DNA of 54,525 nucleotides, the filler included, from Sluysia triapertura (Eukaryota): NCBI GenBank assembly GCA_046118255.1. It is 4 parts of 4 records of this genome, joined end to end, with 100 filler letters (N's around TTAATTAATTAA, not from the genome) between each part and the next. Parts side by side here need not be neighbours in the genome. Positions count along the whole stretch, not along the records: positions 1 to 12,019 come from JBJNIA010147054.1; positions 12,120 to 27,894 come from JBJNIA010219581.1; positions 27,995 to 43,135 come from JBJNIA010237996.1; positions 43,236 to 54,525 come from JBJNIA010186303.1. The stretch is one strand, 5' to 3'. The translations under genes and the position numbers were made by a program. Positions 1 to 54,525 of the stretch are shown here, piece after piece; position 1 is the first letter of the stretch, and every line of letters begins with the position of its first letter. Below the pieces are notes generated by a model that did no database searches, had not been told where the DNA came from, and worked only from the letters and a program-made list of their open reading frames with translations.

Positions 1-259
1 ATAAATGTTATCATTATTATTGTTATTTTCTTTTTTATCCTTATTATTAATCTATCTCTCTGTTGTTTTAATTTTTCTTTTATACTTTATCCAGAACTTT
101 TTTCCAACACAAATTTAGAACATGTACTTTTAGTTCTATTCTTTATTATGATATTTTGTTTGTGTTTTGATAATCAATTGGCTTTGTTTAACTATATTGT
201 TATTGGATTGATGGATCACAATCGATTGTATGATATAATTTATGTAATAATATTTCCCA

Positions 260-1857
260 ATGAAATCAACTGAATACTTAAAAAAAACTTAAATGACTTT
301 CACGCTTCTCTGGAAAGTGTTTTAATTCCTATCAGAAGTGTTTTAACTAAGAATGAAAACAATATTTCAATTTTTGACAAATTTATTAGTGCAATAATTT
401 CTCCAAGTGCCAAGAAACTGTCACGTCAATCAATACCGTTTGGTAAAGTGAAAAAATATTTGAAAGTTTGTTTAGTGGAGCATTTTATTCTTCAAATTCG
501 ATATAATAATAGTTTAGATCAAACACAAACAAAAGATAATATTAATATCAATTTTAATAATGAATTAAATAAGTTTGATTCTTATTGTGATAAAATGAAA
601 GAAAACTTTGAAGAAGAATCATATTCATGCATAAACTGCGGCATTCGTTTTACAGGTTTAGATGTTTTGTCGCAGCATAATTGTCGAAATCTTGACATTA
701 TGTCACATATTTGTCAATGTGGCACTGTATTTAATGATCATTTATCATTCGTTAATCATATTAGACCATCCAATCAAAATGTAAACAAAAAGATATTAAT
801 TTTTCCAAAATGTAAATGGGCAACGATGCATTATTTATTGATATGGTTAGACTTAGTTTTATCTGAAGCTGACAATCAAACTTACAATTTTTATTGTCAA
901 ATTTGTTTACATGAATTTTCAAACTTCATTACATGGTTAAAACATTATAGTGTATGTATTGATAGTGACGCCTTAATGTGCTTTATTTGTAGTAATTATA
1001 TCGGAAATATTTCCATAAATTTATTAAGTAATTTGAAAACATTATTCATTCCGGTTGATTACCAAAATACATCTGATGTAAGTTTGAAACATTTGACAAA
1101 CTTTTTTGTTAGTACAAAATTAAATAATTATCCTATCGATAAAATAATGTCCATGATTGGTTATGATAATATGTTTTATTTTGAATTAAACAAATTATTA
1201 CATACAACTTTTGATCAAAAACAAATGAAATCAGAAGAAGAAGAACATAATTATGAATATCGTAAAAAGCAATTAGTACATTTTTTCACTAAATATCCAG
1301 AAATATGTGACAGTTGTTATATACGGTTTGAAAAAGCTTTTGATTGTGATCCTTTGTCTTCATCAAAATTTAATAATACTTTACTACAACATAAATGTCG
1401 ACATTTACAATTAGATGAACATGTTTGTTTTTGCACTGCACGGTTTAGTGGTCATCAAAATTATGTTTTTCATCAACTTTATCGTTGCCAGTTTTTATTG
1501 TTTATACATATTTCAATTTTAATGGTATTAAATCGATCGATAAAAATTTATTCATTGTGTAAAAGTATGCATGTACCATTGCATAAATTATCATATTTAC
1601 GTGAGCATTGGAAAAAGTGTAAAATATGCCACTTCGAGTGGATTAAGCATTGTCACTTTTGTTCTGATGAATTCAAAGCCAGATATTGTGATGATGATCA
1701 TTACTTTAATGAATTAATTAAAGCTAAAGACTTGGTTTTGAAATGTGATAAGAAAGTTGAACGTAAAGTGTGTGCACGCAATGCTTCTGATAGTAATAGT
1801 TTCAGTACCGATCTGGTGTGTTTGAAATCAGGTCCACCTTTTTCACTAATGAATTAA
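260..1857 (+). CDS. Cys/His-rich multi-zinc-finger protein (C2H2/C2HC-like), intronless, about 470-530 aa
   Basis: 469-codon ORF 448-1857 in very AT-rich DNA with repeated CxxC-x3-F...H and CxC-x3-F-x8-H motifs. The frame is already open from 274 without an ATG. ATG 260 joins it if one A is added to the A8 run at 280-287. AATAAA follows near 1882. Confidence 0.8.
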
Positions 1858-2228
1858 AAAAAAGAAATTGTACCGTTTACAAATAAACATATTGTAATTT
1901 AATTTATTATAATACTTAAAGAATTCGAATGTACTAATTGAAATGTTAATTTGTTTTCTAAAAATTTACATTCTTTATAATAAATAAAATGTTTATTTTC
2001 AAGAATAAAATTTGTTTTAATAAATATTATTTTAACATATTTATAAAAAATAATATACATATTTTTTAATATGTATATATAATTTTTTTAATTATTAATT
2101 ATCTTTTTATACTATATTTACATACGTATATTACTTAAGTTTTTGAATGAAAATAATAATTTGATCTACATTTTCTAATTTATTAACTATTAACTTGTTT
2201 TGTATTAGCATATGTATTTGGCAAATCA

Positions 2229-3195
2229 ATGAATAACAATTCAAATGTAAATATGTCAGTTGATTCTCTTTTATCCAACAAAAAATTATTGAATCAATTA
2301 GATACAGCTTTAGTGAATTCTCAGTCACTAAATCAACCTGGTCTTATAAATGCATCAAATATTCACCCATATTCTTATTTTTGTGCATTATTAGGTTTAG
2401 CAGAAACTTTTAGATCAATGAAGCCTCCTAATATCCGTTTATGTATTCACTGCCTAAAATCTATTCTTTATTATAAATTACCAGCTAATTTAGAAGCAAG
2501 AACTAGTTTAGATCTGGGTAAAATTTTATTGCGATATAGTCGCAGTGAAGATCAGATAAAGTTTTATTTGGAAAAAGCACGTACACTAGGAGCGCATTTG
2601 CGGGCTCCGGATGATGTAATTAAATTTGAGGCGGCTGATTTGTTGTCTGAATTTTTGGAAAGTCGTGGTAAACGTGGTGAAGCCATTTGTGTATTACAAG
2701 ACGCATTAAGACTTTCTAATTGCAATCCTTATTGGCATTGTAGGTTAGATGTTAATATTTTCAATAATTTGTATTACAATTTTCAGGCTATTGTTGCGAT
2801 TAGCAAGCGCTTATGTTGCCGAAAAAAACATTCAGAAAGCTTGCGAAGTTTTAACAATTGGTAGTGATTTTTCAAAAAATTGCGTAGAGCCAGATTACAC
2901 GAAAGGATTATTTTTGCTAAGCAAATGTATGCTTCTTTTACCAGATCGTCAAACTGAAGCAAGTACTTGTCTTACTTTGGCTGGACATTTAGTTGATAAT
3001 TTTCGAGGTCCTTTATTTCTTCAAGAATCATTACGAAGTATGTGGTTATTACTACAAGTTAGTCAGTATTTGTTGAACGGTCGAGTCAAGACAAGTCGTG
3101 GTGCTCTGAAGAAATTGCACAATTGTATTCAGAAGTTAGTAGCGTTGGATGAAGATTCTATGGGGACAACTGTATCTATGTTAGCGTTTCTTTAA
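2229..3195 (+). CDS. MAU2: MAU2/Scc4 cohesin-loader subunit, N-terminal ~307 aa only (exons 2229-2743 and 2787-3195)
   Basis: ALLGLAETFR, PPNIRLCIHCL, EARTSLDLG, KFEAADLLSE, PYWHCR/LLLRLA, LFLLSKCMLLL, ESLR and LKKLHNCIQ match metazoan MAU2 colinearly. Splicing GTTAGA(2744)...TTTCAG(2786) joins the two ORFs in frame. Confidence 0.93.
2744..2786 (+). other. 43-nt GT-AG spliceosomal intron in MAU2 (phase 2)
   Basis: tgt ag|GTTAGAT...TTTTCAG|g cta restores the conserved WHCRLL. Confidence 0.9.
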
Positions 3196-6100
3196 ATAAT
3201 TTAAAGTTTGTAATTTCGATGTAACATTTATAACTTAATTACAAATACTTTCTATGGTGGTTTTCCTAATTTTTATTAAAACGAATTGCAGTAGATTATC
3301 ATCAAATTTATTCAAAATTATCATATGTGCTCATTTCCTGAGGAAATTTAGCGTAGGTGAATTTTATAGGTTGTTGAAAAACTTAAAAGGATTATTATTT
3401 GGTAAAATTGCTTTGAATTTCCTTAAGTTACATGATACTTATTTCACAAAGCCGGTGTAAGCTGTGATGTGATATTTTTTTCATCCAATAAATTAATAAC
3501 ATCCTAAGCTTGTTTTTGATTTACGAAAATTTATTCGAATATATTCGTTTTGCTGAATATATATGGTTGAATACTTTATTATTAATGTTTATGAACATGT
3601 ATTATTTTTCAAATTTCAACGGATAATCAGAAAAATGTTTAAACCAAGAAATGAACCTTATAATTTCTTTGTATTGCTTTTGAGGCAAATTTTTATTTAA
3701 TTAAGAAAAAAATGTACATCTTTTTTATGTATAAATACATAAAGTATTTTGTAACATTTAACCTTAGATCAAGTTTTATTGCAATCTTGTTTGGCTATCT
3801 TTCCAGATGAGATTAATATCGATATTTTGAACTTTATTTACAATTACAGAATGGTTGGTTGTATAGAGGATTTGAGGGCAGAATAAAATTTGAACTTATC
3901 TATGACCCTATGATATTTCTGATCTTTTCTCTAATTGTCGATTTACATATTTTACCTTACTCTTACATCGTTACTTTGGTATGCAACTTTACTTAACTTA
4001 TAGTTGTTAGTTTTTAATAATTTTTATTAAATTTTTATTTTTGATTATATTAAAATCAAACTATTTATCAATGAAGGTACTTTTAAATTCAATTTGATGA
4101 ATGAAAAACGATAAACAAGAAAGAAATACGTATTAAAACAATAAAAACTGCATGACCCATGTAATAAAACCTGATAAAATGTTTCTAATTTGTAGCTGCG
4201 TCCGACGTATGTTTTGTATGATATCATAATCATTGTTATATAACAGTATAAGATGCCGTGATACTTCAGCACCTGCAGAAAACTTCAATATTTCATTCAT
4301 GATACCATTTACAAGCGATTTGAGTTTCGCGAATATAACTTCAGGAATTGGTAACGTAAAAAGATAATCATCTGATGTACAATGGATTTTTTTGTCTTAC
4401 TAAAATATCCTGACGTTTGATTATTAAAATTAATTAGGATTAGCATTGGTAATAACATGATAATTATGTGCATCACCGATATTGTGTTTAGTGGCACATG
4501 AATCAATAATTGAAATGAGAAAGTTCTAAAGTATACGTGCTACTACAAAATTGAATTTGTCTTGTGTGTGCGTCTGATGGTTAGATTTTGTTGGAGTTCG
4601 TTTAAGATTTTATTTATGGAAGACGCGTTAAATTGTGTTGGTGTTTCCTTGCGATTGTATTTACAATTACAGTTCACTACAGTTGTGTATTTACTTGATT
4701 GGCAGAAATAGTTATTCTTTTGATGTTATAAAAAATGAACAAATTACACAATAAAGGTTCTCAACAAATGTCACACTTAAAACTAAATATTAAGATTAAA
4801 TATTGTATGTTAAACTTCAAATTATGTCATTTTTCAATATAATTTAATGAATAAATAAATAAAATTTAACTTTATTTACTGTTGCAGAATGTAAAATGTA
4901 ACTCAAAACCAAACGTTAATATAGGATCGCCACTGTTGGTATCTGAAACGTATGCTGGGTGTTTTTCTTAATCTAAAAACCTAACCTAAAGCAAAATAAT
5001 TAATTATTGAGTCCGTTTACAGTATACGACTTACTAATGGCGTACCTGGAAAGCAATTATCAAAATTAATTCGTACAAAAAACATTCTTTGCCTTAACTT
5101 AACAATAATGGGCAAAATCGTCGTTTATATTAATTAACAACAAATAACTTAAAAACTAATTAAGACCAACGCTAGCTTAACAGATATTCGAATTAGTATA
5201 AAATCAGGTAGATAATAATGGTATCTTTTCTTATATTTTCAAATCTCACTATAATAACTGCCAGAACCTTTTTAATTTATCTTTATTTTATAAACGATAT
5301 TGGAATTGCGTCATTACGATGAAAAATATACTCAAATTTAAGTCGTAAAGTTATTATTAAGACAATTATAGTAAAAAGGAAAACAAAGTTTAAAAAACTT
5401 TCTAATATTTTTATTAAAGCAAAAATGTAACAAAAATAAAATTATTAGAAATATACTAAATTCGAAAATAGATAATTATTAATACGACAAAAACAATATA
5501 AAAGTGTTAAAAATGATAAAATTATAATAATGATAATAATTGAAATATAATAAGGGTCTAACCGAAAGACTCTATCCTGCTATAACTATTTTATAATTGA
5601 CCTTAAGGGCCAACTAAAGGTCTAAGATTTTATATTTTAGAGTGATTTTATGATTGGCCTTAATGACCAACCGTGAAAAATGGTATTTTACGTATATTTT
5701 ATAAATCTACTTGAAGTTAATAACTTATGTAAATCAAACTTATGATTAATCAATGAAAAACGTGAATGGTAGATAATTGTTTCTTCTTTCAAATGGATTG
5801 TGCTATGGACGGTGGAAAATCGTTCCCTCTAATCATAGACGCTGGACACGATATAAATAATTTGATTGATGATTTTAAAAATTATTACACTCCTTGACAC
5901 GAATGATTTGATACCAAGATGCTGGATTATTGATTCCAACTGAATAAGATGGCGGAATATTGCCAGATGACTTTCTTGTTTTTTAATTATGGCGATTTGT
6001 AATTGCAATTGTGACTTTGTTTTCTTTGTCTGTCTTTATATATTCATAAAGACATTTTAAAGTTTTTATTTGAGTTAAACAAACTTCTTTCTAGGAGTTT

Positions 6101-8872
6101 CTTTTTACGTATTTTTTTAAATTGTAATAATAATAATTTTAATTTTGTTATAATTAAAATAATATTTTTTTAAATAATATAAATTTTAATAATTATTTAT
6201 AATATTTTGTAATTTTAAAAAATCATAAAAATATAAATTGTAAAATATAAAATTATGTACACCTTTACATATCCAATGTAAAAAGATAAAGTGTTAAATG
6301 AGATCTACTTTCCACTTTGAGAATTAGCTTCGTTGTTTATTTAATTATAAATTGTAATCTCTAATTCTACAGTCTATTTTATTGGTTATCAATGAATGAA
6401 TAATAAGTTCAGTTTGTTCTTTATAAGTTTTCGAATATTTGCCATTTTCTTTAGTTGATATATAAACTTTTAACAATACAATTAATATTCTTTTATGTTC
6501 ATTTTGAATCATTACAACAGCTTACATTTATTATTTTTTCGCCAACTAAAAGACAGAACGATTAATATCCGAAAAATCGATCGTATTTATTATTACATCT
6601 GGTGCATCATTTTTTATATTGAAATCTTTAAAAGTTGACTGCTTGAGAATAGAAAATGTATTATTACAGTTTTAATTTATTCTTCTTATAACAAATTTGT
6701 CATTATGTTATTTATTTAACTGATACCTCCTTCTTTAAGGAACACAAGATCTATTAGATGCAATCGTATCACAATTTATTTCACAGTGTGTAGCATTTGA
6801 ATTTGTTATTAATTAAGTGTGACGGCGTATACGTAATTTTTGCAGAAACATCAGTATTTCCACTACTTTTATTAACATAACTAGATAATTTTGACTAGAT
6901 AAGTTCAAGTCCTCTAAAGAAACAGTAGCATTAGAACAAAAATTATCTCGAAATTTTTCGCAGTGTTACGGAATTTGTTTATCATGTACAAATGCACAGC
7001 CTTTGTTTAGTTGTAAGAATAATGATGAATTTAGTGTCAGAAAATACAGAAAATGTAAGTGAAAATTATCAAATAAAAGAAACATTTCCGTTTGATTTAA
7101 ATTATGCACCGATTAACTTTTTTTAAAATGAATTTCTAGACAAACACAATGCCCCAGTTTCGACCTTAGGTAACGAAATTGTAGAATTGAACTGATTAAA
7201 AGCTGAACAATCTGAAATAAATATCTTTAATAATTTTGCAAAGTATGCTAAAATAAAAATTTATTATTAGAGTTTAATAATAAATAAAATCATTTTTTAT
7301 TGATTGGCTGATTTTTCTGAAATTCAGATATATTTATGCATTAAATGAAAAATCATGAAAAGATTTCTATTAGTTCTAGTGATAATAATGGTAAAGGATC
7401 AGTAACTCTGTTGATTATGTCCTTTGTCACTCCAGAATAGTTTAATGTTTTTTATGTACAACTGTTATTTCATGTTTGGATACATTAAACAATACAATTT
7501 TTATGAATTTTATAAATTATCCTATTAATTATACTACAAAAAAATTTACAATATCATTTGTAAAAAAATTAACGGTTCCGAAATATTTTTTTATAATTTA
7601 ACATCAAAGATGATAACTCATTTATATATCAAAGATGACGATTTATTCGGAATATATTTTATTAATATATATAACTGCAATTGCATTAATTTCACTTTTA
7701 CATTTATACACAATTAAAATTTTTTAAATGAACACTTCTATACCTGATATATCAAATGATTTAAAAATTCATGATGAAACGTCACCTCTAAGTTCTTTAA
7801 AATGTAAGTTTTTAGAAAACGAAAATGATACAAATGTAAATGTAAATTTAAAAATGATATAAATTTGTAATATTAAATATAAGTTTTTGTAAAAGTAAAT
7901 AAATAGTTGTTATTATATTGTAGTATTTTTATATTTTTATTATTTTTAAAAAAATTCTTATACTACTTAAAATTATTATAATTATCATTATTAAAAAGCA
8001 CTATTATTATTAAAAGTATTGTTATTATTATTATAAATATTATCATTTCATTACCTAAAATTATGTGTGTATGATTAAAATATTTTACTATAAATACAGT
8101 ATCAGAAACATCAACATTTTATAATTCAATTTATATATTTTTAAAATAATTACAAGTGTTGAAAGATAATTAGTAATTAACATTATCAACTCATAGCAAG
8201 GAAAAATTATTTTACCAAGAAGAAATTACTTTGATTAATTAACATTACACTTCTTGGGAAGAAAATTATTTTGTTGTTAAACAATTTTCGTTAGTTTATG
8301 ATATTTAAGTATTATCATTTTAATTAAGATAAAAAAATTTTAACGTAAACTTTAATTTTTTAAATAACAGTAAAATTTATTTACCACATAAATGGATATA
8401 AAATCAAAATACAAAAAATAAGTTATCAACCGATAATTGATTAATAAAATTTAACTGTAAGGAATAAAAATATTATGAGTAATTTTCTTGAAAAAGATTT
8501 TGATCACATAATCATAGTATCATTATTATATTAATTTTCAAAGGACTATTATCTAACGAAAATTTTATTTATTTGTATCATTTTATAACTAGTGTAGTCT
8601 AAAAAGAAATTTATAAATATTAAATGACGTTATTGATTTGATTAATAAAATTTATACTGTGATTTCCTATTTTCAAAGAATTTTTACACTAATTGTATAA
8701 ATTATATAATTTTAAAATCATTCAAAAACAAGAAAGACAGTAACTGTTTTGGAAGTTTAATGTTTAGTAAAGTTAAATTATTTTTTATTGTTACAATTAT
8801 TATTTCAATTATTAAAAAATTTAATTTTTTATTACTAACTTTATAAGAAAATACAAGATTAGAACAAAATTT

Positions 8873-10157
8873 TTAAATCAATTTAAAGTCTTCATTGGTA
8901 AACCAAAATAAATGAGAACAATTGTATATAATTTTAATTAAATGGAACACAAATATTACATAAAAATGTTTATTATTTTTATAATTCAGCTTTAATTGGA
9001 GACATACTATAGGCTGGACGGTATTGTAAATCCTAAAACAAAAATAGATAATATAAATTAATTCGATATGAATAAGATTAAAATTTACTTCAAAGTAAAT
9101 ATTGTTAACAAAATTGTTTGGTCCATTAACAATTGGTGAATTCAATTTTACTTTAAGATCGTATTTATCAAATAAAATCAAATAAAAATATCCTGTAGTA
9201 CTTTTGCAGTACTTTTACACTTTCCATGTACGAGGTTCTTAACGCATCTGTTTACGGAATATAAAATTCAAATTGTTGCCGTTTAAATCAGAGTCTTTAG
9301 AAACTTTATATGTGATTATATATTGATTATGTAAAAAATGATACAAAGACAAATAATCTTAACTTGTTCAAGTTTGGGTTCAAACACTAGAATTTTATCT
9401 AATTTCAAATAATTGAATATATCAAAATTTACAAAATATGTTTTTATTCTCACACGATTTCTATTTGTACTAATGACATAACGTACTTTAGACTATTAAA
9501 GTCATTAGGTAATTCCAAATTAGATTGTGAACAAAATTTAATTAAGAAATAGGACTCACGAAGGTTTTTATATATGCATATATAAAAATTATTACCTGAC
9601 TTTACATCTTTCGATCGTTCTAAATACAGAAAACAGTTTCGTATTCTTCTATCCACTTTCTGCTTCATTCCATCATGACATTTGCTGTTATAATCATCAC
9701 ACATAGCTTTGTTAATGTTGTAGTATCATCATCTTGTTCACTTTTAGTATTAGACCTGTTTAACATTTCATTATAAATAGCAACAAAGTTTTTGTCTGTG
9801 TTTCCAGTTTCACAAGAAATACAATTGTGATTAAATAATTCATGGAAGAGAATTAACAATGGTATCATATTGATTGTTTTGTCCATATAAAACTCTGATA
9901 AAACTTCAAAATCGTAATAATCCTTTTGTTCAGTAAACTTCTTGGAGAATTTCATTAAATTCTTTCATTTGGTTGACTCATTAATTCTATTACAGACTTT
10001 GGAACAATTATGTAATTATTTCCACTGTTATCAACTGATCTCACTTTCCATAAATCTCCACCTGATGATTCGATTAATCTGTGCTGTAAACCAAATTCAA
10101 CTATTGTTTTAAATTAGAATAATTAGTAGTTACATTATAATACAAATGTTCACTCAT
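8873..10157 (-). pseudogene. Degraded orphan gene with possible N-terminal BTB/POZ domain
   Basis: Chain of minus-strand ORF pieces (9665-9955, 9450-9704, 8873-9181) from ATG at 10157, with several stops. DQLITVENNYIIVPKSVIELMS ... DYYDFEVLSEFYMDKTI loosely fits the BTB consensus. Confidence 0.4.
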
Positions 10158-10269
10158 TTTATTATATAACGTTATTTATTATGAACCCTTATTTTTTATC
10201 AACCACAAATTATGAATTATAATTATTTTTCTGCCATCCGTAATTATTTTTTTAGTTGCTTTTGATAGA

Positions 10270-10475
10270 TCTTTCTAATTTTATTATTCGAGGTGATTGG
10301 ATGTCCTATCCAAGCAAGCAAATATCTATTACGATGGTGACACTGATCGGACATCCAATCAATTGCTACTTTTTAATAAGTTAAAATTACAAGCATGAGA
10401 ACATGTGAGATGGATTGTATTATTGATTAGTCAGACATGTAATTAACTGTCATGCTGAATAGTTTATCAACTGTC
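10270..10475 (-). promoter_or_regulatory. Shared cis-module (GGACATCCAATCA inverted pair, TTAACTGTCA)
   Basis: Perfect 13-bp inverted repeat TGATTGGATGTCC 10294-10306 / GGACATCCAATCA 10349-10361. On the minus strand it is homologous to 24467-24535. Confidence 0.55.
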
Positions 10476-10482
10476 GGCTGGT

Positions 10483-10700
10483 TGTGGTGTCACTCCTATT
10501 TTAATAATTTCGTCACCCTCAAAATTTATAAAATTTCATAATCAACCCATTCACTTTACTGTTACTTTCCCACATTAACATAAACTATAAATCATGCCCT
10601 CCAAACTCCAAACCTCACACCAAAATCATTTGTATCAACATCACAGTTCGTTCCCCTCTGATTATCATCCACATCATCATCACTCTCAACGTTATCTTTA
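10483..10700 (+). mobile_element. Degenerate TGTGGTG-type LTR-like repeat
   Basis: TGTGGTGTCACTCCTA followed by C/A-skewed sequence, like the copies at 20690, 39307 and 44870. Confidence 0.35.
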
Positions 10701-10848
10701 CTATTTTGTAATTTTTATTAATTTTATAATTTTTATTACTTTAATTATTTTTATTATTTTTATTGTTTTTATATACTTTCTTCAATATATATAATTTATT
10801 TACCTAATCTATTTTTAGTTAGTCAAAATAAAAATAAACAAGATAAAA

Positions 10849-11950
10849 ATGATTAATATATGTAGCAAAGGCGACGAATTGTTAGAAACTCGTTTCAATG
10901 AGGTTACAAATCCTTTAAATCCTATTTTTAATGAACATGTAGTAATTGCGTTTAATGAAGTTGAAGATAAGATAAATCATTTAGAATTTACTGTAGTTTA
11001 TCTTGAAGATAAGTTTACTCATAATTTGCCAGCGAATTTAACCATTGGTGATTTAAAGAAATTGTTAGAACCAAAACTAAATGCCTCTAATTTACAAAAT
11101 TTAAATTATTTCAAACCTGAGTTATTGAATCCAATGACCGATACTACATGTGAAGGTGAAGTCGAAGGTAAGATAAATCATTTAGAATTTAGATTCATTT
11201 AGAAAAGTTTACTCAAAATTTTCCAGCAGATTTAACCAATGGTGTTTTAAAGAAGTTATTAGAATCAAAATTAAATAGAATCAAAAATTAATCTTACGCG
11301 AGATACTAGCTGATAATGTTACTCTAGGTGAATTAAAGTTAAATAAATCCTGTAAAACAATGGTTGTTGGCTTATCTCAAAATGAAACTGAAAGTTTATT
11401 TAAAATGGAAGCTGGTGTTGTAGCTGTTTTGCCTACTCATTTGGATAAAATATTTAAAAATATTACGATAGTTGAGACATGTCATATGAATACTATTGTA
11501 AATAAAGTGTTTACTTTTGATGTAAGTATGATATATCATAAGAAGGCAATTATGACAAAAACCGTCAATTATCGAGTTCTGCTAATGCATATTAATCTCC
11601 GCGATGAGCAACTTTATGTTCTTATTGAAGTTCTGGCCAGTAAGACTTTTATTAATTCAAATTTTTATTTTAGGTCAACGATTGATGGTATACTTTTTAT
11701 GTATTATTATTGTTTTTATGAAAAATTGATTTTTGTTCGCGAAATAGATAAACTGCGTGCTTATTTTGTTTTGTACTCCTTAATTAAAAAGATCATTCAC
11801 GGCCTTAAGCCTATGTTGTATTTTGAATTAGTAATATTCGTTATGGACCTTAAGTCCAAATTTTGTAAATTAATTTTAATTAATTTGATCAATATATTTT
11901 TTAAATTACTTTCATCTTATGTTGAAAATGTTGGGACTGCCAAACTGTAA
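10849..11950 (+). pseudogene. Frameshifted gene with a partly duplicated UBFD1-like ubiquitin domain fused to an unrelated C-terminal region
   Basis: LEFTVVYLEDKFTHNLPANLTIGDLKKLLE, and NQKLILREILADNVTLGELKLNKSCKTMVVGLS (frame from 11279 into ORF 11360), resemble the UBFD1 Ubl (QKVMYKGL..EDKTLREIKVTSGAKIMVVGS). Frameshifts near 11195 and 11277. Confidence 0.6.
10957..11276 (+). repeat. ~120-bp direct repeat (10957-11082 / 11158-11276) duplicating the Ubl N-half
   Basis: gaagttgaagataagataaatcatttagaattt...ttagaaccaaaactaaat versus gaagtcgaaggtaagataaatcatttagaattt...ttagaatcaaaattaaat. Confidence 0.9.
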
Positions 11951-12019
11951 GATCAGAAGATGAGCGAGAAACATTTAGATTATTAGATGAAAGAAACAAC
12001 TGATACAAAGTGATGGATT

Positions 12020-12119
12020 NNNNNNNNNNNNNNNNNNNNNNNNNNNNNNNNNNNNNNNNNNNNTTAATTAATTAANNNNNNNNNNNNNNNNNNNNNNNNN
12101 NNNNNNNNNNNNNNNNNNN
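12020..12119. other. Artificial contig linker N44-TTAATTAATTAA-N44
   Basis: Exactly 100 bp, stops in all six frames, identical at three sites. Confidence 0.97.
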
Positions 12120-12230
12120 CAATAGTAAGAAGTGTGATTGCTTTAGAATTTATGTTTTATTGAAATTTAAATTATGGTTATTGGATATTATGTTTTAAAA
12201 AGTTTTAGGTTTTAAGTGTTGGCCACTACA
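12120..12230 (-). mobile_element. Terminus of TGTGGTGG-type repeat, cut by contig start
   Basis: Reverse complement reads TGTAGTGGCCAACACTTAAAACCTAAAA. Confidence 0.5.
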
Positions 12231-13764
12231 ATAATTAACATGAAGAAGTAGAAAAATAAATCCGAGAGGTGAAGGTGAAAACATTTAGAGTCTCATGAAT
12301 GCCCTATTAAACTACTATTAAGTTTAGGACCATTAACCATATAACTTTAAAACCCATTAAACATAAAATAAAATTAAGTTTAAAAATAGATTAATTAACA
12401 TAATTAAGGAAAAAAAACGTTTGAATGCAGAATGCTACATTACATTTGAAATTGTATATGTTTTTGTTTTAAAAAGACCTTTTGATGAAGGTGTGGTTCG
12501 ACCGAATGCATGCAAAGAAAGCCTTAATATTGAGTAAAGTCAAATTTTAATTAATTCTTAATTAAGGAATGTTGAATTTTTTATACTTCGAATGATTCTA
12601 ATATAATGAACTGAATATGAGATGATTGCTATGAGAAAAGAGAATTTAAAAGTGAGTTTGAAATGTTTATATAAAGGTTTGTTTAAGAAGTAGAATCTTA
12701 AACATGTTTCATTGGAAAGTTGGGTGTGAAAAATCGAAAATTAATTAATTCTAAAAAGTGAAATTAAATTCATTATTGTTGATTGTTATTTTAATTTGAG
12801 AAGAAATTTAAGTAAAAATAGATTGAGTACAACCATCATGGTTGAGAATAAATCAAATTTTTTGTTTTGCACCTGATGAAATTTAACAGAACCTACCATG
12901 TAATTGTCAAAGTTGTTTTTGCCGGTCTGATTCTTAAAGAGGTTTTGATTATTTGTGTGAGAGAGTGTTTGATTGTGAAATTCGGGATTGATTGGATGAC
13001 AAGAAAGTATAAAACGAAAAACTTAAAAAATTTACAACGCAAGTGCACATCAAGTTATATTCATTAGAAGAACATGCTTTTGGTAAGATTTAAATATTTT
13101 ATTTTGATTTTATTTTAATATTATTATTTTGATCATTATTAGCAATATTAATAAAAATTATTAAAACTAATGATGCATGAATTGCATTTATTGCACATGT
13201 GAATAAAATTTGATAGCCGTAAAAAAATTTATGTCCAATGTAATATAGTGAAAAACCACAGATTCAAAATTCTTTTGTATATTTGATTTTTAATATTCTA
13301 ATTGATACATCTTCATCTAATATAATCGTTTATTAGTAACCACAAATAAGTTAAAAGAAAAGCAGTTGAGTAATGCGGCTAGGCAAAATTGAAAGAGCAA
13401 TAGTAATAGATATAATGTGGTTGTATGAAGATAAGTAATCATAAAAATTAAGTTACTGATTAATTATTAAGATCAATATACATAAAATTGAAAAATTGCT
13501 GAATTTCTTTAAATAAACATAATAATCATACAATAATAAGATACATACAATAAGGTGTATGAAAAATATTTCGTTGCAATACTTCCAATATAAATCATGA
13601 TATAAATAGTTGAATAATAATGTCAAAATTCCAAAATAATTAATACTACAACCCATATTTAACAAATAAACAAACGTGATTTATGAAAAAATTCTAACAT
13701 ATTTTATTGTATATTTTATAATATTGTGAGAATAAAACGCTAATAGTAACAAAATTAGTTTAAA

Positions 13765-13900
13765 GCTGTGAGTTCACCAACGTACTGGACTTACCAGTGA
13801 GGACCAGCCGTTGGATTTTGACGTAAAAGAAAGATGCTTTAATAAGTCTCAAAAAACTTTAATCGACTCCTTAACTGAAATTATGGAGATAAATTAATAT
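13765..13900 (+). pseudogene. Relic paralogous to the C-terminal part of the CYHR1-like pseudogene near 36.8 kb
   Basis: gtgagttcaccaa..tggacttaccagtgaggaccagccgttggattttg matches the reverse complement of 36773-36820. Peptides are GLTSEDQPLDF versus GLTG*GQPLDF. Confidence 0.6.
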
Positions 13901-14739
13901 TATTTTAGTCTATCCTATTTATCTTAAAAAAGATTTTGCATGAATCCTACAATAAGGATTATTTAATTTTTTAATTAGGAAATATCTTTTAAATTATATT
14001 ACAAGTCAAGTCGTTTAATTCAGGAAAATATATTTTATCAAATGTGATAACAAAATAATAAAAATACAAGTTTTACATAAATTACCAATGTAATTTTTAT
14101 AGAAATATAAATTTTAAAAAGATTTTACAATGATCTATGATAAGATCATAAACATTAGAATATATTAATGATTTTACCTTGATTTTACACTGATATTAAA
14201 TAATATCAACCTTAATAAAAATAAGCTAACGTTGACAGATAAAAAAGAATCGTCTTTTCTATGAACCAAATTTTGTTTGTCTTCTCAAAACTGATTTGTC
14301 GAATGCTTATATTGAACGTAAATCACTAAGATTGATCCAACACGGTTAATAATTTAAAACTTCAGTTTAAAAGTTTGCAAGTTTAAAAACTTTTTATTGT
14401 TGTGCTCAATAATTTAAAACTTTATTGTTGTCGGTGAGAATTATCAAAATTGTGGTTCCATATATAGTTTTTTAAATGTCAACCTTTGACGTAAACAAAA
14501 TTTAGAAAATTAAAACATTAATATAACTAACTATTTATAAACTTCCAAAATTAATAAAATACAAAAAATCAATAAAATTATACGAAAATTTAATAAACAA
14601 AATTTAATCAATAATTATTCATACTAATTCATCATTGTTAATCAAATCACTATATTGTTATAAAAATAATCATTGTTATCAAAATACATTATCAAAGTAC
14701 ATCACAATACTTTAAAAAATTTTTATATTAAAAATCTAA

Positions 14740-14742
<3 letters not shown>

Positions 14743-14800
<58 letters not shown>

Positions 14801-14806
14801 GTAATA
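14743..14806. repeat. (AAT)n microsatellite
   Basis: About 20 AAT units. Confidence 0.97.
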
Positions 14807-15759
14807 ATATCATAATAATAATTCTTTTATAATAATAGTAACTTAATGAATAAATAATAATAATAATAATAAACGTAATAATAATTTTAATTTAGACTAC
14901 AAAATACATATCATTTGGAACGTAAGGCCTTTTAAGGTCACAAATATTATTTTACTATAAATATCATTACGTTATAATAATGATATTTATTATTATCAAT
15001 CTTTTATCGGCTTCTAACAGAAATTATTATTAAATATTAATCGTTAGTTTAATATTTTATAAGTAAACGTTTTAAAACGTTTAATTTTAATTATTGATAA
15101 AGACCTTTTAATTTATTATTAACATATTATTAAATTTCATTAAAGGAAGTTTTCTTTTTAATCTTGTAAAATGTTTTGTTAATATTATACTGTTAAAAAA
15201 CAAATTATCTGTTTATGAATAAATTTGGTATAAACTATATTGTCATTGATTATCATAGCCAATTGAGTAATTTTAATGTACTTTGTATTAATATATTTGA
15301 ATTTATAAGTGTTCTTTGTATAAATTGTATAATCTTATTAATTTGACAAATTTATATAATTTAACGTGATTTTTATTTTGAATTATTAATTACATTAAAT
15401 AAATTTTTTGAAATTCTATCAGTTTAATACACTTATAAATCTTGTAACGCTGTTTTCATAACATTATAACCGGAGAAATTTTGTTACTCTAATTTCTGTA
15501 TTATAATCTCAATAAACTCTCAATAGTGAAACCATTTTCCTTTCGTTAAAAATCTTGTCACTTAGGATTGTTTAAAAATCACTTAAGAAAAGTAGTTACA
15601 TCTATTTTTACCAAATCATTTTAATTGGAATTGCAGTTAAAATACATTAATTTATATAGTTTTAACTTCGTTAAATTACAACACGATTTGAATTCTATTT
15701 TTCGCTTTTAAGACCGATTCGTAGATATCGTTTAAAGGAGATCGAAAATAATATCGTTT

Positions 15760-16035
15760 ATATTTTATTCTCGATTTAAAGCGGAAATCTAATTAATTGC
15801 AAAAAATTTGTAATTGATATAATCTCGCTAAAAAAGCGGAAATTGAATCTGAATTGTAACAAGTAAGAAAAATAAAATTCAATTTGATATAATTTTAAAT
15901 CGACCTCCAACGCTCTATTTACAAACCTTTTTACCAACTTAAAATCCTACGAATTAGCCCTTTATTGTATAAGTCTGTCTAGGATAATAATCGAACTCAT
16001 AACATTTCAAATTATTTATTGGTAAGTTAAGCGAT
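15760..16035 (+). repeat. Dispersed repeat, copy 1 (copy 2 at ~50940-51165)
   Basis: Colinear blocks aattgatataatctcgc..aagcgga, aaatcctacgaattagc, gtctaggata..actcat..attatttattggtaag. Confidence 0.65.
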
Positions 16036-16979
16036 ACATTCTTAAGATAAATCTCTTTTTCATAAAAACCTACCAGTGTTGATAAAATTAAATAAATTCT
16101 GTTATTTAATTTTATTTATATTTCTAAGTATCTTCGCATTAAACATTATATTTTGTATTATCTAAAAACAGAATAAAAATTATGTTCATCTTCATAATAT
16201 TAATTTCATAGTTTAATTTGAATTATTAAATATTGTTATGTTAATATTCAGAGGATTGATCGTGACAATTTGTTAAATTTGTTGCATGAGTATCGCAGAA
16301 ACTCTGAGATTAAATAAATGAATTATAAGAATTGATAAAAATCAATAATTTTGTTTTTACTTACTTTATGCAATAGTTCAGATTCTTTATCACCTTTCGT
16401 TGGTAAATAAATATATGATTTGATTTTCTTTTCATATTGAAATTCAGTTTTAACTGCATTTAGCTATAAATAAAACAAATGCTCTAAATTTTATAAAAAA
16501 TTTTCTATCCTTTAATAGCATAAATAAATAAGTAAATATGCAAAAATTTTCAACATAATTAGTTTTTACGTATTTAATGAAAAACTTTCTGTATATACTG
16601 AATGAATCTCGACAAATATGTAAATCATGAATATTGTGATTATGTACAATATTAATATTTATTGTTAATGCTTATCTATATGCAGAAGTAGGTAACAAAT
16701 CAATTCAAAGTTCGGCAAAAGTATTGAATAAATGATAAATAGCTGTTTTTTTCGAACTGTAATCTAATCAGAGAAACAAATTGAATTTCTTTTATATCAC
16801 AGTAGATACTTTCTTCATTTTTAATACAAAATTGGCTGTATACTAAAATGTTATTAAAGATTTTAATGCATTTATAAATGCAAATTAATTTCACCTTATT
16901 TCAATACATAAACTTAATTTATTAAATATTTATTTCATAGACTATTTTTTAAATAATTTGACAAACATATTTTCAATTG

Positions 16980-17290
16980 CACTCAAACCTGTTTTTATGC
17001 GATTTTTTTGTGCGATCCCATAATTTAATTATTGAACTGACAATAATTTCAGTGTCAACGAATAAAATGTGCAAAACAATATTGCGATTGAATTTTTGGG
17101 TAGCATTGCAAAAATGCATTGATCCTGAAAAGATTGCGTGCCTCGTTATGTCGCCCAGTTGGTTGTTTGCTAATGAGCTAGTTGGAGACTAGTCTCATCT
17201 TTTGTTTTAACGAGTAGGTAGAAGTTTACTTGAAGGGAGCAAAGGGTTGTTTTTTCATTCATCTCTGATCTGCACAAGTGGCAAGTTTAG
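16980..17290 (-). mobile_element. Mutator/MULE transposase remnant
   Basis: Minus-strand INAFLQCYPKIQSQYCFAHFIR* fits the MULE motif (I.AF...FP......C.FH). GC is locally elevated and the ORF is broken. Confidence 0.4.
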
Positions 17291-18734
17291 TAAATAAAGT
17301 GATTTAATAAAAAAGAATATAACGTTTGTTTTAATTTAAAAACTAATTTTGTATAAAACACTGTTTCTTAATCGTGGGTACAAAAATCATTTCGGAATTG
17401 CGATAGAAGTTTCTAAAGAAACCTGTAAAGAAACCAGTCAACTACACTGACACATCGGATTTATCAACAAATGTAATTTATAAAATTTGAATTTTTATTA
17501 ATATTTTAAATACAACCATTACAATGTAGTTTGAAGAATAAACTCTAACACTAATATTTCTTATTAAGAATCCTCTACATTATCGATATAATTCTTGAAA
17601 TGAAGAAATATAAACATTATTCAAGGAAGTGCTCGAATTTATTTTTGAATTCAATGAGGATGATGATCACAAAAAATTTAAGAACTACTGTTCTAGATTA
17701 AGAAATTTATAATATTTTCATTAAATAATTGCAAAATCGTAATCTATAATAATTTAATATTTAGGTTCACTTGGAAAATAGTTACAAAACGTATTACTTT
17801 TCAAACATAAAATTATATTATATTATAAATTTTAATCTAAATATTATTTTGAATCGCATTTATCCATAACTTTAAAAATAAATTATTGATCAAAAAACAA
17901 TTCATGTATAACAATAAATCCAGACTGTACACACAAGAAAAATTTTGATAAAAACATAGAAACAAGCTAGTACCGGTACTTGACTAAAAAATTGTCACAA
18001 ATTTAAACAAATATAATTGGTTTTGTATGCATTTAGAAGCTGTGCTTTTTAACCCTAGGATAGATAATAATTATTAATATTGTAAAAAATAATTAATAGA
18101 GAATAATAATAATTGTTAATAATAATAAACTATCATTAATCATTAATAGAAAATTTACTAAAAAATAATTTATAGGACAAAATAATATAAAATAAATTAC
18201 AATTGTTATAAAATAACTAAATTAAATATCCAAAAAGTAATAACACAATCAGAGCAATATTGTGGATATAATATCATAATTACTATAAAGTTAAAGTAAC
18301 CACCAAAAAGCAATAATAATGTAAATAGAATATTGTGGATTTAATAATAAAATAATACAAAGAGACTATCGAAGCAAAAAAGTATAAATAGACGTCACAA
18401 TTGGGTTTATTGAAGAAATTTATCGAAAAAGTTTATTAAAGGTAACAAAGTTACTCGGGTAAAGGTACTTAATTAATAATTTTCTACTACCACAAATTTT
18501 TGAAACATTAACATTCATAATTAATTTTGATTAGAATAACAATTTAAAGAAAACATTATATCTAGTAATTATGTATAAAATGTTACGTGTGGTATTATTT
18601 TTATTGCATTTTTATAAACTAAATTTTGTCAAAATTATTATTCGAATTCATTAAGTTCTTTATAAACTATTTTTATATCGAGTAAATAAAGTATTGATTA
18701 ATTTTGTTTACTTAGTTTTATCTTAAAGGGAAGA

Positions 18735-18866
18735 AGAGAAATTGAACTTTAACCTTATTAAGTAAGAACGCACTTCCATCTCTTAAACCAGAGACGAGTG
18801 AACGATAACCTCAAGTTTATTATAAGTGTTAGAATACAATTACTATAAGCTCAAGTTCAATTCTCT
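18735..18866. repeat. ~130-bp foldback / MITE-like element
   Basis: AGAGAAATTGAACTT at the left and AAGTTCAATTCTCT at the right, with further imperfect pairing inward. Confidence 0.5.
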
Positions 18867-18949
18867 AAAAACAAATAATAATAAAAAATATAAACTCAAG
18901 TTTCAGCTTTATTCCACGTAAGTCACATAAAATTATTACTATTTTTATT

Positions 18950-19475
18950 TAATCCAGCACTAAGATTACCAAGAAAAAAAAATTATGTTGATTACCAAGC
19001 GTGGACAAAATTGCCCACAATACATATTTCATTATTTTGAATAAATTGCATACTTAAACACACTCATTACATATTATTCCCACCTTTGAATGTAAAAGAT
19101 AAACATAACTGTTACATTTACCAGAAATATTAGAAATTCTTTTAGATTTTGCTTTTCTTCGCTTTGACGGAATATTTATAATAAATAAAGCATCTTCCTC
19201 GGAATGTTGTTGATAATGGCTTTGATTCTGCTCAAATCATCAGTGTGTACAATTCTACAACGTTTCTTCTTTCTAGATGAAATTTGACTAACGCAAAACT
19301 AAGTACTTACATAAAGTTTATTATTCAGGTTTTATGAACAGAAATGATTTTAAATTGTACGGGAAATTTATAAAATTACAATAAAAAGTTTCAAAACTTC
19401 AGTTCAATATGATTATTCTAAAAAATTAAAATAACTGTGGACAATTTTGTCAACGCTTGGTAATTGTAGGGTTAA
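18950..19475 (-). mobile_element. Internally deleted piggyBac-family transposon
   Basis: 29-bp inverted repeats at 18991-19019 / 19436-19464. Right end is GGG-TTAA (19469-19475). Internal minus-strand FRGRC...(frameshift)IPSK matches the piggyBac transposase motif. The left terminus is degenerate. Confidence 0.75.
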
Positions 19476-20689
19476 TAAATGTATTTGACATATAATTCTT
19501 ATATCCTGTTTTATTTAAATTAGTTACAAAATAATTAACACATTCGCATCGGGAAACGAGAATTTCTTATAAATTCTGAGATAACGGGATTACATATTAA
19601 CAGTGCTACATTATTAAATGAGTTAGTACACAATTCGGTTATATATATTTTTATATCACTAAAAGACCATGATTTATAATAAATATTTAGTAAAAGTAGT
19701 CCGATACGAATGTGTCAAAATCACTTATGTAAAACAAAAATGATTCAAAACAATAATCATACTTGATCTAAATCATTCGGTGGTTTGATAACTTTAGTTG
19801 TAATTTTAAATTTATGTTTCAAAGAATTGGACTTATAAGTTAATTTCTCATATATAGGAATCACTAGATTAAATAAATACAAATATTTTATCAAATATAA
19901 TCAATGTTTAGTCATACTTTGTATAATTTATGCAAAATTTAAATAGATATTGTATAACAAAAATAACGATTTAATTGGATTAATCATTATAATATAAAAT
20001 AAAGCACAATTTATTACTATTTCATAAATCAATTAAATTTATGATACCACGACCTCAGGGAAAAAACTGCCACAACAGTCCAGAAGTTTTATTATTTAAA
20101 TATGATAATAATTGTCATAAGTTTTATGAGATGTATTTGTACAAACAATTATCATAAATTGATAAGGAATACTCATCACATATACGTGACGCTGATAGCG
20201 AAGGGGTTAATTAAATTTGCATGGAAAACGATATCTCTAAACGTTCGAAAATATATGATAATAAAAACGTTTATGATATTAATATTCAGTAAATTTATTG
20301 TTTGAAGCCACAATTTTCCACAATTTGGGCTTATTATTCTACCTTTCTGTTTTTTTTAAATGTAACTCAAGTATTTCTAATTTGATAATGGAAACATTAA
20401 AAATAATTATCATATAATAAATAGTAAGTGATAATGTCTATACAAAAAACAAAAAAACGCGCAGTAATATGTGAACATTTATAATCTGATTTAATCGATA
20501 ATATTATCATAAGATAATTTCTAAAGTAAACACTCACTAACCAATTTTGATAATGTTCATAATTGGAAACATTTTAAAGATTTTAACTGTGGTGGTTCAA
20601 CCTTCTTCAGTTAAAATTTTGCATTGATAAACCAACAAAACATTGCACAACAAAAATGACAGTACGGTTACCTAAACATATAAACAATT

Positions 20690-20970
20690 TGTGGTGGCCA
20701 ACCTAATATCCTAAAATTTTAATTTAACACTACACATAAAAATCATTCTTCATAATATTTAATAATTTATTTTTTTAGGATTCTTTAAAATTGTCAATAC
20801 TTTCAAACATTTTAAATTCAAAAGTTCATAACATTAAAATCTTAGTCAACATCGAAAATCATCAAACGTACAAATTTTACTCAACCCAAAACATTTCAAG
20901 TTCACAATCCTTCAATACTCAATCAGCGAAAAACATTAAATTCACATTTTAAAACCATTTTAAACATTGC
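20690..20970 (+). mobile_element. TGTGGTGG-type LTR-like repeat
   Basis: Starts TGTGGTGGCCAACCTA. Aligns at both ends with the reverse complement of 23345-23921 (caaaacatttcaa..aatcct.caata.tcaatc..aaaacattaaatt). A second terminus TGTGGTGGTTCAACCT lies at 20588. Confidence 0.7.
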
Positions 20971-21312
20971 AATCAAAATGGAATGTCTTTAACATCTTTA
21001 GTGATTCTCTTATCAGCTCTTTCCACATTTCACGTAGGATTTTAAATTCGTATATTACTATTGGGATCATTAAAAATGTAGTTACTTTCTTAAAATTTAA
21101 TTTTTTGTTAGAAAATTGGAAATTAAATTTATATTTCGTTATGATCATCGCGAGATATAAGATTTTAAGTTTATTGAAAAGAAATAACAATTTATACAAA
21201 ACGAAAAATTTATTCATAATACTAGAACTAAAAATGTTAGCGTTAATAAACTTTAACTTCTGCATATGTCTTCCTGTGGACCATGTTTCACTATCTAAAT
21301 AGAAAAATATAA

Positions 21313-22639
21313 CTAAAATATATTCAATGAATTATAAGGAATGATTAGTTCATTGTTGTTGAGAAAATTTACGCCTGATCGTTGAATTGTAGGACTGCTG
21401 GCAGTAGTCTTGGTAGCTTTAGTACTGATATCTGCGAATAAATAAGCTATCCTACTGTAGTGTGCCGATCGGACTGCAGGGTCGACATGAAACTCTTCTA
21501 ATTCATAAATTGCAAGGAGGTGTTTGCATTTTAAGCCAAATCGTTTGCATTTTCCATCCTGATTTGTTGCATATGGGCAAAGAGCCGTTTTGTAATACAT
21601 ATTAAAGCTTGACGAACTAAAGTCAATTTTACGATGATAGAAATCAACATTTTCGATTCATTAAATTTTAAATTTGTAAAAACACCTTCTACATCACATG
21701 TATTTCTTGATTCTGGAAAGTTCATTATTTGTGATTTTCTAAAATTCTTTTTATCTTTACTGCATGATTCGGATGGTAGAATTCGTAAAGCTTTATCAAT
21801 GTTTAGGGTTAATTGACAACTTATCATTTTATCTGCCTCATCCATTGCTAAATGTTGAATTTAATAAAAAATTTCTCTAATTAGATTCTTATGCTGCAGC
21901 ATCATCAGAATTTGACTAGGAGTTGCTGCAACTGTGTGTCAATATGAAAATTTCTAAGTTCAGTAATTCGAACAGTCATCTCTATATCTTCAGTTAAATG
22001 TATTATATTTAGATTTAATCCTTCACTTTTATTCAATAATTCTTGCTTTATCAAATTAATTGTGGTATCAAAGTCTTTATGTTAATTAGAGGTTGATTGA
22101 ACATAATAAGTAACAGTTTTTTTACAACAGGTTTCAAATAGACCAATGATATCTTTGCGTTGAATCACAACTGAAGTAGCATGTTGTTGGAGTTGATCCG
22201 ATTTTAACCATTTTAAATTAGCCATATTGTTCATAGGCAATAATTCCGAAGTGTTACGGATTTTTTGGAAACGTGATGGATAGGAAGGCCATAATATATT
22301 ATTTCGCATTTTTTGACATTCGTAAAGAACTTTGATATAATTAGGCAATATGCGAGCTTTAAACAAAACGTTGTACGGATTATTGGATATATTTAGACAC
22401 ATTTTATCTAATGATGAATTATATGATATAAGTAACATTTTAACGATAATAAAAGAAACATTAACTTTATTTGCCAATTCATCGATAATTTTATTTAACA
22501 TTATTTCCGCATTGTTAATTTGTAGTTCTTCATAAAGTAAATATTTCGTATCTATTTTAGGTTCATCAGCTTTATAATCACCTTCAAAATAATAATCTTC
22601 TCCTGTTTTATAATATTCTGTGTCAGTATCATCATACAT
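21313..22639 (-). pseudogene. Chimeric intronless gene: Ariadne-2 (ARIH2) N-terminal UBA-like region + DEAD-box helicase domain 1 + Unkempt-type CCCH finger
   Basis: Residues 1-100 are ARIH2-like (EDYY...LNKIIDELANKVNVSFIIVKMLL...LFKARILPN). Q-motif/Walker A QLQQHATSVVIQRKDIIGLFETCCKKT. Motif Ib AATPSQIL (21912-21923). Motif II IQHLAMDEADKMI. YYKTALCPYATNQDGKCKRFGLKC. Two TAA stops and two frameshifts. Confidence 0.75.
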
Positions 22640-22764
22640 TTACTAATTTTTTAATATTGAATAATCGATGAAAGCGTTGCTAAATCTTTTAAAGCGTGCT
22701 TTTTCGTTGTTACTAATAATACAAACTATTAATTGAAAATATTTTTTGTAATTGTATTTGTGTA

Positions 22765-22950
22765 TTGTCACTGTCTGACCAATCAAACAGGTATTGAGGA
22801 AGTACTAAAAATTTTAGTTGATGAGCCAGTAAAAGCGTTAGTATACAATAAAACGACATCAAAGTACGATTAACTGTCATCAGTCGACAGTTAACGAAAC
22901 GGCGCACTGAAAATGATTTTAAATGCCTGTCGACTGATGGCAGATTAAAT
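22765..22950 (-). promoter_or_regulatory. Cis-module with two CTGTC-N7-GACAG palindromes and a CCAAT box upstream of the chimeric gene
   Basis: TTAACTGTC-ATCAGTC-GACAGTTAA at 22870-22894. Inverted copy (16/17) at 22927-22943. GACCAATCA near 22777. Confidence 0.55.
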
Positions 22951-23344
22951 AGTTAGAATACAAGAATAATTAGGAGGACACCATTATTTGGTAATTGCTA
23001 ATAAATAATGTTAATTACAATAAAATAATAATGATAATGAATAAAATAAATTAATGATAATACAAGGAAAACAAAATATGAAAGCATAAATCTCTTTAAT
23101 ATCTTATAAACATGATCTTTCTTGTAAATAAAATATTTGACATATTGTAATTTTTCTAATAAAAGTTATTTCTTGTTATTCTGTTTGTTATGTGAATGCT
23201 TGGCTTCATTGCTTATACTTTTGACATATAAGTTGTGCTTCTTATTCCTTAGGGAAATATTATATAAAAAAAGAAACTGTTAAGATAATGTTTGGAAGAA
23301 ACGATCGATGCAAGAGCGTTTAGGGAATGTTATTTTGATAAAAA

Positions 23345-23921
23345 CATCAAAAAGGTTTAAAAGTGTTAATTTAATGTTTTCAGTGATAATAGAGATTGAA
23401 TATTGTAGGATTATAAATTTGAAATGTTTTGAATTAGTTTGAAGGTGTAATTTGTAATTCTGATGTTATGAAATAATGAATAAAATGTTTTAAATGACTT
23501 TTCAATATATTGATGGTTTGAGATGTAAATTGTGGTTTGAATGGTGAGGGTTTGTGAATTGAGCTGTTTTGAATAAACTTTAAATTGTAGCTTAATGGTT
23601 TTAAATGTAATTATGGTTCTGATGTTATGAATTATAGGTTAAAATGTTTTAAGTAAATTTTAATATGCGTTAATGGTCTGGACGTAGATGAAATTTTAAT
23701 GTTATAAAGTATGAAATGGAATTGTTTTGAGAAATTGTGATAAAGTTTTATTGAAAATAAAGGGGACAAAATGTGAAAAGATTTAAATGTAAAAGTATTT
23801 AAAATATAAAATTTTATGTTTGAAGTGTTTGATGATATTAAGCGTGTAAAAAAATGGTAAAGAGTGATTTTGTTATGTCAAAAAAATAAAATTTGTTAAA
23901 AGTTATAGGTTAGCCACCACA
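23345..23921 (-). mobile_element. TGTGGTGG-type LTR-like repeat (long copy)
   Basis: Ends TAGGTTAGCCACCACA on the plus strand, strong G/T skew, homologous to 20690-20970 and 39307-39700. Confidence 0.7.
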
Positions 23922-24349
23922 TTTCATATATTTGTAATCATCAATAAAGTCTCGTCCAAAGAAAATAAGAATTAGAACAAATATTTCAAAAATCATTTAA
24001 AGAAAGAAATGAAGTATTTCATAAACAAGGAAGAAAAGAACAAAAGATTTATACATTTTTATATAACTATTTCTTTTATTCATTTGTTAATTATTATTAC
24101 CATTTTTATTCGTTATTATTAAAAGATCATGTAAGGTAAAAAAATTAGAAGAGACTTAAAGAAATTTATGTATTTTATTATTTTAATTTGTCATTATTTC
24201 TATTTTTATTACTTATTATTATTTTTATTTTATATATTATTATTATCGCCATTTTTTTATTATTTTTCATTTTATTATTACTATTAGTATTATTATTATC
24301 TTTATATTATTTAAAATATTAGCACAAGTTATATTAGCAACTATATCAC

Positions 24350-24535
24350 CTGTCAGTACTTGACAGTTTTAAATTAAATAAAGTTTATATCATCGTATTA
24401 ACTGTCAACTACTGACAGTCTCATTACCAAAAATCAGAATTACGACTTATACAAAGTATTATCAGTGGACATCCAATCACGACTCTGTTAATAGTGCCAG
24501 AAAGAGCTTGATTAATAAAAATTTAGAAAAGATAT
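24350..24535 (+). promoter_or_regulatory. Cis-module with two CTGTCA-N5-TGACAG palindromes and GGACATCCAATCAC
   Basis: CTGTCAGTACTTGACAG 24350-24366, CTGTCAACTACTGACAG 24402-24418, GGACATCCAATCAC 24467-24480. Confidence 0.55.
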
Positions 24536-24736
24536 TTTTAGTCAAACGTAACTTACCAGAGATCAATATAGAGTGAAAAACTTGTCGGTCTTTAAATAGA
24601 AATTTCAGATTGTATAAACAGCAATTTTAATTATTTAGTTAATCAGAATATTATGCATAGTTAATATTTGTTAAAATAAAGACGAAATTTAAATGTACGT
24701 TTACTTTTATATTTTACTATCATTTGGTATCAAAAA

Positions 24737-25574
24737 ATGTTCAAAAAATCAAGAAAATGGAACAAACGAAAACGAAAAGAATTTTATAATTCTGATGAAG
24801 AATGTGAAGAAACACCAAAAGAATTTAAAATGTTTAATAAAGTTAGATCTAGATACATTTACGTTCACGAATCAACTTCGACAATAAAAATCTTATTACA
24901 AAATCGATTAGTTACTGAAGCAAAAGAAATTATTAGAAAAGTAGATGCAGTTTATCATAGAAAGTTAATAATTGAATTTTGTGTTATAGTCAGTCAAGAA
25001 TGTTTTCAATTGATATATGTTACACCAGAAACTTCATATAAAATTCCAAATAATTGGTACAAAGAATTAAGGCAACATCATTCATATATGTTTCATAATG
25101 TTACAGTCAATAGATTTGTTCCTGAATATGTTCTACCTATTAAAAACAAAATGGCTACAACCTAATTCTTCTCAAGATAAAATTTCATCTGTCAATGGAA
25201 AAATGTTATTTCATTCATATATAATCAAAATTGTGAACACGTTAACTTCAAGACAATATTTAATGATTATACGTATAGTCAGATTGTTTCAAAGATAAAA
25301 TCCAACGTTGATAATGAAGTACGTTTTTATCGAGACTAATAAAATCGACATATTTGAATTTATAATTAATTGTGTTTCCAAAAGACTTCATTTTATTTTG
25401 TCACCTGTTATGTTTAAAGAAAATTTATCCGCAAAATGCATTCTATCTTCAAAGGACATGCTTAATAACATTGAAACCCAATACCGACATAATGTGACTA
25501 CAATAGGTATTATGATAATTCTCTTACTGTCAATTCAAGATCATCAATTATTTCAATTACTTTTATTTTTATAA
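24737..25574 (+). pseudogene. Degraded gene with basic NLS-like start and possible BTB/POZ domain
   Basis: 142-aa ORF plus downstream fragments. KKSRKWNKRKRK, then RYIYVH...EAKEIIRKVD...LIIEFC, resembles BTB (FYVHK...EI.I.DVD...LLIEFCY). Confidence 0.45.
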
Positions 25575-26998
25575 CGAATAATCTAAAGTAAGACTAAAAA
25601 CATCTAAACCAAACCTAAACATTTAAAGATTGAAAAATTAAAATTGATTTTGTTCAATATTAAGGTTTACCCGACTAAATCATATACCTTAATCTAAAAG
25701 AATAAAACTAATTATGCAGTCTTAATTTTATCACAGCATTCCCTATTCAAACGTTATATTATAAACGTTTTCTTTAAGTTAATTAATCTATTTTTAGAAT
25801 ATATCATATCATACTACAAATGTTCTAAAATTATTTAGAACTTAGTAAATTATTCAGGAAGTTCTAGATTTTTCTACCTTCACCACTCTTATTGTCACTA
25901 ATTATTAGCGTACTAAATTTGTCTTCCTTATCAATAAGAATAAATTTACTTCATAAGTATTTTAAATATTTGATATTTTATAAGGTTGTCTAATGATCTT
26001 AAACATTTACTAAAGTTCTAGATAATCTTAAATGTAAAGTAAATATTACAAATAACTTGAAACTATATGACAACACACTGTAGATTTTCGTTTGCTTATT
26101 TTTACAAAAGGTATTAAAATAACACGCATTAGTGAAAACAATGATTTCAAAATATCAATAAGAGTTTATATGTACGCTAGTCGTACATTTAATTGTTTGG
26201 ATCTTTAGAAGGATTATTTTTAAAGTGACATGATGTAAAGTAGTTATATCACAACTAACATATAAACGAAAAACGCAATGTCCAGATACAAAGGAGAGTT
26301 TTAAGTTTCTATTGTTTAAGTTCTACCAGAACACCAAGACTATATTTATTAAGTAAAATCTTACCTGTTTGTGTTAAGTTTTAAAAGTATATATTTGAAT
26401 GTAGATTGTAGCGATGACGATGCTTATTTTAAAGAGCTATAAATTTATGTAATAGATTATCATTTTGTTAGATTAAATTATAGGAGTTTATAAGTTTATA
26501 AACTTTATAATTTGGCTTCGACTTAGTTCTTTTTACCTATATTATTTTCTAACACTTGTATCAACTTCTGGAGGTTATTGTTCATTCGTCTCTGGTGTAA
26601 GAGATGGAAGTGCAATTTTGTTGATTAACGTTAAAATTCAAGCTCTTCTCCTTAAAATCAAATAATATAAACTAAACTCACTAGAAGTTTATTTATCAAA
26701 TGTAAGTAGCAAATACAAAACCTACAAAAAATATTTTGGATAATATTCACAATATAAAAGGTACCACAAGTAATTATATTTTGGGTGCTTATAAATTTCT
26801 TAAAATTAAATTTATATTGAACACTACTTTTAAAGGTTACTCTGATGAAATTTTCAGTTGAATAGTATAATTGTAAATTGTATTTTAAATTGTAAAATGT
26901 CAATTATTCAATTACCTTGAGTTGGATATAATAAATATCTTGAACTCGAAGAGTAGTTTTGATATCTTCAATGAGTAGCTTCTTCAACAAATATTCTC

Positions 26999-27088
26999 CA
27001 AATAATAATTGCAAATGGGACCAAATAACTTTTTCAAATAATAATTGCAAATTGAACCAAATATCTTCAAATAATAATTGCAAATTGA
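26999..27088. repeat. Three-copy minisatellite, core CAAATAATAATTGCAAAT, periods 36 and 33 bp
   Basis: Cores at 26999, 27035 and 27068. Confidence 0.9.
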
Positions 27089-27894
27089 ATGACACCCATC
27101 TATTTATACTTGATTCTTTCCATAATAATGATATTTCCAATTTTTGTAATAAAGTAATATATAGTAAAATTACTTTTTGATACTGTTTTATTTACACTAT
27201 AGTTTGGTATTATTTTATAATATATGTTATTATTTTTTCCTGTTAATTTTAATTACTACTATTTCATTCACTTATTGTTTATTATTATGTGATTATTTTT
27301 TGACTTAATTCTTAATTTAATATTTTTCTGTATTATAATTTTTGCAATAATTTTATTGTCTTTAATGTGGTTTTTTTGTTGTAATTAAATTTTAGATATT
27401 TTGCAAAGAGATTGTATTATTAATGAACAATCTTTACAATTTGTAAACTAATAATTTGAAGCCAGTGCCAATTATATTGGTAGAAGGCGAGAGAATTTAT
27501 CTACCTAATACGAAATCATTCAATATGCAAAATTTATAAGGCGGTATTTTGAAAGCTACTGCATGACTCTGTCAAAGATAACAACAATGATCATGCTAAA
27601 AGAAATAATCTTCGGGATCCACTAGAATGCACTTAACAAGAACTGGTTATGTCGTACTTTTGCCGGTCTATTCTACAGTATGAGTCCTGAAGAAGACACA
27701 TGTTACTTATAATTGGGTTCTAAATGTTTTCTCAAACTATTGTCAAAGTTAAATTGTCATATTTTTATCGTGTTATTTTATTATTTTGTAAATATTATTC
27801 CTATTATAATTAAAACTTAAAATTATTTATTAAATTCAAATTAAAGAAAATTTAAAAATAAAATATAAAATTTAGAAAATTAAAATATCATAAA

Positions 27895-27994
27895 NNNNNN
27901 NNNNNNNNNNNNNNNNNNNNNNNNNNNNNNNNNNNNNNTTAATTAATTAANNNNNNNNNNNNNNNNNNNNNNNNNNNNNNNNNNNNNNNNNNNN
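27895..27994. other. Artificial contig linker
   Basis: N44-TTAATTAATTAA-N44. Confidence 0.97.
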
Positions 27995-28011
27995 CACTGA
28001 GCTATCAGCCC
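27995..28011 (-). tRNA. 5' end of a tRNA or tRNA-derived SINE, truncated by contig edge
   Basis: Minus strand GGGCTGA-TA-GCTC-AGTG: acceptor-stem 5' half, U8-A9, D-stem and A-box. Only 17 nt are visible. Confidence 0.35.
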
Positions 28012-28849
28012 CGTCTAACAATTTCATTTTTATTATATTCAATTTTATCAAATGGCACTTTTAGGCCTTTTTACCCCAACAAATGTAACTTTTTAAAACT
28101 TTCATCATATTTGATCTTCTTAAACTTACGAAGTGTATATGAATTATCGTTTATAGATTTGATTATAATATAATTCAGTTTCGAACTTGGATTGAGATTT
28201 ATTTCAATCTTAATACTGAATTTGTTTTAACTTCCATTCCATACTTTAATTTCTTTTTATAATTGTTACTGAATTTAATTTTATTCAATATAAGTACAAT
28301 ATTATAAATTTTATTTTACTGGGGATAAAATTTACTCTGAACAAAATCAAAAAACAATAATAATAGAATTTATCAATTATTAATTTATCAACTTTTTAAC
28401 ACCAAATGTTAAGAATAACACATAGAATATCATAAAAATTTGAGTAGAATAGCTTTGGACTACGGGGAAAATTTTGAGTTTAGGTACATAAATTAATTTA
28501 TTTTAAATTAAATATTAAATATTGCTTTTATATATATCTCGACTTGTAGGAAGGCATCATCAGATTCCTTTTTACTGATATAATTCATTAATATTTGATC
28601 TGTTTGGAACAAGTGGTGAAACTATTTCCAATTTTGTAGTTTTTTGAATTTAATCAGGAATTAAAATTAAAATTTATTTTTAACATGAGTTTAACATTTC
28701 CAAAATTATCTACCAAAATAACACTAAACTAGTTAACCATGATCATTAATAGTCGGGATCTCTGATTCACAAAAGATTCGAGGATGGTTTCTAATATAAG
28801 TCTGAGAAATATTATTCATAATCAGTTTAAAATGAATCTCATTTTTATT

Positions 28850-29040
28850 TTCATAGTGTGAATGTGTGACAATTATTCGTTGATGTTCATTTCTCTGTTT
28901 TAATAACTTTTATGAAGCAATATATTCAGTATCAATATTTTTCATTTCATGTAAACTTAAAGTTTGTAAACAACAGCCAATAAAATTAAGAAATAAGAAA
29001 ATTACAGCCAAATTTCTTCCTGAACTATCAACAATTATAA
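28850..29040 (-). pseudogene. Possible protein-tyrosine-phosphatase C-terminal relic
   Basis: IVDSSGRNLAVIFL...NIDTEYIAS*KLLKQRNEHQRIIVTHSHYE loosely recalls the PTP P-loop to Q-loop region. Confidence 0.25.
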
Positions 29041-32000
29041 AACAAATGTATATGTATCGGGTCCGTCTATAATTTATGATTTGTACCTTGCAGAAGACAA
29101 ATTATAGGATTTAAGTCAGTTAATCTATGAGAATGAGGGTTTCCTACAATATCTGGTAAACATCTTAACTTGTAAATCCTGAAGTTATAATTTGAAATTT
29201 TTGTATTTCTTCTAACCTATTCCATTATCAATCTATTATTATTATTAATAAAAAAGGAATCAATAACAATAATTTATTCACCAAATAATAGAATTTTCCT
29301 AATATTAGACAATTATATATTAATTTTTTAAATATAATTTTAGAATGGAATTTGACTTAGATAAATACTTGTGTGTCGAAAAAGTAAATTTTTTAAGTTG
29401 ACTTAACGCTAAAAAAATGATAGCGTAAACTTACGAATTTTCATCAGGAATAAAAATTTTAATCCGATTCGAAATATTTTTCTGTTTCTAGTATTTGAAA
29501 ACCAAATAAGTTGTTGTTCCTCTTCAATAAGTAACCAGTTGGAACTAAATTGTGCGTATATAGTTATAGTTTTTTCCAAAAATCAAAACTGACGTGAATC
29601 ATTTGAATTGAGACGAAGAAAATTTTTTTAAATAAAATAACACTGTGTTCTACTTGTGAAATCCATTTTTTATATCAATTTTAATAATTCAATAAATTGT
29701 TGCATTATTATTTTAAAATTGTTTTATTACTTTAGACTATATATATATATATATTGTTCAAACATAATCAAAGTACGTATCAAATTAATCCTCACTAATA
29801 TACGAAATCAGACAGGTTATTGAAATCAACGTTTTATGTATGGTAAATGTATGACGTATTGTATTAAAAATTATTATGGAAGAGAAATTTTGTATTTAAT
29901 GGATTTTATCTTTAATTTAAGTTGATATATATTATTTAAACAATAAACTTTATTATGGTAATCATGTTAAATTTTGATTTTGATATAATATAAATTTTAT
30001 TCTTAAGGGGAATTGCTGGGAGGTGATAAATTGGAAGTCGACAGAAATTATCGCCGCAATTTAATTATTAAAATTAGTCAGCTTAGAACTAACTAAAAAG
30101 AATAAGTACACAAATTAATTAATTTTACTTTGCAAATACTTTATGAGCGATCGCATTTTTTCTAAATATTCGGACAGAAATAGCAAACTAAATTAATAAA
30201 GAAAAACTTCGATTTCAGCAGGAAAGCTGCCGCAATATTTATTTTGATTGAAGCCTGATCTTCAGTAGCTGATTAAATTCTATAGCGATATTATTATTAT
30301 TGTGGTTAGTTTTTGTTATACTTATTTTATTAAAATTTTATTAACATTTTACCTGTTATGTCACCCTTAGATTTTTAATATTGTGTTCAGAATTTTACTT
30401 TACTTTTATCTTAATGAACAATTATAATTATTTTATCGGGTCCTCCTATAATCTAAGTTTTATATCTCGCGGAAGACTTAGTTAATATGTCAATACTACG
30501 AAAAGATAATCTTAAACTTGATGCACGATTTGCTAATTCTAAATTAAATAACTAGTGGAGGGTCTGTTATTCTCTTAACGTAGTAAAAACGCAATCGACA
30601 TTCTAATATATGCATTAAACAAATGAAAATTATTAAATATAAAGGTTAAATATGGCAATATATATAATAATACAAATCTTTGGATTTCTCCAAGGTTCTA
30701 ATATACACAAAAATTGGGTGTCGAAAATCAAATGATTTTAAGTATGTTTTTAATACAAACTATTATTGTACAAAGCCTAATAACAAATGCTTACTAATTT
30801 TGGATCATAACAGCAAAAATTAAATTTTCATTAAGTCCAATAAACTTAATTCAGTAATGGATTAGCTTCGTTTAATGTAAACTATTCCTTAAATTTGCCA
30901 ATTTATAGAATCTCTTCGATAGAGCGTATTAATGTAAGATTTATAAGAACGTTTATTTTCTTGTGTGTTTTGCGAAAAGTTGTTTTGTCTTTTATACTAT
31001 TTTTGAATTGTTGATAATTAACGAAGTCTTTTATCTTTGCCGACAATTAAAAATTAAAATAATCCAATAAATAAATAAATTATCTAATTTTTGATAATCG
31101 AAATAAATATTTATCTTAGTTAATTTACTAATTAATTTACCGGAAATAATCTTTGATAAATTTGGTAAAAATTAATTAAGTTACTTAATTTTGTACTTTT
31201 TAATTAATTGATAAATTTGTACTTTTTTACTTTTAAATTAAGCATTTTAATTTAATTAATTTTTTATTTGAATTAACTTTTATTAGATTATTATTAATTT
31301 TATAATTATTTTCCTAATTAAAATTATTATGATCCAAAATTTTCAGAATTTCTTTGAAAATTTTAATATTTACAAAGCTATTTTTTAAGATAATTAATTG
31401 AGAAACATTTCGTGTAATTTTTGTTGAAGATTATATTCAATATCATATTTGATTTTTAGTTATTTTTAAGGTGAATTGAATAGAAACACTACGCAATTTA
31501 TTTTATCAAAGTATTGAGTATCTTACCTTCAGACATTATTGTTAAGTTTTCAATAGAAAGGTATTATTATCAAGGAATTACATTATAATCGTCATCATGC
31601 TAAAAAATGTCAATGAAGAATGTTTTCACTTCTAAAGCAAGGATTGATATTTATACAGTTAATTCGTTTTTGACAAATCTGTTTCGAACACTATGAATAG
31701 TAAGAATATTTTATAAGTAATGTTTTGGTACAAACTAATACTTTGTAAAATAAACTTTATAAATAATGCCTATAAAATATTACTATGTAAAAATTTAATA
31801 TAATTTACAGAGTAATAATCTTTCTATAAATGAAGACAAATAATTAAATACTATTTTCCTGCATAAACAATTTTAGTAATTAACGAACACAATATAAGTA
31901 ATAATTTAAGTAATTATTAATGTTATTTAATTAAAGTTTGATGTGACTTTTAACATAGAAACTAATTATTAAAAAATTGATATTATTTATTCAAAATAAG

Positions 32001-32806
32001 TACCAAATTTTACAAAAGTTTGCAAAAGAAATTATAAGTCATTACGAAAGAAATTAAAACTATTGCAATGGTAAGGTCTCCACGTTAAGAAAGTGAAAGT
32101 GAACTTTACTCTACACTGTTACTTTTATTCCGGTTGCTTTGGGTTACTCACTTTATATCTGACGCACTCCATCTAAGATCATCTGCAAATATAATACAAC
32201 GGCTATCAGATGGGAAACTTAAGTTAATCAACCGAAGCACAACCACCTCATAAACCACGAAACACAGCATCAGTTGTAACTACTTCATCTACTTCTAGTA
32301 TATTTCTGCCACTAATACTAATGGTGTTTATGCTAATAATAATAATAATAATGTAATTTTCAAAAGAATAATTACAAGCGTCTTAAGAGTGTTTCAACCC
32401 TTATCTGTGATAATATTGTATCATTTACATATACCTTAACATATACCCTAGCCTCAACTTGAACTCTTTTCAAAATACATTCAAGGGATATCAATATATA
32501 GAACTATCTTAAGTCTTATACTCTTGTTAACAAAATTCAACCTCATCAAATACTAAAAGTATAAATTAAAGTTAAAATTTCAATCATATACAGTAACATT
32601 TGACGTACGAACAATGTAAGTATATTTGTCACCATATTATCGTTGTTATTGCAAGTGACACTGTCGCCGCATTGTTTTATTATTTTTCTCATATTTTATT
32701 AGTTTTATCTACTCTAATTTAGGTTTTTTAACAGCACAATCGGAAGAAATATTGAATAATATCACATCATGATAACAAGTTAATTAAAACCCGACCACGT
32801 CCAAAT

Positions 32807-32825
32807 TGGTGTCAGAAGTGGGATT
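32807..32825 (+). mobile_element. LTR-retrotransposon primer-binding site complementary to tRNA-Leu 3' end (candidate LTR ~32615-32803 upstream)
   Basis: TGGTGTCAGAAGTGGGATT is the reverse complement of AATCCCACTTCTGACACCA, including the post-transcriptional CCA. It is preceded by ...CCA and a TGTAAG start at 32615. Confidence 0.75.
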
Positions 32826-32996
32826 TAAACACGAATATTTTTCATAACATTTAATAAAATTTGGACTTCTTCCTATTAGTAATCTTGGGTACGTTATTTT
32901 AAAGTCTTCTGTATCATATTATTTATAAATACAATTCACTTTTAAAAATACATCTTCACTAAATTTGTTAAAATCTAAATTTACTCCTTTTTCACA

Positions 32997-33325
32997 CTTA
33001 TATCTATTAATATTACCATGAGCTGTGTAAGTTCTACGTCTGAACTTTGAATCTCTGTGAACACGTATATGTTCAGTGATTATTTGATCAGCTTCTAAAC
33101 CTTTAAACTCAACATTCGCTTTTACATTTCTCAATATCTGTAATAAATTTTCTGCAGTTTTTTAGCCATCTTCGAGAACACGCGAAAACCTTAGCTCGTA
33201 CTTTACGGCCAAGGCCACCAATAAATCATCTAAATGACTATTTCTTTTTTAGCAATAACATTTTCGAAATATTTTTGAAATCCTTCAGCTGCATGTTTAG
33301 AATCGTTTTTGCTATCTTGACCACA
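32997..33325 (-). pseudogene. RPL17: 60S ribosomal protein L17 (uL22) pseudogene
   Basis: QKYFENVIAKKEIV, FR*FIGGLGR, AENLLQILRNVKANVEFKGLEADQIITEHIRVHRDSKFRRRTYTAHGNINRY match RPL17. Frameshifts, a stop, both ends missing and no introns in the aligned part. Confidence 0.88.
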
Positions 33326-34445
33326 CTTCACTTTCATACTTTTAAAATCTTCTTTTTTGTTAATACTTACCTTTGTACATTAAAAAAATATTATCGTGAA
33401 CTAAACAAACTAATTTATTCAAACAAATTGACTAATTATAAATCCATTTTAATCAAAATATTTTAAATGTTTATTAATTATCCTTATGCATTGCTATGAT
33501 CTTAAAAATGATCACCGTTTATCTTCACAATGCTATTTTAGATTTTCTCTAATCTCCAAACCTCTTATGTTATTGGATATACTTATATATGTCACATCTT
33601 GTCCTGCTATCAAAAACTTGTTTACAATATTCTATAAAACTTCGATATTGATTTAATACAACTAAATGGTATGGTAAAACTTTCAGCAAAGGCTCTTTTT
33701 TGTCAAATATGTCCATTTTTACGATAAAGTTGTCAAATGAAAATACCAATTTATCAATCTTAAAATTAATATGATTCATGATGTTCTGAGTTTTCCGATA
33801 TTTTAACATAATTCTTTAGTTTCTTTTGAAAGAGAAAAACACTTTTGAATAAGTTTACATTAATTTTTAGTTTTCAAATTTCATAATTGGAAGATTTACA
33901 CTGAATTTCATAATTTTACCTCTCATACGATTTTGTATAATAATTATTTTACTTAATTTTGATTTTGACTCATGCCATTAACTGCTATACCTTCTGTGGA
34001 GTGGGCTTTTTCTCTTTTAATTTTAAAAAATTATTAAAAATATTAAACTTTGTTTTTTGTGTTTTTAAATTTTTATTAGAAACGTTAAAAACTCTAATTA
34101 ATGAAAAACAATTTAAATAGAATTTGTAAACAATTAATAAAGTAGGCTTACGGCCTTTTGTAAACAAGGTTGAATTTTATTTTGAGAATAAAAATTTAAA
34201 TATATAAAAATATAAATAACACCAATAAATAAATAACGTGATAAGTTATCATGGTTACCCATTTTATCTGCATGATCATCAGTAGTACCTGCATTTGAAT
34301 TTGCTGAAACTAATAGTGTCTATTCAATGTATTAATTGACTTCAATTTATCTTCCCCAGTTTTTGCTAATATTATTAAATGTTTAACTTCATATTTTGTA
34401 AGATTCAGTGCTTTACAAATATATTGTAGAATATATCTATTAGAC

Positions 34446-34961
34446 CTAAATATCTACCTTTGTAAATATCAAAAATACGTTCAAACACATAGTATTCATT
34501 TCTATAAAAATAAGTAACGTTTTCAGTAAATTGCAATTTACAAAACAATAATATTCTATTTTTAGTTTTTCAGATAAAAATGTCTCTAGCCATAATAAAC
34601 GCGCAGCGAATAATAGGAGAAAAATAGCACATATATAATAATATATATAATAATAAATATAATAATAGCATATATATAATAAAATAAATAATAATACCAC
34701 ACCATTACGAAGTACTATCAAATGCCCACGTTCAATTATTTTGTTTGTATTCTTGATAAATTGAGTGAAAGCGTACGAAACTATAATTGAAAAATAAAAT
34801 ATAAATCTTAGGGTTAAGTCAAAGTTACCGTCTGCTACAAATTTCCCATTTGTCAATAATACTGCAAAACTCGCCAGGATTATAAATTTAAAAGCTAACT
34901 TTAAATTATTGATATTGTATTTAGATATAATTTCATTGTATAAATTTTCAACGACATGCAA
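34446..34961 (-). CDS. Hypothetical multi-pass membrane protein (or relic)
   Basis: 171-codon ORF with 3-4 hydrophobic segments. It has no ATG start and includes a Tyr/Ile microrepeat. Confidence 0.3.
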   Translation of the reverse strand: MHVVENLYNEIISKYNINNLKLAFKFIILASFAVLLTNGKFVADGNFDLTLRFIFYFSIIVSYAFTQFIKNTNKIIERGHLIVLRNGVVLLFILLYICYYYIYYYIYYYICAIFLLLFAARLLWLETFLSEKLKIEYYCFVNCNLLKTLLIFIEMNTMCLNVFLIFTKVDI

Positions 34962-36559
34962 ATTAGTAAGTAATTCATAAGATAAATGAGTCGAGTGACT
35001 GTTGATGTAATGCCATTATTAATTGTGAAAATTAACATATTTGAATAATTATACACGAGAGCAGTTATAATTATTTTCAATCAATAAAAAAAATATTATA
35101 CTTTTTAATAATATTCTATTTTATTTTATAATTTCTAGTAAACAATTTAATGGTATGGATAGTGCCATAAGTACTTATTTGTTAAAACAGAAAGGGTTTA
35201 GTATTATTGGTGTTTTGTATTATTTGATTTTGTAAACTTGATGAAATCAAAGCTACAACTTAATTACCAGCATTTGAATTAGGAAAGGAATTCCGTGACG
35301 TATTGATTGCTTGAGTAATAGATTCAGCTGTGTCTAAGGAAGTATTGTAAACAATTGTATTATTTGTGTCAACATTTTCAATATTAAAAATCACTTCAAA
35401 ATAAATACTCTTTTTATTTCAATAACTCAATAAATGTTACATTATTATTGTCTAAATTCGATTTAGATAAATTTACACTGAAATGTCCGGCTTTTGGTTG
35501 TTTTTCATCGAAAGTAAAATAATGTAAACTATCAGCTAATTCAAATATATCATCGTCACAACGTAATGAATTAAAAAAACAAATGATAACTTGTTTTTAC
35601 CAGTAATTTAATTTGTAGCATAAATTTGTTTGATGTAGTTTAGGTTCAATAATAACTTTTCGGAAAAAATGATTAAATACAAGTAATTTTCATGGTTTAA
35701 AACATATTGTATTATTTGAATTTTCATACTTTGCAAGTACACGTTTTTTAAGAATAATTTTAAATCCACTATTTCGTTTGCGTAGTTTATTTATTAAGCT
35801 ATTCCACTGAGCATTCCGTTTGTAAATATGGAACATTGAAACATTGATTACGTATTTATTATTAACAATGATTAATAAATGAACATTGATTAATTTTGTG
35901 TCACGTATTTATTGAATAATTTTTTGCATATAAAACATTTAAATACGTATTTTGTGTACATTAATTGATTTATTGTTAGAATTTTTTTTAATTTGGAAAT
36001 TTTTAATTGTTATAATTTTCAATGTAAATAATTTTAATTATTTAATTTTAATTATTAGTTATTGAATTAAACTAACATAAAATATTAAATTATTCTAATT
36101 ATTTTGTTTTAATCCGATGGAGGTCGGATTAAAACTATATAAATAAGCAACATTTTTAGAAGACTCACAATATCTTTATAACATTTTCGTAAAATTTTTG
36201 TCAGAAGTTGTGCATTTACGGTTCCAGATACGACTCCAGCAGATCTCTAATATTTTTTCAATTACTGTGAATTTGAATATTTGCGTTAGTTTAATTATTA
36301 TAAGGTCCCATACCTTAGAGTATCATTAGTAAAATCATACTTAAAATCTTTTTAATTATTTTTTGGATCTTATCATAGATCCGACGTAAAATACATCACT
36401 AAAATCCATTGTTTCTTTTAACTCCAGTAGTTAATTTGTAAAATAATATTATTTTTATTATAAATTTGTGTATAACTTTAAATTTTATTTTTTGAAGAAT
36501 AAATTGTTAATAATTAATTTATGCTTATATTTTATAGTTTTAATTATAAAATTGATCGA

Positions 36560-37540
36560 TTTATACCATTTCAAAAGTTAGAGTTTATTTCTAACGACGC
36601 AAAATCAATTTATAGATTCTGTCTCAAGGAATCAACGTAAAATCATTTGACTAATATTATTAATAAACTAAATAAAAACCTTAACTAATTTTTAGATAAC
36701 TAGAAGATTAATTAATTGTTTGAAATTCCCAACATTTTCTTTTGAACATTAATAGAGACCATTTTTGATTTACAAAATCCAACGGCTGGCCCTAACCGGT
36801 AAGCCCATTGGTGGACTCACGTTAAGCTTTTACTTTGTTCCATATGTTTCACTTTAAACTTCCACAAGTTAATCATAATATAGTAACTGCTTTTTCATGT
36901 TTTGATTAACAACATTACTTACACTGGCAACACTAGATAAAGCTATCTGACATTTAATTTCGTGATTTAATTTTTCATTGGTTACTCATTTCCATTCACA
37001 ATTCGGCAAACATACATCTGTTTCATGTTGTTGAATATGACGACTTGACATGACTGACGAACAAAATCAACATTGAATTGTTAATTCAGGTATTAATTGT
37101 TCAGCTAATAATGAACGTTGATAAGATCCAGTCACAAGCACTCTACAAACAGGACATGCAATGTCTTTATTTGATGTTGATGATTGTTGTGTAAAAAGTG
37201 CACAATTTATACTTATTAAGTAACTATTTTGACACTGATTAGCTTGTTTGCGTACCTCCAGATAAACAGAAGTAAGAAATTTTCTCGTAACTTCCATAAA
37301 AGCTGCTTGATCACATGAATTGTCCAAAGTATTGGAAATTCTTCACTAAGGTCATGTAGACATTTTTTCAAAGTTATATTCGAATCGACATAAGTTTGAC
37401 GATTTGAAAAACACTGATCCGGATGTGGGTTATTTTGAGATTGATCTATGTTCATAATGCAATGATTTGTAGACGTCGAATCTTTATCAGTAAACGCAGA
37501 AGTTGTGTCAGTATCATTAATATCTATTTCTATAATTGTA
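36560..37540 (-). pseudogene. CYHR1/ZFTRAF1-like RING + TRAF-type zinc-finger pseudogene
   Basis: FLTSVYLEVRKQANQCQNSYLISINC...ACPVCR...RSLLAEQLIPELTIQC*FCSSVMSSRHIQQHETDVC...CEWK...HEIKC, and later FVNQKW, are colinear with CYHR1. RING ligands are eroded and there are multiple stops. Confidence 0.7.
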
Positions 37541-38250
37541 AGAATAAGTATAATTTTCAAATATATCACTATTTCAAATTCATACAAATATATACAAATA
37601 TATACAAATATATGTAAATTCATACGAACAACAAAAAGCGAAAGGTTGATGGTAAAGACAAAAGAAATAATAATGATAACAATAACGTGATTATTATACA
37701 TTTTAAAATAATGGTGTTGTTGCGTTATTATAAAATTTATTATGAAAAATTATTACAAAAATTATTAATACGATTGGATTTGTAAAAACAATAGCTATAG
37801 TTCATGATAATTATGTACAATGATTATGTTTGGTTTTTCAAATGAGACAAGTAGTTTGTTTAATGTTCTACGTTGTATGAGATATTTTTATGTGATGAAT
37901 CATTGATATTTTGATATGATTTCTCTAAACCTTCTCTAATTAAATAATGTTACATCTTACAATGTATATTTTTTCGACAACATTTCAAAGTTATTTTACA
38001 AAACATTTAAATTAATTTAATTCAGTTAATTAACAAATGTACATTTATGAGTTTTATACTTTAAAACACATTTTAAGGTGTTTATAGCTTCATTTATATG
38101 ATAACTAAAAATATTGTACAATTTCCCATTACGGTCATACGTGATGCATCCGTTTATCATCTTTATTACAATAATTATCATTACAATTACAATATTTACA
38201 TTATATTGCTAATATTATCAATAATTACATTAACTATTATTATAAATTTT

Positions 38251-38378
38251 NNNNNNNNNNNNNNNNNNNNNNNNNNNNNNNNNNNNNNNNNNNNNNNNNN
38301 NNNNNNNNNNNNNNNNNNNNNNNNNNNNNNNNNNNNNNNNNNNNNNNNNNNNNNNNNNNNNNNNNNNNNNNNNNNNNN
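38251..38378. other. Scaffold gap (128 N)
   Basis: Plain N run without the linker 12-mer. Confidence 0.97.
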
Positions 38379-38515
38379 ATTCCATTAATAATTTTTATTT
38401 TAAAGTTCATAATTTCCATAAATTTTATTCTTATTTTTTTATTAATTTAATTTCTAAATTTTTATTAACAATTCAGTTTTCATAATTAAATTAATTTTTA
38501 TTTTTAATTCCATTT

Positions 38516-39300
38516 TTATAAATTTAATTTTAGACCCATATAATTTTTATTATTATTGCTTTCATTATCTCCCATTAATTCTCTTAATAGTGAACGTGGG
38601 GTTCTATCTAAATCAACACCATTATCATCATTTATGAGTTCATCTAATTTTCTTAAATCATCTGAAGGCTTAGTGTATGCTATTATTACTGCAGAAGTCA
38701 TTGATTCTTCCTCAGGGTTTCCATTCATTGATGGATAACCTTAATCATTGGGTAATAATTTTCTATCATAAAAATATAAATCAACATAACTTATAATGGA
38801 GTCATTTCACTTAAGTAATTCTATAATGTCTTTTACATTTGAAGTTACTGGTAGTTCCATGTAATATTCGAAGAATTATTAATAATTATACTTATTTTCA
38901 TTAAATCTTTATGATTATTTTCTCCTTCCTTTTGTCCTATTTTCCTTAGTAATTCTTCCTATCTAGTCTTATATAAACTATCTTCCTTACTTACTTTCTA
39001 ATATTAATTTAATGTCTTATCCATTTTGCATAATTAACTCTAAATTCAATAACTCATTTAAAGTTTCATTCAATTTTTTAGCATTTGTGATATCATTTGC
39101 CATATCTAATAAAAATTCCTCAACTTCAAGTTTTTGTTTCTGGGTATTTATTTTTTAGTTAGCGGATATTATTATTGATTCCACCTCTTCTATGGCACTG
39201 TAATACGCACCTTCTTCATCTATTACCATTTCTTCTGCCTGTAATTCTTCATCAACTATTTATTTATTATTATTAATATCTGTTTCGACTTATTAATCAT
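38516..39300 (-). pseudogene. Degraded acidic/coiled-coil ORF, possibly retroelement gag
   Basis: Purine-rich minus strand with Glu/Lys-rich peptides (LLRKIGQKEGE) and many stops. Directly abuts the repeat terminus at 39307. Confidence 0.3.
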
Positions 39301-39306
39301 CACTTA

Positions 39307-39700
39307 TGTGGTGACCAACCTATTATTTTTAGTAAATTTCATTAAAAGTTTTTCTTTTGAACATTACAAAACCACATTCACTTTCAAAATATACAATATA
39401 CATCTTAAAACTCATTAAAAACATTTTATACATAGTTCCATTTCAATATAATCAAAATCGCATGTTTCAATATCACACAATTACCCTTTTACAATGTACC
39501 AAAATCTACACTATAATTTATCTTCTTTACATTCACCAAACTACTCTCTTTTCAATGCAATTTTAAGTCACAACCTACTAACATCTAAACATTACTTTCA
39601 TACAAAACATCAATGTAAACTTAAAATCCATTTAAAAAACTTATATTATTTTTAAATATTCAAATCACAAGTCCACAATCCTTTAATTTCCATAACTTCA
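39307..39700 (+). mobile_element. TGTGGTGG-type LTR-like repeat
   Basis: TGTGGTGACCAACCTA start, C/A skew, and distal block caagtccacaatccttt shared with caagttcacaatccttc at ~20900. Confidence 0.65.
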
Positions 39701-40270
39701 AATATGTTTAGAAATAATAAAGGAGATGAAGAAAGTTTATGTTTAGAAAATCGAATAAATTTATGTTTTTTATATTAAAAATAATAATAATAATAATAAT
39801 AACATTATTATTATTATCATGTTAATTTCAATTTAATTTTATAGTTCAATTAAATAACTTTGTAACTATCACGACCAGTGGTGACTTCATTAATTTAAAA
39901 CTATGATTTATTGTCACCACAGATAGTGGCTTGTCTGTCAATCATGTCTCTTTTAAGGCTATTACTGGTTGTCCAACCAGAGTGTACCTGAACAACCAAT
40001 CAAGATAATCGCTCATTTAATACTGTGATACTATGTATCAATAGTTAATCGTAATTTGATTCATGCTAAAAAGTAGACAATAATACTGTGCTAATACTAA
40101 TAAAGCTAATATTAGTTCGACAGCCAATCCAGACACAGTACAAAAATACAGTTCATTTTTAAAGAAGTTATTATTTTAAATATAAACACTTATGAAGTAA
40201 GGCGAACATTTTACTGATCTATATAATTTATATTATGATTCAAATATTATAAAGACATTTTAATATAAAA

Positions 40271-41700
40271 TTGTGTCAAAATTACGTATCAAAGCCATGT
40301 TATGGTAATCTTACAAATATACGTTTATTGAATGATTTATTTATAAAGAACGAAAGTGTATGTTGTTTTATCAAACGTGATAGAGATATTACAAGGGACA
40401 TAAATATAAGTGATAAATTGTTAGTAAATTCTAAATATTGTGGTACATGTTCATTTACTTGCCTAGTAAATGGAAATCCTGAATGTGGAATAAATCTTGA
40501 AGACAGTTGCGATGAACCTAATGAAGACGTTTTTCGTTATGACAACAATTTTATATTTTTAATTGAAAAAATTTTAAAAAAAGATGTGCATAATTATTTA
40601 AGTTTACTAAGAAATTAAATATAAATGAATTAAGTAATTACAGTATTCTAGAAACTAGTAAATACTTTAAATAACCTAATTTAAAAAAACGGAGTGTAAT
40701 TAATATATATATTTTTTAAAGGATCAATAATTCAAGTAACATGTAAATGTATAGGAGTGTGAATGAACGAAGTTCTGTTGCAGTTGAATGGTATCACCAC
40801 AAAAGTCTAATAGTGTTACAAATAGCATATTTAATTCAAGTGAACTAGTTAATATAGATAAAGATCAGTATTGTTTATTTACGAAGATAAACTTGATATA
40901 ATTAAGATATGCAATAACAAAGACTATGAAGATTTTGAAAACCTAAATAAGAATGATATGGAATGTTACATGACTTATGATAAATGCATGAAAGGATTTC
41001 ATAAAAACTTAATGCATGTAGATGATTTATTTATAATTAAATATTCGGTCTGTTGTACTAATTTATCAAAAGATATTCACACAAATTGTAAAATAAAAAC
41101 AGGTCAAATTTTGTTGATAAGTAATAAACTGTGTGGAATATCTTGTGGATTTGGATTTCAGTTTTACTTGAAAACAGAACAGAGTACAATAATGAAAATG
41201 AACTATATTTTTTAATGGTGGAGTTTTAGCTCTAAAAGAAGTTTGTGATGCAAATAAACCTCTACGTATAAATATGCCTAGTTATGCATAGAATATGAAG
41301 AAAAACGTAAAAAAAGATTACAATCATCTTTCGTAAGCCAACATATTATTTCTTTTAAATGTCAACGTTTTTACCGTATATCCAAGAATATAACGTATGT
41401 TCCATCATTTCCTGGCAATCCAATGTTTCAAAAATATTTCAGTAATGCATCAATTCCAAGTCAGGGTATTACAACGACACTTCGCCCATTTAGCAGTTAC
41501 CAAAATGGTATTTAAACGAAATTTGTAATCAACTGCCCTTACGCTCACACAGTTAGTCAAGTGGTGAATCGTAATCTCCAGTGTACTTTTTACATGAATC
41601 GTCTGTTTAGAATGGAGAATTTGCAAAAATGCATAGGAATTCAAATTTCAGAAAAATACAACAACATTCGTTATTTCTATAATGATAATGTAATTTTTCT
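40271..41700 (+). pseudogene. Degraded orphan gene with two copies of a Cys-containing domain
   Basis: LLNDLFIKNESVCC...LLVNSKYCG versus HVDDLFIIKYSVCC...LLISNKLCG. Further ORF fragments run to ~41700. Confidence 0.55.
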
Positions 41701-43088
41701 TTATTTTTACTCTAACGATAATTTAACTTTCATTTTTCTTTTAGGTAGAGACACGTGGCTTAATAACAATACAGAAGACATTATGAACCCCTTAACTAAC
41801 AAAAAATTTAAATTTTGTGGTTTTAATAAAATTTTCGCTGTTTACGTATTTTCTTTAATTTTTGATAAACTGTTAAATTTAAAATTCGTTTCTAAGTGGA
41901 TAAATTTCAAATTGAGAATAAAAATTTCAAACAATAAAGTAAAAGAATATTATAAAAACCTGATATTCAACATTAAATTTAAATACCCTAATCTTACAAC
42001 AACTTAATTCGTTATTCGTTTCGGAGTCATTTGAATGATCTTTTTCATCATTTATTTCTTAATTTGTTTCTTCTTCTTCTATTGAACTCGATTCAGTATT
42101 TAATTCTTCTTCTATTTTATCATTACTTTCTTTGGATTCTGAATCTATTTCTGTATCGATTCTTCTATTTGGTTCAATTTTCTTCGCCTTATCATCCAAT
42201 TATCAATTATTTCTTGAATTCTTTTCTTTTATCTTCGTTTGTAATTACTTCTTTATTTGTTTGATTCTTTCTTCCATATGTTTGTTTAATATTTCTCGAA
42301 TTCTGACTTGAATTGGTTGGACTATTAATCTATTTTTTCCTTTTCTCATTGTTCCATTCTTTGCTCATCTTTTTGGAATTCTATAGTGCATGTAACTCAT
42401 ATAGATTTCCTCTTCTTGCTTATTTTTGAATCTATTTTTATCGCAATCTAATCCAGTAATTTAAAATTCTCTAAGCATCGCATTCTTTTCTTCATTGGTA
42501 ATTAACTTAAGATATTTTTCATCTTCTTCATCGCTACTAATTTCTCTTCTTGCTTCTCTTCTATTATTTCTTTTCTTTTCATATTGATATTCGTCTTCGT
42601 CTTCATATTCGTTTTTATAATTTCTATAATTTTTTGACTTCTATAGTTACAATTTACCTGTCCCTTATTACTCTTATTATTGTCATCATTAAACCTTACT
42701 TTCCTATTAGGACTTTGGTATCTCTGTTGTTGATGGCCCCTTACTATAGTAAAGTCTTGAGTAAACACATTTGGCCTTAGTTTCCTACAATTTATTTTTT
42801 CCAAATTTTTTGCTTATATATTTAATTTTTGTACTATTTTATTTTATAAATTTTACAAATTAATTTTTTACTTCAAAATTTTATTCTTAATCACAAAAAA
42901 TATTTACATTAAAACCAAATAATCAACAACAATAACAATACTAAAATTAAAAATCAATAATAACTATCTATTAATTGTCTATTATGTGCATAAATAATTT
43001 AATATGTATGTGTTACAAATAATCATATATAATATATAATCATATATTTTATTATTATTACTATTATTATTAATCCTATTCATTAAAG

Positions 43089-43135
43089 CAGTGGTGTCAA
43101 AGTGGCAGCCTGCGGGCCGCTTGCGGCCCGTGTAT
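43089..43135 (+). mobile_element. hAT (Charlie/Buster-type) transposon terminus, cut by contig end
   Basis: CAGTGGTGTCAAA...GCCTGCGGGCCGCTTGCGGCCCG is the typical terminus plus GC-rich subterminal palindrome. It is preceded by the 8-mer CATTAAAG (nnnTAnnn). Confidence 0.8.
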
Positions 43136-43235
43136 NNNNNNNNNNNNNNNNNNNNNNNNNNNNNNNNNNNNNNNNNNNNTTAATTAATTAANNNNNNNNN
43201 NNNNNNNNNNNNNNNNNNNNNNNNNNNNNNNNNNN
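43136..43235. other. Artificial contig linker
   Basis: N44-TTAATTAATTAA-N44. Confidence 0.97.

Positions 43236-43305
<70 letters not shown>
43236..43305. repeat. (AAT)n microsatellite inside a probable intron
   Basis: About 23 units. Begins immediately after a minus-strand GT donor at 43306. Confidence 0.95.
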
Positions 43306-43306
<1 letters not shown>

Positions 43307-43555
43307 TTGAATGCCCAAATCCACGTGTTTTTCCTCTTTTGTACAATTTGTATCTTTTTCGTGTATTTTTCGACATTTGATACAATTTGTTTTATGGCAT
43401 ATTAAACATTCAAACGTTGTTGTTGTTAATTTCACATCCGAAGTAACATAGTAATTACAATTAACGCTTCGACAAATATATACAAATGGCAATATACTTT
43501 TTATGAATTTAAACGATCGATTCTCATATTTTTCATAATCTTTTTCAGATAAAAT
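43307..43555 (-). CDS. Exon encoding the IBR domain of an RBR E3 ligase (RBCK1/HOIL-1-like); upstream RING1 region (~43650-43910) appears degraded
   Basis: TTTTAG|ILSEKDYEKYENRSF...YICRSVNCNYY...FECLICHKTNCIKCRKIHEKDTNC...IQ|GT. It is a 249-nt phase 0-0 exon with a complete IBR ligand set. Confidence 0.75.
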
Positions 43556-44869
43556 CTAAAATAATGTTTTAAAAACGAATTTGTAAAATATTTTCAAAAA
43601 AATCTCATAATTTAACAAATGAATCATAATTTAACAAAAGTGTTTATAATGTGTCATTGCTACAACTAAAAATATGTTGGGACACGAAAACTATCTCAGC
43701 CATTGCAACTTTTTTAGCGAGTTAGATAGGTTGTAACTTATAGAGATTAATATCTTATCAATTTATGTACCAATCTTGAAAAATATCTTTAAAAATATTT
43801 ACAAATTGAATTTATTCAATACAAGACTTATAAATGCATTAACATTTACAAAGATGTTTTTGAAAGCTGAAAAATGGTTTTAGTTTTCACTTACGCAGAT
43901 AACATTCATAGAACTTGGCTCATCGTAAATAACTTTCGAGTTTTCATATAAAATTGAAAGAAAACATTACGTATTTTTTAATGAATTTAACAAATTTACC
44001 AGCTTAAAACAGGTATTTTAAAAATATGCAAGAATGATTTAATGTTTTATCATCTTATTTCAATAAGTTGTGAGCATAATTACTTGTTGGCAAATATGAA
44101 AAACAAATAGTAGTCGCTATCAGAAAATATCGATAGATAAAAATAATTATAAATACTAAAGCAAGTGTTCACTGTATTTTTCTCAACAACTTAACCATTT
44201 GCAGAAATTGAAACCAGAAAACAAAATGAAATTGGTTCCCCTATATTCAAAATGCAATGGTAACCACCTTATGTCAAATTACAACAGCGGTCATTGAAAT
44301 TGTGATTCCTTGTTTGAAACTTGCTTCGAGATAAAAATGATGACAATAATAGCAACAGTTAAGAACTTTTAAAATAAGTAATAATTCTAAAGAAAATTAA
44401 TAACAAACATTTCCTTTTCAGCAGGGCTCTAAGTTTTTTGACATTGGTTTTAAGTTAAACTTATAACATTTATATAATTCATAATAATTTTATAAAAAAA
44501 ATGAATTAGTTAGTGCATAGTGCCACAGATAAAACAATTTCATTTCAATAAGGCGTAACGCCTCGAAGGCGTAAAACACATTAACAAATTTTTTAAGGTC
44601 GTAACAAATAAAAGTAAGGAAAAAAATATAACGCTGTATGAACATACAATATTTCATAAATATTTGTGCTAGAGTCGATAAAACAAAATAGTGCTAATTA
44701 AAGCAAAATTACCTACAATATTTCGATGGAATAAAAGTATAAACATTCAAGGTAATTATGGAGGGGTTCATAAATCTTTATTAAATTAATTAAATTAATT
44801 GTTATTAAAATATTAACTTTATCAATTAACAAGAAAAAACATTGCTTAACACGTATATAGGGCTTAAGG

Positions 44870-45110
44870 TGTGGTGGTACAGCCTCTTAGATTACATGCA
44901 TTATACCTACTCTAATCAGAAACCACATAGACTTCATCACAAAAACCATACTAAAATAAAGTTCATCCGTAACCCTTACATTATTACACCTTTCATTATT
45001 AACAAAGCATAGACGCATAACAAAACCCCTAATACTTTAATATTTTGTCTATTAACATCCAAGTAACGTTTATCGTCATTTTATCATCACTTCAACATCA
45101 TTCTTTTAGT
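44870..45110 (+). mobile_element. TGTGGTGG-type LTR-like repeat (divergent)
   Basis: TGTGGTGGTACAGCCT followed by a C/A-skewed tract. Confidence 0.4.
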
Positions 45111-45516
45111 GTATTTTATTTGTGCACGATTTAAATGTTTATCGGTGAAACAAATTTTTATAGACGGATAATTTTATTGAATTTCATAATGATGGGTAAT
45201 TTTTCGTAGCTTCTGCTGAATTAACAGTCCCGTTAAGTCTTTAAATAAGAGGATTGCAATTGTTAGCTGAGGAAAAGCATAAATATGGGAAACAGTAAGA
45301 AAAAGAATTAATGATCCCTCGAAAAGCTGAACAAAATGTAATTAATAAGAATAAGAAAAGAAAAAGAAAATATAAAGAAATAAAGAAATTTACTTTTTTT
45401 GTTGAAAAATGCATTATAATATATATAATTTTTACAATTTTATATCGTATATCGTTTAACGAAATATTTTCCTTTTACGTTTAAACTATACACTTTTGTA
45501 TTTGGAATAATACTTT

Positions 45517-46612
45517 ATGAATAATATAACAGTTTTTATGAGCAATATTATGAACTGGTCTGCTATTAGAATGAAGAAATTTGAGGTGTCAGAAGAAGCT
45601 TTGCAGTGCATGTCAAGTTTCATGAAATACTGGAAGTCTTGTTCGTATGAAAAGAAATTTATTGGCGATATTAACATATTCTGTGAAAAACACAAAGATT
45701 TTGTACATATGAACTGCGATGGTGATATTCAAATTACTCTGAAAATATTTTTATTCTCTCGTGATGAAAGCGCAATTAAAAATGCATTTAAAAACATTTC
45801 AAAACAAACCCAAAATACAAAATTATCCAAGCTCCTGTGGTCTGGCATTATCTAGAAAATGAAGTACATGAAAATAAAATCTGGCGTCTAGGTGTAATAG
45901 ATGAGTTTACCACAATTTCGAGTTTTGTGTAATTATACAACTATAACTTCAAAAATAAATCAAGTTAATCATAAAATGCTAAGTACCATTCCAAACGATA
46001 TTAAAAAAGTCGCAAATGATCACGATATGGGACTGTTATCTGATTATAATGATACACCAAATAATGATCGAGATCGTAGTGCACATAGATTTGAACTCCT
46101 GAAGTGGATGCATGGATTATATCGAATCTGCATTACTAATATTACATTATTCTATTCTGATGAGCATGATGGACTCTTGCTACCATGCGGTTGTATTCGA
46201 AGCTATATTGTTAAAACGTGAAACCAGCCCAGCCAGTTGGTTCTTGGTCAGTGATGCAGAAACGATTCAGAGATTGCAAAGTTCGAGAATTGAGCATCAA
46301 ATTCAAATTGTACGGGTCCCTAAAGCCATTGTAGAACATTTTCATTATATTCAGTGTAACTTGATTTGTTCTGATTTGATAAAACATATCTTAAACGAAG
46401 TTTCAAGTGAAGATTGCTTGAAGTTTAGTCATGATGAATTACGATATGCTGGTTTATGTTTAAAGTCTTTAGTTGATGGAAAGGTAGTACCCGACATTTT
46501 GTGAAAGACTTTAAACTGTTGGATGTGTGTACGCGGCCTATCCGAAGGTTACAAACGAGAGACTCATTTTTTTTGTTTTATGAATTTTGCTCGCGTTTCA
46601 AAATTAGTTTAG
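45517..46612 (+). pseudogene. Fragmented intronless orphan gene
   Basis: Three consecutive ORFs (112, 106, 130 aa) in a visibly higher-GC island. Open reading continues after the TGA at 46502. No family recognised. Confidence 0.55.
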
Positions 46613-46925
46613 TTACATTATATTTGTGTTCTAATATGAATAACTTGTCTTATCTTTACTTTATTCGCCCTCACAGGTAGAGAAAAAATGTTTTCAAGTG
46701 CCTTAAGCACGAATTTGTTAATAAAAGTTATAAATATATAAATGCTAAATGCAATACAAACTATGATAATAAATTTAATGAATTATATCTATTGAATAAA
46801 GACATTTATTTCTCCATAAAATACTTACAATTTAAAAATAACACTTCTTTACCCATACAAATCCCTTTAAATAATAAATTCAGTAAATGACGAACTAAAG
46901 ATATAACACAACAATGTTATATTAA

Positions 46926-47170
46926 CCCTTTGACTACCAATGGGACGATGGATCCCACAGAAGTTATGTTCTACATCAGTGGGTTAAAAGTAGCTTTAAA
47001 CAGCCTAACAGACCGTCCCAATGGTTGTGTAATGCTTATTGAATGACGTGAAATCAGCTGGTGACCTTGGTCGGTTACATTTATCTAGTTATTATTATTT
47101 GTGTTGTCAGACTGCACCAATTAAGTTAATATTATAAAATGGGAGCAAAAAAGGTTTGGTAGTGAAAGGG
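46926..47170. mobile_element. Complete piggyBac-type MITE (245 bp)
   Basis: TIRs CCCTTTGACTACCAA / TTGGTAGTGAAAGGG (14/15), with a TTAA duplication at 46922-46925 and 47171-47174. Confidence 0.92.
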
Positions 47171-47334
47171 TTAAAACTGTTTAACTAATAACAAGTTAAA
47201 TGTTACTATAAAAGCTAACAGAATAAGAAGGATGAGACTATACCAATTATAATAAAAATTAACCAATTGAATTCTTTTGCTTTAATCAAAGATTGACGAT
47301 TAGAATAAGTAGTCTATTAACACCTTTAGTATTT

Positions 47335-47863
47335 AGACATCATGGCAATAATTTTCATCATATACCTTCTCAACACAGGATGGATATTCATCGCAGAATC
47401 TTTCACTACAATTTAGAGTAACTTCACTAAAAATCATATAAACGTCTGTAGTCACATGTTGCACGATAAATGTTGCGCTTGTAAAAGAATAAGCATATGT
47501 GCCTTAAAGTATCTGATAACTTTTGAATTCGTAAAATTTTGCAAAATTCTCAATTTTAAGTATCATATAAAATAGTGCACTGACCTTCGATTTTTCAAGG
47601 TCTAATGTTATTCTGCACATATGTAGTACTAAATATTTACAACTTTCATTTCGTTCTATAGTACAACTCATATTAGTAAAACATAGTCCTAACATTTTAA
47701 ACCAATATGTCAGATAACTTTTAAAATTGTTCCATTTCGGCATGTAGTTGAATTCAAGTTGGATACTGACGTATTCGTCATAATTATGTAAAATAAGACA
47801 TATAAACTGCTTAATTTTAACTTCATATTCAGACCAACATAAAATTATATTTTTATCCAACAA
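47335..47863 (-). pseudogene. Orphan coding relic
   Basis: 119-aa ORF whose frame stays open for ~55 more codons after one TAA. Confidence 0.35.
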
Positions 47864-48947
47864 ACCACAATATTGATTTTTTGTATTAGTTTTATTTGGT
47901 TATAAATTAATATTGTTTTTATTTATTTGTATCTTTTATAATTTCAGGATTTCTTTCAGAACAAAATTTTGGAGATTTACCAGGTTATAATTTAAATATT
48001 TGATTTAGCAAAATTAATTTGTAGTAAATTGGTTATCATTCTTCATGAATAAGATGTTTTCATCCATTATTTTACTCTCATCAGCATTTTGGGGAATACA
48101 GTTTATTTCCAAAATTTCTATATCCAGCGATATGCGGAAGCATCAAATCTAACAGATTTCCTTCCAAATCGTAAGCTTTTTATTTTAAGCTTTACGTACG
48201 ATAAGATTAAAATACACTTTACTCTCGATAAATTTACAAGTAGTTTAAATCTGATTCTAAAATTAAACTCAATATTAAAATTGTCTTAATATTTTAACAA
48301 AATCGTTTTATCACTCATCATTATACCTTAAAAATTATTAAACTATACATCAATTGTATTCCAATTCAATAAAGTCTATCTAATAATTTTAATATTTTAT
48401 TTCGATAGCTGTTATACTTCTTCGTAGCCTAATGTGAACGAATCCAGTGAAAATTTATGTTGAAATAATAAATTACAAAATTAATTAATTTATTTGGTTA
48501 TTAATTACCTTTATTATGCAAAATAATTATTAAGAATTTTAATAACCTCTTTAATTTCACGCTCTTGTAAAATACCGTTACAATTAAATGGACATCGAAC
48601 AACAAGATCAATAGTTTCAATTATATGATTTTCAAGACATTTTCTAAATAAGGAAATGTCGTATAATCAGTAATATCAATCTAAATTTAAATTATTGTTT
48701 CAAATTCGAACTTAATTTCAGCTTATCAAAACCTATTTGTAATAAATACATGCCGCTTCATTATTTACTATTATTTATTTTATTGTTAGATTTAAGAATA
48801 TTTTGTTATATTGTTACGAATTTTTGTTAAATTTCGTTAATTTAATGTTATGTATAATCGCTTTTATTTTACATGATTATTTGAATATTTTTGGAAAAGC
48901 ATTCTTAACAATATACAATAATTTAATATTAATTATTAATGCTGTAT

Positions 48948-49233
48948 TGTGGTGGTCCAACTTTATTCAGAAGATTAACGAAACAATACATATAATAAAC
49001 CAAATTTTAAATCAAATACCCAAAACTTCAAATAGTATAAAATCATATAACTTTTAACTAAACCTTAGAAAGATAATAAAAAAGCATGATAAGGAAGTTC
49101 CTATTTCATTTTTTTCACAAATATCTTTTTATAGATTATGACAATTATTTCCTTATCGAAACGGGTCAACAAATTCTTTAGACTTTTATACCTTCATAAA
49201 TCATTCATATTCAAATTGAATCAATAAATTACA
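48948..49233 (+). mobile_element. Candidate complete LTR (TGTGG...AATAAA-TTACA)
   Basis: TGTGGTGGTCCAACT start. AATAAATTACA ends at 49233, followed by C-TGG and a degraded Glu/Lys-rich reading frame. Confidence 0.4.
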
Positions 49234-49765
49234 CTGGATCAAAATTTCAAATGAATTTCATGATTAGCAATAAAATATCCGAGAATTACGTTTCTTCATA
49301 AAAAGTCAAACTGAAGAGTTAATCGAAGAATTGAAAACAAAAAGCTACAAATGAAGAAGAATTTGGATGAATAACGACGAATCACAACACAAATTAAAGC
49401 AGAAAAATCTAATACTGAAACGGAAATACAACTTTTATCTGAAACACATCAAAATAAAACACTAATCAAGAAATCTAAATCTAAATCTCAAGAAGTAGAA
49501 ACGGATTAAAGTCTGAAAGTAAAACTATAGATCAATATTTTGAAACAAACGTAAAAAATTAAGTTAAGATCAACAAAATATTAAATCCAGTAAAGATGAC
49601 AGGTAAATTATTATAAAAAACATTATCAACATATCATCAATAAACAAAGAATTTAATTGAATATTCAAGATTTATTGAAGCATCATAACCATGAAGAAAC
49701 AAATTATGCAATTACAAGAATGCTTACACATCTAGAACAACGAATAATACTAAAAGACACAAAAT

Positions 49766-50349
49766 TTTTAAATCGAATAAACATGTTTAATTCATGTAAA
49801 GTCACATATAATAGTACAAGAAGTAAAGTTTTGAAAGTTTTTATAATAATTATAATCACAATAGCAATAATCGAATATAATAATGTAAGGAGTACATTAT
49901 TTATTTTTTTATAAATTTTATCTTTAAGTTTAAATATATATATATTTCTGAAAATTGATATATTTCTGAAAATTGAATTATTTATAAATTTAATTGTTAA
50001 AGTAAATTGTAAACTAACGATTATTAATTCTTAAATTTTTAATTTTAGTATAATAATATTTAGTATTATAAGATAATACTTCTACAATAATAATAGTAAA
50101 TTAATTAATAATATAAGAAAAACCATAACAAAATTAATTAGTAACTTTAAGTACTAAGACTGTACAAAAAACAAACCACACAAAATTAATTAGTAACTTT
50201 AAGTACTAAGACTGTACAAAAAACAAACCACAAACAACAAATACAAAAATTAAATTTGTATAAATAGCAGTTATGTAAAAAATTTTATTTCAAAGTTCTT
50301 TTATAACCAAGTTATTTTAAATCGAATAAACATGTTTAATTCATGTAAA
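49766..50349 (+). repeat. 35-bp exact direct repeats (49766-49800, 50315-50349) enclosing 18-bp and 52-bp tandem duplications
   Basis: ttttaaatcgaataaacatgtttaattcatgtaaa occurs twice. Tandem duplications: 18 bp x2 at 49940-49975 and 52 bp x2 at 50128-50231. Confidence 0.9.
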
Positions 50350-50939
50350 ATCATGAATAAAGATTAATTTGAAAATTTTGGAAAATTTATTGTTTACTAG
50401 TCTGATCAGCTAATCGAATTAATTTTTTGAACGGATTAAAATTGTTTGTTGCAAGAGTAATCGTCAGTCTATTAATTTTTTAAGAATTCTAATACAAAAT
50501 TCATTTTTAGTTAGAATTTTATAAAAACTTTAAAACGGTTTTTGATGGATCTTTAAATTAAAATTAACTACTGGATTACTACACTCATATAGTAATCTCG
50601 CAAACTATTATACATTTGTATATATTAAAAATTGTTTAAATTATTGTAAATAACCTTTTTCGATTTCATTAATCTTCTATTGTTAATTTGGTTTCATATA
50701 ATTTTACCATTTAATTAATTTTGATCTTTATCGAGGTTAAAAAATTTTAAATTCGATTATTTAATGTAAAAGAATTGAGTAATTAAAATCAAAATTTTTC
50801 CTTGATCCTTTTAAGATGAATCGGAAATAGAATTCAAAAAATAAATTCTATAATTTTAATTTACTTTACCATTTGAATATATTCGGTGTATAAAATTTAC
50901 ATTTTTTAGGTTCTGTTTAAATAGAACCATTTTAATAAC

Positions 50940-51165
50940 TAACCTCGCCGCAAAGCGGATAATAAATCTGTTGGACAAGTTTAGGATTATAAATTGATAT
51001 TGATCTCGCATTTAAGGGGACTTAGAATATTACACAGTTAATACGCAAGCATAATTGACTTCCACTATTCTTTTACATCCAAATCCTATGAACTAGCTGC
51101 TTCATGTAAGTCTAGGATAGTAGGACTCATTCATATTATTTATTGTTAAGGTAATTTTCAAGTTT
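50940..51165 (+). repeat. Dispersed repeat, copy 2 (see 15760-16035)
   Basis: ctcgccgcaaagcgga, aattgatattgatctcgc, aaatcctatgaactagc, gtctaggatagtaggactcat, attatttattgttaag. Confidence 0.65.
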
Positions 51166-51679
51166 ATTCATTTTAAATTATTGATAAGCTGCCAATAATA
51201 GTAATAGTAATAATAATACAAAATTAATGATAAAAATTGAATTCCAAATATGGCTGCCAAAAAATTGTACCTCAGTGCCAATTCACATTTCATCGGATGA
51301 TTATGTAAGATTTTAAGAACAAGTGTGTACAAATATGTACGCATGCTATTTTTGCGGTACATAAAAATTGTCAAAGTAAATTAAGAGTATTAGTGACGTT
51401 AAAAATAAACCAATACAGTTGTATAAAAATTGTTAAACAAAAATAGGTCATAATTAAAAAAACAGTAAATTAAAAACATTTTTCGAAAATTTGCCAAAAG
51501 TAAAGTTCTAATGTTAAAAAATTAAGATGACTGCCAAACGAACAAGTTAAAAAATTCAGTAAAAAGGACTCAATAAAAATATATCCTAAAAGCAATTACA
51601 CTATAAATGTGAAAATAGTTGGTCGAATATCTCAAAGTTAACGTCAATATAGAAAAATCGAACCAAAACTTAAATAAGA

Positions 51680-52573
51680 ACCATGATAAAACAGACGATA
51701 ATCACGACAAATCTCAGAATCATATGACAAGCTAGCTTAGCAATCATTGAAGTAAATTATGATAACAAAGTAGTTTACAAAATTCATGTCAAACTGATTG
51801 ATGTAATTCAAGATGATAAATAAGTATCTCTAACAAATGATTTCAACAATGACAAAATAGACGACAATCAAATCTGAAATGATAATAACAAAAAGTTATT
51901 TTGTAAAATTCATGTCAAACTCATTAATGTAATTCAAGATAATAAAGAAGTATGTCAAACAAATAATTTTAATCATGATAAAATAGACGATAATCACAGC
52001 ATAAATAAAGCAGAACTAATGAATCAAAGCTCTTTTCAAAATGATCGTATGATTCATAACTTACCAAACATGATACATGAGTTAAATTATATTTGTTTTG
52101 AAATTTACTATAATGATGTTAGAGACATAATGACTCAAAATAGTACAAAAGTTGAATATGAAACTTACTGCATACCAGACAAGAACGACAGAGTAAGTAA
52201 AAATCCTAACATAGCAAATGATAAAAGTAACTTTTACTCTCAGGAAGATCTTACCATCTATGATGGGTTATATCTTAAATTCAATGTAAGTAAATTAATG
52301 TTAATAAGTTAACCGAGAATCACAATAATACAGTACTATTGTAAAGTAATTTGACATTTTAACGTATCACTTGATGAAGTAAATTCAACACATCTTCTGT
52401 CACATAAAAATCTCAGTTCCGCAATCTATGATCTGATGGATGAATTAAAGGCCCAATACCGCTGTGTAAATATAATTTCGAACTTAAGTAATAACCAATT
52501 AAATCACAGAGCAAAGATAAATTGTGGAGAGTTACGACTGAATAAAGTGGTTTTTAAACGTACGCTGCTTTGA
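51680..52573 (+). pseudogene. Degraded Asn/Asp-rich gene with a 126-bp (42-codon) internal repeat
   Basis: KIHVKLIDVIQDDK*VSLTNDFNNDKIDDNQ and KIHVKLINVIQDNKEVCQTNNFNHDKIDDNH are in frame with ORF 52019. Confidence 0.5.
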
Positions 52574-54456
52574 TCAAAACTTTACTTCGCATCATCGAAC
52601 CACTTTTCCTAAATGATTCCAACATGATTATTGATTGATACGAAAAGAGACCTAAAGTATTAAATATTTGTGCATTTTATGAATTTTTTAATGTGAGTTT
52701 TGACTTAAATAATTTTATACTAAATTGTTTGCTCTCCTGGATTGTTCAACTTCTTTAACTAATAAAATTTTCATGTTATTCAATTATAATGTAATAGTAA
52801 TCTAATACATTGTATTAAATTCATAAAATTTTATATGTTAACAAAACCTTCATGTAAGGAGAACTTAAATACCATTATTAATGGTATAAAAGTAAATTAT
52901 AAGTACAATTACATCGACGTTACAATTATTCACAACCAGTTCTGTTATGACATGTTATTTAAGTTCACTGCGAATCTTGTCCATGTTAATCTTTTGATAT
53001 TACATCAAAATGTTTCGTTTGTAATTCATCTCATACCTTCCAACTCCTTTACGAATACATGTACTATGACACTGTGTTCTGCAATGTTCATTAAAGCGTT
53101 ACGTTGACTTATTCCATGTTTATAATAACTTCCACACAAAATGCGTAAACAGTCGATACATCAAAATATCTCTAATTTACCATAAAATCTATAATCAAAC
53201 AATTTGATAAAGTTAACGAAATGAAAGTCATTACGGAATTCTTAATGTTTGTGAACTCCTTCAAGCAGATAAAGTCAATCATTACATATACATTCTTAAA
53301 ACAATTGTTAGTCCTAAACTTGCATTTAATATTTTTGTTGATAAATATTTTAGTCCTTACATTTTCCTTTGTTATAGGGAAGTTCGTACACGTAAATTTA
53401 AAGATTAAAGATGCATTTTAATGTAAATAAAGAATTTATTAATAAGATTTTAGTAGATGAATTTTATTGTATCATAAACCGTAATAAAAGTAATTTTATG
53501 ATATTTAAAGAGTTTTATAAACGTTATTTTAAATGCGTAAAATTTAAACATAAGCTCACACAGTAATGGTAGATATATACGTTGTCTCAATAATTCTTTT
53601 ATATTTTATCAATCTAACGTGGAAAAGCATTGTTTATATTTACCCTAATCACTTATATTTCGAGACCTTCAAGCTTCTTTGTAATTTTCATTCTCAACGC
53701 AGTTATCCTAGTTATAAATTATCGTTCCTTCGCGCCTAGGTTGAATATCTATATATTAAAAGGAACAATTAATTACAATTATAAAATAAATATAACACTC
53801 GATTTTCTTCCGACAATACACAATACTTCTTACGAACATGAATTTACATTACATAAGGAAAAACATATACCTAAACCACAAACATCAGTATAAAAGCCAT
53901 CCAATATCATCATAAATATAAATAATACCGACCTAGAAATTTAACATCACAAAAACAGTTTTATCAAGCATCTCTAGTCTTGTATAATCTGTATCACACA
54001 GTATCAACATTCATATACAAATGGCATACAAATATGCACGTCAACATAAACCAATGTTAAACCAACATAAACATTGTCAATTAATATTATTAGCTTTACT
54101 CAAATATACTTATACATCAATATACATATTTAAACGTACATACTTTTTTAATTATTTATAGATTGATTAAATAATGCACTTATTAAATTTTACAATAAAA
54201 TGACAATATATTTTTGAGTCATTTTTAGAATATTCAAACCATTACTTAAATAGGAATTATTGAAACTTTTCGACATATACGCCAAAATAATAAATAAATT
54301 TATTATTATTATTAATGCGCCCATTTATAATAGGTTTGATATTCTTATTATAAAACACAAGCATTATTATAAAATCAAACACAGCTCGGATACAAAAATT
54401 ATTAGAAAATCCGCATTCTAATAACAAAGCCGAAAATATTAAAATAATTAAATTTC

Positions 54457-54457
<1 letters not shown>

Positions 54458-54525
<68 letters not shown>
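54458..54525. repeat. (AAT)n microsatellite running off the window end
   Basis: More than 20 units. Confidence 0.97.

Follow-up and report, generated by a model that had tools for sequence, protein, structure and literature searches.

A repeat that begins TGTGGTG recurs ahead of apparent coding regions in the genome of Sluysia triapertura. Is it a short promoter that makes new genes, or one end of something larger? The stretch of DNA analysed here (the window, 54,525 nucleotides) consists of four contigs joined by linkers, and a preliminary description had tentatively read the repeat as a 250-580 bp LTR that captures and expresses host-derived genes. The motif marks the 5' terminus of 2.7-2.9 kb units that are dispersed in many copies and enclose broken host-gene fragments.

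The repeat itself is real. All eight cited coordinates (10483, 12230, 20588, 20690, 23921, 39307, 44870 and 48948) carry TGT[GA]GTG and a C-rich body, as first described, and they are spread over all four linker-separated contigs. The motif occurs 14 times in the window, against a mean of 5.7 and a maximum of 12 in 40 order-2 Markov simulations. Mismatches were counted against its commonest spelling, that of 20690, which was picked after the fact: three sites lie within two mismatches (none in 40 simulations) and five within three (simulated mean 0.2, maximum 2). The motif at 10483 has four, which is chance level (simulated mean 2.6, maximum 6), and those at 20588 and 44870 have more than four or an indel. 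C>G skew behind the eight sites falls in the 96.6-100th percentile of the window, and behind the remaining six motif sites at percentiles 20-97. A reading of the motif as a PBS or as integrase W-W codons was rejected, the frame not being conserved, and Rfam gave no matches.

A single aligned family for all eight sites, as the preliminary description had it, does not hold. Among the 28 pairs of bodies, scored as z against local shuffles, three reach 3.4 or more (20690/23921, 10.9; 10483/44870, 4.1; 23921/39307, 3.4). No alignment joins the bodies of 10483 or 44870 to those of 20690, 23921 or 39307 (z<=0.9, local shuffles), or the body of 48948 to that of any other site (z<=1.5, local shuffles). 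A mobile element rather than chance is upheld for 23921, 39307 and 20690; the short copies, on whose alignment to the family the preliminary description had been staked, tell against that description in part, since 10483 and 44870 align solely to each other and 48948 to nothing. Three sites yield no more than a terminus or a motif match:

20588..20689, plus strand: extra terminus copy 102 bp before the unit E3, with the motif and a body unaligned to the family
12120..12230, minus strand: terminus truncated by the contig end after 111 bp, with the motif (body z<=2.6)
48948..49280, plus strand: motif match with mild skew, unalignable to the other copies by its body

A fourth unit, running from 12230 across the linker to about 8800, was considered and dropped, its 3' region being unaligned (z<=-0.4).

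Coding regions were said to lie downstream of the repeat on the same strand, and at five of the eight sites they do. The enrichment depends on the ORF cut-off: ORFs of at least 100 aa start 0.3-1.3 kb downstream of 5/8 sites against a background of 0.17-0.21 (P 0.005-0.012), and ORFs of at least 70 aa downstream of 5-6/8 against 0.38-0.47 (P 0.10-0.15). One hit (20588) is the antisense frame of the 3' end of the unit E2. In E1 and E2, moreover, the cargo falls within the repeat unit and not behind it. A TSD-bounded unit was obtained from two of the eight sites; alignment and a search for TSD-bounded ends found no 3' end for 10483, 44870, 48948 or E3. The first unit, E1, is complete:

39307..42001, plus strand: E1, 2695 bp, TGT...ACA, recognized by its ends, TSD and colinearity with E2
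39302..39306, plus strand: left TSD, ACTTA, exact over 5 bp
42002..42006, plus strand: right TSD, ACTTA, exact over 5 bp
39830..40250, plus strand: promoter-like region with CCAAT-type boxes at 39994 and 40122 (putative function)
40253..40618, plus strand: cargo, copy 1 of a duplicated Cys-rich frame of no family
40862..41215, plus strand: cargo, copy 2 of this frame, with DNA homology to the DEAD-box-derived part of E2
41466..41943, plus strand: CCCH remnant and 3' non-coding region common to E2
38420..39301, minus strand: left flank, acidic coding relic with no family match
42007..42813, minus strand: right flank, acidic relic in register with that of the left flank

TGT..ACA ends with an exact ACTTA TSD have a chance of 0.004 per 60 bp. 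The insertion splits an older minus-strand acidic coding relic that is in register on both flanks, with D+E at 41% and 29% in the frame that the flanks have in common and 0-4% in other frames. The promoter-like region weakly resembles those of E2 and E3 (z 2.1-2.3). Copy 1 of the Cys-rich frame matches TIMP at no better than E 0.45, with no gain from a two-copy profile; the domain has no Atlas match, and its predicted fold (pLDDT 31) is unusable. The likeness of copy 2 to the DEAD-box stretch of E2 is not significant at the protein level.

The second unit, E2, lies inside a third, E3:

21033..23921, minus strand: E2, 2889 bp, nested within E3, TGT...ACG (a single base away from ACA)
21028..21032, minus strand: 3' TSD, TGAAA on the element strand, exact over 5 bp
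23922..23926, minus strand: 5' TSD, TGAAA on the element strand, exact over 5 bp
23300..23921, minus strand: C-rich 5' body with an internal sub-repeat of about 140-210 bp
22770..22960, minus strand: promoter-like region with two CTGTCA-n-TGACAG palindromes and a CCAAT-type box (putative function)
22331..22639, minus strand: cargo, fragment like the ARIH2 N-terminus, E 0.074 over 73 aa
21768..21941, minus strand: cargo, broken DEAD-box helicase fragment, motifs Ib-II
21511..21645, minus strand: cargo, Unkempt-type CCCH zinc finger fragment
20690..21027, plus strand: 5' part of E3 (terminus and body), cut by E2; 140/212 and z 10.9 to E2
23927..25500, plus strand: probable continuation of E3, with a purine tract, promoter-like palindromes and calmodulin-like cargo

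The exact TGAAA TSD with an ACG end has a chance of 0.03 per 60 bp, and the E2 boundary coincides with the junction to the body of E3. The promoter-like region of E2 is similar to that of E3 (z 6.7), whose palindromes lie at 24350-24480, ahead of calmodulin-like cargo from an ATG at 24737 (E 0.006). The inverted pair 20690/23921 was rejected as the TIRs of one pack element: no TSD goes with the pair, and E2 is bounded by ends of its own.

E1 and E2 keep the same order along their whole length, with identities of 57-60%: 244/418 aligned positions in the 5' part (z 4.8), 120/199 in the middle, where copy 2 of the E1 Cys-rich frame meets the DEAD-box-derived stretch (z 6.5), and 297/523 in the 3' part (z 10.9). 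Both delimited units have exact 5-bp TSDs, and the joint chance of both TSD-bounded ends is about 1e-4 (60-bp windows). Their TG..CA termini form a short imperfect inverted repeat of just about six terminal bases, exact in E1 and with a mismatch at the last base in E2, whose 3' end is about 18 nt out of register with that of E1. Within either unit, comparison of 5' and 3' ends found no direct or inverted terminal repeats (z<=1.0).

Copy data come from contigs of the run X1 compared with 19800-27880 (E1, 10483, 44870 and 48948 lie outside this span); X1 is possibly the window's own source and does not count as independent evidence. At 23921, 69 contigs stop with unlike flanks (agreement 0.43), so that this terminus is precise and shared by dispersed copies; no loose ends at 21033 or 20690 occur among the best 6 of 2084 rows. 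Single variant sites are displayed by 23-44 contigs in E2 cargo and by 20 in E3 cargo, and the cargo of both units is repeated in dozens of contigs. Depth summed over the E2 interior reaches 490-1680, where unique contigs have 13-17; it is not a copy number. E3 is repeated to about 25470, with a unique contig from 25510; another unique contig ends at 20615, within the terminus copy at 20588..20689. Sub-repeats in the 5' body of E2 (23371-23500 against 23510-23659) vary in number among copies.

The cargo consists of decayed host fragments: ARIH2-like, DEAD-box-like and Unkempt-like in E2, calmodulin-like in E3 and GCLM-like at 45517. All cargo spans are broken, the longest open stretch being 121-223 of 278-482 codons. 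The DEAD-box fragment matches Pfam DEAD at E 0.0067 and DDX47 at E 0.0017, and the CCCH fragment matches zf-CCCH_UNK at E 8.5e-6 and Unkempt at E 0.0077. The name of an ARIH2 chimera keeps weak support (E 0.074): an unrelated tag-bearing chain outranked the ARIH2 match, and the fragment found no matches in a large protein set or Atlas. Several of the cargo names come with weak E-values (ARIH2 0.074, calmodulin 0.006 and, rounded, C2 0.004). A putatively spliced, intron-like GT..AG stretch is common to E1 and E2 (near 41690-41745 in E1), where an RNA cycle should tend to lose introns. The host gene MAU2 finds its best matches in flukes and tapeworms, so that an early assignment to Intoshia was dropped and the source is likely a parasitic flatworm. 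MAU2 has one intron of 36-37 bp in about 840 nt; at so low a density intron-free pieces of 500 nt are expected anyway, and an RNA origin of the cargo is thus presumptive.

The sites 10483 and 44870 make up a second group, separate and weakly linked:

10483..12019, plus strand: terminus-like site, C-rich body and broken C2-like cargo from 10849 (E 0.0038), running off the contig
44870..46504, plus strand: terminus-like site, body, broken GCLM-like cargo at 45517-46050 and a further piece

Proteins P0034 and P0036 were judged spurious repeat proteins and P0035 alone was used. The supposed Ubl chimera at 10849-11410 has no family match, and the supposed orphan at 45517 is GCLM-like and thus no orphan. 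Nor does a family match back the gag-like relic at about 49300 (no Pfam match in three frames of 48746-49362), and 48948 and its "gag" are unsupported as members.

What, then, are the units? We judge it somewhat likelier than the reverse that they are solo LTRs left by a large Ty3/Gypsy element that took pieces of host mRNA into its LTR and exchanged them there. The boundaries and colinearity of two units, the many flanks at one terminus, the repeated cargo and the nesting are directly observed. In the proposed sequence of events, template switching in the course of reverse transcription would bring parts of host mRNAs packaged with the element into its LTR. Whatever the LTR contains would be duplicated at the two termini and dispersed along with the element, which would give E1 and E2 their common DEAD-derived and CCCH backbone, while the first module would be exchanged: E2 has an ARIH2-like one, E1 a duplicate and E3 a calmodulin-like one. 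Integrase would insert full elements with 5-bp TSDs, also into one another, and LTR-LTR recombination would then delete the internal region, leaving single cargo-bearing LTRs to decay. Cargo may be transcribed from the region of CCAAT boxes and CTGTCA palindromes and is for the most part pseudogenic; such boxes and palindromes are present, and AATAAA and TATA are too frequent to place. Variable sub-repeats are usual for U3, and those in the E2 body fit this. A site at 32807, which we take to be a tRNA-Leu-type PBS, suggests that LTR elements occur in this genome; the LTR before it does not match the E1 or E2 ends (z<=1.4). Beside the eight sites there is neither a full-length element nor a pol gene, PBS or PPT; the window holds no match to a retroelement protein family and no paired LTRs around a PBS, gag-pol and PPT; and the 69 flanks at 23921 show no PPT consensus.

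Precedents for such an LTR exist in published accounts. Flatworm LTRs can have TGT..ACA ends (PMC12471100), and Taenia elements have 5-bp TSDs and first eight bases that are bound by integrase (PMC4558846). LTRs of several kilobases (1.9-6.5 kb) also occur in plant Ogre elements and in the giant, host-domain-laden Burro of planarians, which are flatworms, as the source of the window likely is (PMC6431247, section 7). Burro likewise takes host domains of ubiquitin and RNA pathways, but in that account this Gypsy element of over 30 kb carries them in a gag-env-pol polyprotein and accessory ORFs of its internal region, whereas no pol or env is seen here (PMC6431247). The rice element Retrosat2 shares an LTR above 3 kb (3.2 kb) with CCAAT and TATA near its 5' end, an R region of about 2 kb and hundreds of solo LTRs (429 copies), and, unlike the units here, no host-gene cargo in its LTR is mentioned in the part of the account used (PMC3485330). 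LTR-mediated retroposition, as in maize Bs1, likewise places partial host fragments of several parents in LTR-element sequence and re-amplifies them as dispersed copies (Tan et al., 2016; PMC5131818). Its cargo lies between two LTRs, however, whereas here one TSD-bounded unit holds it, apparently inside the LTR, and no second LTR was found (5' against 3' ends, z 0.9-1.0), so that the paired LTRs expected to enclose host fragments are missing.

Both delimited units have their own TSD and lack PBS and PPT, which could also mean that the 2.8 kb unit is itself mobile: a non-autonomous DNA "pack" element with TGT..ACA integrase-like ends and no long TIRs, moved by a Ginger/Tdd-like DDE transposase related to Gypsy integrase and acquiring host DNA by gap repair. 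This is rather unlikely. A mosaic cargo from several genes moved as a TSD-flanked unit is typical of Pack-TIRs and Pack-MULEs (PMC8277862) and of Ginger/Tdd (PMC2836005), the intron-like stretch and the 69 flanks lacking a PPT consensus fit, and a TGTNR end (here TGTGG at the 5' end, TGTTG read from the E1 3' end) is shared with Ginger and, at the 5' end, with Tdd-4/5, as is a 5-bp TSD with Tdd-4/5 (PMC2836005). All these elements need TIRs, however, of 40-270 bp in Ginger1 and Ginger2-Tdd, and E1 and E2 have cargo without enclosing TIRs; animal Pack-TIRs are mostly single-copy with cargo of about 224 bp, against 1-1.5 kb and dozens of copies here (PMC8277862). No transposase was found among 84 ORFs scanned in the window, pronounced strand skew together with sub-repeats that vary in the 5' body is in keeping with U3, and solo LTRs equally lack PBS and PPT. 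Unlikely, too, is a bolder form: a 2.8 kb cassette without TIRs or LTRs that has ends of integrase type, a promoter of its own and a slot for exchangeable cargo, moves as a unit, shuffles ubiquitin, RNA and calcium-signalling modules and in some copies still expresses chimeric proteins.

The original proposal, a short 250-580 bp LTR that drives or retroposes downstream host-derived genes into a lineage-specific class, is very improbable, whether as read-through from ta-TRIM-type solo LTRs or as Tan-type retrocopies between two LTRs. It can draw on the same-strand ORFs after 5/8 sites, on the 3' ends missing at 10483 and 44870, and on 5000-8700 contig matches for the E2 5' body against 490-1680 for the interior, from which short 5' pieces may exist alone, though sub-repeats inflate the 5' depth. 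The ta-TRIM/lennie family of taeniid tapeworms is a Neodermatan LTR family with conserved first bases, a 4-5 bp TSD and many solo LTRs with promoter activity, and in Echinococcus read-through into genes is known (PMC4558846); the promoter in E1 and E2 is putative. In the part of that account used, its elements are small and read into intact neighbours; those here are 2.7-2.9 kb with gene pieces inside and broken, and two LTRs, PBS and PPT are absent. In E1 and E2 the second TSD copy comes 2.7-2.9 kb on, past the 3' region that both have, and the outcome of the position test hangs on the ORF cut-off. Because the cargo lies inside the units, is repeated in E2 and E3 and is broken in every span, a class of working genes is not supported; what survives of the proposal is an LTR-like mobile element associated with chimeric fragments captured from host genes, while its geometry and outcome do not. 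Very little credence goes to a reading of the units as ancient segmental duplications of some chimeric locus in decay, combined with ordinary short solo LTRs and with chance TSDs and ends in AT-rich DNA. Identities of 57-60% in 76% AT DNA, boundaries located post hoc and six of eight sites yielding no unit speak for this, but shuffle-controlled z of 4.8-10.9 in colinear order, the 69 flanks at one base, the relic in register on both sides of E1 and the joint chance of the TSD ends speak against it.

If the units are leftover LTRs of a large retrotransposon, as seems likely, their "genes" are mobile-element cargo and do not constitute a new functional gene class. That transposons capture genes is well established, and in the described routes cargo lies between two LTRs or two TIRs; our search of the literature, mostly without subscription papers and Repbase entries, found no report of host-gene fragments inside an LTR in animals. 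Here the cargo seemingly sits inside a single terminal repeat, or a unit without repeated ends, behind a promoter-like region, and modules are swapped among subfamilies. Annotation will take units of this kind for orphan or chimeric genes. If the solo-LTR reading is true, each LTR left by recombination would deposit a promoter together with scraps of chimeric genes, and exon shuffling would have a further, separate route.

Self-comparison paired 41655-41943 (+) with 21388-21096 (-), distant from the TGT[GA]GTG motifs, and two complete units were delimited by tracing this match outward. E1 (39307-42001, +) ends TGT..ACA with ACTTA on either side. Its two flanks belong to one acidic coding relic on the minus strand, where D+E makes up 41% and 29% of residues in the shared register and 0-4% in other frames. 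E2 (23921-21033, -) ends TGT..ACG with TGAAA on either side and is nested within a third copy, E3, whose start is at 20690 and which apparently continues from 23927, beyond E2. The chance of finding such an end plus TSD per 60-bp window is 0.004 for E1 and 0.03 for E2. The two are colinear: identity is 244/418 in the 5' body (z 4.8), 120/199 in the middle (z 6.5) and 297/523 in the 3' part (z 10.9), with weak likeness in the promoter-like region (z 2.2-2.3) and z<1 against E2 in 5 of the 13 E1 tiles. Within neither unit does the 5' end recur at the 3' end, direct or inverted (z≤1.0).

Contigs of X1, one public sequencing run that contains 51% of the region's words and is possibly the window's own source, were aligned to 19800-27880 at 80% likeness (n=10007). 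Unique stretches are covered by single contigs at depth 13-17 with 1-4 differences. Summed depth is 490-1680 over the E2 interior, 280-670 over the E3 cargo (cargo being the broken host-gene fragments inside units) and 5000-8700 over 5' bodies, this last figure being inflated because sub-repeat number varies (joints 23658>23442, 23489>23619, and others). Single variants in the CCCH, DEAD and ARIH2 pieces of E2 are each carried by 23-44 contigs, and 69 contigs break off precisely at 23921, then continue into unlike AT-rich DNA (agreement 0.43). Dozens of dispersed cargo-bearing copies are present, summed depth not itself equalling copy number. Among the rows listed (6 of 2084) no loose ends occur at 21033 or 20690; at 21033 this is uninformative because the position adjoins deep E3 cover.

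All five cargo spans are broken. In E2, a stretch with DEAD-box motifs Ib-II matches DDX47 at E 0.0017 and Pfam DEAD at E 0.0067, and a CCCH piece matches zf-CCCH_UNK at E 8.5e-6 and Unkempt itself at E 0.0077. A third E2 piece resembles the ARIH2 N-terminus (E 0.074) but found zero matches in a large protein set and Atlas. E1 carries a pair of related Cys-rich frames (mutual E 2e-5), the second homologous in DNA to the E2 DEAD stretch with no significant protein-level likeness, followed by a CCCH remnant (pairwise E 0.003); E3 cargo is calmodulin-like (E 0.006). Ahead of their cargo, E2 and E3 have CTGTCA-n-TGACAG palindromes together with CCAAT-type boxes (mutual z 6.7); promoter-like motifs precede the E1 cargo more weakly, and no palindromes or CCAAT-type boxes were found ahead of 45517. 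The translated sequence at 45517, a supposed orphan, shares 27% identity over 196 aligned positions with the aldo-keto-fold protein P0035, presumably glutamate-cysteine ligase modifier subunit (E 7.5e-6 library-wide, 2e-17 pairwise). Family searches recovered no Ubl at 10849, where the sole match is C2-like (E 0.0038), and returned nothing for the gag label at ~49300. A further RBR-ligase scrap, an IBR domain fragment (Pfam E 1.4e-4), lies at 43238-43555 (-) and merges into a TAA microsatellite.

The preliminary description proposed one repeat family at eight sites. Motif and C-skewed body (96.6-100th percentile) are present at 8/8, with mismatches counted against a reference spelling itself chosen from the same data: 20690, 23921 and 39307 have ≤2 (0 such in 40 simulations), 12230 and 48948 ≤3 (simulated mean 0.2), while 10483 taken alone does not exceed chance in simulations. 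However, bodies align better than local shuffles in only 3/28 pairs (20690/23921, 23921/39307, 10483/44870), and there is therefore one clear family plus one weakly linked pair, with the other sites assigned to neither. Same-strand ORFs do follow 5/8 sites, but the P value moves between 0.005 and 0.15 with the minimum ORF length applied. A C-rich body like that of 10483 (z 4.2), lacking the TGTGG terminus, occurs at 53780-54080 (+). At 10290-10480, promoter-like motifs akin to those of E3 (z 5.4) face a broken minus-strand ORF at 9400-9964 (-); together they may mark a further unit, host to the inserted 10483 copy.

Repeat pairs in the window (59-72% identity over the three)
18583-18840 with 26773-26541
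12259-12628 with 25893-25545
13762-13856 with 36830-36738

X1 coverage is very deep at 26550-27360. By eye, ~46925-47175 is a piggyBac-like miniature element (TTAA CCCTTT ... AAAGGG TTAA), near which the 44870 unit might have its 3' end. What we take to be a hAT-like transposon end closes a contig at ~43088-43135. A putative primer-binding site at 32807-32825 (+), presumably of tRNA-Leu type, lies behind a C-rich LTR-like stretch and belongs to another LTR than E1/E2. After it, on the opposite strand, comes part of a ribosomal protein L17/L22 sequence, frameshifted and without introns (~32960-33330, -; Pfam E 9.6e-10), together a candidate for classic LTR-mediated retrocopy for which no second LTR was found.

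GC is ~24% across the window, which joins four contigs and has an additional gap at 38251. Contig order is possibly arbitrary, since the joins are artificial:
12020, N-linker, N44-TTAATTAATTA-N44
27895, N-linker, N44-TTAATTAATTA-N44
43136, N-linker, N44-TTAATTAATTA-N44

Across 33 hits, the MAU2 gene (2229-3195, +) matches fluke and tapeworm at 57-71% identity and two further records at 73-74%, against 44-48% for mollusc/arthropod homologues, which makes a neodermatan flatworm the likely host. It has a single 36-37 bp intron within ~840 nt. Alignments end near residue 260-320 (homologues ~700 aa), and tblastn at E 0.01 found no remainder within its contig. Directly ahead is an intron-free Cys/His-rich ORF (274-1857, +; 527 aa) with zero Pfam hits.

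An LTR inserted by a retroviral-type integrase is recognised by TG..CA ends, 5-bp TSDs, a conserved start (here the first ~15 bases) although the bodies have diverged, 5' sub-repeats that vary in number, and the absence of TIRs. E1/E2-type units show this pattern; being TSD-bounded without a second repeat, they are solo LTRs if the LTR reading holds. On balance, they are read as solo LTRs of a retrotransposon whose LTR took up host mRNA pieces by template switching. A retroviral-type integrase would have inserted the element, leaving the TG..CA ends and 5-bp TSDs, and template switching onto host mRNA would have put cargo within the LTR, a placement that we infer. Flatworm LTRs with such marks are described (PMC12471100, PMC4558846), and template switching to host mRNA is the known capture route (PMC5131818). 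Precedents for the size are the LTRs of Ogre (1.9-6.5 kb) and, by subtraction, of Burro (PMC6431247); Retrosat2 has early CCAAT/TATA and then a ~2 kb R region (PMC3485330).

Counting against solo LTRs are an intron-like stretch common to E1 and E2 and the imperfect final base and register of E2. No paired LTR, PBS, PPT or pol was seen for these units, and DNA pack elements would account for the missing PBS and PPT; Ginger (PMC2836005) and Pack-TIRs (PMC8277862) nevertheless need TIRs, which E1 and E2 lack, and such an origin is rather unlikely.

E1/E2 cargo lies within TSD-bounded units and not downstream of a repeat, and broken, multi-copy cargo does not fit LTR-like promoters of a new gene class. 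It is improbable that the unit moves autonomously or that expressed chimeras are retained. The feature is real but was misread in its geometry: it consists of nested, multi-copy, cargo-laden LTR-like units.

What the first reader, a model, noticed from the sequence alone, without database searches (positions are those of the whole stretch)
21313..22639. Tripartite chimeric gene: ARIH2 N-terminus + DEAD-box helicase half + Unkempt CCCH finger
Seen: one minus-strand reading path from ATG 22639 encodes three unrelated modules in the same orientation with no introns. The first two are fused in frame without a stop. Module 1 (22639-22340) is acidic plus UBA-like, as in Ariadne-2. Module 2 (~22290-21775) has the Q motif, Walker A (ETCCKKT for ETGSGKT; DIIG suggests a DDX23/Prp28-like parent), Ib (TPSQ) and DEADKM. 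Module 3 (~21745-21500) reads FYHR...YYKTALC-x8-C-x5-C, as in Unkempt. Known: the Ariadne UBA-like region engages neddylated cullin-RING ligases, and Unkempt fingers bind RNA. I know of no protein with this architecture. Inference: a gene built by shuffling mRNA-derived fragments, possibly once an RNA-to-ubiquitin-ligase adaptor with a dead ATPase. This copy has 2 stops and 2 frameshifts.
Basis: partly seen in the sequence, partly recalled or inferred. Interest (0 to 1): 0.85.

Follow-up and report, generated by a model that had tools for sequence, protein, structure and literature searches.

The report
Dead mobile-element copy carrying chimeric ORF
The "tripartite gene" is real as a reading path. 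It is one broken copy among hundreds of a 2.9-kb mobile DNA unit whose single long ORF was pieced together from fragments of host genes, so it is a transposon relic and not a gene of this locus.

Summary
- **Helicase part:** the middle part is a relic of the first domain of a DEAD-box helicase. Pfam DEAD gives E 2.8e-10 on a sister copy.
- **Zinc finger:** the finger matches Unkempt fingers 2-3 with the same C-x9-C-x6-C-x3-H spacing. Unkempt is the top PDB hit at E 0.0065.
- **N-terminus:** the link to ARIH2 is only suggestive. ARIH2 residues 35-127 are the top PDB hit, but at E 0.3-0.5.

The interpretation needs changing. The stretch is not a single chimeric gene. It is one of at least 150 decayed copies (417-1029 first-look candidates). 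These belong to a discrete 2,889-bp unit on the minus strand, window 23921 to 21033.
- **Ends:** sharp ends of 5'-TGTGG...CCTACA-3', with no terminal inverted or direct repeats and no poly-A tail.
- **Target-site duplication (TSD):** 5 bp, here TGAAA.
- **Empty sites:** two paralogous contigs lack the insert.
- **5' terminus:** its 20-mer occurs about 2,180 times in the genome, in front of different ORFs.
- **Founder ORF:** open for about 535 codons and ran to the unit's 3' end.
- **This copy:** five frameshifting indels, one true nonsense codon and two in-frame deletions.

Best reading: an integrase-type mobile unit, possibly a solo long terminal repeat (LTR), carrying a captured chimeric ORF that is now dead. 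This is a new variant of a known kind and of moderate interest.

The parts
21033..23921 (-). Whole mobile unit, 2,889 bp. Its 5' end reads TGTGGTGGCTAACC... and its 3' end ...AAAATCCTAC(G). Most copies end in ...CCTACA.
   Evidence: The 5' end is sharp, with unrelated flanks, in 10 or more copies. The 3' end was aligned in 6 or more copies. Upstream homology stops 1.0-1.4 kb before the ATG in all long loci. There are no terminal inverted or direct repeats.
23922..23926 (-). Target-site duplication, 5' copy (TGAAA in element sense).
   Evidence: Perfect 5-bp duplications also flank L030 (TTCGT) and L020 (AAATT). L018 and L036 match at 3 of 5 positions.
21028..21032 (-). Target-site duplication, 3' copy (TGAAA in element sense).
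   Evidence: Contigs C194341 and C24235 join window 23917 and above directly to 21030 and below, with no insert.
23475..23921 (-). 5' 'head' block shared with many other element families. It is G-poor on the sense strand and holds roughly 140-160-nt internal direct repeats.
   Evidence: The 20-mer terminus occurs 2,181 times with up to 2 mismatches, against 1 for the control. The block is abundant on its own. Internal repeats are families D1 and D2.
22640..23474 (-). Non-coding spacer and proximal upstream region. About 170 nt before the ATG are conserved in most copies. An ATTGG(N4-6)CCAAT-type palindrome lies about 150-250 nt upstream and is degenerate here (about 22765-22786). A 17-nt inverted repeat lies at 22874-22890 / 22927-22943.
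   Evidence: Alignment of 21 copies; repeats. A promoter role is inferred, not tested.
22337..22639 (-). Module 1: acidic N-terminus plus a helical region that resembles the UBA-like region of ARIH2.
   Evidence: ARIH2 residues 35-127 are the best PDB hit for profiles A1 and A4, but at E 0.54 and 0.30. No other support.
21775..22290 (-). Module 2: relic of DEAD-box helicase domain 1 (degenerate Q region, CCKKT in place of GSGKT, TPSQ, DEADKM). No helicase C-terminal domain follows.
   Evidence: Pfam DEAD on sister copies. PDB profile hits to CGH-1 and DDX47. Lesions.
21492..21648 (-). Module 3: Unkempt-type CCCH finger (end of finger 2 plus finger 3). The spacing is C-x9-C-x6-C-x3-H in the family. 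The histidine is lost in this copy.
21033..21491 (-). C-terminal tail of the founder ORF. In most copies of this subfamily the frame stays open to the unit's 3' end. Here a 1-nt deletion near 21337 brings TAG 21315-21313 into frame.
   Evidence: The other two frames carry 20 or more stops each over the same stretch. A second subfamily has a different 3' region. I read that region by eye as also open in the same frame, from its letters. This was not checked by a script.
20690..21027 (+). 5' part of the older host element into which the unit inserted. It starts with the same TGTGGTGGCC terminus.
23927..25187 (+). Rest of the host element, carrying a different multi-copy ORF (24737-25165, 142 aa, no known family).

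Best explanation
Window 21033-23921 (minus strand) is one dead copy of a lineage-specific mobile unit of about 2.9 kb.

**Layout.**
- A 5' head shared with about 2,000 other elements.
- A G-poor non-coding spacer with a CCAAT-type palindrome.
- One long ORF of about 535 codons in the founder, which runs to the 3' end of the unit.

**The ORF.** It is a chimera of host-gene-derived pieces: an N-terminus that may come from the UBA-like region of Ariadne-2, the first RecA domain of a DEAD-box helicase, and an Unkempt finger 2-3 segment that matches one unkempt exon.

**Mobility.** The unit moved by a cut-and-join reaction of the retroviral-integrase/DDE type. The evidence is the TG...CA ends with TGT..ACA-like termini and the constant 5-bp target-site duplication. 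I infer that the copies are solo long terminal repeats (LTRs), or a non-autonomous derivative of an LTR-type element that carried an accessory or leader ORF.

**What the protein did.** It was probably an RNA-binding accessory protein of the element. This is inferred only from the domains. Walker A was already lost in most lineages.

**State today.** The family spread to a few hundred copies, then decayed. This copy is about 7% diverged from the family majority and has at least 5 frameshifts and 1 nonsense codon, so it is inert.

**Shown:** multi-copy status, unit boundaries, TSD, empty sites, domain identities of modules 2 and 3, an open founder frame, and decay of every copy inspected.

**Inferred:** LTR nature, capture mechanism and function.
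For: **Copy number.**
- 45 DNA matches at 74-86% identity.
- 153 protein matches with the N-terminal query, from 417 candidates. The longest open frame is 301 aa.
- 116 matches at E below 1e-20 with a mid/C-terminal query, from 1,029 candidates. The longest open frame is 419 aa.

**Boundaries.** Both ends are sharp across copies.

**TSD.** Perfect 5-bp duplications flank 3 of 5 testable copies. The chance of one perfect match in this AT-rich DNA is about 0.003.

**Empty sites.** Paralogs C194341 and C24235 lack the insert.

**Terminal structure.** No terminal inverted or direct repeats.

**Head.** The head terminus occurs 2,181 times against 1 for the control. It also starts the host element here. 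In C132799 it lies about 1.1 kb upstream of a more distant DEAD-like sequence.

**Domains.**

**Founder frame.** Open for 494 codons and on to the unit's 3' end in this subfamily.

**Selection.** Substitutions shared by 3 or more copies are slightly depleted in non-synonymous and nonsense changes compared with singletons (256:99 against 580:152, Fisher p 0.011; nonsense 7 against 44). This points to weak constraint while the family spread.

**Assembly.** Unitigs of run X1 match the copy exactly over several lesions.
Against: **LTR reading not proven.**
- No paired copies flank an internal gag-pol region.
- None of the ten 3' flanks inspected starts with a TGG primer-binding site, and the 5' flanks show no polypurine tract.
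- No reverse transcriptase or integrase ORF lies within about 7 kb of 12 copies.
- A 2.9-kb LTR whose ORF runs off its end would be unusual.

**TSD imperfect in some copies.** Two of the five testable copies match at only 3 of 5 positions.

**Weak points.**
- Constraint on the ORF is weak: the relative non-synonymous to synonymous ratio is about 0.68 and substitutions are spread evenly over the three codon positions. A real function for the protein is therefore not established.
- Module 1's link to ARIH2 is statistically weak.
- Only 150 of the candidates were scored in each search, so an intact copy cannot be excluded.
Confidence: 0.8

Rival explanations
1. It is a composite non-autonomous retroposon, similar to SVA or HAL1, copied by a LINE reverse transcriptase. 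The three ORF modules and the head were joined by template switching between RNAs during reverse transcription.
For: No LTRs or terminal inverted repeats inside the unit. The ORF modules have no introns. Several copies lack 5' parts. AATAAA motifs lie about 60-100 nt before the 3' end. A processed unkempt-derived repeat family shows that mRNA-derived copies are common in this genome. Tripartite chimeras made by double template jumps are documented (PMC2104539).
Against: No poly-A or simple-repeat tail in any copy. The duplication is a constant 5 bp next to TG...CA ends, not variable. The 3' tail is not shared with any more abundant element: only 24 matches. At least one '5'-truncated' copy is really an internal deletion that keeps the head (L036). 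The copies carry more than 1 kb of upstream non-coding sequence with promoter-like motifs.
Confidence: 0.1
2. It is a host multigene family that expanded by segmental or tandem duplication and then died. It would be a gene graveyard and not a mobile element.
For: Copies carry a conserved proximal upstream region with CCAAT-type palindromes, as ordinary genes with a promoter would. The founder frame was open.
Against: Both ends are sharp to the nucleotide, with unrelated flanks in every copy. A 5-bp duplication and empty-site paralogs are present. No contig holds two copies. The same 5' terminus precedes unrelated ORFs about 2,000 times.
Confidence: 0.05
3. One reading: a single chimeric gene or pseudogene was created at this locus by shuffling mRNA-derived fragments of ARIH2, a DDX23-like helicase and unkempt.
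For: The three-module path exists, and two modules hit the proposed families. No known protein shares the architecture.
Against: Hundreds of copies share the same junctions, so the fusion predates this locus. The locus is an insertion with an empty-site paralog. DDX23 is not among the best helicase matches. The finger is only about 32% identical to the genome's own unkempt.
Confidence: 0.03

Closest known systems
Bs1 of maize: an LTR retrotransposon that transduced fragments of three cellular genes into one chimeric ORF
   Same: A mobile element of the LTR/integrase type carries one ORF assembled from pieces of three unrelated host genes, without introns.
   Different: Bs1 has recognisable LTRs and an internal region, exists in a few copies, and is expressed. 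Here only solo units are seen, in hundreds of dead copies. The ORF would lie inside the LTR-like unit itself. The host is an animal-type genome, since it has unkempt and a mariner-like transposase remnant (I identified the remnant by eye, without a tool).
Tripartite chimeric retropseudogenes made by double template jumps of a LINE reverse transcriptase (Magnaporthe grisea, PMC2104539; U6-L1 chimeras in mammals)
   Same: Three unrelated transcripts are fused head to tail without introns, and there are several copies.
   Different: Those chimeras have poly-A tails or LINE 3' ends and variable duplications, and they do not form an in-frame ORF. Here there is no tail, the duplication is a fixed 5 bp, and the founder had a continuous ORF of about 535 codons.
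ORFs inside retroviral LTRs (MMTV sag; HIV nef reaching into U3) and gag starting inside the LTR (yeast Ty1) (from my own knowledge)
   Same: A long ORF lies within, or runs off the end of, a terminal repeat bounded by TG...CA.
   Different: No full-length element, primer-binding site or polypurine tract was found here, so LTR status is unproven. The ORF derives from host domains.
Gene-fragment capture by DNA transposons (Pack-MULEs, Helitrons, CACTA) (from my own knowledge)
   Same: Host gene fragments are amplified to high copy number inside a transposon, and one set of termini carries variable cargo.
   Different: No terminal inverted repeats. The Helitron features are absent: there is no 5'-TC/CTRR-3' pair of ends and the insertion did not go between A and T without a duplication. 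The captured pieces have no introns.
Parent families: DEAD-box helicases (PF00270), Unkempt (zf-CCCH_UNK, PF25427), Ariadne-2/ARIH2
   Same: Domain-level homology over one RecA domain, over one to one and a half fingers, and possibly over the UBA-like region.
   Different: Each module is a fragment that lacks the rest of its family's architecture: no helicase C domain, no six-finger array or RING, and no RING1-IBR-RING2 or Ariadne domain.

Membership tests
DEAD-box RNA helicase (PF00270 + PF00271) | Sequence match to RecA domain 1 (motifs Q, I, Ia, Ib, II) | tested here: met
   Pfam DEAD scores E 2.8e-10 (40.6 bits, cut-off 26) on sister copy L009:1157-1549. The PDB profile hits CGH-1 at E 3.7e-4. 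This copy's own pieces score nothing.
DEAD-box RNA helicase (PF00270 + PF00271) | Intact Walker A site (GSGKT) | tested here: not met
   This copy and most copies read CCKKT. Only L008 and L009 keep SGK.
DEAD-box RNA helicase (PF00270 + PF00271) | Second RecA domain (Helicase_C) | tested here: not met
   No Helicase_C hit in any piece. A linker and the CCCH finger follow the DEAD motif directly.
Unkempt (zf-CCCH_UNK, PF25427) | UNK-type finger with C-x9-C-x6-C-x3-H spacing, preceded by the ...H-R-x-x-G end of finger 2 | tested here: met
   The family profile's top PDB hit is Unkempt 5elh residues 78-128, E 0.0065, collinear and with the same spacing. hhalign to the genome's own unkempt exon gives P 5e-6. 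Pfam gives 26.1 bits on this copy, below the 31.1 cut-off.
Unkempt (zf-CCCH_UNK, PF25427) | Tandem array of six fingers plus a C-terminal RING | tested here: not met
   Only one complete finger is present, and no other Pfam hit was found in any piece.
Ariadne-2 / ARIH2 (RBR E3 ligase) | N-terminal acidic plus UBA-like region | tested here: inconclusive
   ARIH2 residues 35-127 are the top PDB hit with two profiles, but at E 0.54 and 0.30. The next hit, an unrelated dehydrogenase, scores 0.8. The AlphaFold model has pLDDT 47.6.
Ariadne-2 / ARIH2 (RBR E3 ligase) | RING1-IBR-RING2 and Ariadne domains | tested here: not met
   No Pfam hit. The helicase module follows directly.
LTR of an LTR retrotransposon or endogenous retrovirus (solo LTR) | TG...CA ends with short inverted termini, and a 4-6-bp target-site duplication | tested here: met
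   The ends read 5'-TGTGG...CCTACA-3' across copies. Perfect 5-bp duplications flank 3 of 5 testable copies. Empty sites exist.
LTR of an LTR retrotransposon or endogenous retrovirus (solo LTR) | Paired direct copies around a gag-pol core, with a primer-binding site and a polypurine tract | tested here: not met
   None was seen among about 25 copies. The 3' flanks do not start with TGG. No RT or integrase ORF lies in 12 loci of about 10 kb.
LINE-dependent retroposon or processed pseudogene | Poly-A or simple-repeat tail, and a variable-length duplication | tested here: not met
   The 3' tail is not shared with a more abundant element.
TIR DNA transposon or Pack-MULE | Terminal inverted repeats | tested here: not met
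   No terminal inverted repeat. Only the TGT..ACA-type end nucleotides are shared.
Helitron | 5'-TC...CTRR-3' ends, a 3' hairpin, and insertion between A and T without a duplication | tested here: not met
   The ends, the flanks and the 5-bp duplication do not fit.

The most novel reading that the evidence does not exclude
This genome hosts a large, undescribed superfamily of about 2,000 elements. They are inserted by an integrase-type reaction, share one 5' terminus, and each carries a different host-derived ORF. In this branch the element acquired three host exons or domains in turn (Ariadne UBA-like, DEAD RecA1, Unkempt finger) and used the fusion as its own functional protein. That protein might have been an RNA-binding substitute for Gag, or a decoy for host ubiquitin or RNA-silencing pathways. 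It was kept open for about 535 codons and was under weak selection while the family spread.
Probability: 0.2. Interest if true: 0.7.

Novelty: new variant of a known kind. Interest (0 to 1): 0.42.

Why it matters
- **Annotation.** A striking "new gene architecture" is in fact cargo of a mobile element. Anyone annotating this genome needs to know this, or hundreds of such fragments will be called as odd DEAD-box or zinc-finger genes.
- **Gene capture in an animal-type genome.** Capture of several host gene pieces into one in-frame ORF, followed by spread to hundreds of copies, is well known in plants (Bs1, Pack-MULEs). It is much less documented in animal genomes.
- **A possible system for study.** The shared 5' terminus in front of different ORFs suggests a whole system of cargo-carrying units. 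That system could be used to study how transposons assemble new proteins.
- **The copy itself.** It is dead and has no function.

Tried and rejected
**Searches that gave nothing.**
- Pfam on this copy's four open pieces gave only the sub-threshold UNK finger.
- phmmer of a 214-aa sister piece against PDB gave no hits.
- A profile of module 1 against 1.84 billion representative proteins gave one spurious repetitive bacterial protein.
- The ESM Atlas feature search on module 1 gave no usable hit.
- AlphaFold2 on module 1 gave pLDDT 47.6, too poor for a fold search.
- A word-indexed search of 5.8 billion clusters with the module 2-3 alignment gave nothing at E 0.001 or better.
- Rfam on 20600-24000 gave no RNA family, so the head is not a known small RNA.

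**Ideas rejected.**
- **DDX23 as the helicase parent.** Not among the PDB profile hits.
- **A LINE partner that shares the 3' tail.** The tail has only 24 matches.
- **TSDs at apparently 5'-truncated copies.** None was clear, and one such copy is an internal deletion.
- **Shared DNA between this unit and the unkempt-derived repeat family.** None found.

**Limits.**
- Only one DNA run holds the stretch. It is stored as short unitigs and may be the source of the assembly. No RNA run was found. The reads therefore neither bridge the junctions nor show expression.
- After no further genome letters could be fetched. The more distant DEAD-like relatives, the real helicase parent and the ari-2 gene could not be read.
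Full report
**1. The observation**

The piece is very AT-rich, about 24% G+C. On the minus strand an ATG at 22639 opens a 185-aa frame. The path then continues in the other two frames.

Pfam on this copy's own open pieces gives only a sub-threshold Unkempt-type finger (PF25427, E 8e-6, 26.1 bits against a 31.1 cut-off). The helicase-like part gives nothing.

**2. It is a repeat**

A DNA search of the window's own genome (619 Mb in 263,945 contigs) found 45 matches at 74-86% identity, from 472 first-look candidates.
- The N-terminal 185 aa found 153 matches from 417 candidates. Almost all have stops or frame breaks, and the longest open frame is 301 aa.
- A 214-aa piece from the middle to the C-terminus found 116 matches at E below 1e-20, from 1,029 candidates. 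The longest open frame is 419 aa.
- None of the copies I read in detail (about 25) is intact.

**3. The three modules, tested with sister copies**

Different copies are broken in different places, so open pieces from several copies cover the whole path.
- The window's own ORF and L013 join module 1 to the Walker A site.
- L003:1809-2279 joins the end of module 1 to motif Ib.
- L008:1961-2602 joins Walker A to the zinc finger in one 214-aa frame.

*Module 2* is DEAD-box domain 1.
- PF00270 scores E 2.8e-10 on L009:1157-1549, above the cut-off. It also scores E 8.5e-5 and 3e-4 on two other copies.
- A profile of natural pieces (A2) hits C. elegans CGH-1 (DDX6 type) at E 3.7e-4, followed by DDX47 and eIF4A3. 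DDX23 does not appear.
- No helicase C domain follows.
- Most copies read CCKKT at Walker A, but L008 and L009 keep SGK. The founder may therefore have had an intact P-loop.

*Module 3* is an Unkempt-type finger.
- Profile A3 has mouse Unkempt residues 78-128 as its best PDB hit (E 0.0065). The match is collinear from the end of finger 2 through finger 3 and has the same C-x9-C-x6-C-x3-H spacing. Tristetraprolin is second.
- Against this genome's own unkempt exon (L023), hhalign gives P 5e-6 but only 32% identity.
- Detectable homology starts within about two residues of that exon's 5' splice boundary.

*Module 1* remains uncertain.
- Two profiles (11 and 27 natural pieces) both put human ARIH2 residues 35-127, its acidic and UBA-like region, at the top of PDB. 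The E-values are 0.54 and 0.30, and an unrelated dehydrogenase follows at 0.8.
- Nothing else supports or contradicts the link.
- I rate an Ariadne origin at roughly 0.6.

**4. The real unit is larger than the finding and is mobile**

Alignment of copies with long flanks shows that homology continues 1.0-1.4 kb upstream of the ATG and then stops abruptly. It stops at a conserved terminus, TTGTGGTGGCCAACCCAATAT, with unrelated DNA beyond it in every copy.

The 3' end is equally sharp...AAAAYCCTACA.

In the window the unit runs from 23921 to 21033 and is 2,889 bp long.
- It has no terminal inverted or direct repeats and no poly-A tail.
- The window copy is flanked by TGAAA on both sides. L030 is flanked by TTCGT and L020 by AAATT. 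L018 and L036 match at 3 of 5 positions.
- In this base composition a perfect 5-mer match has a chance of about 0.003.

Two other contigs, C194341 and C24235, hold paralogs of the surrounding repeat. In them, window 23917 and above is joined directly to 21030 and below, with a single copy of the target sequence. These are empty sites.

TG...CA ends with TGT..ACA-like termini and a fixed 5-bp duplication are the signature of retroviral-type integrases. The simplest class is therefore a solo LTR or an integrase-dependent non-autonomous unit.

I could not find paired units, a primer-binding site, a polypurine tract or gag-pol near any copy. That label stays an inference.

**5. A superfamily**

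The 20-nt 5' terminus occurs 2,181 times in the genome with up to 2 mismatches. The reversed control pattern occurs once.
- The element into which this copy inserted (plus strand, 20690-21027 and 23927-25187) starts with the same terminus. It carries a different ORF of 142 aa with no known family, which has 80 or more decayed relatives of its own.
- More distant DEAD-like sequences, 42-58% identical to module 2, score 80-131 bits on Pfam DEAD. At least one of them (C132799) lies about 1.1 kb behind the same head.
- The 3' tail of this family is not shared more widely: it has only 24 matches.

**6. The founder ORF and selection**

For codon phase only, I took the majority base in each column of 27 copies inside scripts.
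- That frame has no stop in 494 codons from the ATG.
- In this copy's subfamily it stays open to the last codons of the unit, while the other two frames carry 20 or more stops each.
- The stop at 21313 is therefore a product of a 1-nt deletion near 21337.
- A second subfamily has a different 3' region. I read that region by eye, from its letters, as also open in the same frame. I did not check this with a script.

Substitutions were compared between singletons and changes shared by three or more copies.

| Class | Non-synonymous + nonsense | Synonymous | Ratio | Nonsense |
|---|---|---|---|---|
| Singletons (after insertion) | 580 | 152 | 3.8 (uniform expectation 4.1) | 44 |
| Shared by 3 or more copies | 256 | 99 | 2.6 | 7 |

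Fisher's test gives p = 0.011. Substitutions are spread evenly over the three codon positions. This indicates at most weak purifying selection while the family spread.

Copies are 82-95% identical to the majority, and the window copy is 92.7% identical.

**7. State of this copy** (with for the lesion near 21337)

| Lesion | Position |
|---|---|
| 26-nt deletion | near 22100 |
| 1-nt deletion | near 22068 |
| Out-of-frame TAA between those two deletions | 22084-22082 |
| In-frame 9-nt deletion | near 22042 |
| 2-nt insertion | near 21938 |
| True nonsense codon | 21863-21861 |
| In-frame 12-nt deletion | near 21755 |
| 1-nt deletion | near 21650 |
| 1-nt deletion | near 21337 |

In addition, the finger's histidine is lost.

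Unitigs of the single public run that holds the stretch match exactly across several of these sites (21867-21976, 21971-22135, 22207-22327, 22605-22897). They are short, and the run may be the source of the assembly. No RNA run was found.

**8. Origin of the chimera**

This is inference. The fusion predates the spread of the family, because all copies share the junctions.

It was not freshly made from this genome's present unkempt mRNA.
- The finger is about 32% identical in protein to the genome's own unkempt exon.
- A separate repeat family (L024, L026-L028) is a processed copy of unkempt fingers 1-3 and is still about 80% identical in DNA to the exon.

The match between the module limit and an exon limit points to capture of a whole exon, by splicing into the element or at the DNA level. 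Template switching between RNAs (PMC2104539) is not excluded.

**9. Comparison and verdict**

The closest described cases are:
- the maize LTR element Bs1, which carries three transduced gene fragments in one ORF (from my own knowledge);
- tripartite chimeric retropseudogenes (PMC2104539);
- ORFs within or running out of LTRs, such as MMTV sag and Ty1 gag (from my own knowledge).

This case differs from them in its domain set, its copy number, the absence of any full-length element, and the animal-type host. I file it as a new variant of a known kind: a decayed transposon-borne chimeric ORF. It is not a novel host gene.

**Note on method**

I used majority-column calls before I recognised the LTR-like ends. 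Parts of the majority-column sequence appear in two outputs: one search prints about 280 nt of it and its translation, and one search prints its translation in three frames. I did not search or fold it. It stayed only in a scratch working file that the phase and substitution counts read. I do not reproduce it here, and I built nothing further of that kind.

Noticed in passing
whole genome G000; loci L023-L028: Unkempt-type CCCH fingers (PF25427) are massively expanded. There are 5,489 first-look candidates, and all 150 that were scored lie above Pfam's cut-off (41-86 bits). L023 holds what looks like the real unkempt gene, as two exons.
   Followed up: partly
L024:362-1401, L026:883-2157, L027:853-2137, L028:1094-2141: A separate repeat family of about 1.1-1.3 kb. 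It is an intron-less copy of unkempt fingers 1-3 plus a new tail and is about 78-84% identical in DNA to the real exon in L023. It shares no DNA with the unit studied here.
   Followed up: partly
window 20690-21027 and 23927-25187 (+), ORF 24737-25165: The older host element starts with the same TGTGGTGGCC terminus. It carries a 142-aa ORF with no Pfam family, which has 80 or more decayed relatives in the genome. I found no matching 5-bp duplication at its apparent ends.
   Followed up: partly
G000 contigs C207666, C254593, C195867, C17525, C164504, C211393, C132799, C243279, C189994: DEAD-like sequences 42-58% identical to module 2 that score 80-131 bits on Pfam DEAD. Some are open for 200-419 aa. 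One lies about 1.1 kb behind the same head terminus. They may be older branches of the family or the helicase parent's lineage. They could not be fetched.
   Followed up: no
window 22874-22890 / 22927-22943: A 17-nt inverted repeat (94% complementary, 36-nt loop) in the upstream spacer. Related letters stand in the upstream parts of L017 and L021 in the alignment, seen by eye. Its function is unknown.
   Followed up: no
window 22620-24119: Strong strand asymmetry: the sense strand of the element's upstream 1.2 kb is almost free of G (GC skew up to 0.47 on the plus strand). It also holds roughly 140-160-nt internal direct repeats.
   Followed up: no
L035 and L038, 3' part of their copies (about 1,600 nt into the unit): A tRNA-like, SINE-type insertion interrupts the 3' region of two copies of the second subfamily. 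It carries ...GATAGCTCAGTGGTTGAG...GTTCGATCCCC....
   Followed up: no
upstream regions of most copies, about 150-250 nt before the ATG (degenerate in the window at about 22765-22786): A conserved ATTGG(N4-6)CCAAT palindrome, which looks like a pair of inverted CCAAT boxes. It may be the unit's promoter element.
   Followed up: no
L023:1320-1574: An 85-aa open frame that reads like the C-terminus of a mariner/Tc1-type transposase, next to the unkempt exons. Identified by eye only.
   Followed up: no
L035 (oriented 3221-3583), L038 (oriented 2644-3099): Open frames near other copies look like ordinary host exons: one like a ubiquitin-activating enzyme (ThiF type) and one like a TM9SF protein. 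Copies therefore appear to lie in or near genes. Identified by eye only.
   Followed up: no

What the first reader, a model, noticed from the sequence alone, without database searches (positions are those of the whole stretch)
22765..24535. Mirror-image cis-modules with paired 17-bp CTGTC-N7-GACAG palindromes at fixed 52-53 bp spacing
Seen: sites at 22874 and 22927 (53 bp apart), and at 24350 and 24402 (52 bp apart). Within each pair the two sites are inverted copies of each other (16/17 identical, including the spacer), but the spacers differ between pairs. Each pair has a CCAAT element on its gene-facing side and a gene ~230-320 bp away, giving divergent genes around the central repeat. Known: TGACAG is the MEIS/TGIF/PKNOX half-site, CCAAT is the NF-Y site, and 52-53 bp is about five helical turns. 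Inference: either a dedicated promoter architecture for this gene class, or recombinase/transposase-type sites (palindromic arms plus matched asymmetric spacer).
Basis: partly seen in the sequence, partly recalled or inferred. Interest (0 to 1): 0.7.

Follow-up and report, generated by a model that had tools for sequence, protein, structure and literature searches.

The report
Conserved hairpin inside a repeated mobile element
The two "mirror-image" palindrome pairs are real, but they are the best-conserved internal part of a transposable-element family with thousands of copies in this genome, and they face each other only because one copy inserted backwards into another.

Summary

They are not a unique promoter. 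The genome (619 Mb) holds 243 exact CTGTC-N7-GACAG pairs against 0 for the reversed control.

Each pair is a roughly 67-bp hairpin module inside a dispersed 2.6-3.1 kb element. In the element's sense direction the order is:
- a 5' end reading TGTGGTGGCCAACC (2,862 exact copies, control 0);
- AC-rich tandem repeats and a TTA-rich tract;
- the hairpin module;
- ATTGG-N4-CCAAT palindromes;
- one intronless open reading frame (ORF) with a single CCCH zinc finger and no detectable relatives;
- a 3' end reading ...CCT(A), flanked by 7-8 bp direct repeats.

Window 21031-23916 is one copy (A, minus sense). It sits inside the 5' region of another copy (B, plus sense), and a related copy shows the empty site. 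That insertion creates the mirror image and the "divergent genes".

The arms covary between subfamilies. The module stays 92-99% identical between copies whose flanks no longer align.

I read it most probably as the upstream element of the element's own promoter. A strand-specific hairpin used in mobilisation, or an RNA signal, remains open. An inversion switch and a MITE are not supported. The element fits no known superfamily tested here.

The parts
22874..22943 (-). Hairpin module of element A: arms 22874-22890 and 22927-22943 (16/17 complementary), 36-nt AT-rich loop
   Evidence: (single-strand DNA fold -17 to -19 kcal/mol, z -4.8 to -5.6)
24350..24418 (+). Hairpin module of element B: arms 24350-24366 and 24402-24418 (16/17 complementary), 35-nt AT-rich loop
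21031..23916 (-). Element A, a 2,886-bp insertion. Its 5' motif TGTGGTGGCTAACC is at 23908-23921 on the minus strand. Its 3' end ...AAAATCCTA is at 21035-21043. The exact register at the ends is ambiguous by up to 5 bp.
   Evidence: (empty site in C194341 = L019); (22 contigs break off at 23921)
21023..21030 (.). Left copy of the 8-bp duplication CCACATTT that flanks element A
23917..23924 (.). Right copy of the 8-bp duplication CCACATTT. Its first 5 bases also read as the family's terminal TGTGG on the minus strand.
20690..21030 (+). Element B, 5' part, beginning with TGTGGTGGCCAACC at 20690-20703. It is interrupted by element A.
23917..25616 (+). Element B, remainder: TTA-rich tract, module, CCAAT, and the ORF from 24737. 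About 555 bp, including the zinc finger, are missing at 25539 relative to L019. The 3' end is ...AAACCAAACCT at 25606-25616.
22779..22783 (+). CCAAT (ATTGG in the sense of element A), 91 bp downstream of module A in that sense
24473..24477 (+). CCAAT of element B, 55 bp downstream of module B
22085..22639 (-). N-terminal 185-aa piece of the ORF of element A. The reading frame continues past an in-frame stop and then shifts, so this copy is broken.
21316..21657 (-). C-terminal piece of the ORF of element A, with the C-x8-C-x5-C-x3 zinc-finger motif (the last ligand is lost in this copy)
   Evidence: (zf-CCCH_UNK, E 8e-6, below the curated cut-off)
24737..25165 (+). N-terminal 142-aa piece of the ORF of element B
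   Evidence: aligns with the L019 ORFs
22944..23907 (-). 5' region of element A. It is G+T-rich on the plus strand (AC-rich in sense) and carries units repeated at about 140-160 bp spacing (e.g. 23458-23502 and 23617-23661).
   Evidence: very high summed contig depth at 23336-23677
24166..24312 (+). TTA-rich low-complexity tract directly upstream of module B. A tract of this kind is typical of the family.

Best explanation
Each 'cis-module' is a conserved inverted repeat of about 67 bp (17-bp arms, AT-rich loop of 26-36 nt). It lies inside a lineage-specific mobile element of 2.6-3.1 kb that is present in thousands of copies.

The element, read in its sense direction:
- 5' terminus TGTGGTGGCCAACC;
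- a conserved leader with AC-rich repeat units;
- a TTA-rich tract;
- the hairpin module;
- one or two ATTGG-N4-CCAAT palindromes, 40-130 bp further on;
- from about 240-500 bp after the module, one intronless ORF of roughly 440 aa with a single CCCH zinc finger near its C-terminus;
- 3' terminus ...CCT(A), with 7-8 bp direct repeats of the target on both sides.

In the window, copy A (21031-23916, minus sense) has inserted into the 5' region of copy B (plus sense). The two modules and the two broken ORFs therefore face away from each other. This much is shown.

Mechanism (inferred). The module is the upstream element of the element's own Pol II promoter. It offers four TGACAG-type half-sites in a symmetric array, next to a tract that melts easily. 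Together with the palindromic CCAAT boxes it would drive transcription of the ORF from a start about 50 bp upstream of the ATG. Arm complementarity would be kept either because the repeat must extrude or fold, or through template-switch correction of the quasi-palindrome.
For: Family membership and copy number.
- 243 exact paired modules against 0 control.
- The 5' motif occurs 2,862 times against 0.
- The CCAAT palindrome occurs 4,909 times against 275.
- A 6-kb query around the finding gave 7,548 first-look candidates, with copies at 72-92% identity.
- A 185-aa ORF piece gave 964 candidates, and all 150 that were scored had E <= 3.5e-15.

Nested insertion.
- In C194341, homology to window 20687-21030 abuts homology to 23917-25539, overlapping on CCACATTT.
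- The ends of A coincide with the family's 5' motif and with the 3' limit of homology among A-type copies.
- 22 contigs break off at 23921.

Termini. Flanking 7-8 bp direct repeats abut the termini in 5 of 5 copies that have both ends.

Fixed context and orientation.
- The 5' motif lies 600-1,170 bp upstream of the module, and loop orientation agrees with it in 13 of 14 informative copies.
- The TTA-rich tract lies upstream.
- CCAAT palindromes lie downstream.
- The zinc-finger ORF lies about 0.7-1.4 kb downstream, even in subfamilies with no DNA similarity.

Constraint on the module.
- The module is 92-99% identical between copies whose adjacent 200 bp are at background identity. Examples: L014 and L036, 99% against 64-66%; L002 and L040, 96% against 69%.
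- Position 6 of the outer half-sites was not part of the search pattern, yet it is invariant in 37 of 37 modules.
- The arms covary: 24 cells changed on both sides, reached by 0 of 500 shuffles; one pair reads CG in 24 copies, UA in 7 and AU in 4.

Promoter geometry (inference). In A the CCAAT box is 91 bp after the module. The block conserved among A-type copies starts at 22689, which is 50 bp before the ATG and about 90 bp after the CCAAT box.
Against: There are no transcript data. No RNA run holds the region, so the transcription start, and whether the module is itself transcribed, are unknown.

Protein binding alone does not explain why the spacers of the two arms covary.

Mismatches in the stem are mostly C.A on the sense strand, which is G.T on the antisense strand. 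After correcting one orientation error the count is 32 against 8 cells. This hints at a hairpin on the antisense strand rather than a duplex binding site. The skew is weak once inheritance is allowed for: 12 against 7 by cluster and column.

Some copies found through the gene, not the module, have lost one arm or the whole module. L018 and L058 have none; L017 and L021 have one arm. These could simply be decayed copies.

The class of the element, and therefore how it moves, is unresolved. If it moves through RNA transcribed from its 5' end, the module would lie in the transcript and not upstream of it.
Confidence: 0.6

Rival explanations
1. The module is a strand-specific single-strand DNA hairpin, or an extruded cruciform, that the mobilisation or replication machinery of the element recognises. 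This would be comparable in principle to the subterminal hairpins of IS200/IS605 elements and Helitrons, or to origin hairpins. The adjacent (TTA)n tract would serve as the melting region.
For: The arms covary and the stem is kept. Stem mismatches are mostly of the type tolerated as G.T on the antisense strand. An AT-rich, easily melted tract lies directly upstream. The module is conserved far beyond its flanks. The element has no terminal inverted repeats or LTRs and encodes no known transposase, so an unusual mechanism is possible.
Against: The module lies 600-1,170 bp from the 5' end and more than 1.5 kb from the 3' end, so it is not subterminal. Its distance to the terminus varies, while its link to the CCAAT boxes and the ORF start is tighter. 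No HUH or Rep-type protein is encoded. The flanking repeats of about 8 bp fit a staggered double-strand cut better than single-strand transposition.
Confidence: 0.18
2. The element is transcribed from its 5' end, like a LINE that carries only an ORF1-type gene. The module would then be an RNA stem-loop in the long leader. It would present an AU-rich loop to the element's own CCCH zinc-finger protein, which is of an RNA-binding type, and would act as a cis packaging signal.
For: The only recognisable domain of the ORF is a CCCH finger of the unkempt/tristetraprolin type, which binds AU-rich single-stranded RNA (PDB 5elh E 0.002 and 1m9o E 0.06; the binding preference is from general knowledge). 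The loop is AU-rich with a conserved TTTAATTAAA start. The arms covary. The 5' region has tandem repeat units like the monomers of some LINE 5' regions (the comparison is from memory). The genome carries thousands of reverse-transcriptase genes that could act in trans.
Against: On the sense strand the recurrent mismatch is C.A, which does not pair in RNA. Flanking repeats are close to 8 bp in 5 of 5 copies, rather than variable as in target-primed reverse transcription. There is no poly(A) or simple-repeat tail. CCAAT palindromes just upstream of the ORF look like a promoter inside the supposed transcript. No RNA data exist.
Confidence: 0.15
3. The two sites of a pair are targets of a site-specific recombinase: short inverted arms around a matched asymmetric spacer, as in lox or FRT. 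Recombination between them would invert the intervening segment of about 33 bp as a switch.
For: The two sites of each pair carry the same spacer in inverted orientation, and spacers differ between copies. Partner sites of such recombinases would need exactly this.
Against: Loop orientation is the same relative to independent markers in 13 of 14 informative copies, and relative to the downstream CCAAT boxes in the copies displayed. No strand-changing joints were listed across the region, though contigs cannot show rare forms. No recombinase is encoded in the element. The arms are only 5-6 bp and the sites about 50 bp apart, which from general knowledge is very short for synapsis.
Confidence: 0.03
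4. Each module is a tiny foldback element or MITE in its own right. Its two arms would be its terminal inverted repeats, and it would be scattered independently through the genome.
For: Copy number is high. In one pair (L014 and L036), only the module plus about 35 bp upstream is alignable.
Against: No target duplication flanks the module. Its position and orientation inside the larger element are constant. The same flanking features recur even where the sequences do not align: a TTA-rich tract upstream and CCAAT palindromes downstream.
Confidence: 0.03

Closest known systems
Internal promoters and 5' regions of autonomous transposable elements, such as LINE 5' regions built of tandem monomers, and ORF1-only 'half-LINE' derivatives (from general knowledge)
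   Same: A repeated 5' region, a single ORF with an RNA-binding type zinc finger, thousands of mostly broken dispersed copies, and no LTRs or terminal inverted repeats.
   Different: No reverse transcriptase or endonuclease ORF and no poly(A) or microsatellite tail. Flanking repeats are uniformly about 8 bp. The zinc finger is CCCH, not the CCHC knuckle usual in ORF1 or Gag. A CCAAT-type promoter sits just before the ORF.
hAT and P superfamily DNA transposons
   Same: A target duplication of about 8 bp. The 3' end ...CCTA resembles the outer bases of some hAT ends. There are internal and subterminal repeats (hAT end sequences are from memory).
   Different: The two ends are not inverted repeats of each other (TGTGGTGGCC... 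against ...AATCCTA). No hAT, BED, THAP or DDE domain is detected.
Palindromic enhancer and origin repeats of large DNA viruses, such as baculovirus hr palindromes (from memory)
   Same: Imperfect palindromes that recur with the same core, bind dimeric factors, and sit next to promoters.
   Different: Here there is one module per element, inside a 3-kb chromosomal mobile element. No viral genes were found.
TALE-homeodomain (MEIS/TGIF/PREP) TGACAG sites and NF-Y CCAAT boxes
   Same: The outer hexamers are exactly CTGTCA/TGACAG in 37 of 37 modules. CCAAT pentamers lie 40-130 bp downstream.
   Different: The CCAAT boxes are mostly 14-bp palindromes of two inverted pentamers 4 bp apart, which is not the single NF-Y box. 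The covariation of the spacers is not explained by half-site recognition. Binding is untested.
lox/FRT-type recombination sites in inverted orientation
   Same: Inverted arms around an asymmetric spacer that matches between the two partner sites.
   Different: The arms are only 5-6 bp. The orientation of the intervening segment is fixed across copies. No recombinase gene is present.

Membership tests
Transposable element (generic) | Many dispersed copies with different flanks | tested here: met
   the 5' flanks of different copies are unrelated
Transposable element (generic) | A filled site and an empty site, with a target duplication | tested here: met
   Window 21031-23916 is absent at the homologous place of C194341, and the 8-bp CCACATTT is duplicated. 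Direct repeats of 7-8 bp are seen in 5 of 5 copies with both ends.
MITE / foldback element (the module on its own) | Terminal inverted repeats at the very ends, flanked by a target duplication, with insertion in varied contexts | tested here: not met
   No duplication flanks the module, and its context and orientation are constant.
hAT / P / other TIR DNA transposons | Terminal inverted repeats | tested here: not met
   The ends TGTGGTGGCC... and ...AAAATCCTA are not complementary.
hAT / P / other TIR DNA transposons | A transposase domain (DDE, hAT dimerisation, BED or THAP) | tested here: not met
   Pfam finds only a weak CCCH finger. There are no homologues among 1.84 billion representatives. 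Only five ORF pieces, all from the two window copies, were scanned against Pfam.
LTR retrotransposon | Direct long terminal repeats | tested here: not met
   The 5' motif never occurs twice in direct orientation about 3 kb apart in the loci held. The 5' and 3' regions are unlike each other.
Non-LTR retrotransposon or a dependent retroposon | A 3' poly(A) or simple-repeat tail, target duplications of variable length, and 5' truncation | tested here: inconclusive
   There is no tail and the repeats are about 8 bp in 5 of 5 copies. Many partial copies exist, but contig ends confound the picture.
Helitron | 5' TC, 3' CTRR preceded by a hairpin, insertion between A and T, no target duplication | tested here: not met
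   The termini are TGTGG... and ...CCT(A), the flanking repeats are 7-8 bp, and the hairpin is internal.
Invertible segment with lox/FRT-like sites | Both orientations of the segment occur | tested here: not met
   13 of 14 informative copies share one orientation. No strand-change joints were listed (contigs only, so rare forms cannot be excluded).
Known structured RNA (Rfam), tRNA | A match to a covariance model | tested here: not met
   0 matches at E <= 1 over 12120-27894; no tRNA.
CCCH (C-x8-C-x5-C-x3-H) zinc-finger proteins | The cysteine and histidine spacing, and a profile match | tested here: met
   The motif is present in ORFs of 5 or more subfamilies. Pfam zf-CCCH_UNK scores E 8e-6 at 26.1 bits, below the 31.1-bit cut-off. 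PDB unkempt scores E 0.002.
NF-Y / MEIS-type promoter elements | Binding of the factor, and position relative to a mapped transcription start | not testable with these tools
   No RNA runs hold the region. Only the motif occurrences are shown.

The most novel reading that the evidence does not exclude
The family could be a previously undescribed kind of eukaryotic mobile element. It has no terminal inverted repeats, no LTRs, no reverse transcriptase and no known transposase, and it makes 8-bp target duplications. It carries only an orphan CCCH-finger protein. Its deeply conserved internal hairpin would be the strand-specific structure at which that protein, or a host enzyme it recruits, starts copying or cutting the element.
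Probability: 0.12. Interest if true: 0.8.

Novelty: new variant of a known kind. Interest (0 to 1): 0.45.

Why it matters
For annotation. The "divergent genes with mirror-image promoters" are two decayed copies of one repeat family. Thousands of similar loci in this genome should be masked as repeats and not called as genes or regulatory modules.

For mobile-element biology. The family is abundant and old enough to have subfamilies that share no alignable DNA. All of them still keep a 67-bp hairpin, palindromic CCAAT boxes and a CCCH-finger ORF that has no detectable relative in 1.84 billion protein clusters. An element that fits none of the superfamilies tested, with a cis-element under this much constraint, is a tractable system. 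One reporter or mobilisation assay with compensatory arm mutations would tell whether the repeat works as duplex DNA, as a single-strand hairpin, or as RNA.

Tried and rejected
Known RNAs. Rfam at E <= 1 and tRNA scans over the whole piece found nothing.

The ORF.
- Pfam gave only a sub-threshold CCCH finger and a weak Tenui_N match (E 0.002, 18 bits), which I regard as noise.
- The word-based protein search found 0 and the protein Atlas gave no usable hit.
- The PDB sequence search matched only zinc fingers.
- The full HMMER search of 1.84 billion representatives found 0.
- AlphaFold2 on 13 natural ORF pieces reached mean pLDDT 43, so no fold search was attempted.

Other collections. I scanned viral and metagenome contigs for the paired pattern. 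The matches are GC-rich bacterial hairpins or tandem arrays, with no AT-rich loop, CCAAT palindrome or 5' motif.

Reads. Only one run holds the region. It is not on record as RNA and is probably the source sample. Laying its contigs on the region showed paralogues and no inversion.

Literature. One search on CCCH, transposable elements and hairpins returned nothing relevant.

Considered and dropped.
- An LTR structure and a tRNA primer-binding reading of the 5' motif.
- A circle-junction or site-specific integration model. Only A, and weakly L025, have TGTGG-like sequence after the 3' end. A-type copies sit in different flanks.

As a result, reverse-transcriptase loci and the copies with the longest open frames could not be fetched.

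The organism was not identified, because its names are coded. No contig that I took for human was met.
Full report
**1. The observation**

The pattern CTGTC-N7-GACAG is exact at 22874, 24350 and 24402, against 0 expected in 100 shuffles. A one-mismatch copy lies at 22927.

Each pair is an inverted repeat. The first has 17 nt at 94% complementarity with a 36-nt loop. The second has 19 nt at 95% with a 31-nt loop. The two modules lie in opposite orientation (repeat I9).

As single strands they fold at -14 to -19 kcal/mol, with z-scores of -4.7 to -5.8 against shuffles. CCAAT lies at 22779-22783 and 24473-24477. ATG codons follow 235 bp and 319 bp from the modules. No Rfam family and no tRNA matches anywhere in the piece.

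**2. It is a family, not a unique locus**

The window's genome has 619 Mb in 263,945 contigs and about 22-30% G+C locally. It holds the following exact counts.

| Pattern | Matches | Reversed control |
|---|---|---|
| Paired modules | 243 | 0 |
| Single sites | 2,639 | 128 |

A 251-bp query around module 1 finds copies at up to 88% identity over about 230 bp.

A 6-kb query shows that the whole neighbourhood is repeated. It gave 7,548 first-look candidates. The "gene" at 21054-22689 has many copies at 72-92% identity, and 23917-25539 has others. The rest of the contig is repeat-rich as well.

**3. Why the modules are mirror images**

In contig C194341, homology to window 20687-21030 runs directly into homology to 23917-25539. 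The two stretches overlap on the 8 bases CCACATTT. These 8 bases stand at 21023-21030 and again at 23917-23924.

So 21031-23916 (2,886 bp) is an insertion, which I call copy A. Its gene lies on the minus strand. It sits inside the 5' region of copy B, whose gene lies on the plus strand.

Three further results agree:
- The ends of A coincide with the family's 5' motif and with the 3' limit of homology among A-type copies.
- Other B-like copies (L003, L009, L015) run from the 5' motif to their module without the insertion.
- Contigs of the one public run that holds the region show paralogous forms that skip about 3.1-3.3 kb here, and 22 contigs break off at 23921.

The "central repeat" is the repeat-rich 5' region of A plus the TTA-rich tract of B.

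**4. Anatomy of the element**

In the sense direction the element reads as follows.

- **5' terminus.** TGTGGTGGCCAACC occurs 2,862 times exactly against 0 for the control. It is found 600-1,170 bp upstream of modules and is preceded by unrelated flanks.
- **Leader.** A conserved leader with AC-rich repeat units follows. Then comes a TTA-rich tract.
- **Module.** The hairpin module comes next.
- **After the module.** A weak TTNCT follows directly. Within 40-130 bp there are one or two copies of the 14-bp palindrome ATTGG-N4-CCAAT. That palindrome occurs 4,909 times in the genome against 275 for the control.
- **ORF.** An intronless ORF follows. Overlapping open pieces from different copies cover about 440 aa without introns. 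It has one C-x8-C-x5-C-x3-H finger near the C-terminus, in at least five subfamilies that share no DNA similarity.
- **3' terminus.** The element ends ...CCT(A).

In 5 of 5 copies with both ends, direct repeats of 7-8 bp abut the two termini, and element length is 2.6-3.1 kb. For A the register is ambiguous. The exact duplicate AAATGTGG (in sense) overlaps the family's terminal TGTGG. Either A lacks its own first 5 bases, or its duplication has diverged.

The ends are not inverted repeats, and there are no LTRs.

Most sampled copies carry stops or frameshifts. B has also lost about 555 bp, including the finger. The genome search did list open frames of up to 387-419 aa, which I could not fetch.

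**5. The ORF is an orphan**

- Pfam sees only a sub-threshold CCCH finger.
- The PDB sequence search matches only unkempt and tristetraprolin type fingers.
- The word search, the Atlas and a full HMMER pass over 1.84 billion cluster representatives find nothing.
- An AlphaFold2 model is unusable, at mean pLDDT 43.
- No transposase, recombinase, Rep or reverse-transcriptase domain was detected in the five window ORF pieces scanned against Pfam. ORFs from other loci were listed but not scanned, apart from the L012 and L058 ORFs searched by sequence.
- The genome does hold thousands of reverse-transcriptase genes elsewhere.

**6. The module is under constraint**

I aligned 37 modules in sense orientation.

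- The outer hexamers are CTGTCA and TGACAG in all 37. Their sixth base was not part of the search pattern.
- The loop begins with a conserved TTTAATTAAA-like stretch and ends ...TAA.
- The arms covary. 24 cells are changed on both sides, a value reached by 0 of 500 shuffles, and sliding the partner columns destroys pairing. One pair reads CG in 24 copies, UA in 7 and AU in 4. Because the sequences are related, these counts overstate the number of independent events.
- Between copies, the module is far better kept than its surroundings.

| Pair of copies | Module identity | Adjacent 200 bp |
|---|---|---|
| L014 and L036 | 99% | 64-66% |
| L002 and L040 | 96% | 69% |
| L050 and L055 | 94% | 69-73% |

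The alignment background for unrelated segments is about 65-73%.

Copies found through the gene, and not through the module, show every stage of decay:
- three intact pairs (A, L022, L025);
- four with the outer half-site of the first arm lost (L020, L024, L026, L027; L059 is the same contig as L026);
- three with one recognisable arm or site (L017, L021, L057);
- two or three with none (L018, L058, perhaps L023).

This is what dead copies would be expected to look like.

**7. Readings that are excluded**

- **An inversion switch.** Loop orientation agrees with the independent 5' motif in 13 of 14 informative copies. The one exception rests on a weak motif hit with three mismatches. No strand-changing joints were listed, although contigs cannot show rare forms.
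- **A free-standing MITE.** The module has no duplication of its own and sits in a constant context.
- **A structure shared with other organisms.** Matches in viral and metagenome contigs are unrelated hairpins or tandem arrays, mostly in GC-richer contigs.

**8. How it most likely works**

Shown: the anatomy, the nesting, the copy number and the constraint. What follows is inferred.

The module keeps a tighter relation to the CCAAT palindromes and the ORF start than to the element's end. In A the CCAAT box is 91 bp after the module. The block conserved among A-type copies begins at 22689, about 90 bp after the CCAAT box and 50 bp before the ATG. This is the geometry expected of a Pol II promoter with a CCAAT box at about -90 and the module at about -185 to -255.

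I therefore favour an upstream promoter element that offers four TGACAG-type half-sites beside an easily melted tract.

Two facts keep the single-strand readings alive. First, half-site binding does not explain covariation of the spacers. Second, stem mismatches are mostly C.A on the sense strand, which is G.T on the antisense strand. After correcting the orientation of L025 the count is 32 against 8 cells, but only 12 against 7 by cluster and column. Template-switch correction of quasi-palindromes could also produce the covariation without selection. That point is from general knowledge.

I put the structural account at about 0.9. Among functions, I give the promoter element about 0.45, a DNA hairpin used in mobilisation about 0.2, and an RNA signal bound by the CCCH protein about 0.15.

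**9. Limits**

- No RNA data exist for this organism in the runs served.
Reverse-transcriptase loci, the longest open copies and further empty sites could not be examined.
- The organism's name is coded, and I did not identify it.
All protein work used natural open pieces.

Noticed in passing
window 26467-27456: Another repeat family of about 1 kb (2,302 first-look candidates, copies at 74-91% identity). It contains a 36-bp tandem repeat at 26988-27089. It is unrelated to the hairpin element.
   Followed up: no
window 16978-17350, 18061-19500: Further dispersed repeat families (2,431 first-look candidates for 14700-20700). The whole contig is a mosaic of repeats.
   Followed up: no
window 12217-12230 (minus strand): A third copy of the family's 5' motif (TGTAGTGGCCAACA, 2 mismatches) lies near the start of the piece. 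It may be the 5' end of another element running off the contig.
   Followed up: no
window 25539 (element B): B lacks about 555 bp that are present in the related copy L019. The missing stretch includes the zinc-finger part of the ORF.
   Followed up: partly
L036:2-910 and L037:4181-5101: These are host-gene fragments next to modules. L036 has an eIF4A-like DEAD-box exon directly upstream of a module that appears cut off about 35 bp before its first arm. L037 has a 7-TM receptor-like ORF. Both identifications are by eye and not confirmed by a search.
   Followed up: no
L018:~1150-1300 and L058 (upstream of the ORF): Some A-type copies have no hairpin module. Instead they carry palindromes of the type ATTGGTTG-N-CCAACCAA in the same place.
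   Followed up: no
L038, 249-524 bp downstream of its module: The ORF of this subfamily begins with a motif that looks like a RanBP2-type zinc finger (W-x-C-x2-C ... C-x2-C). This was seen by eye only.
   Followed up: no
window 21316-21600 (minus strand): A weak Pfam match of the ORF tail to the Tenuivirus/Phlebovirus nucleocapsid family (E 0.002, 18 bits, below the cut-off). The alignment of other copies gave no sign of such a domain; they were not scanned against Pfam. I treat it as noise.
   Followed up: partly
window 20771-20941, 23336-23677, 24191-24361: Summed contig depth in the public DNA run is 10-100 times that of the ORF parts. The 5' leader and its repeat units are therefore shared at 90% identity or more by many more copies than any one ORF subfamily.
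   Followed up: no
L022:1848-1918 and window 22765-22790: Next to the CCAAT box of A-type copies lies a second, degenerate TGTCAC-TG-N-CTGAC motif. It overlaps the box and forms a weak extra module in L022.
   Followed up: no
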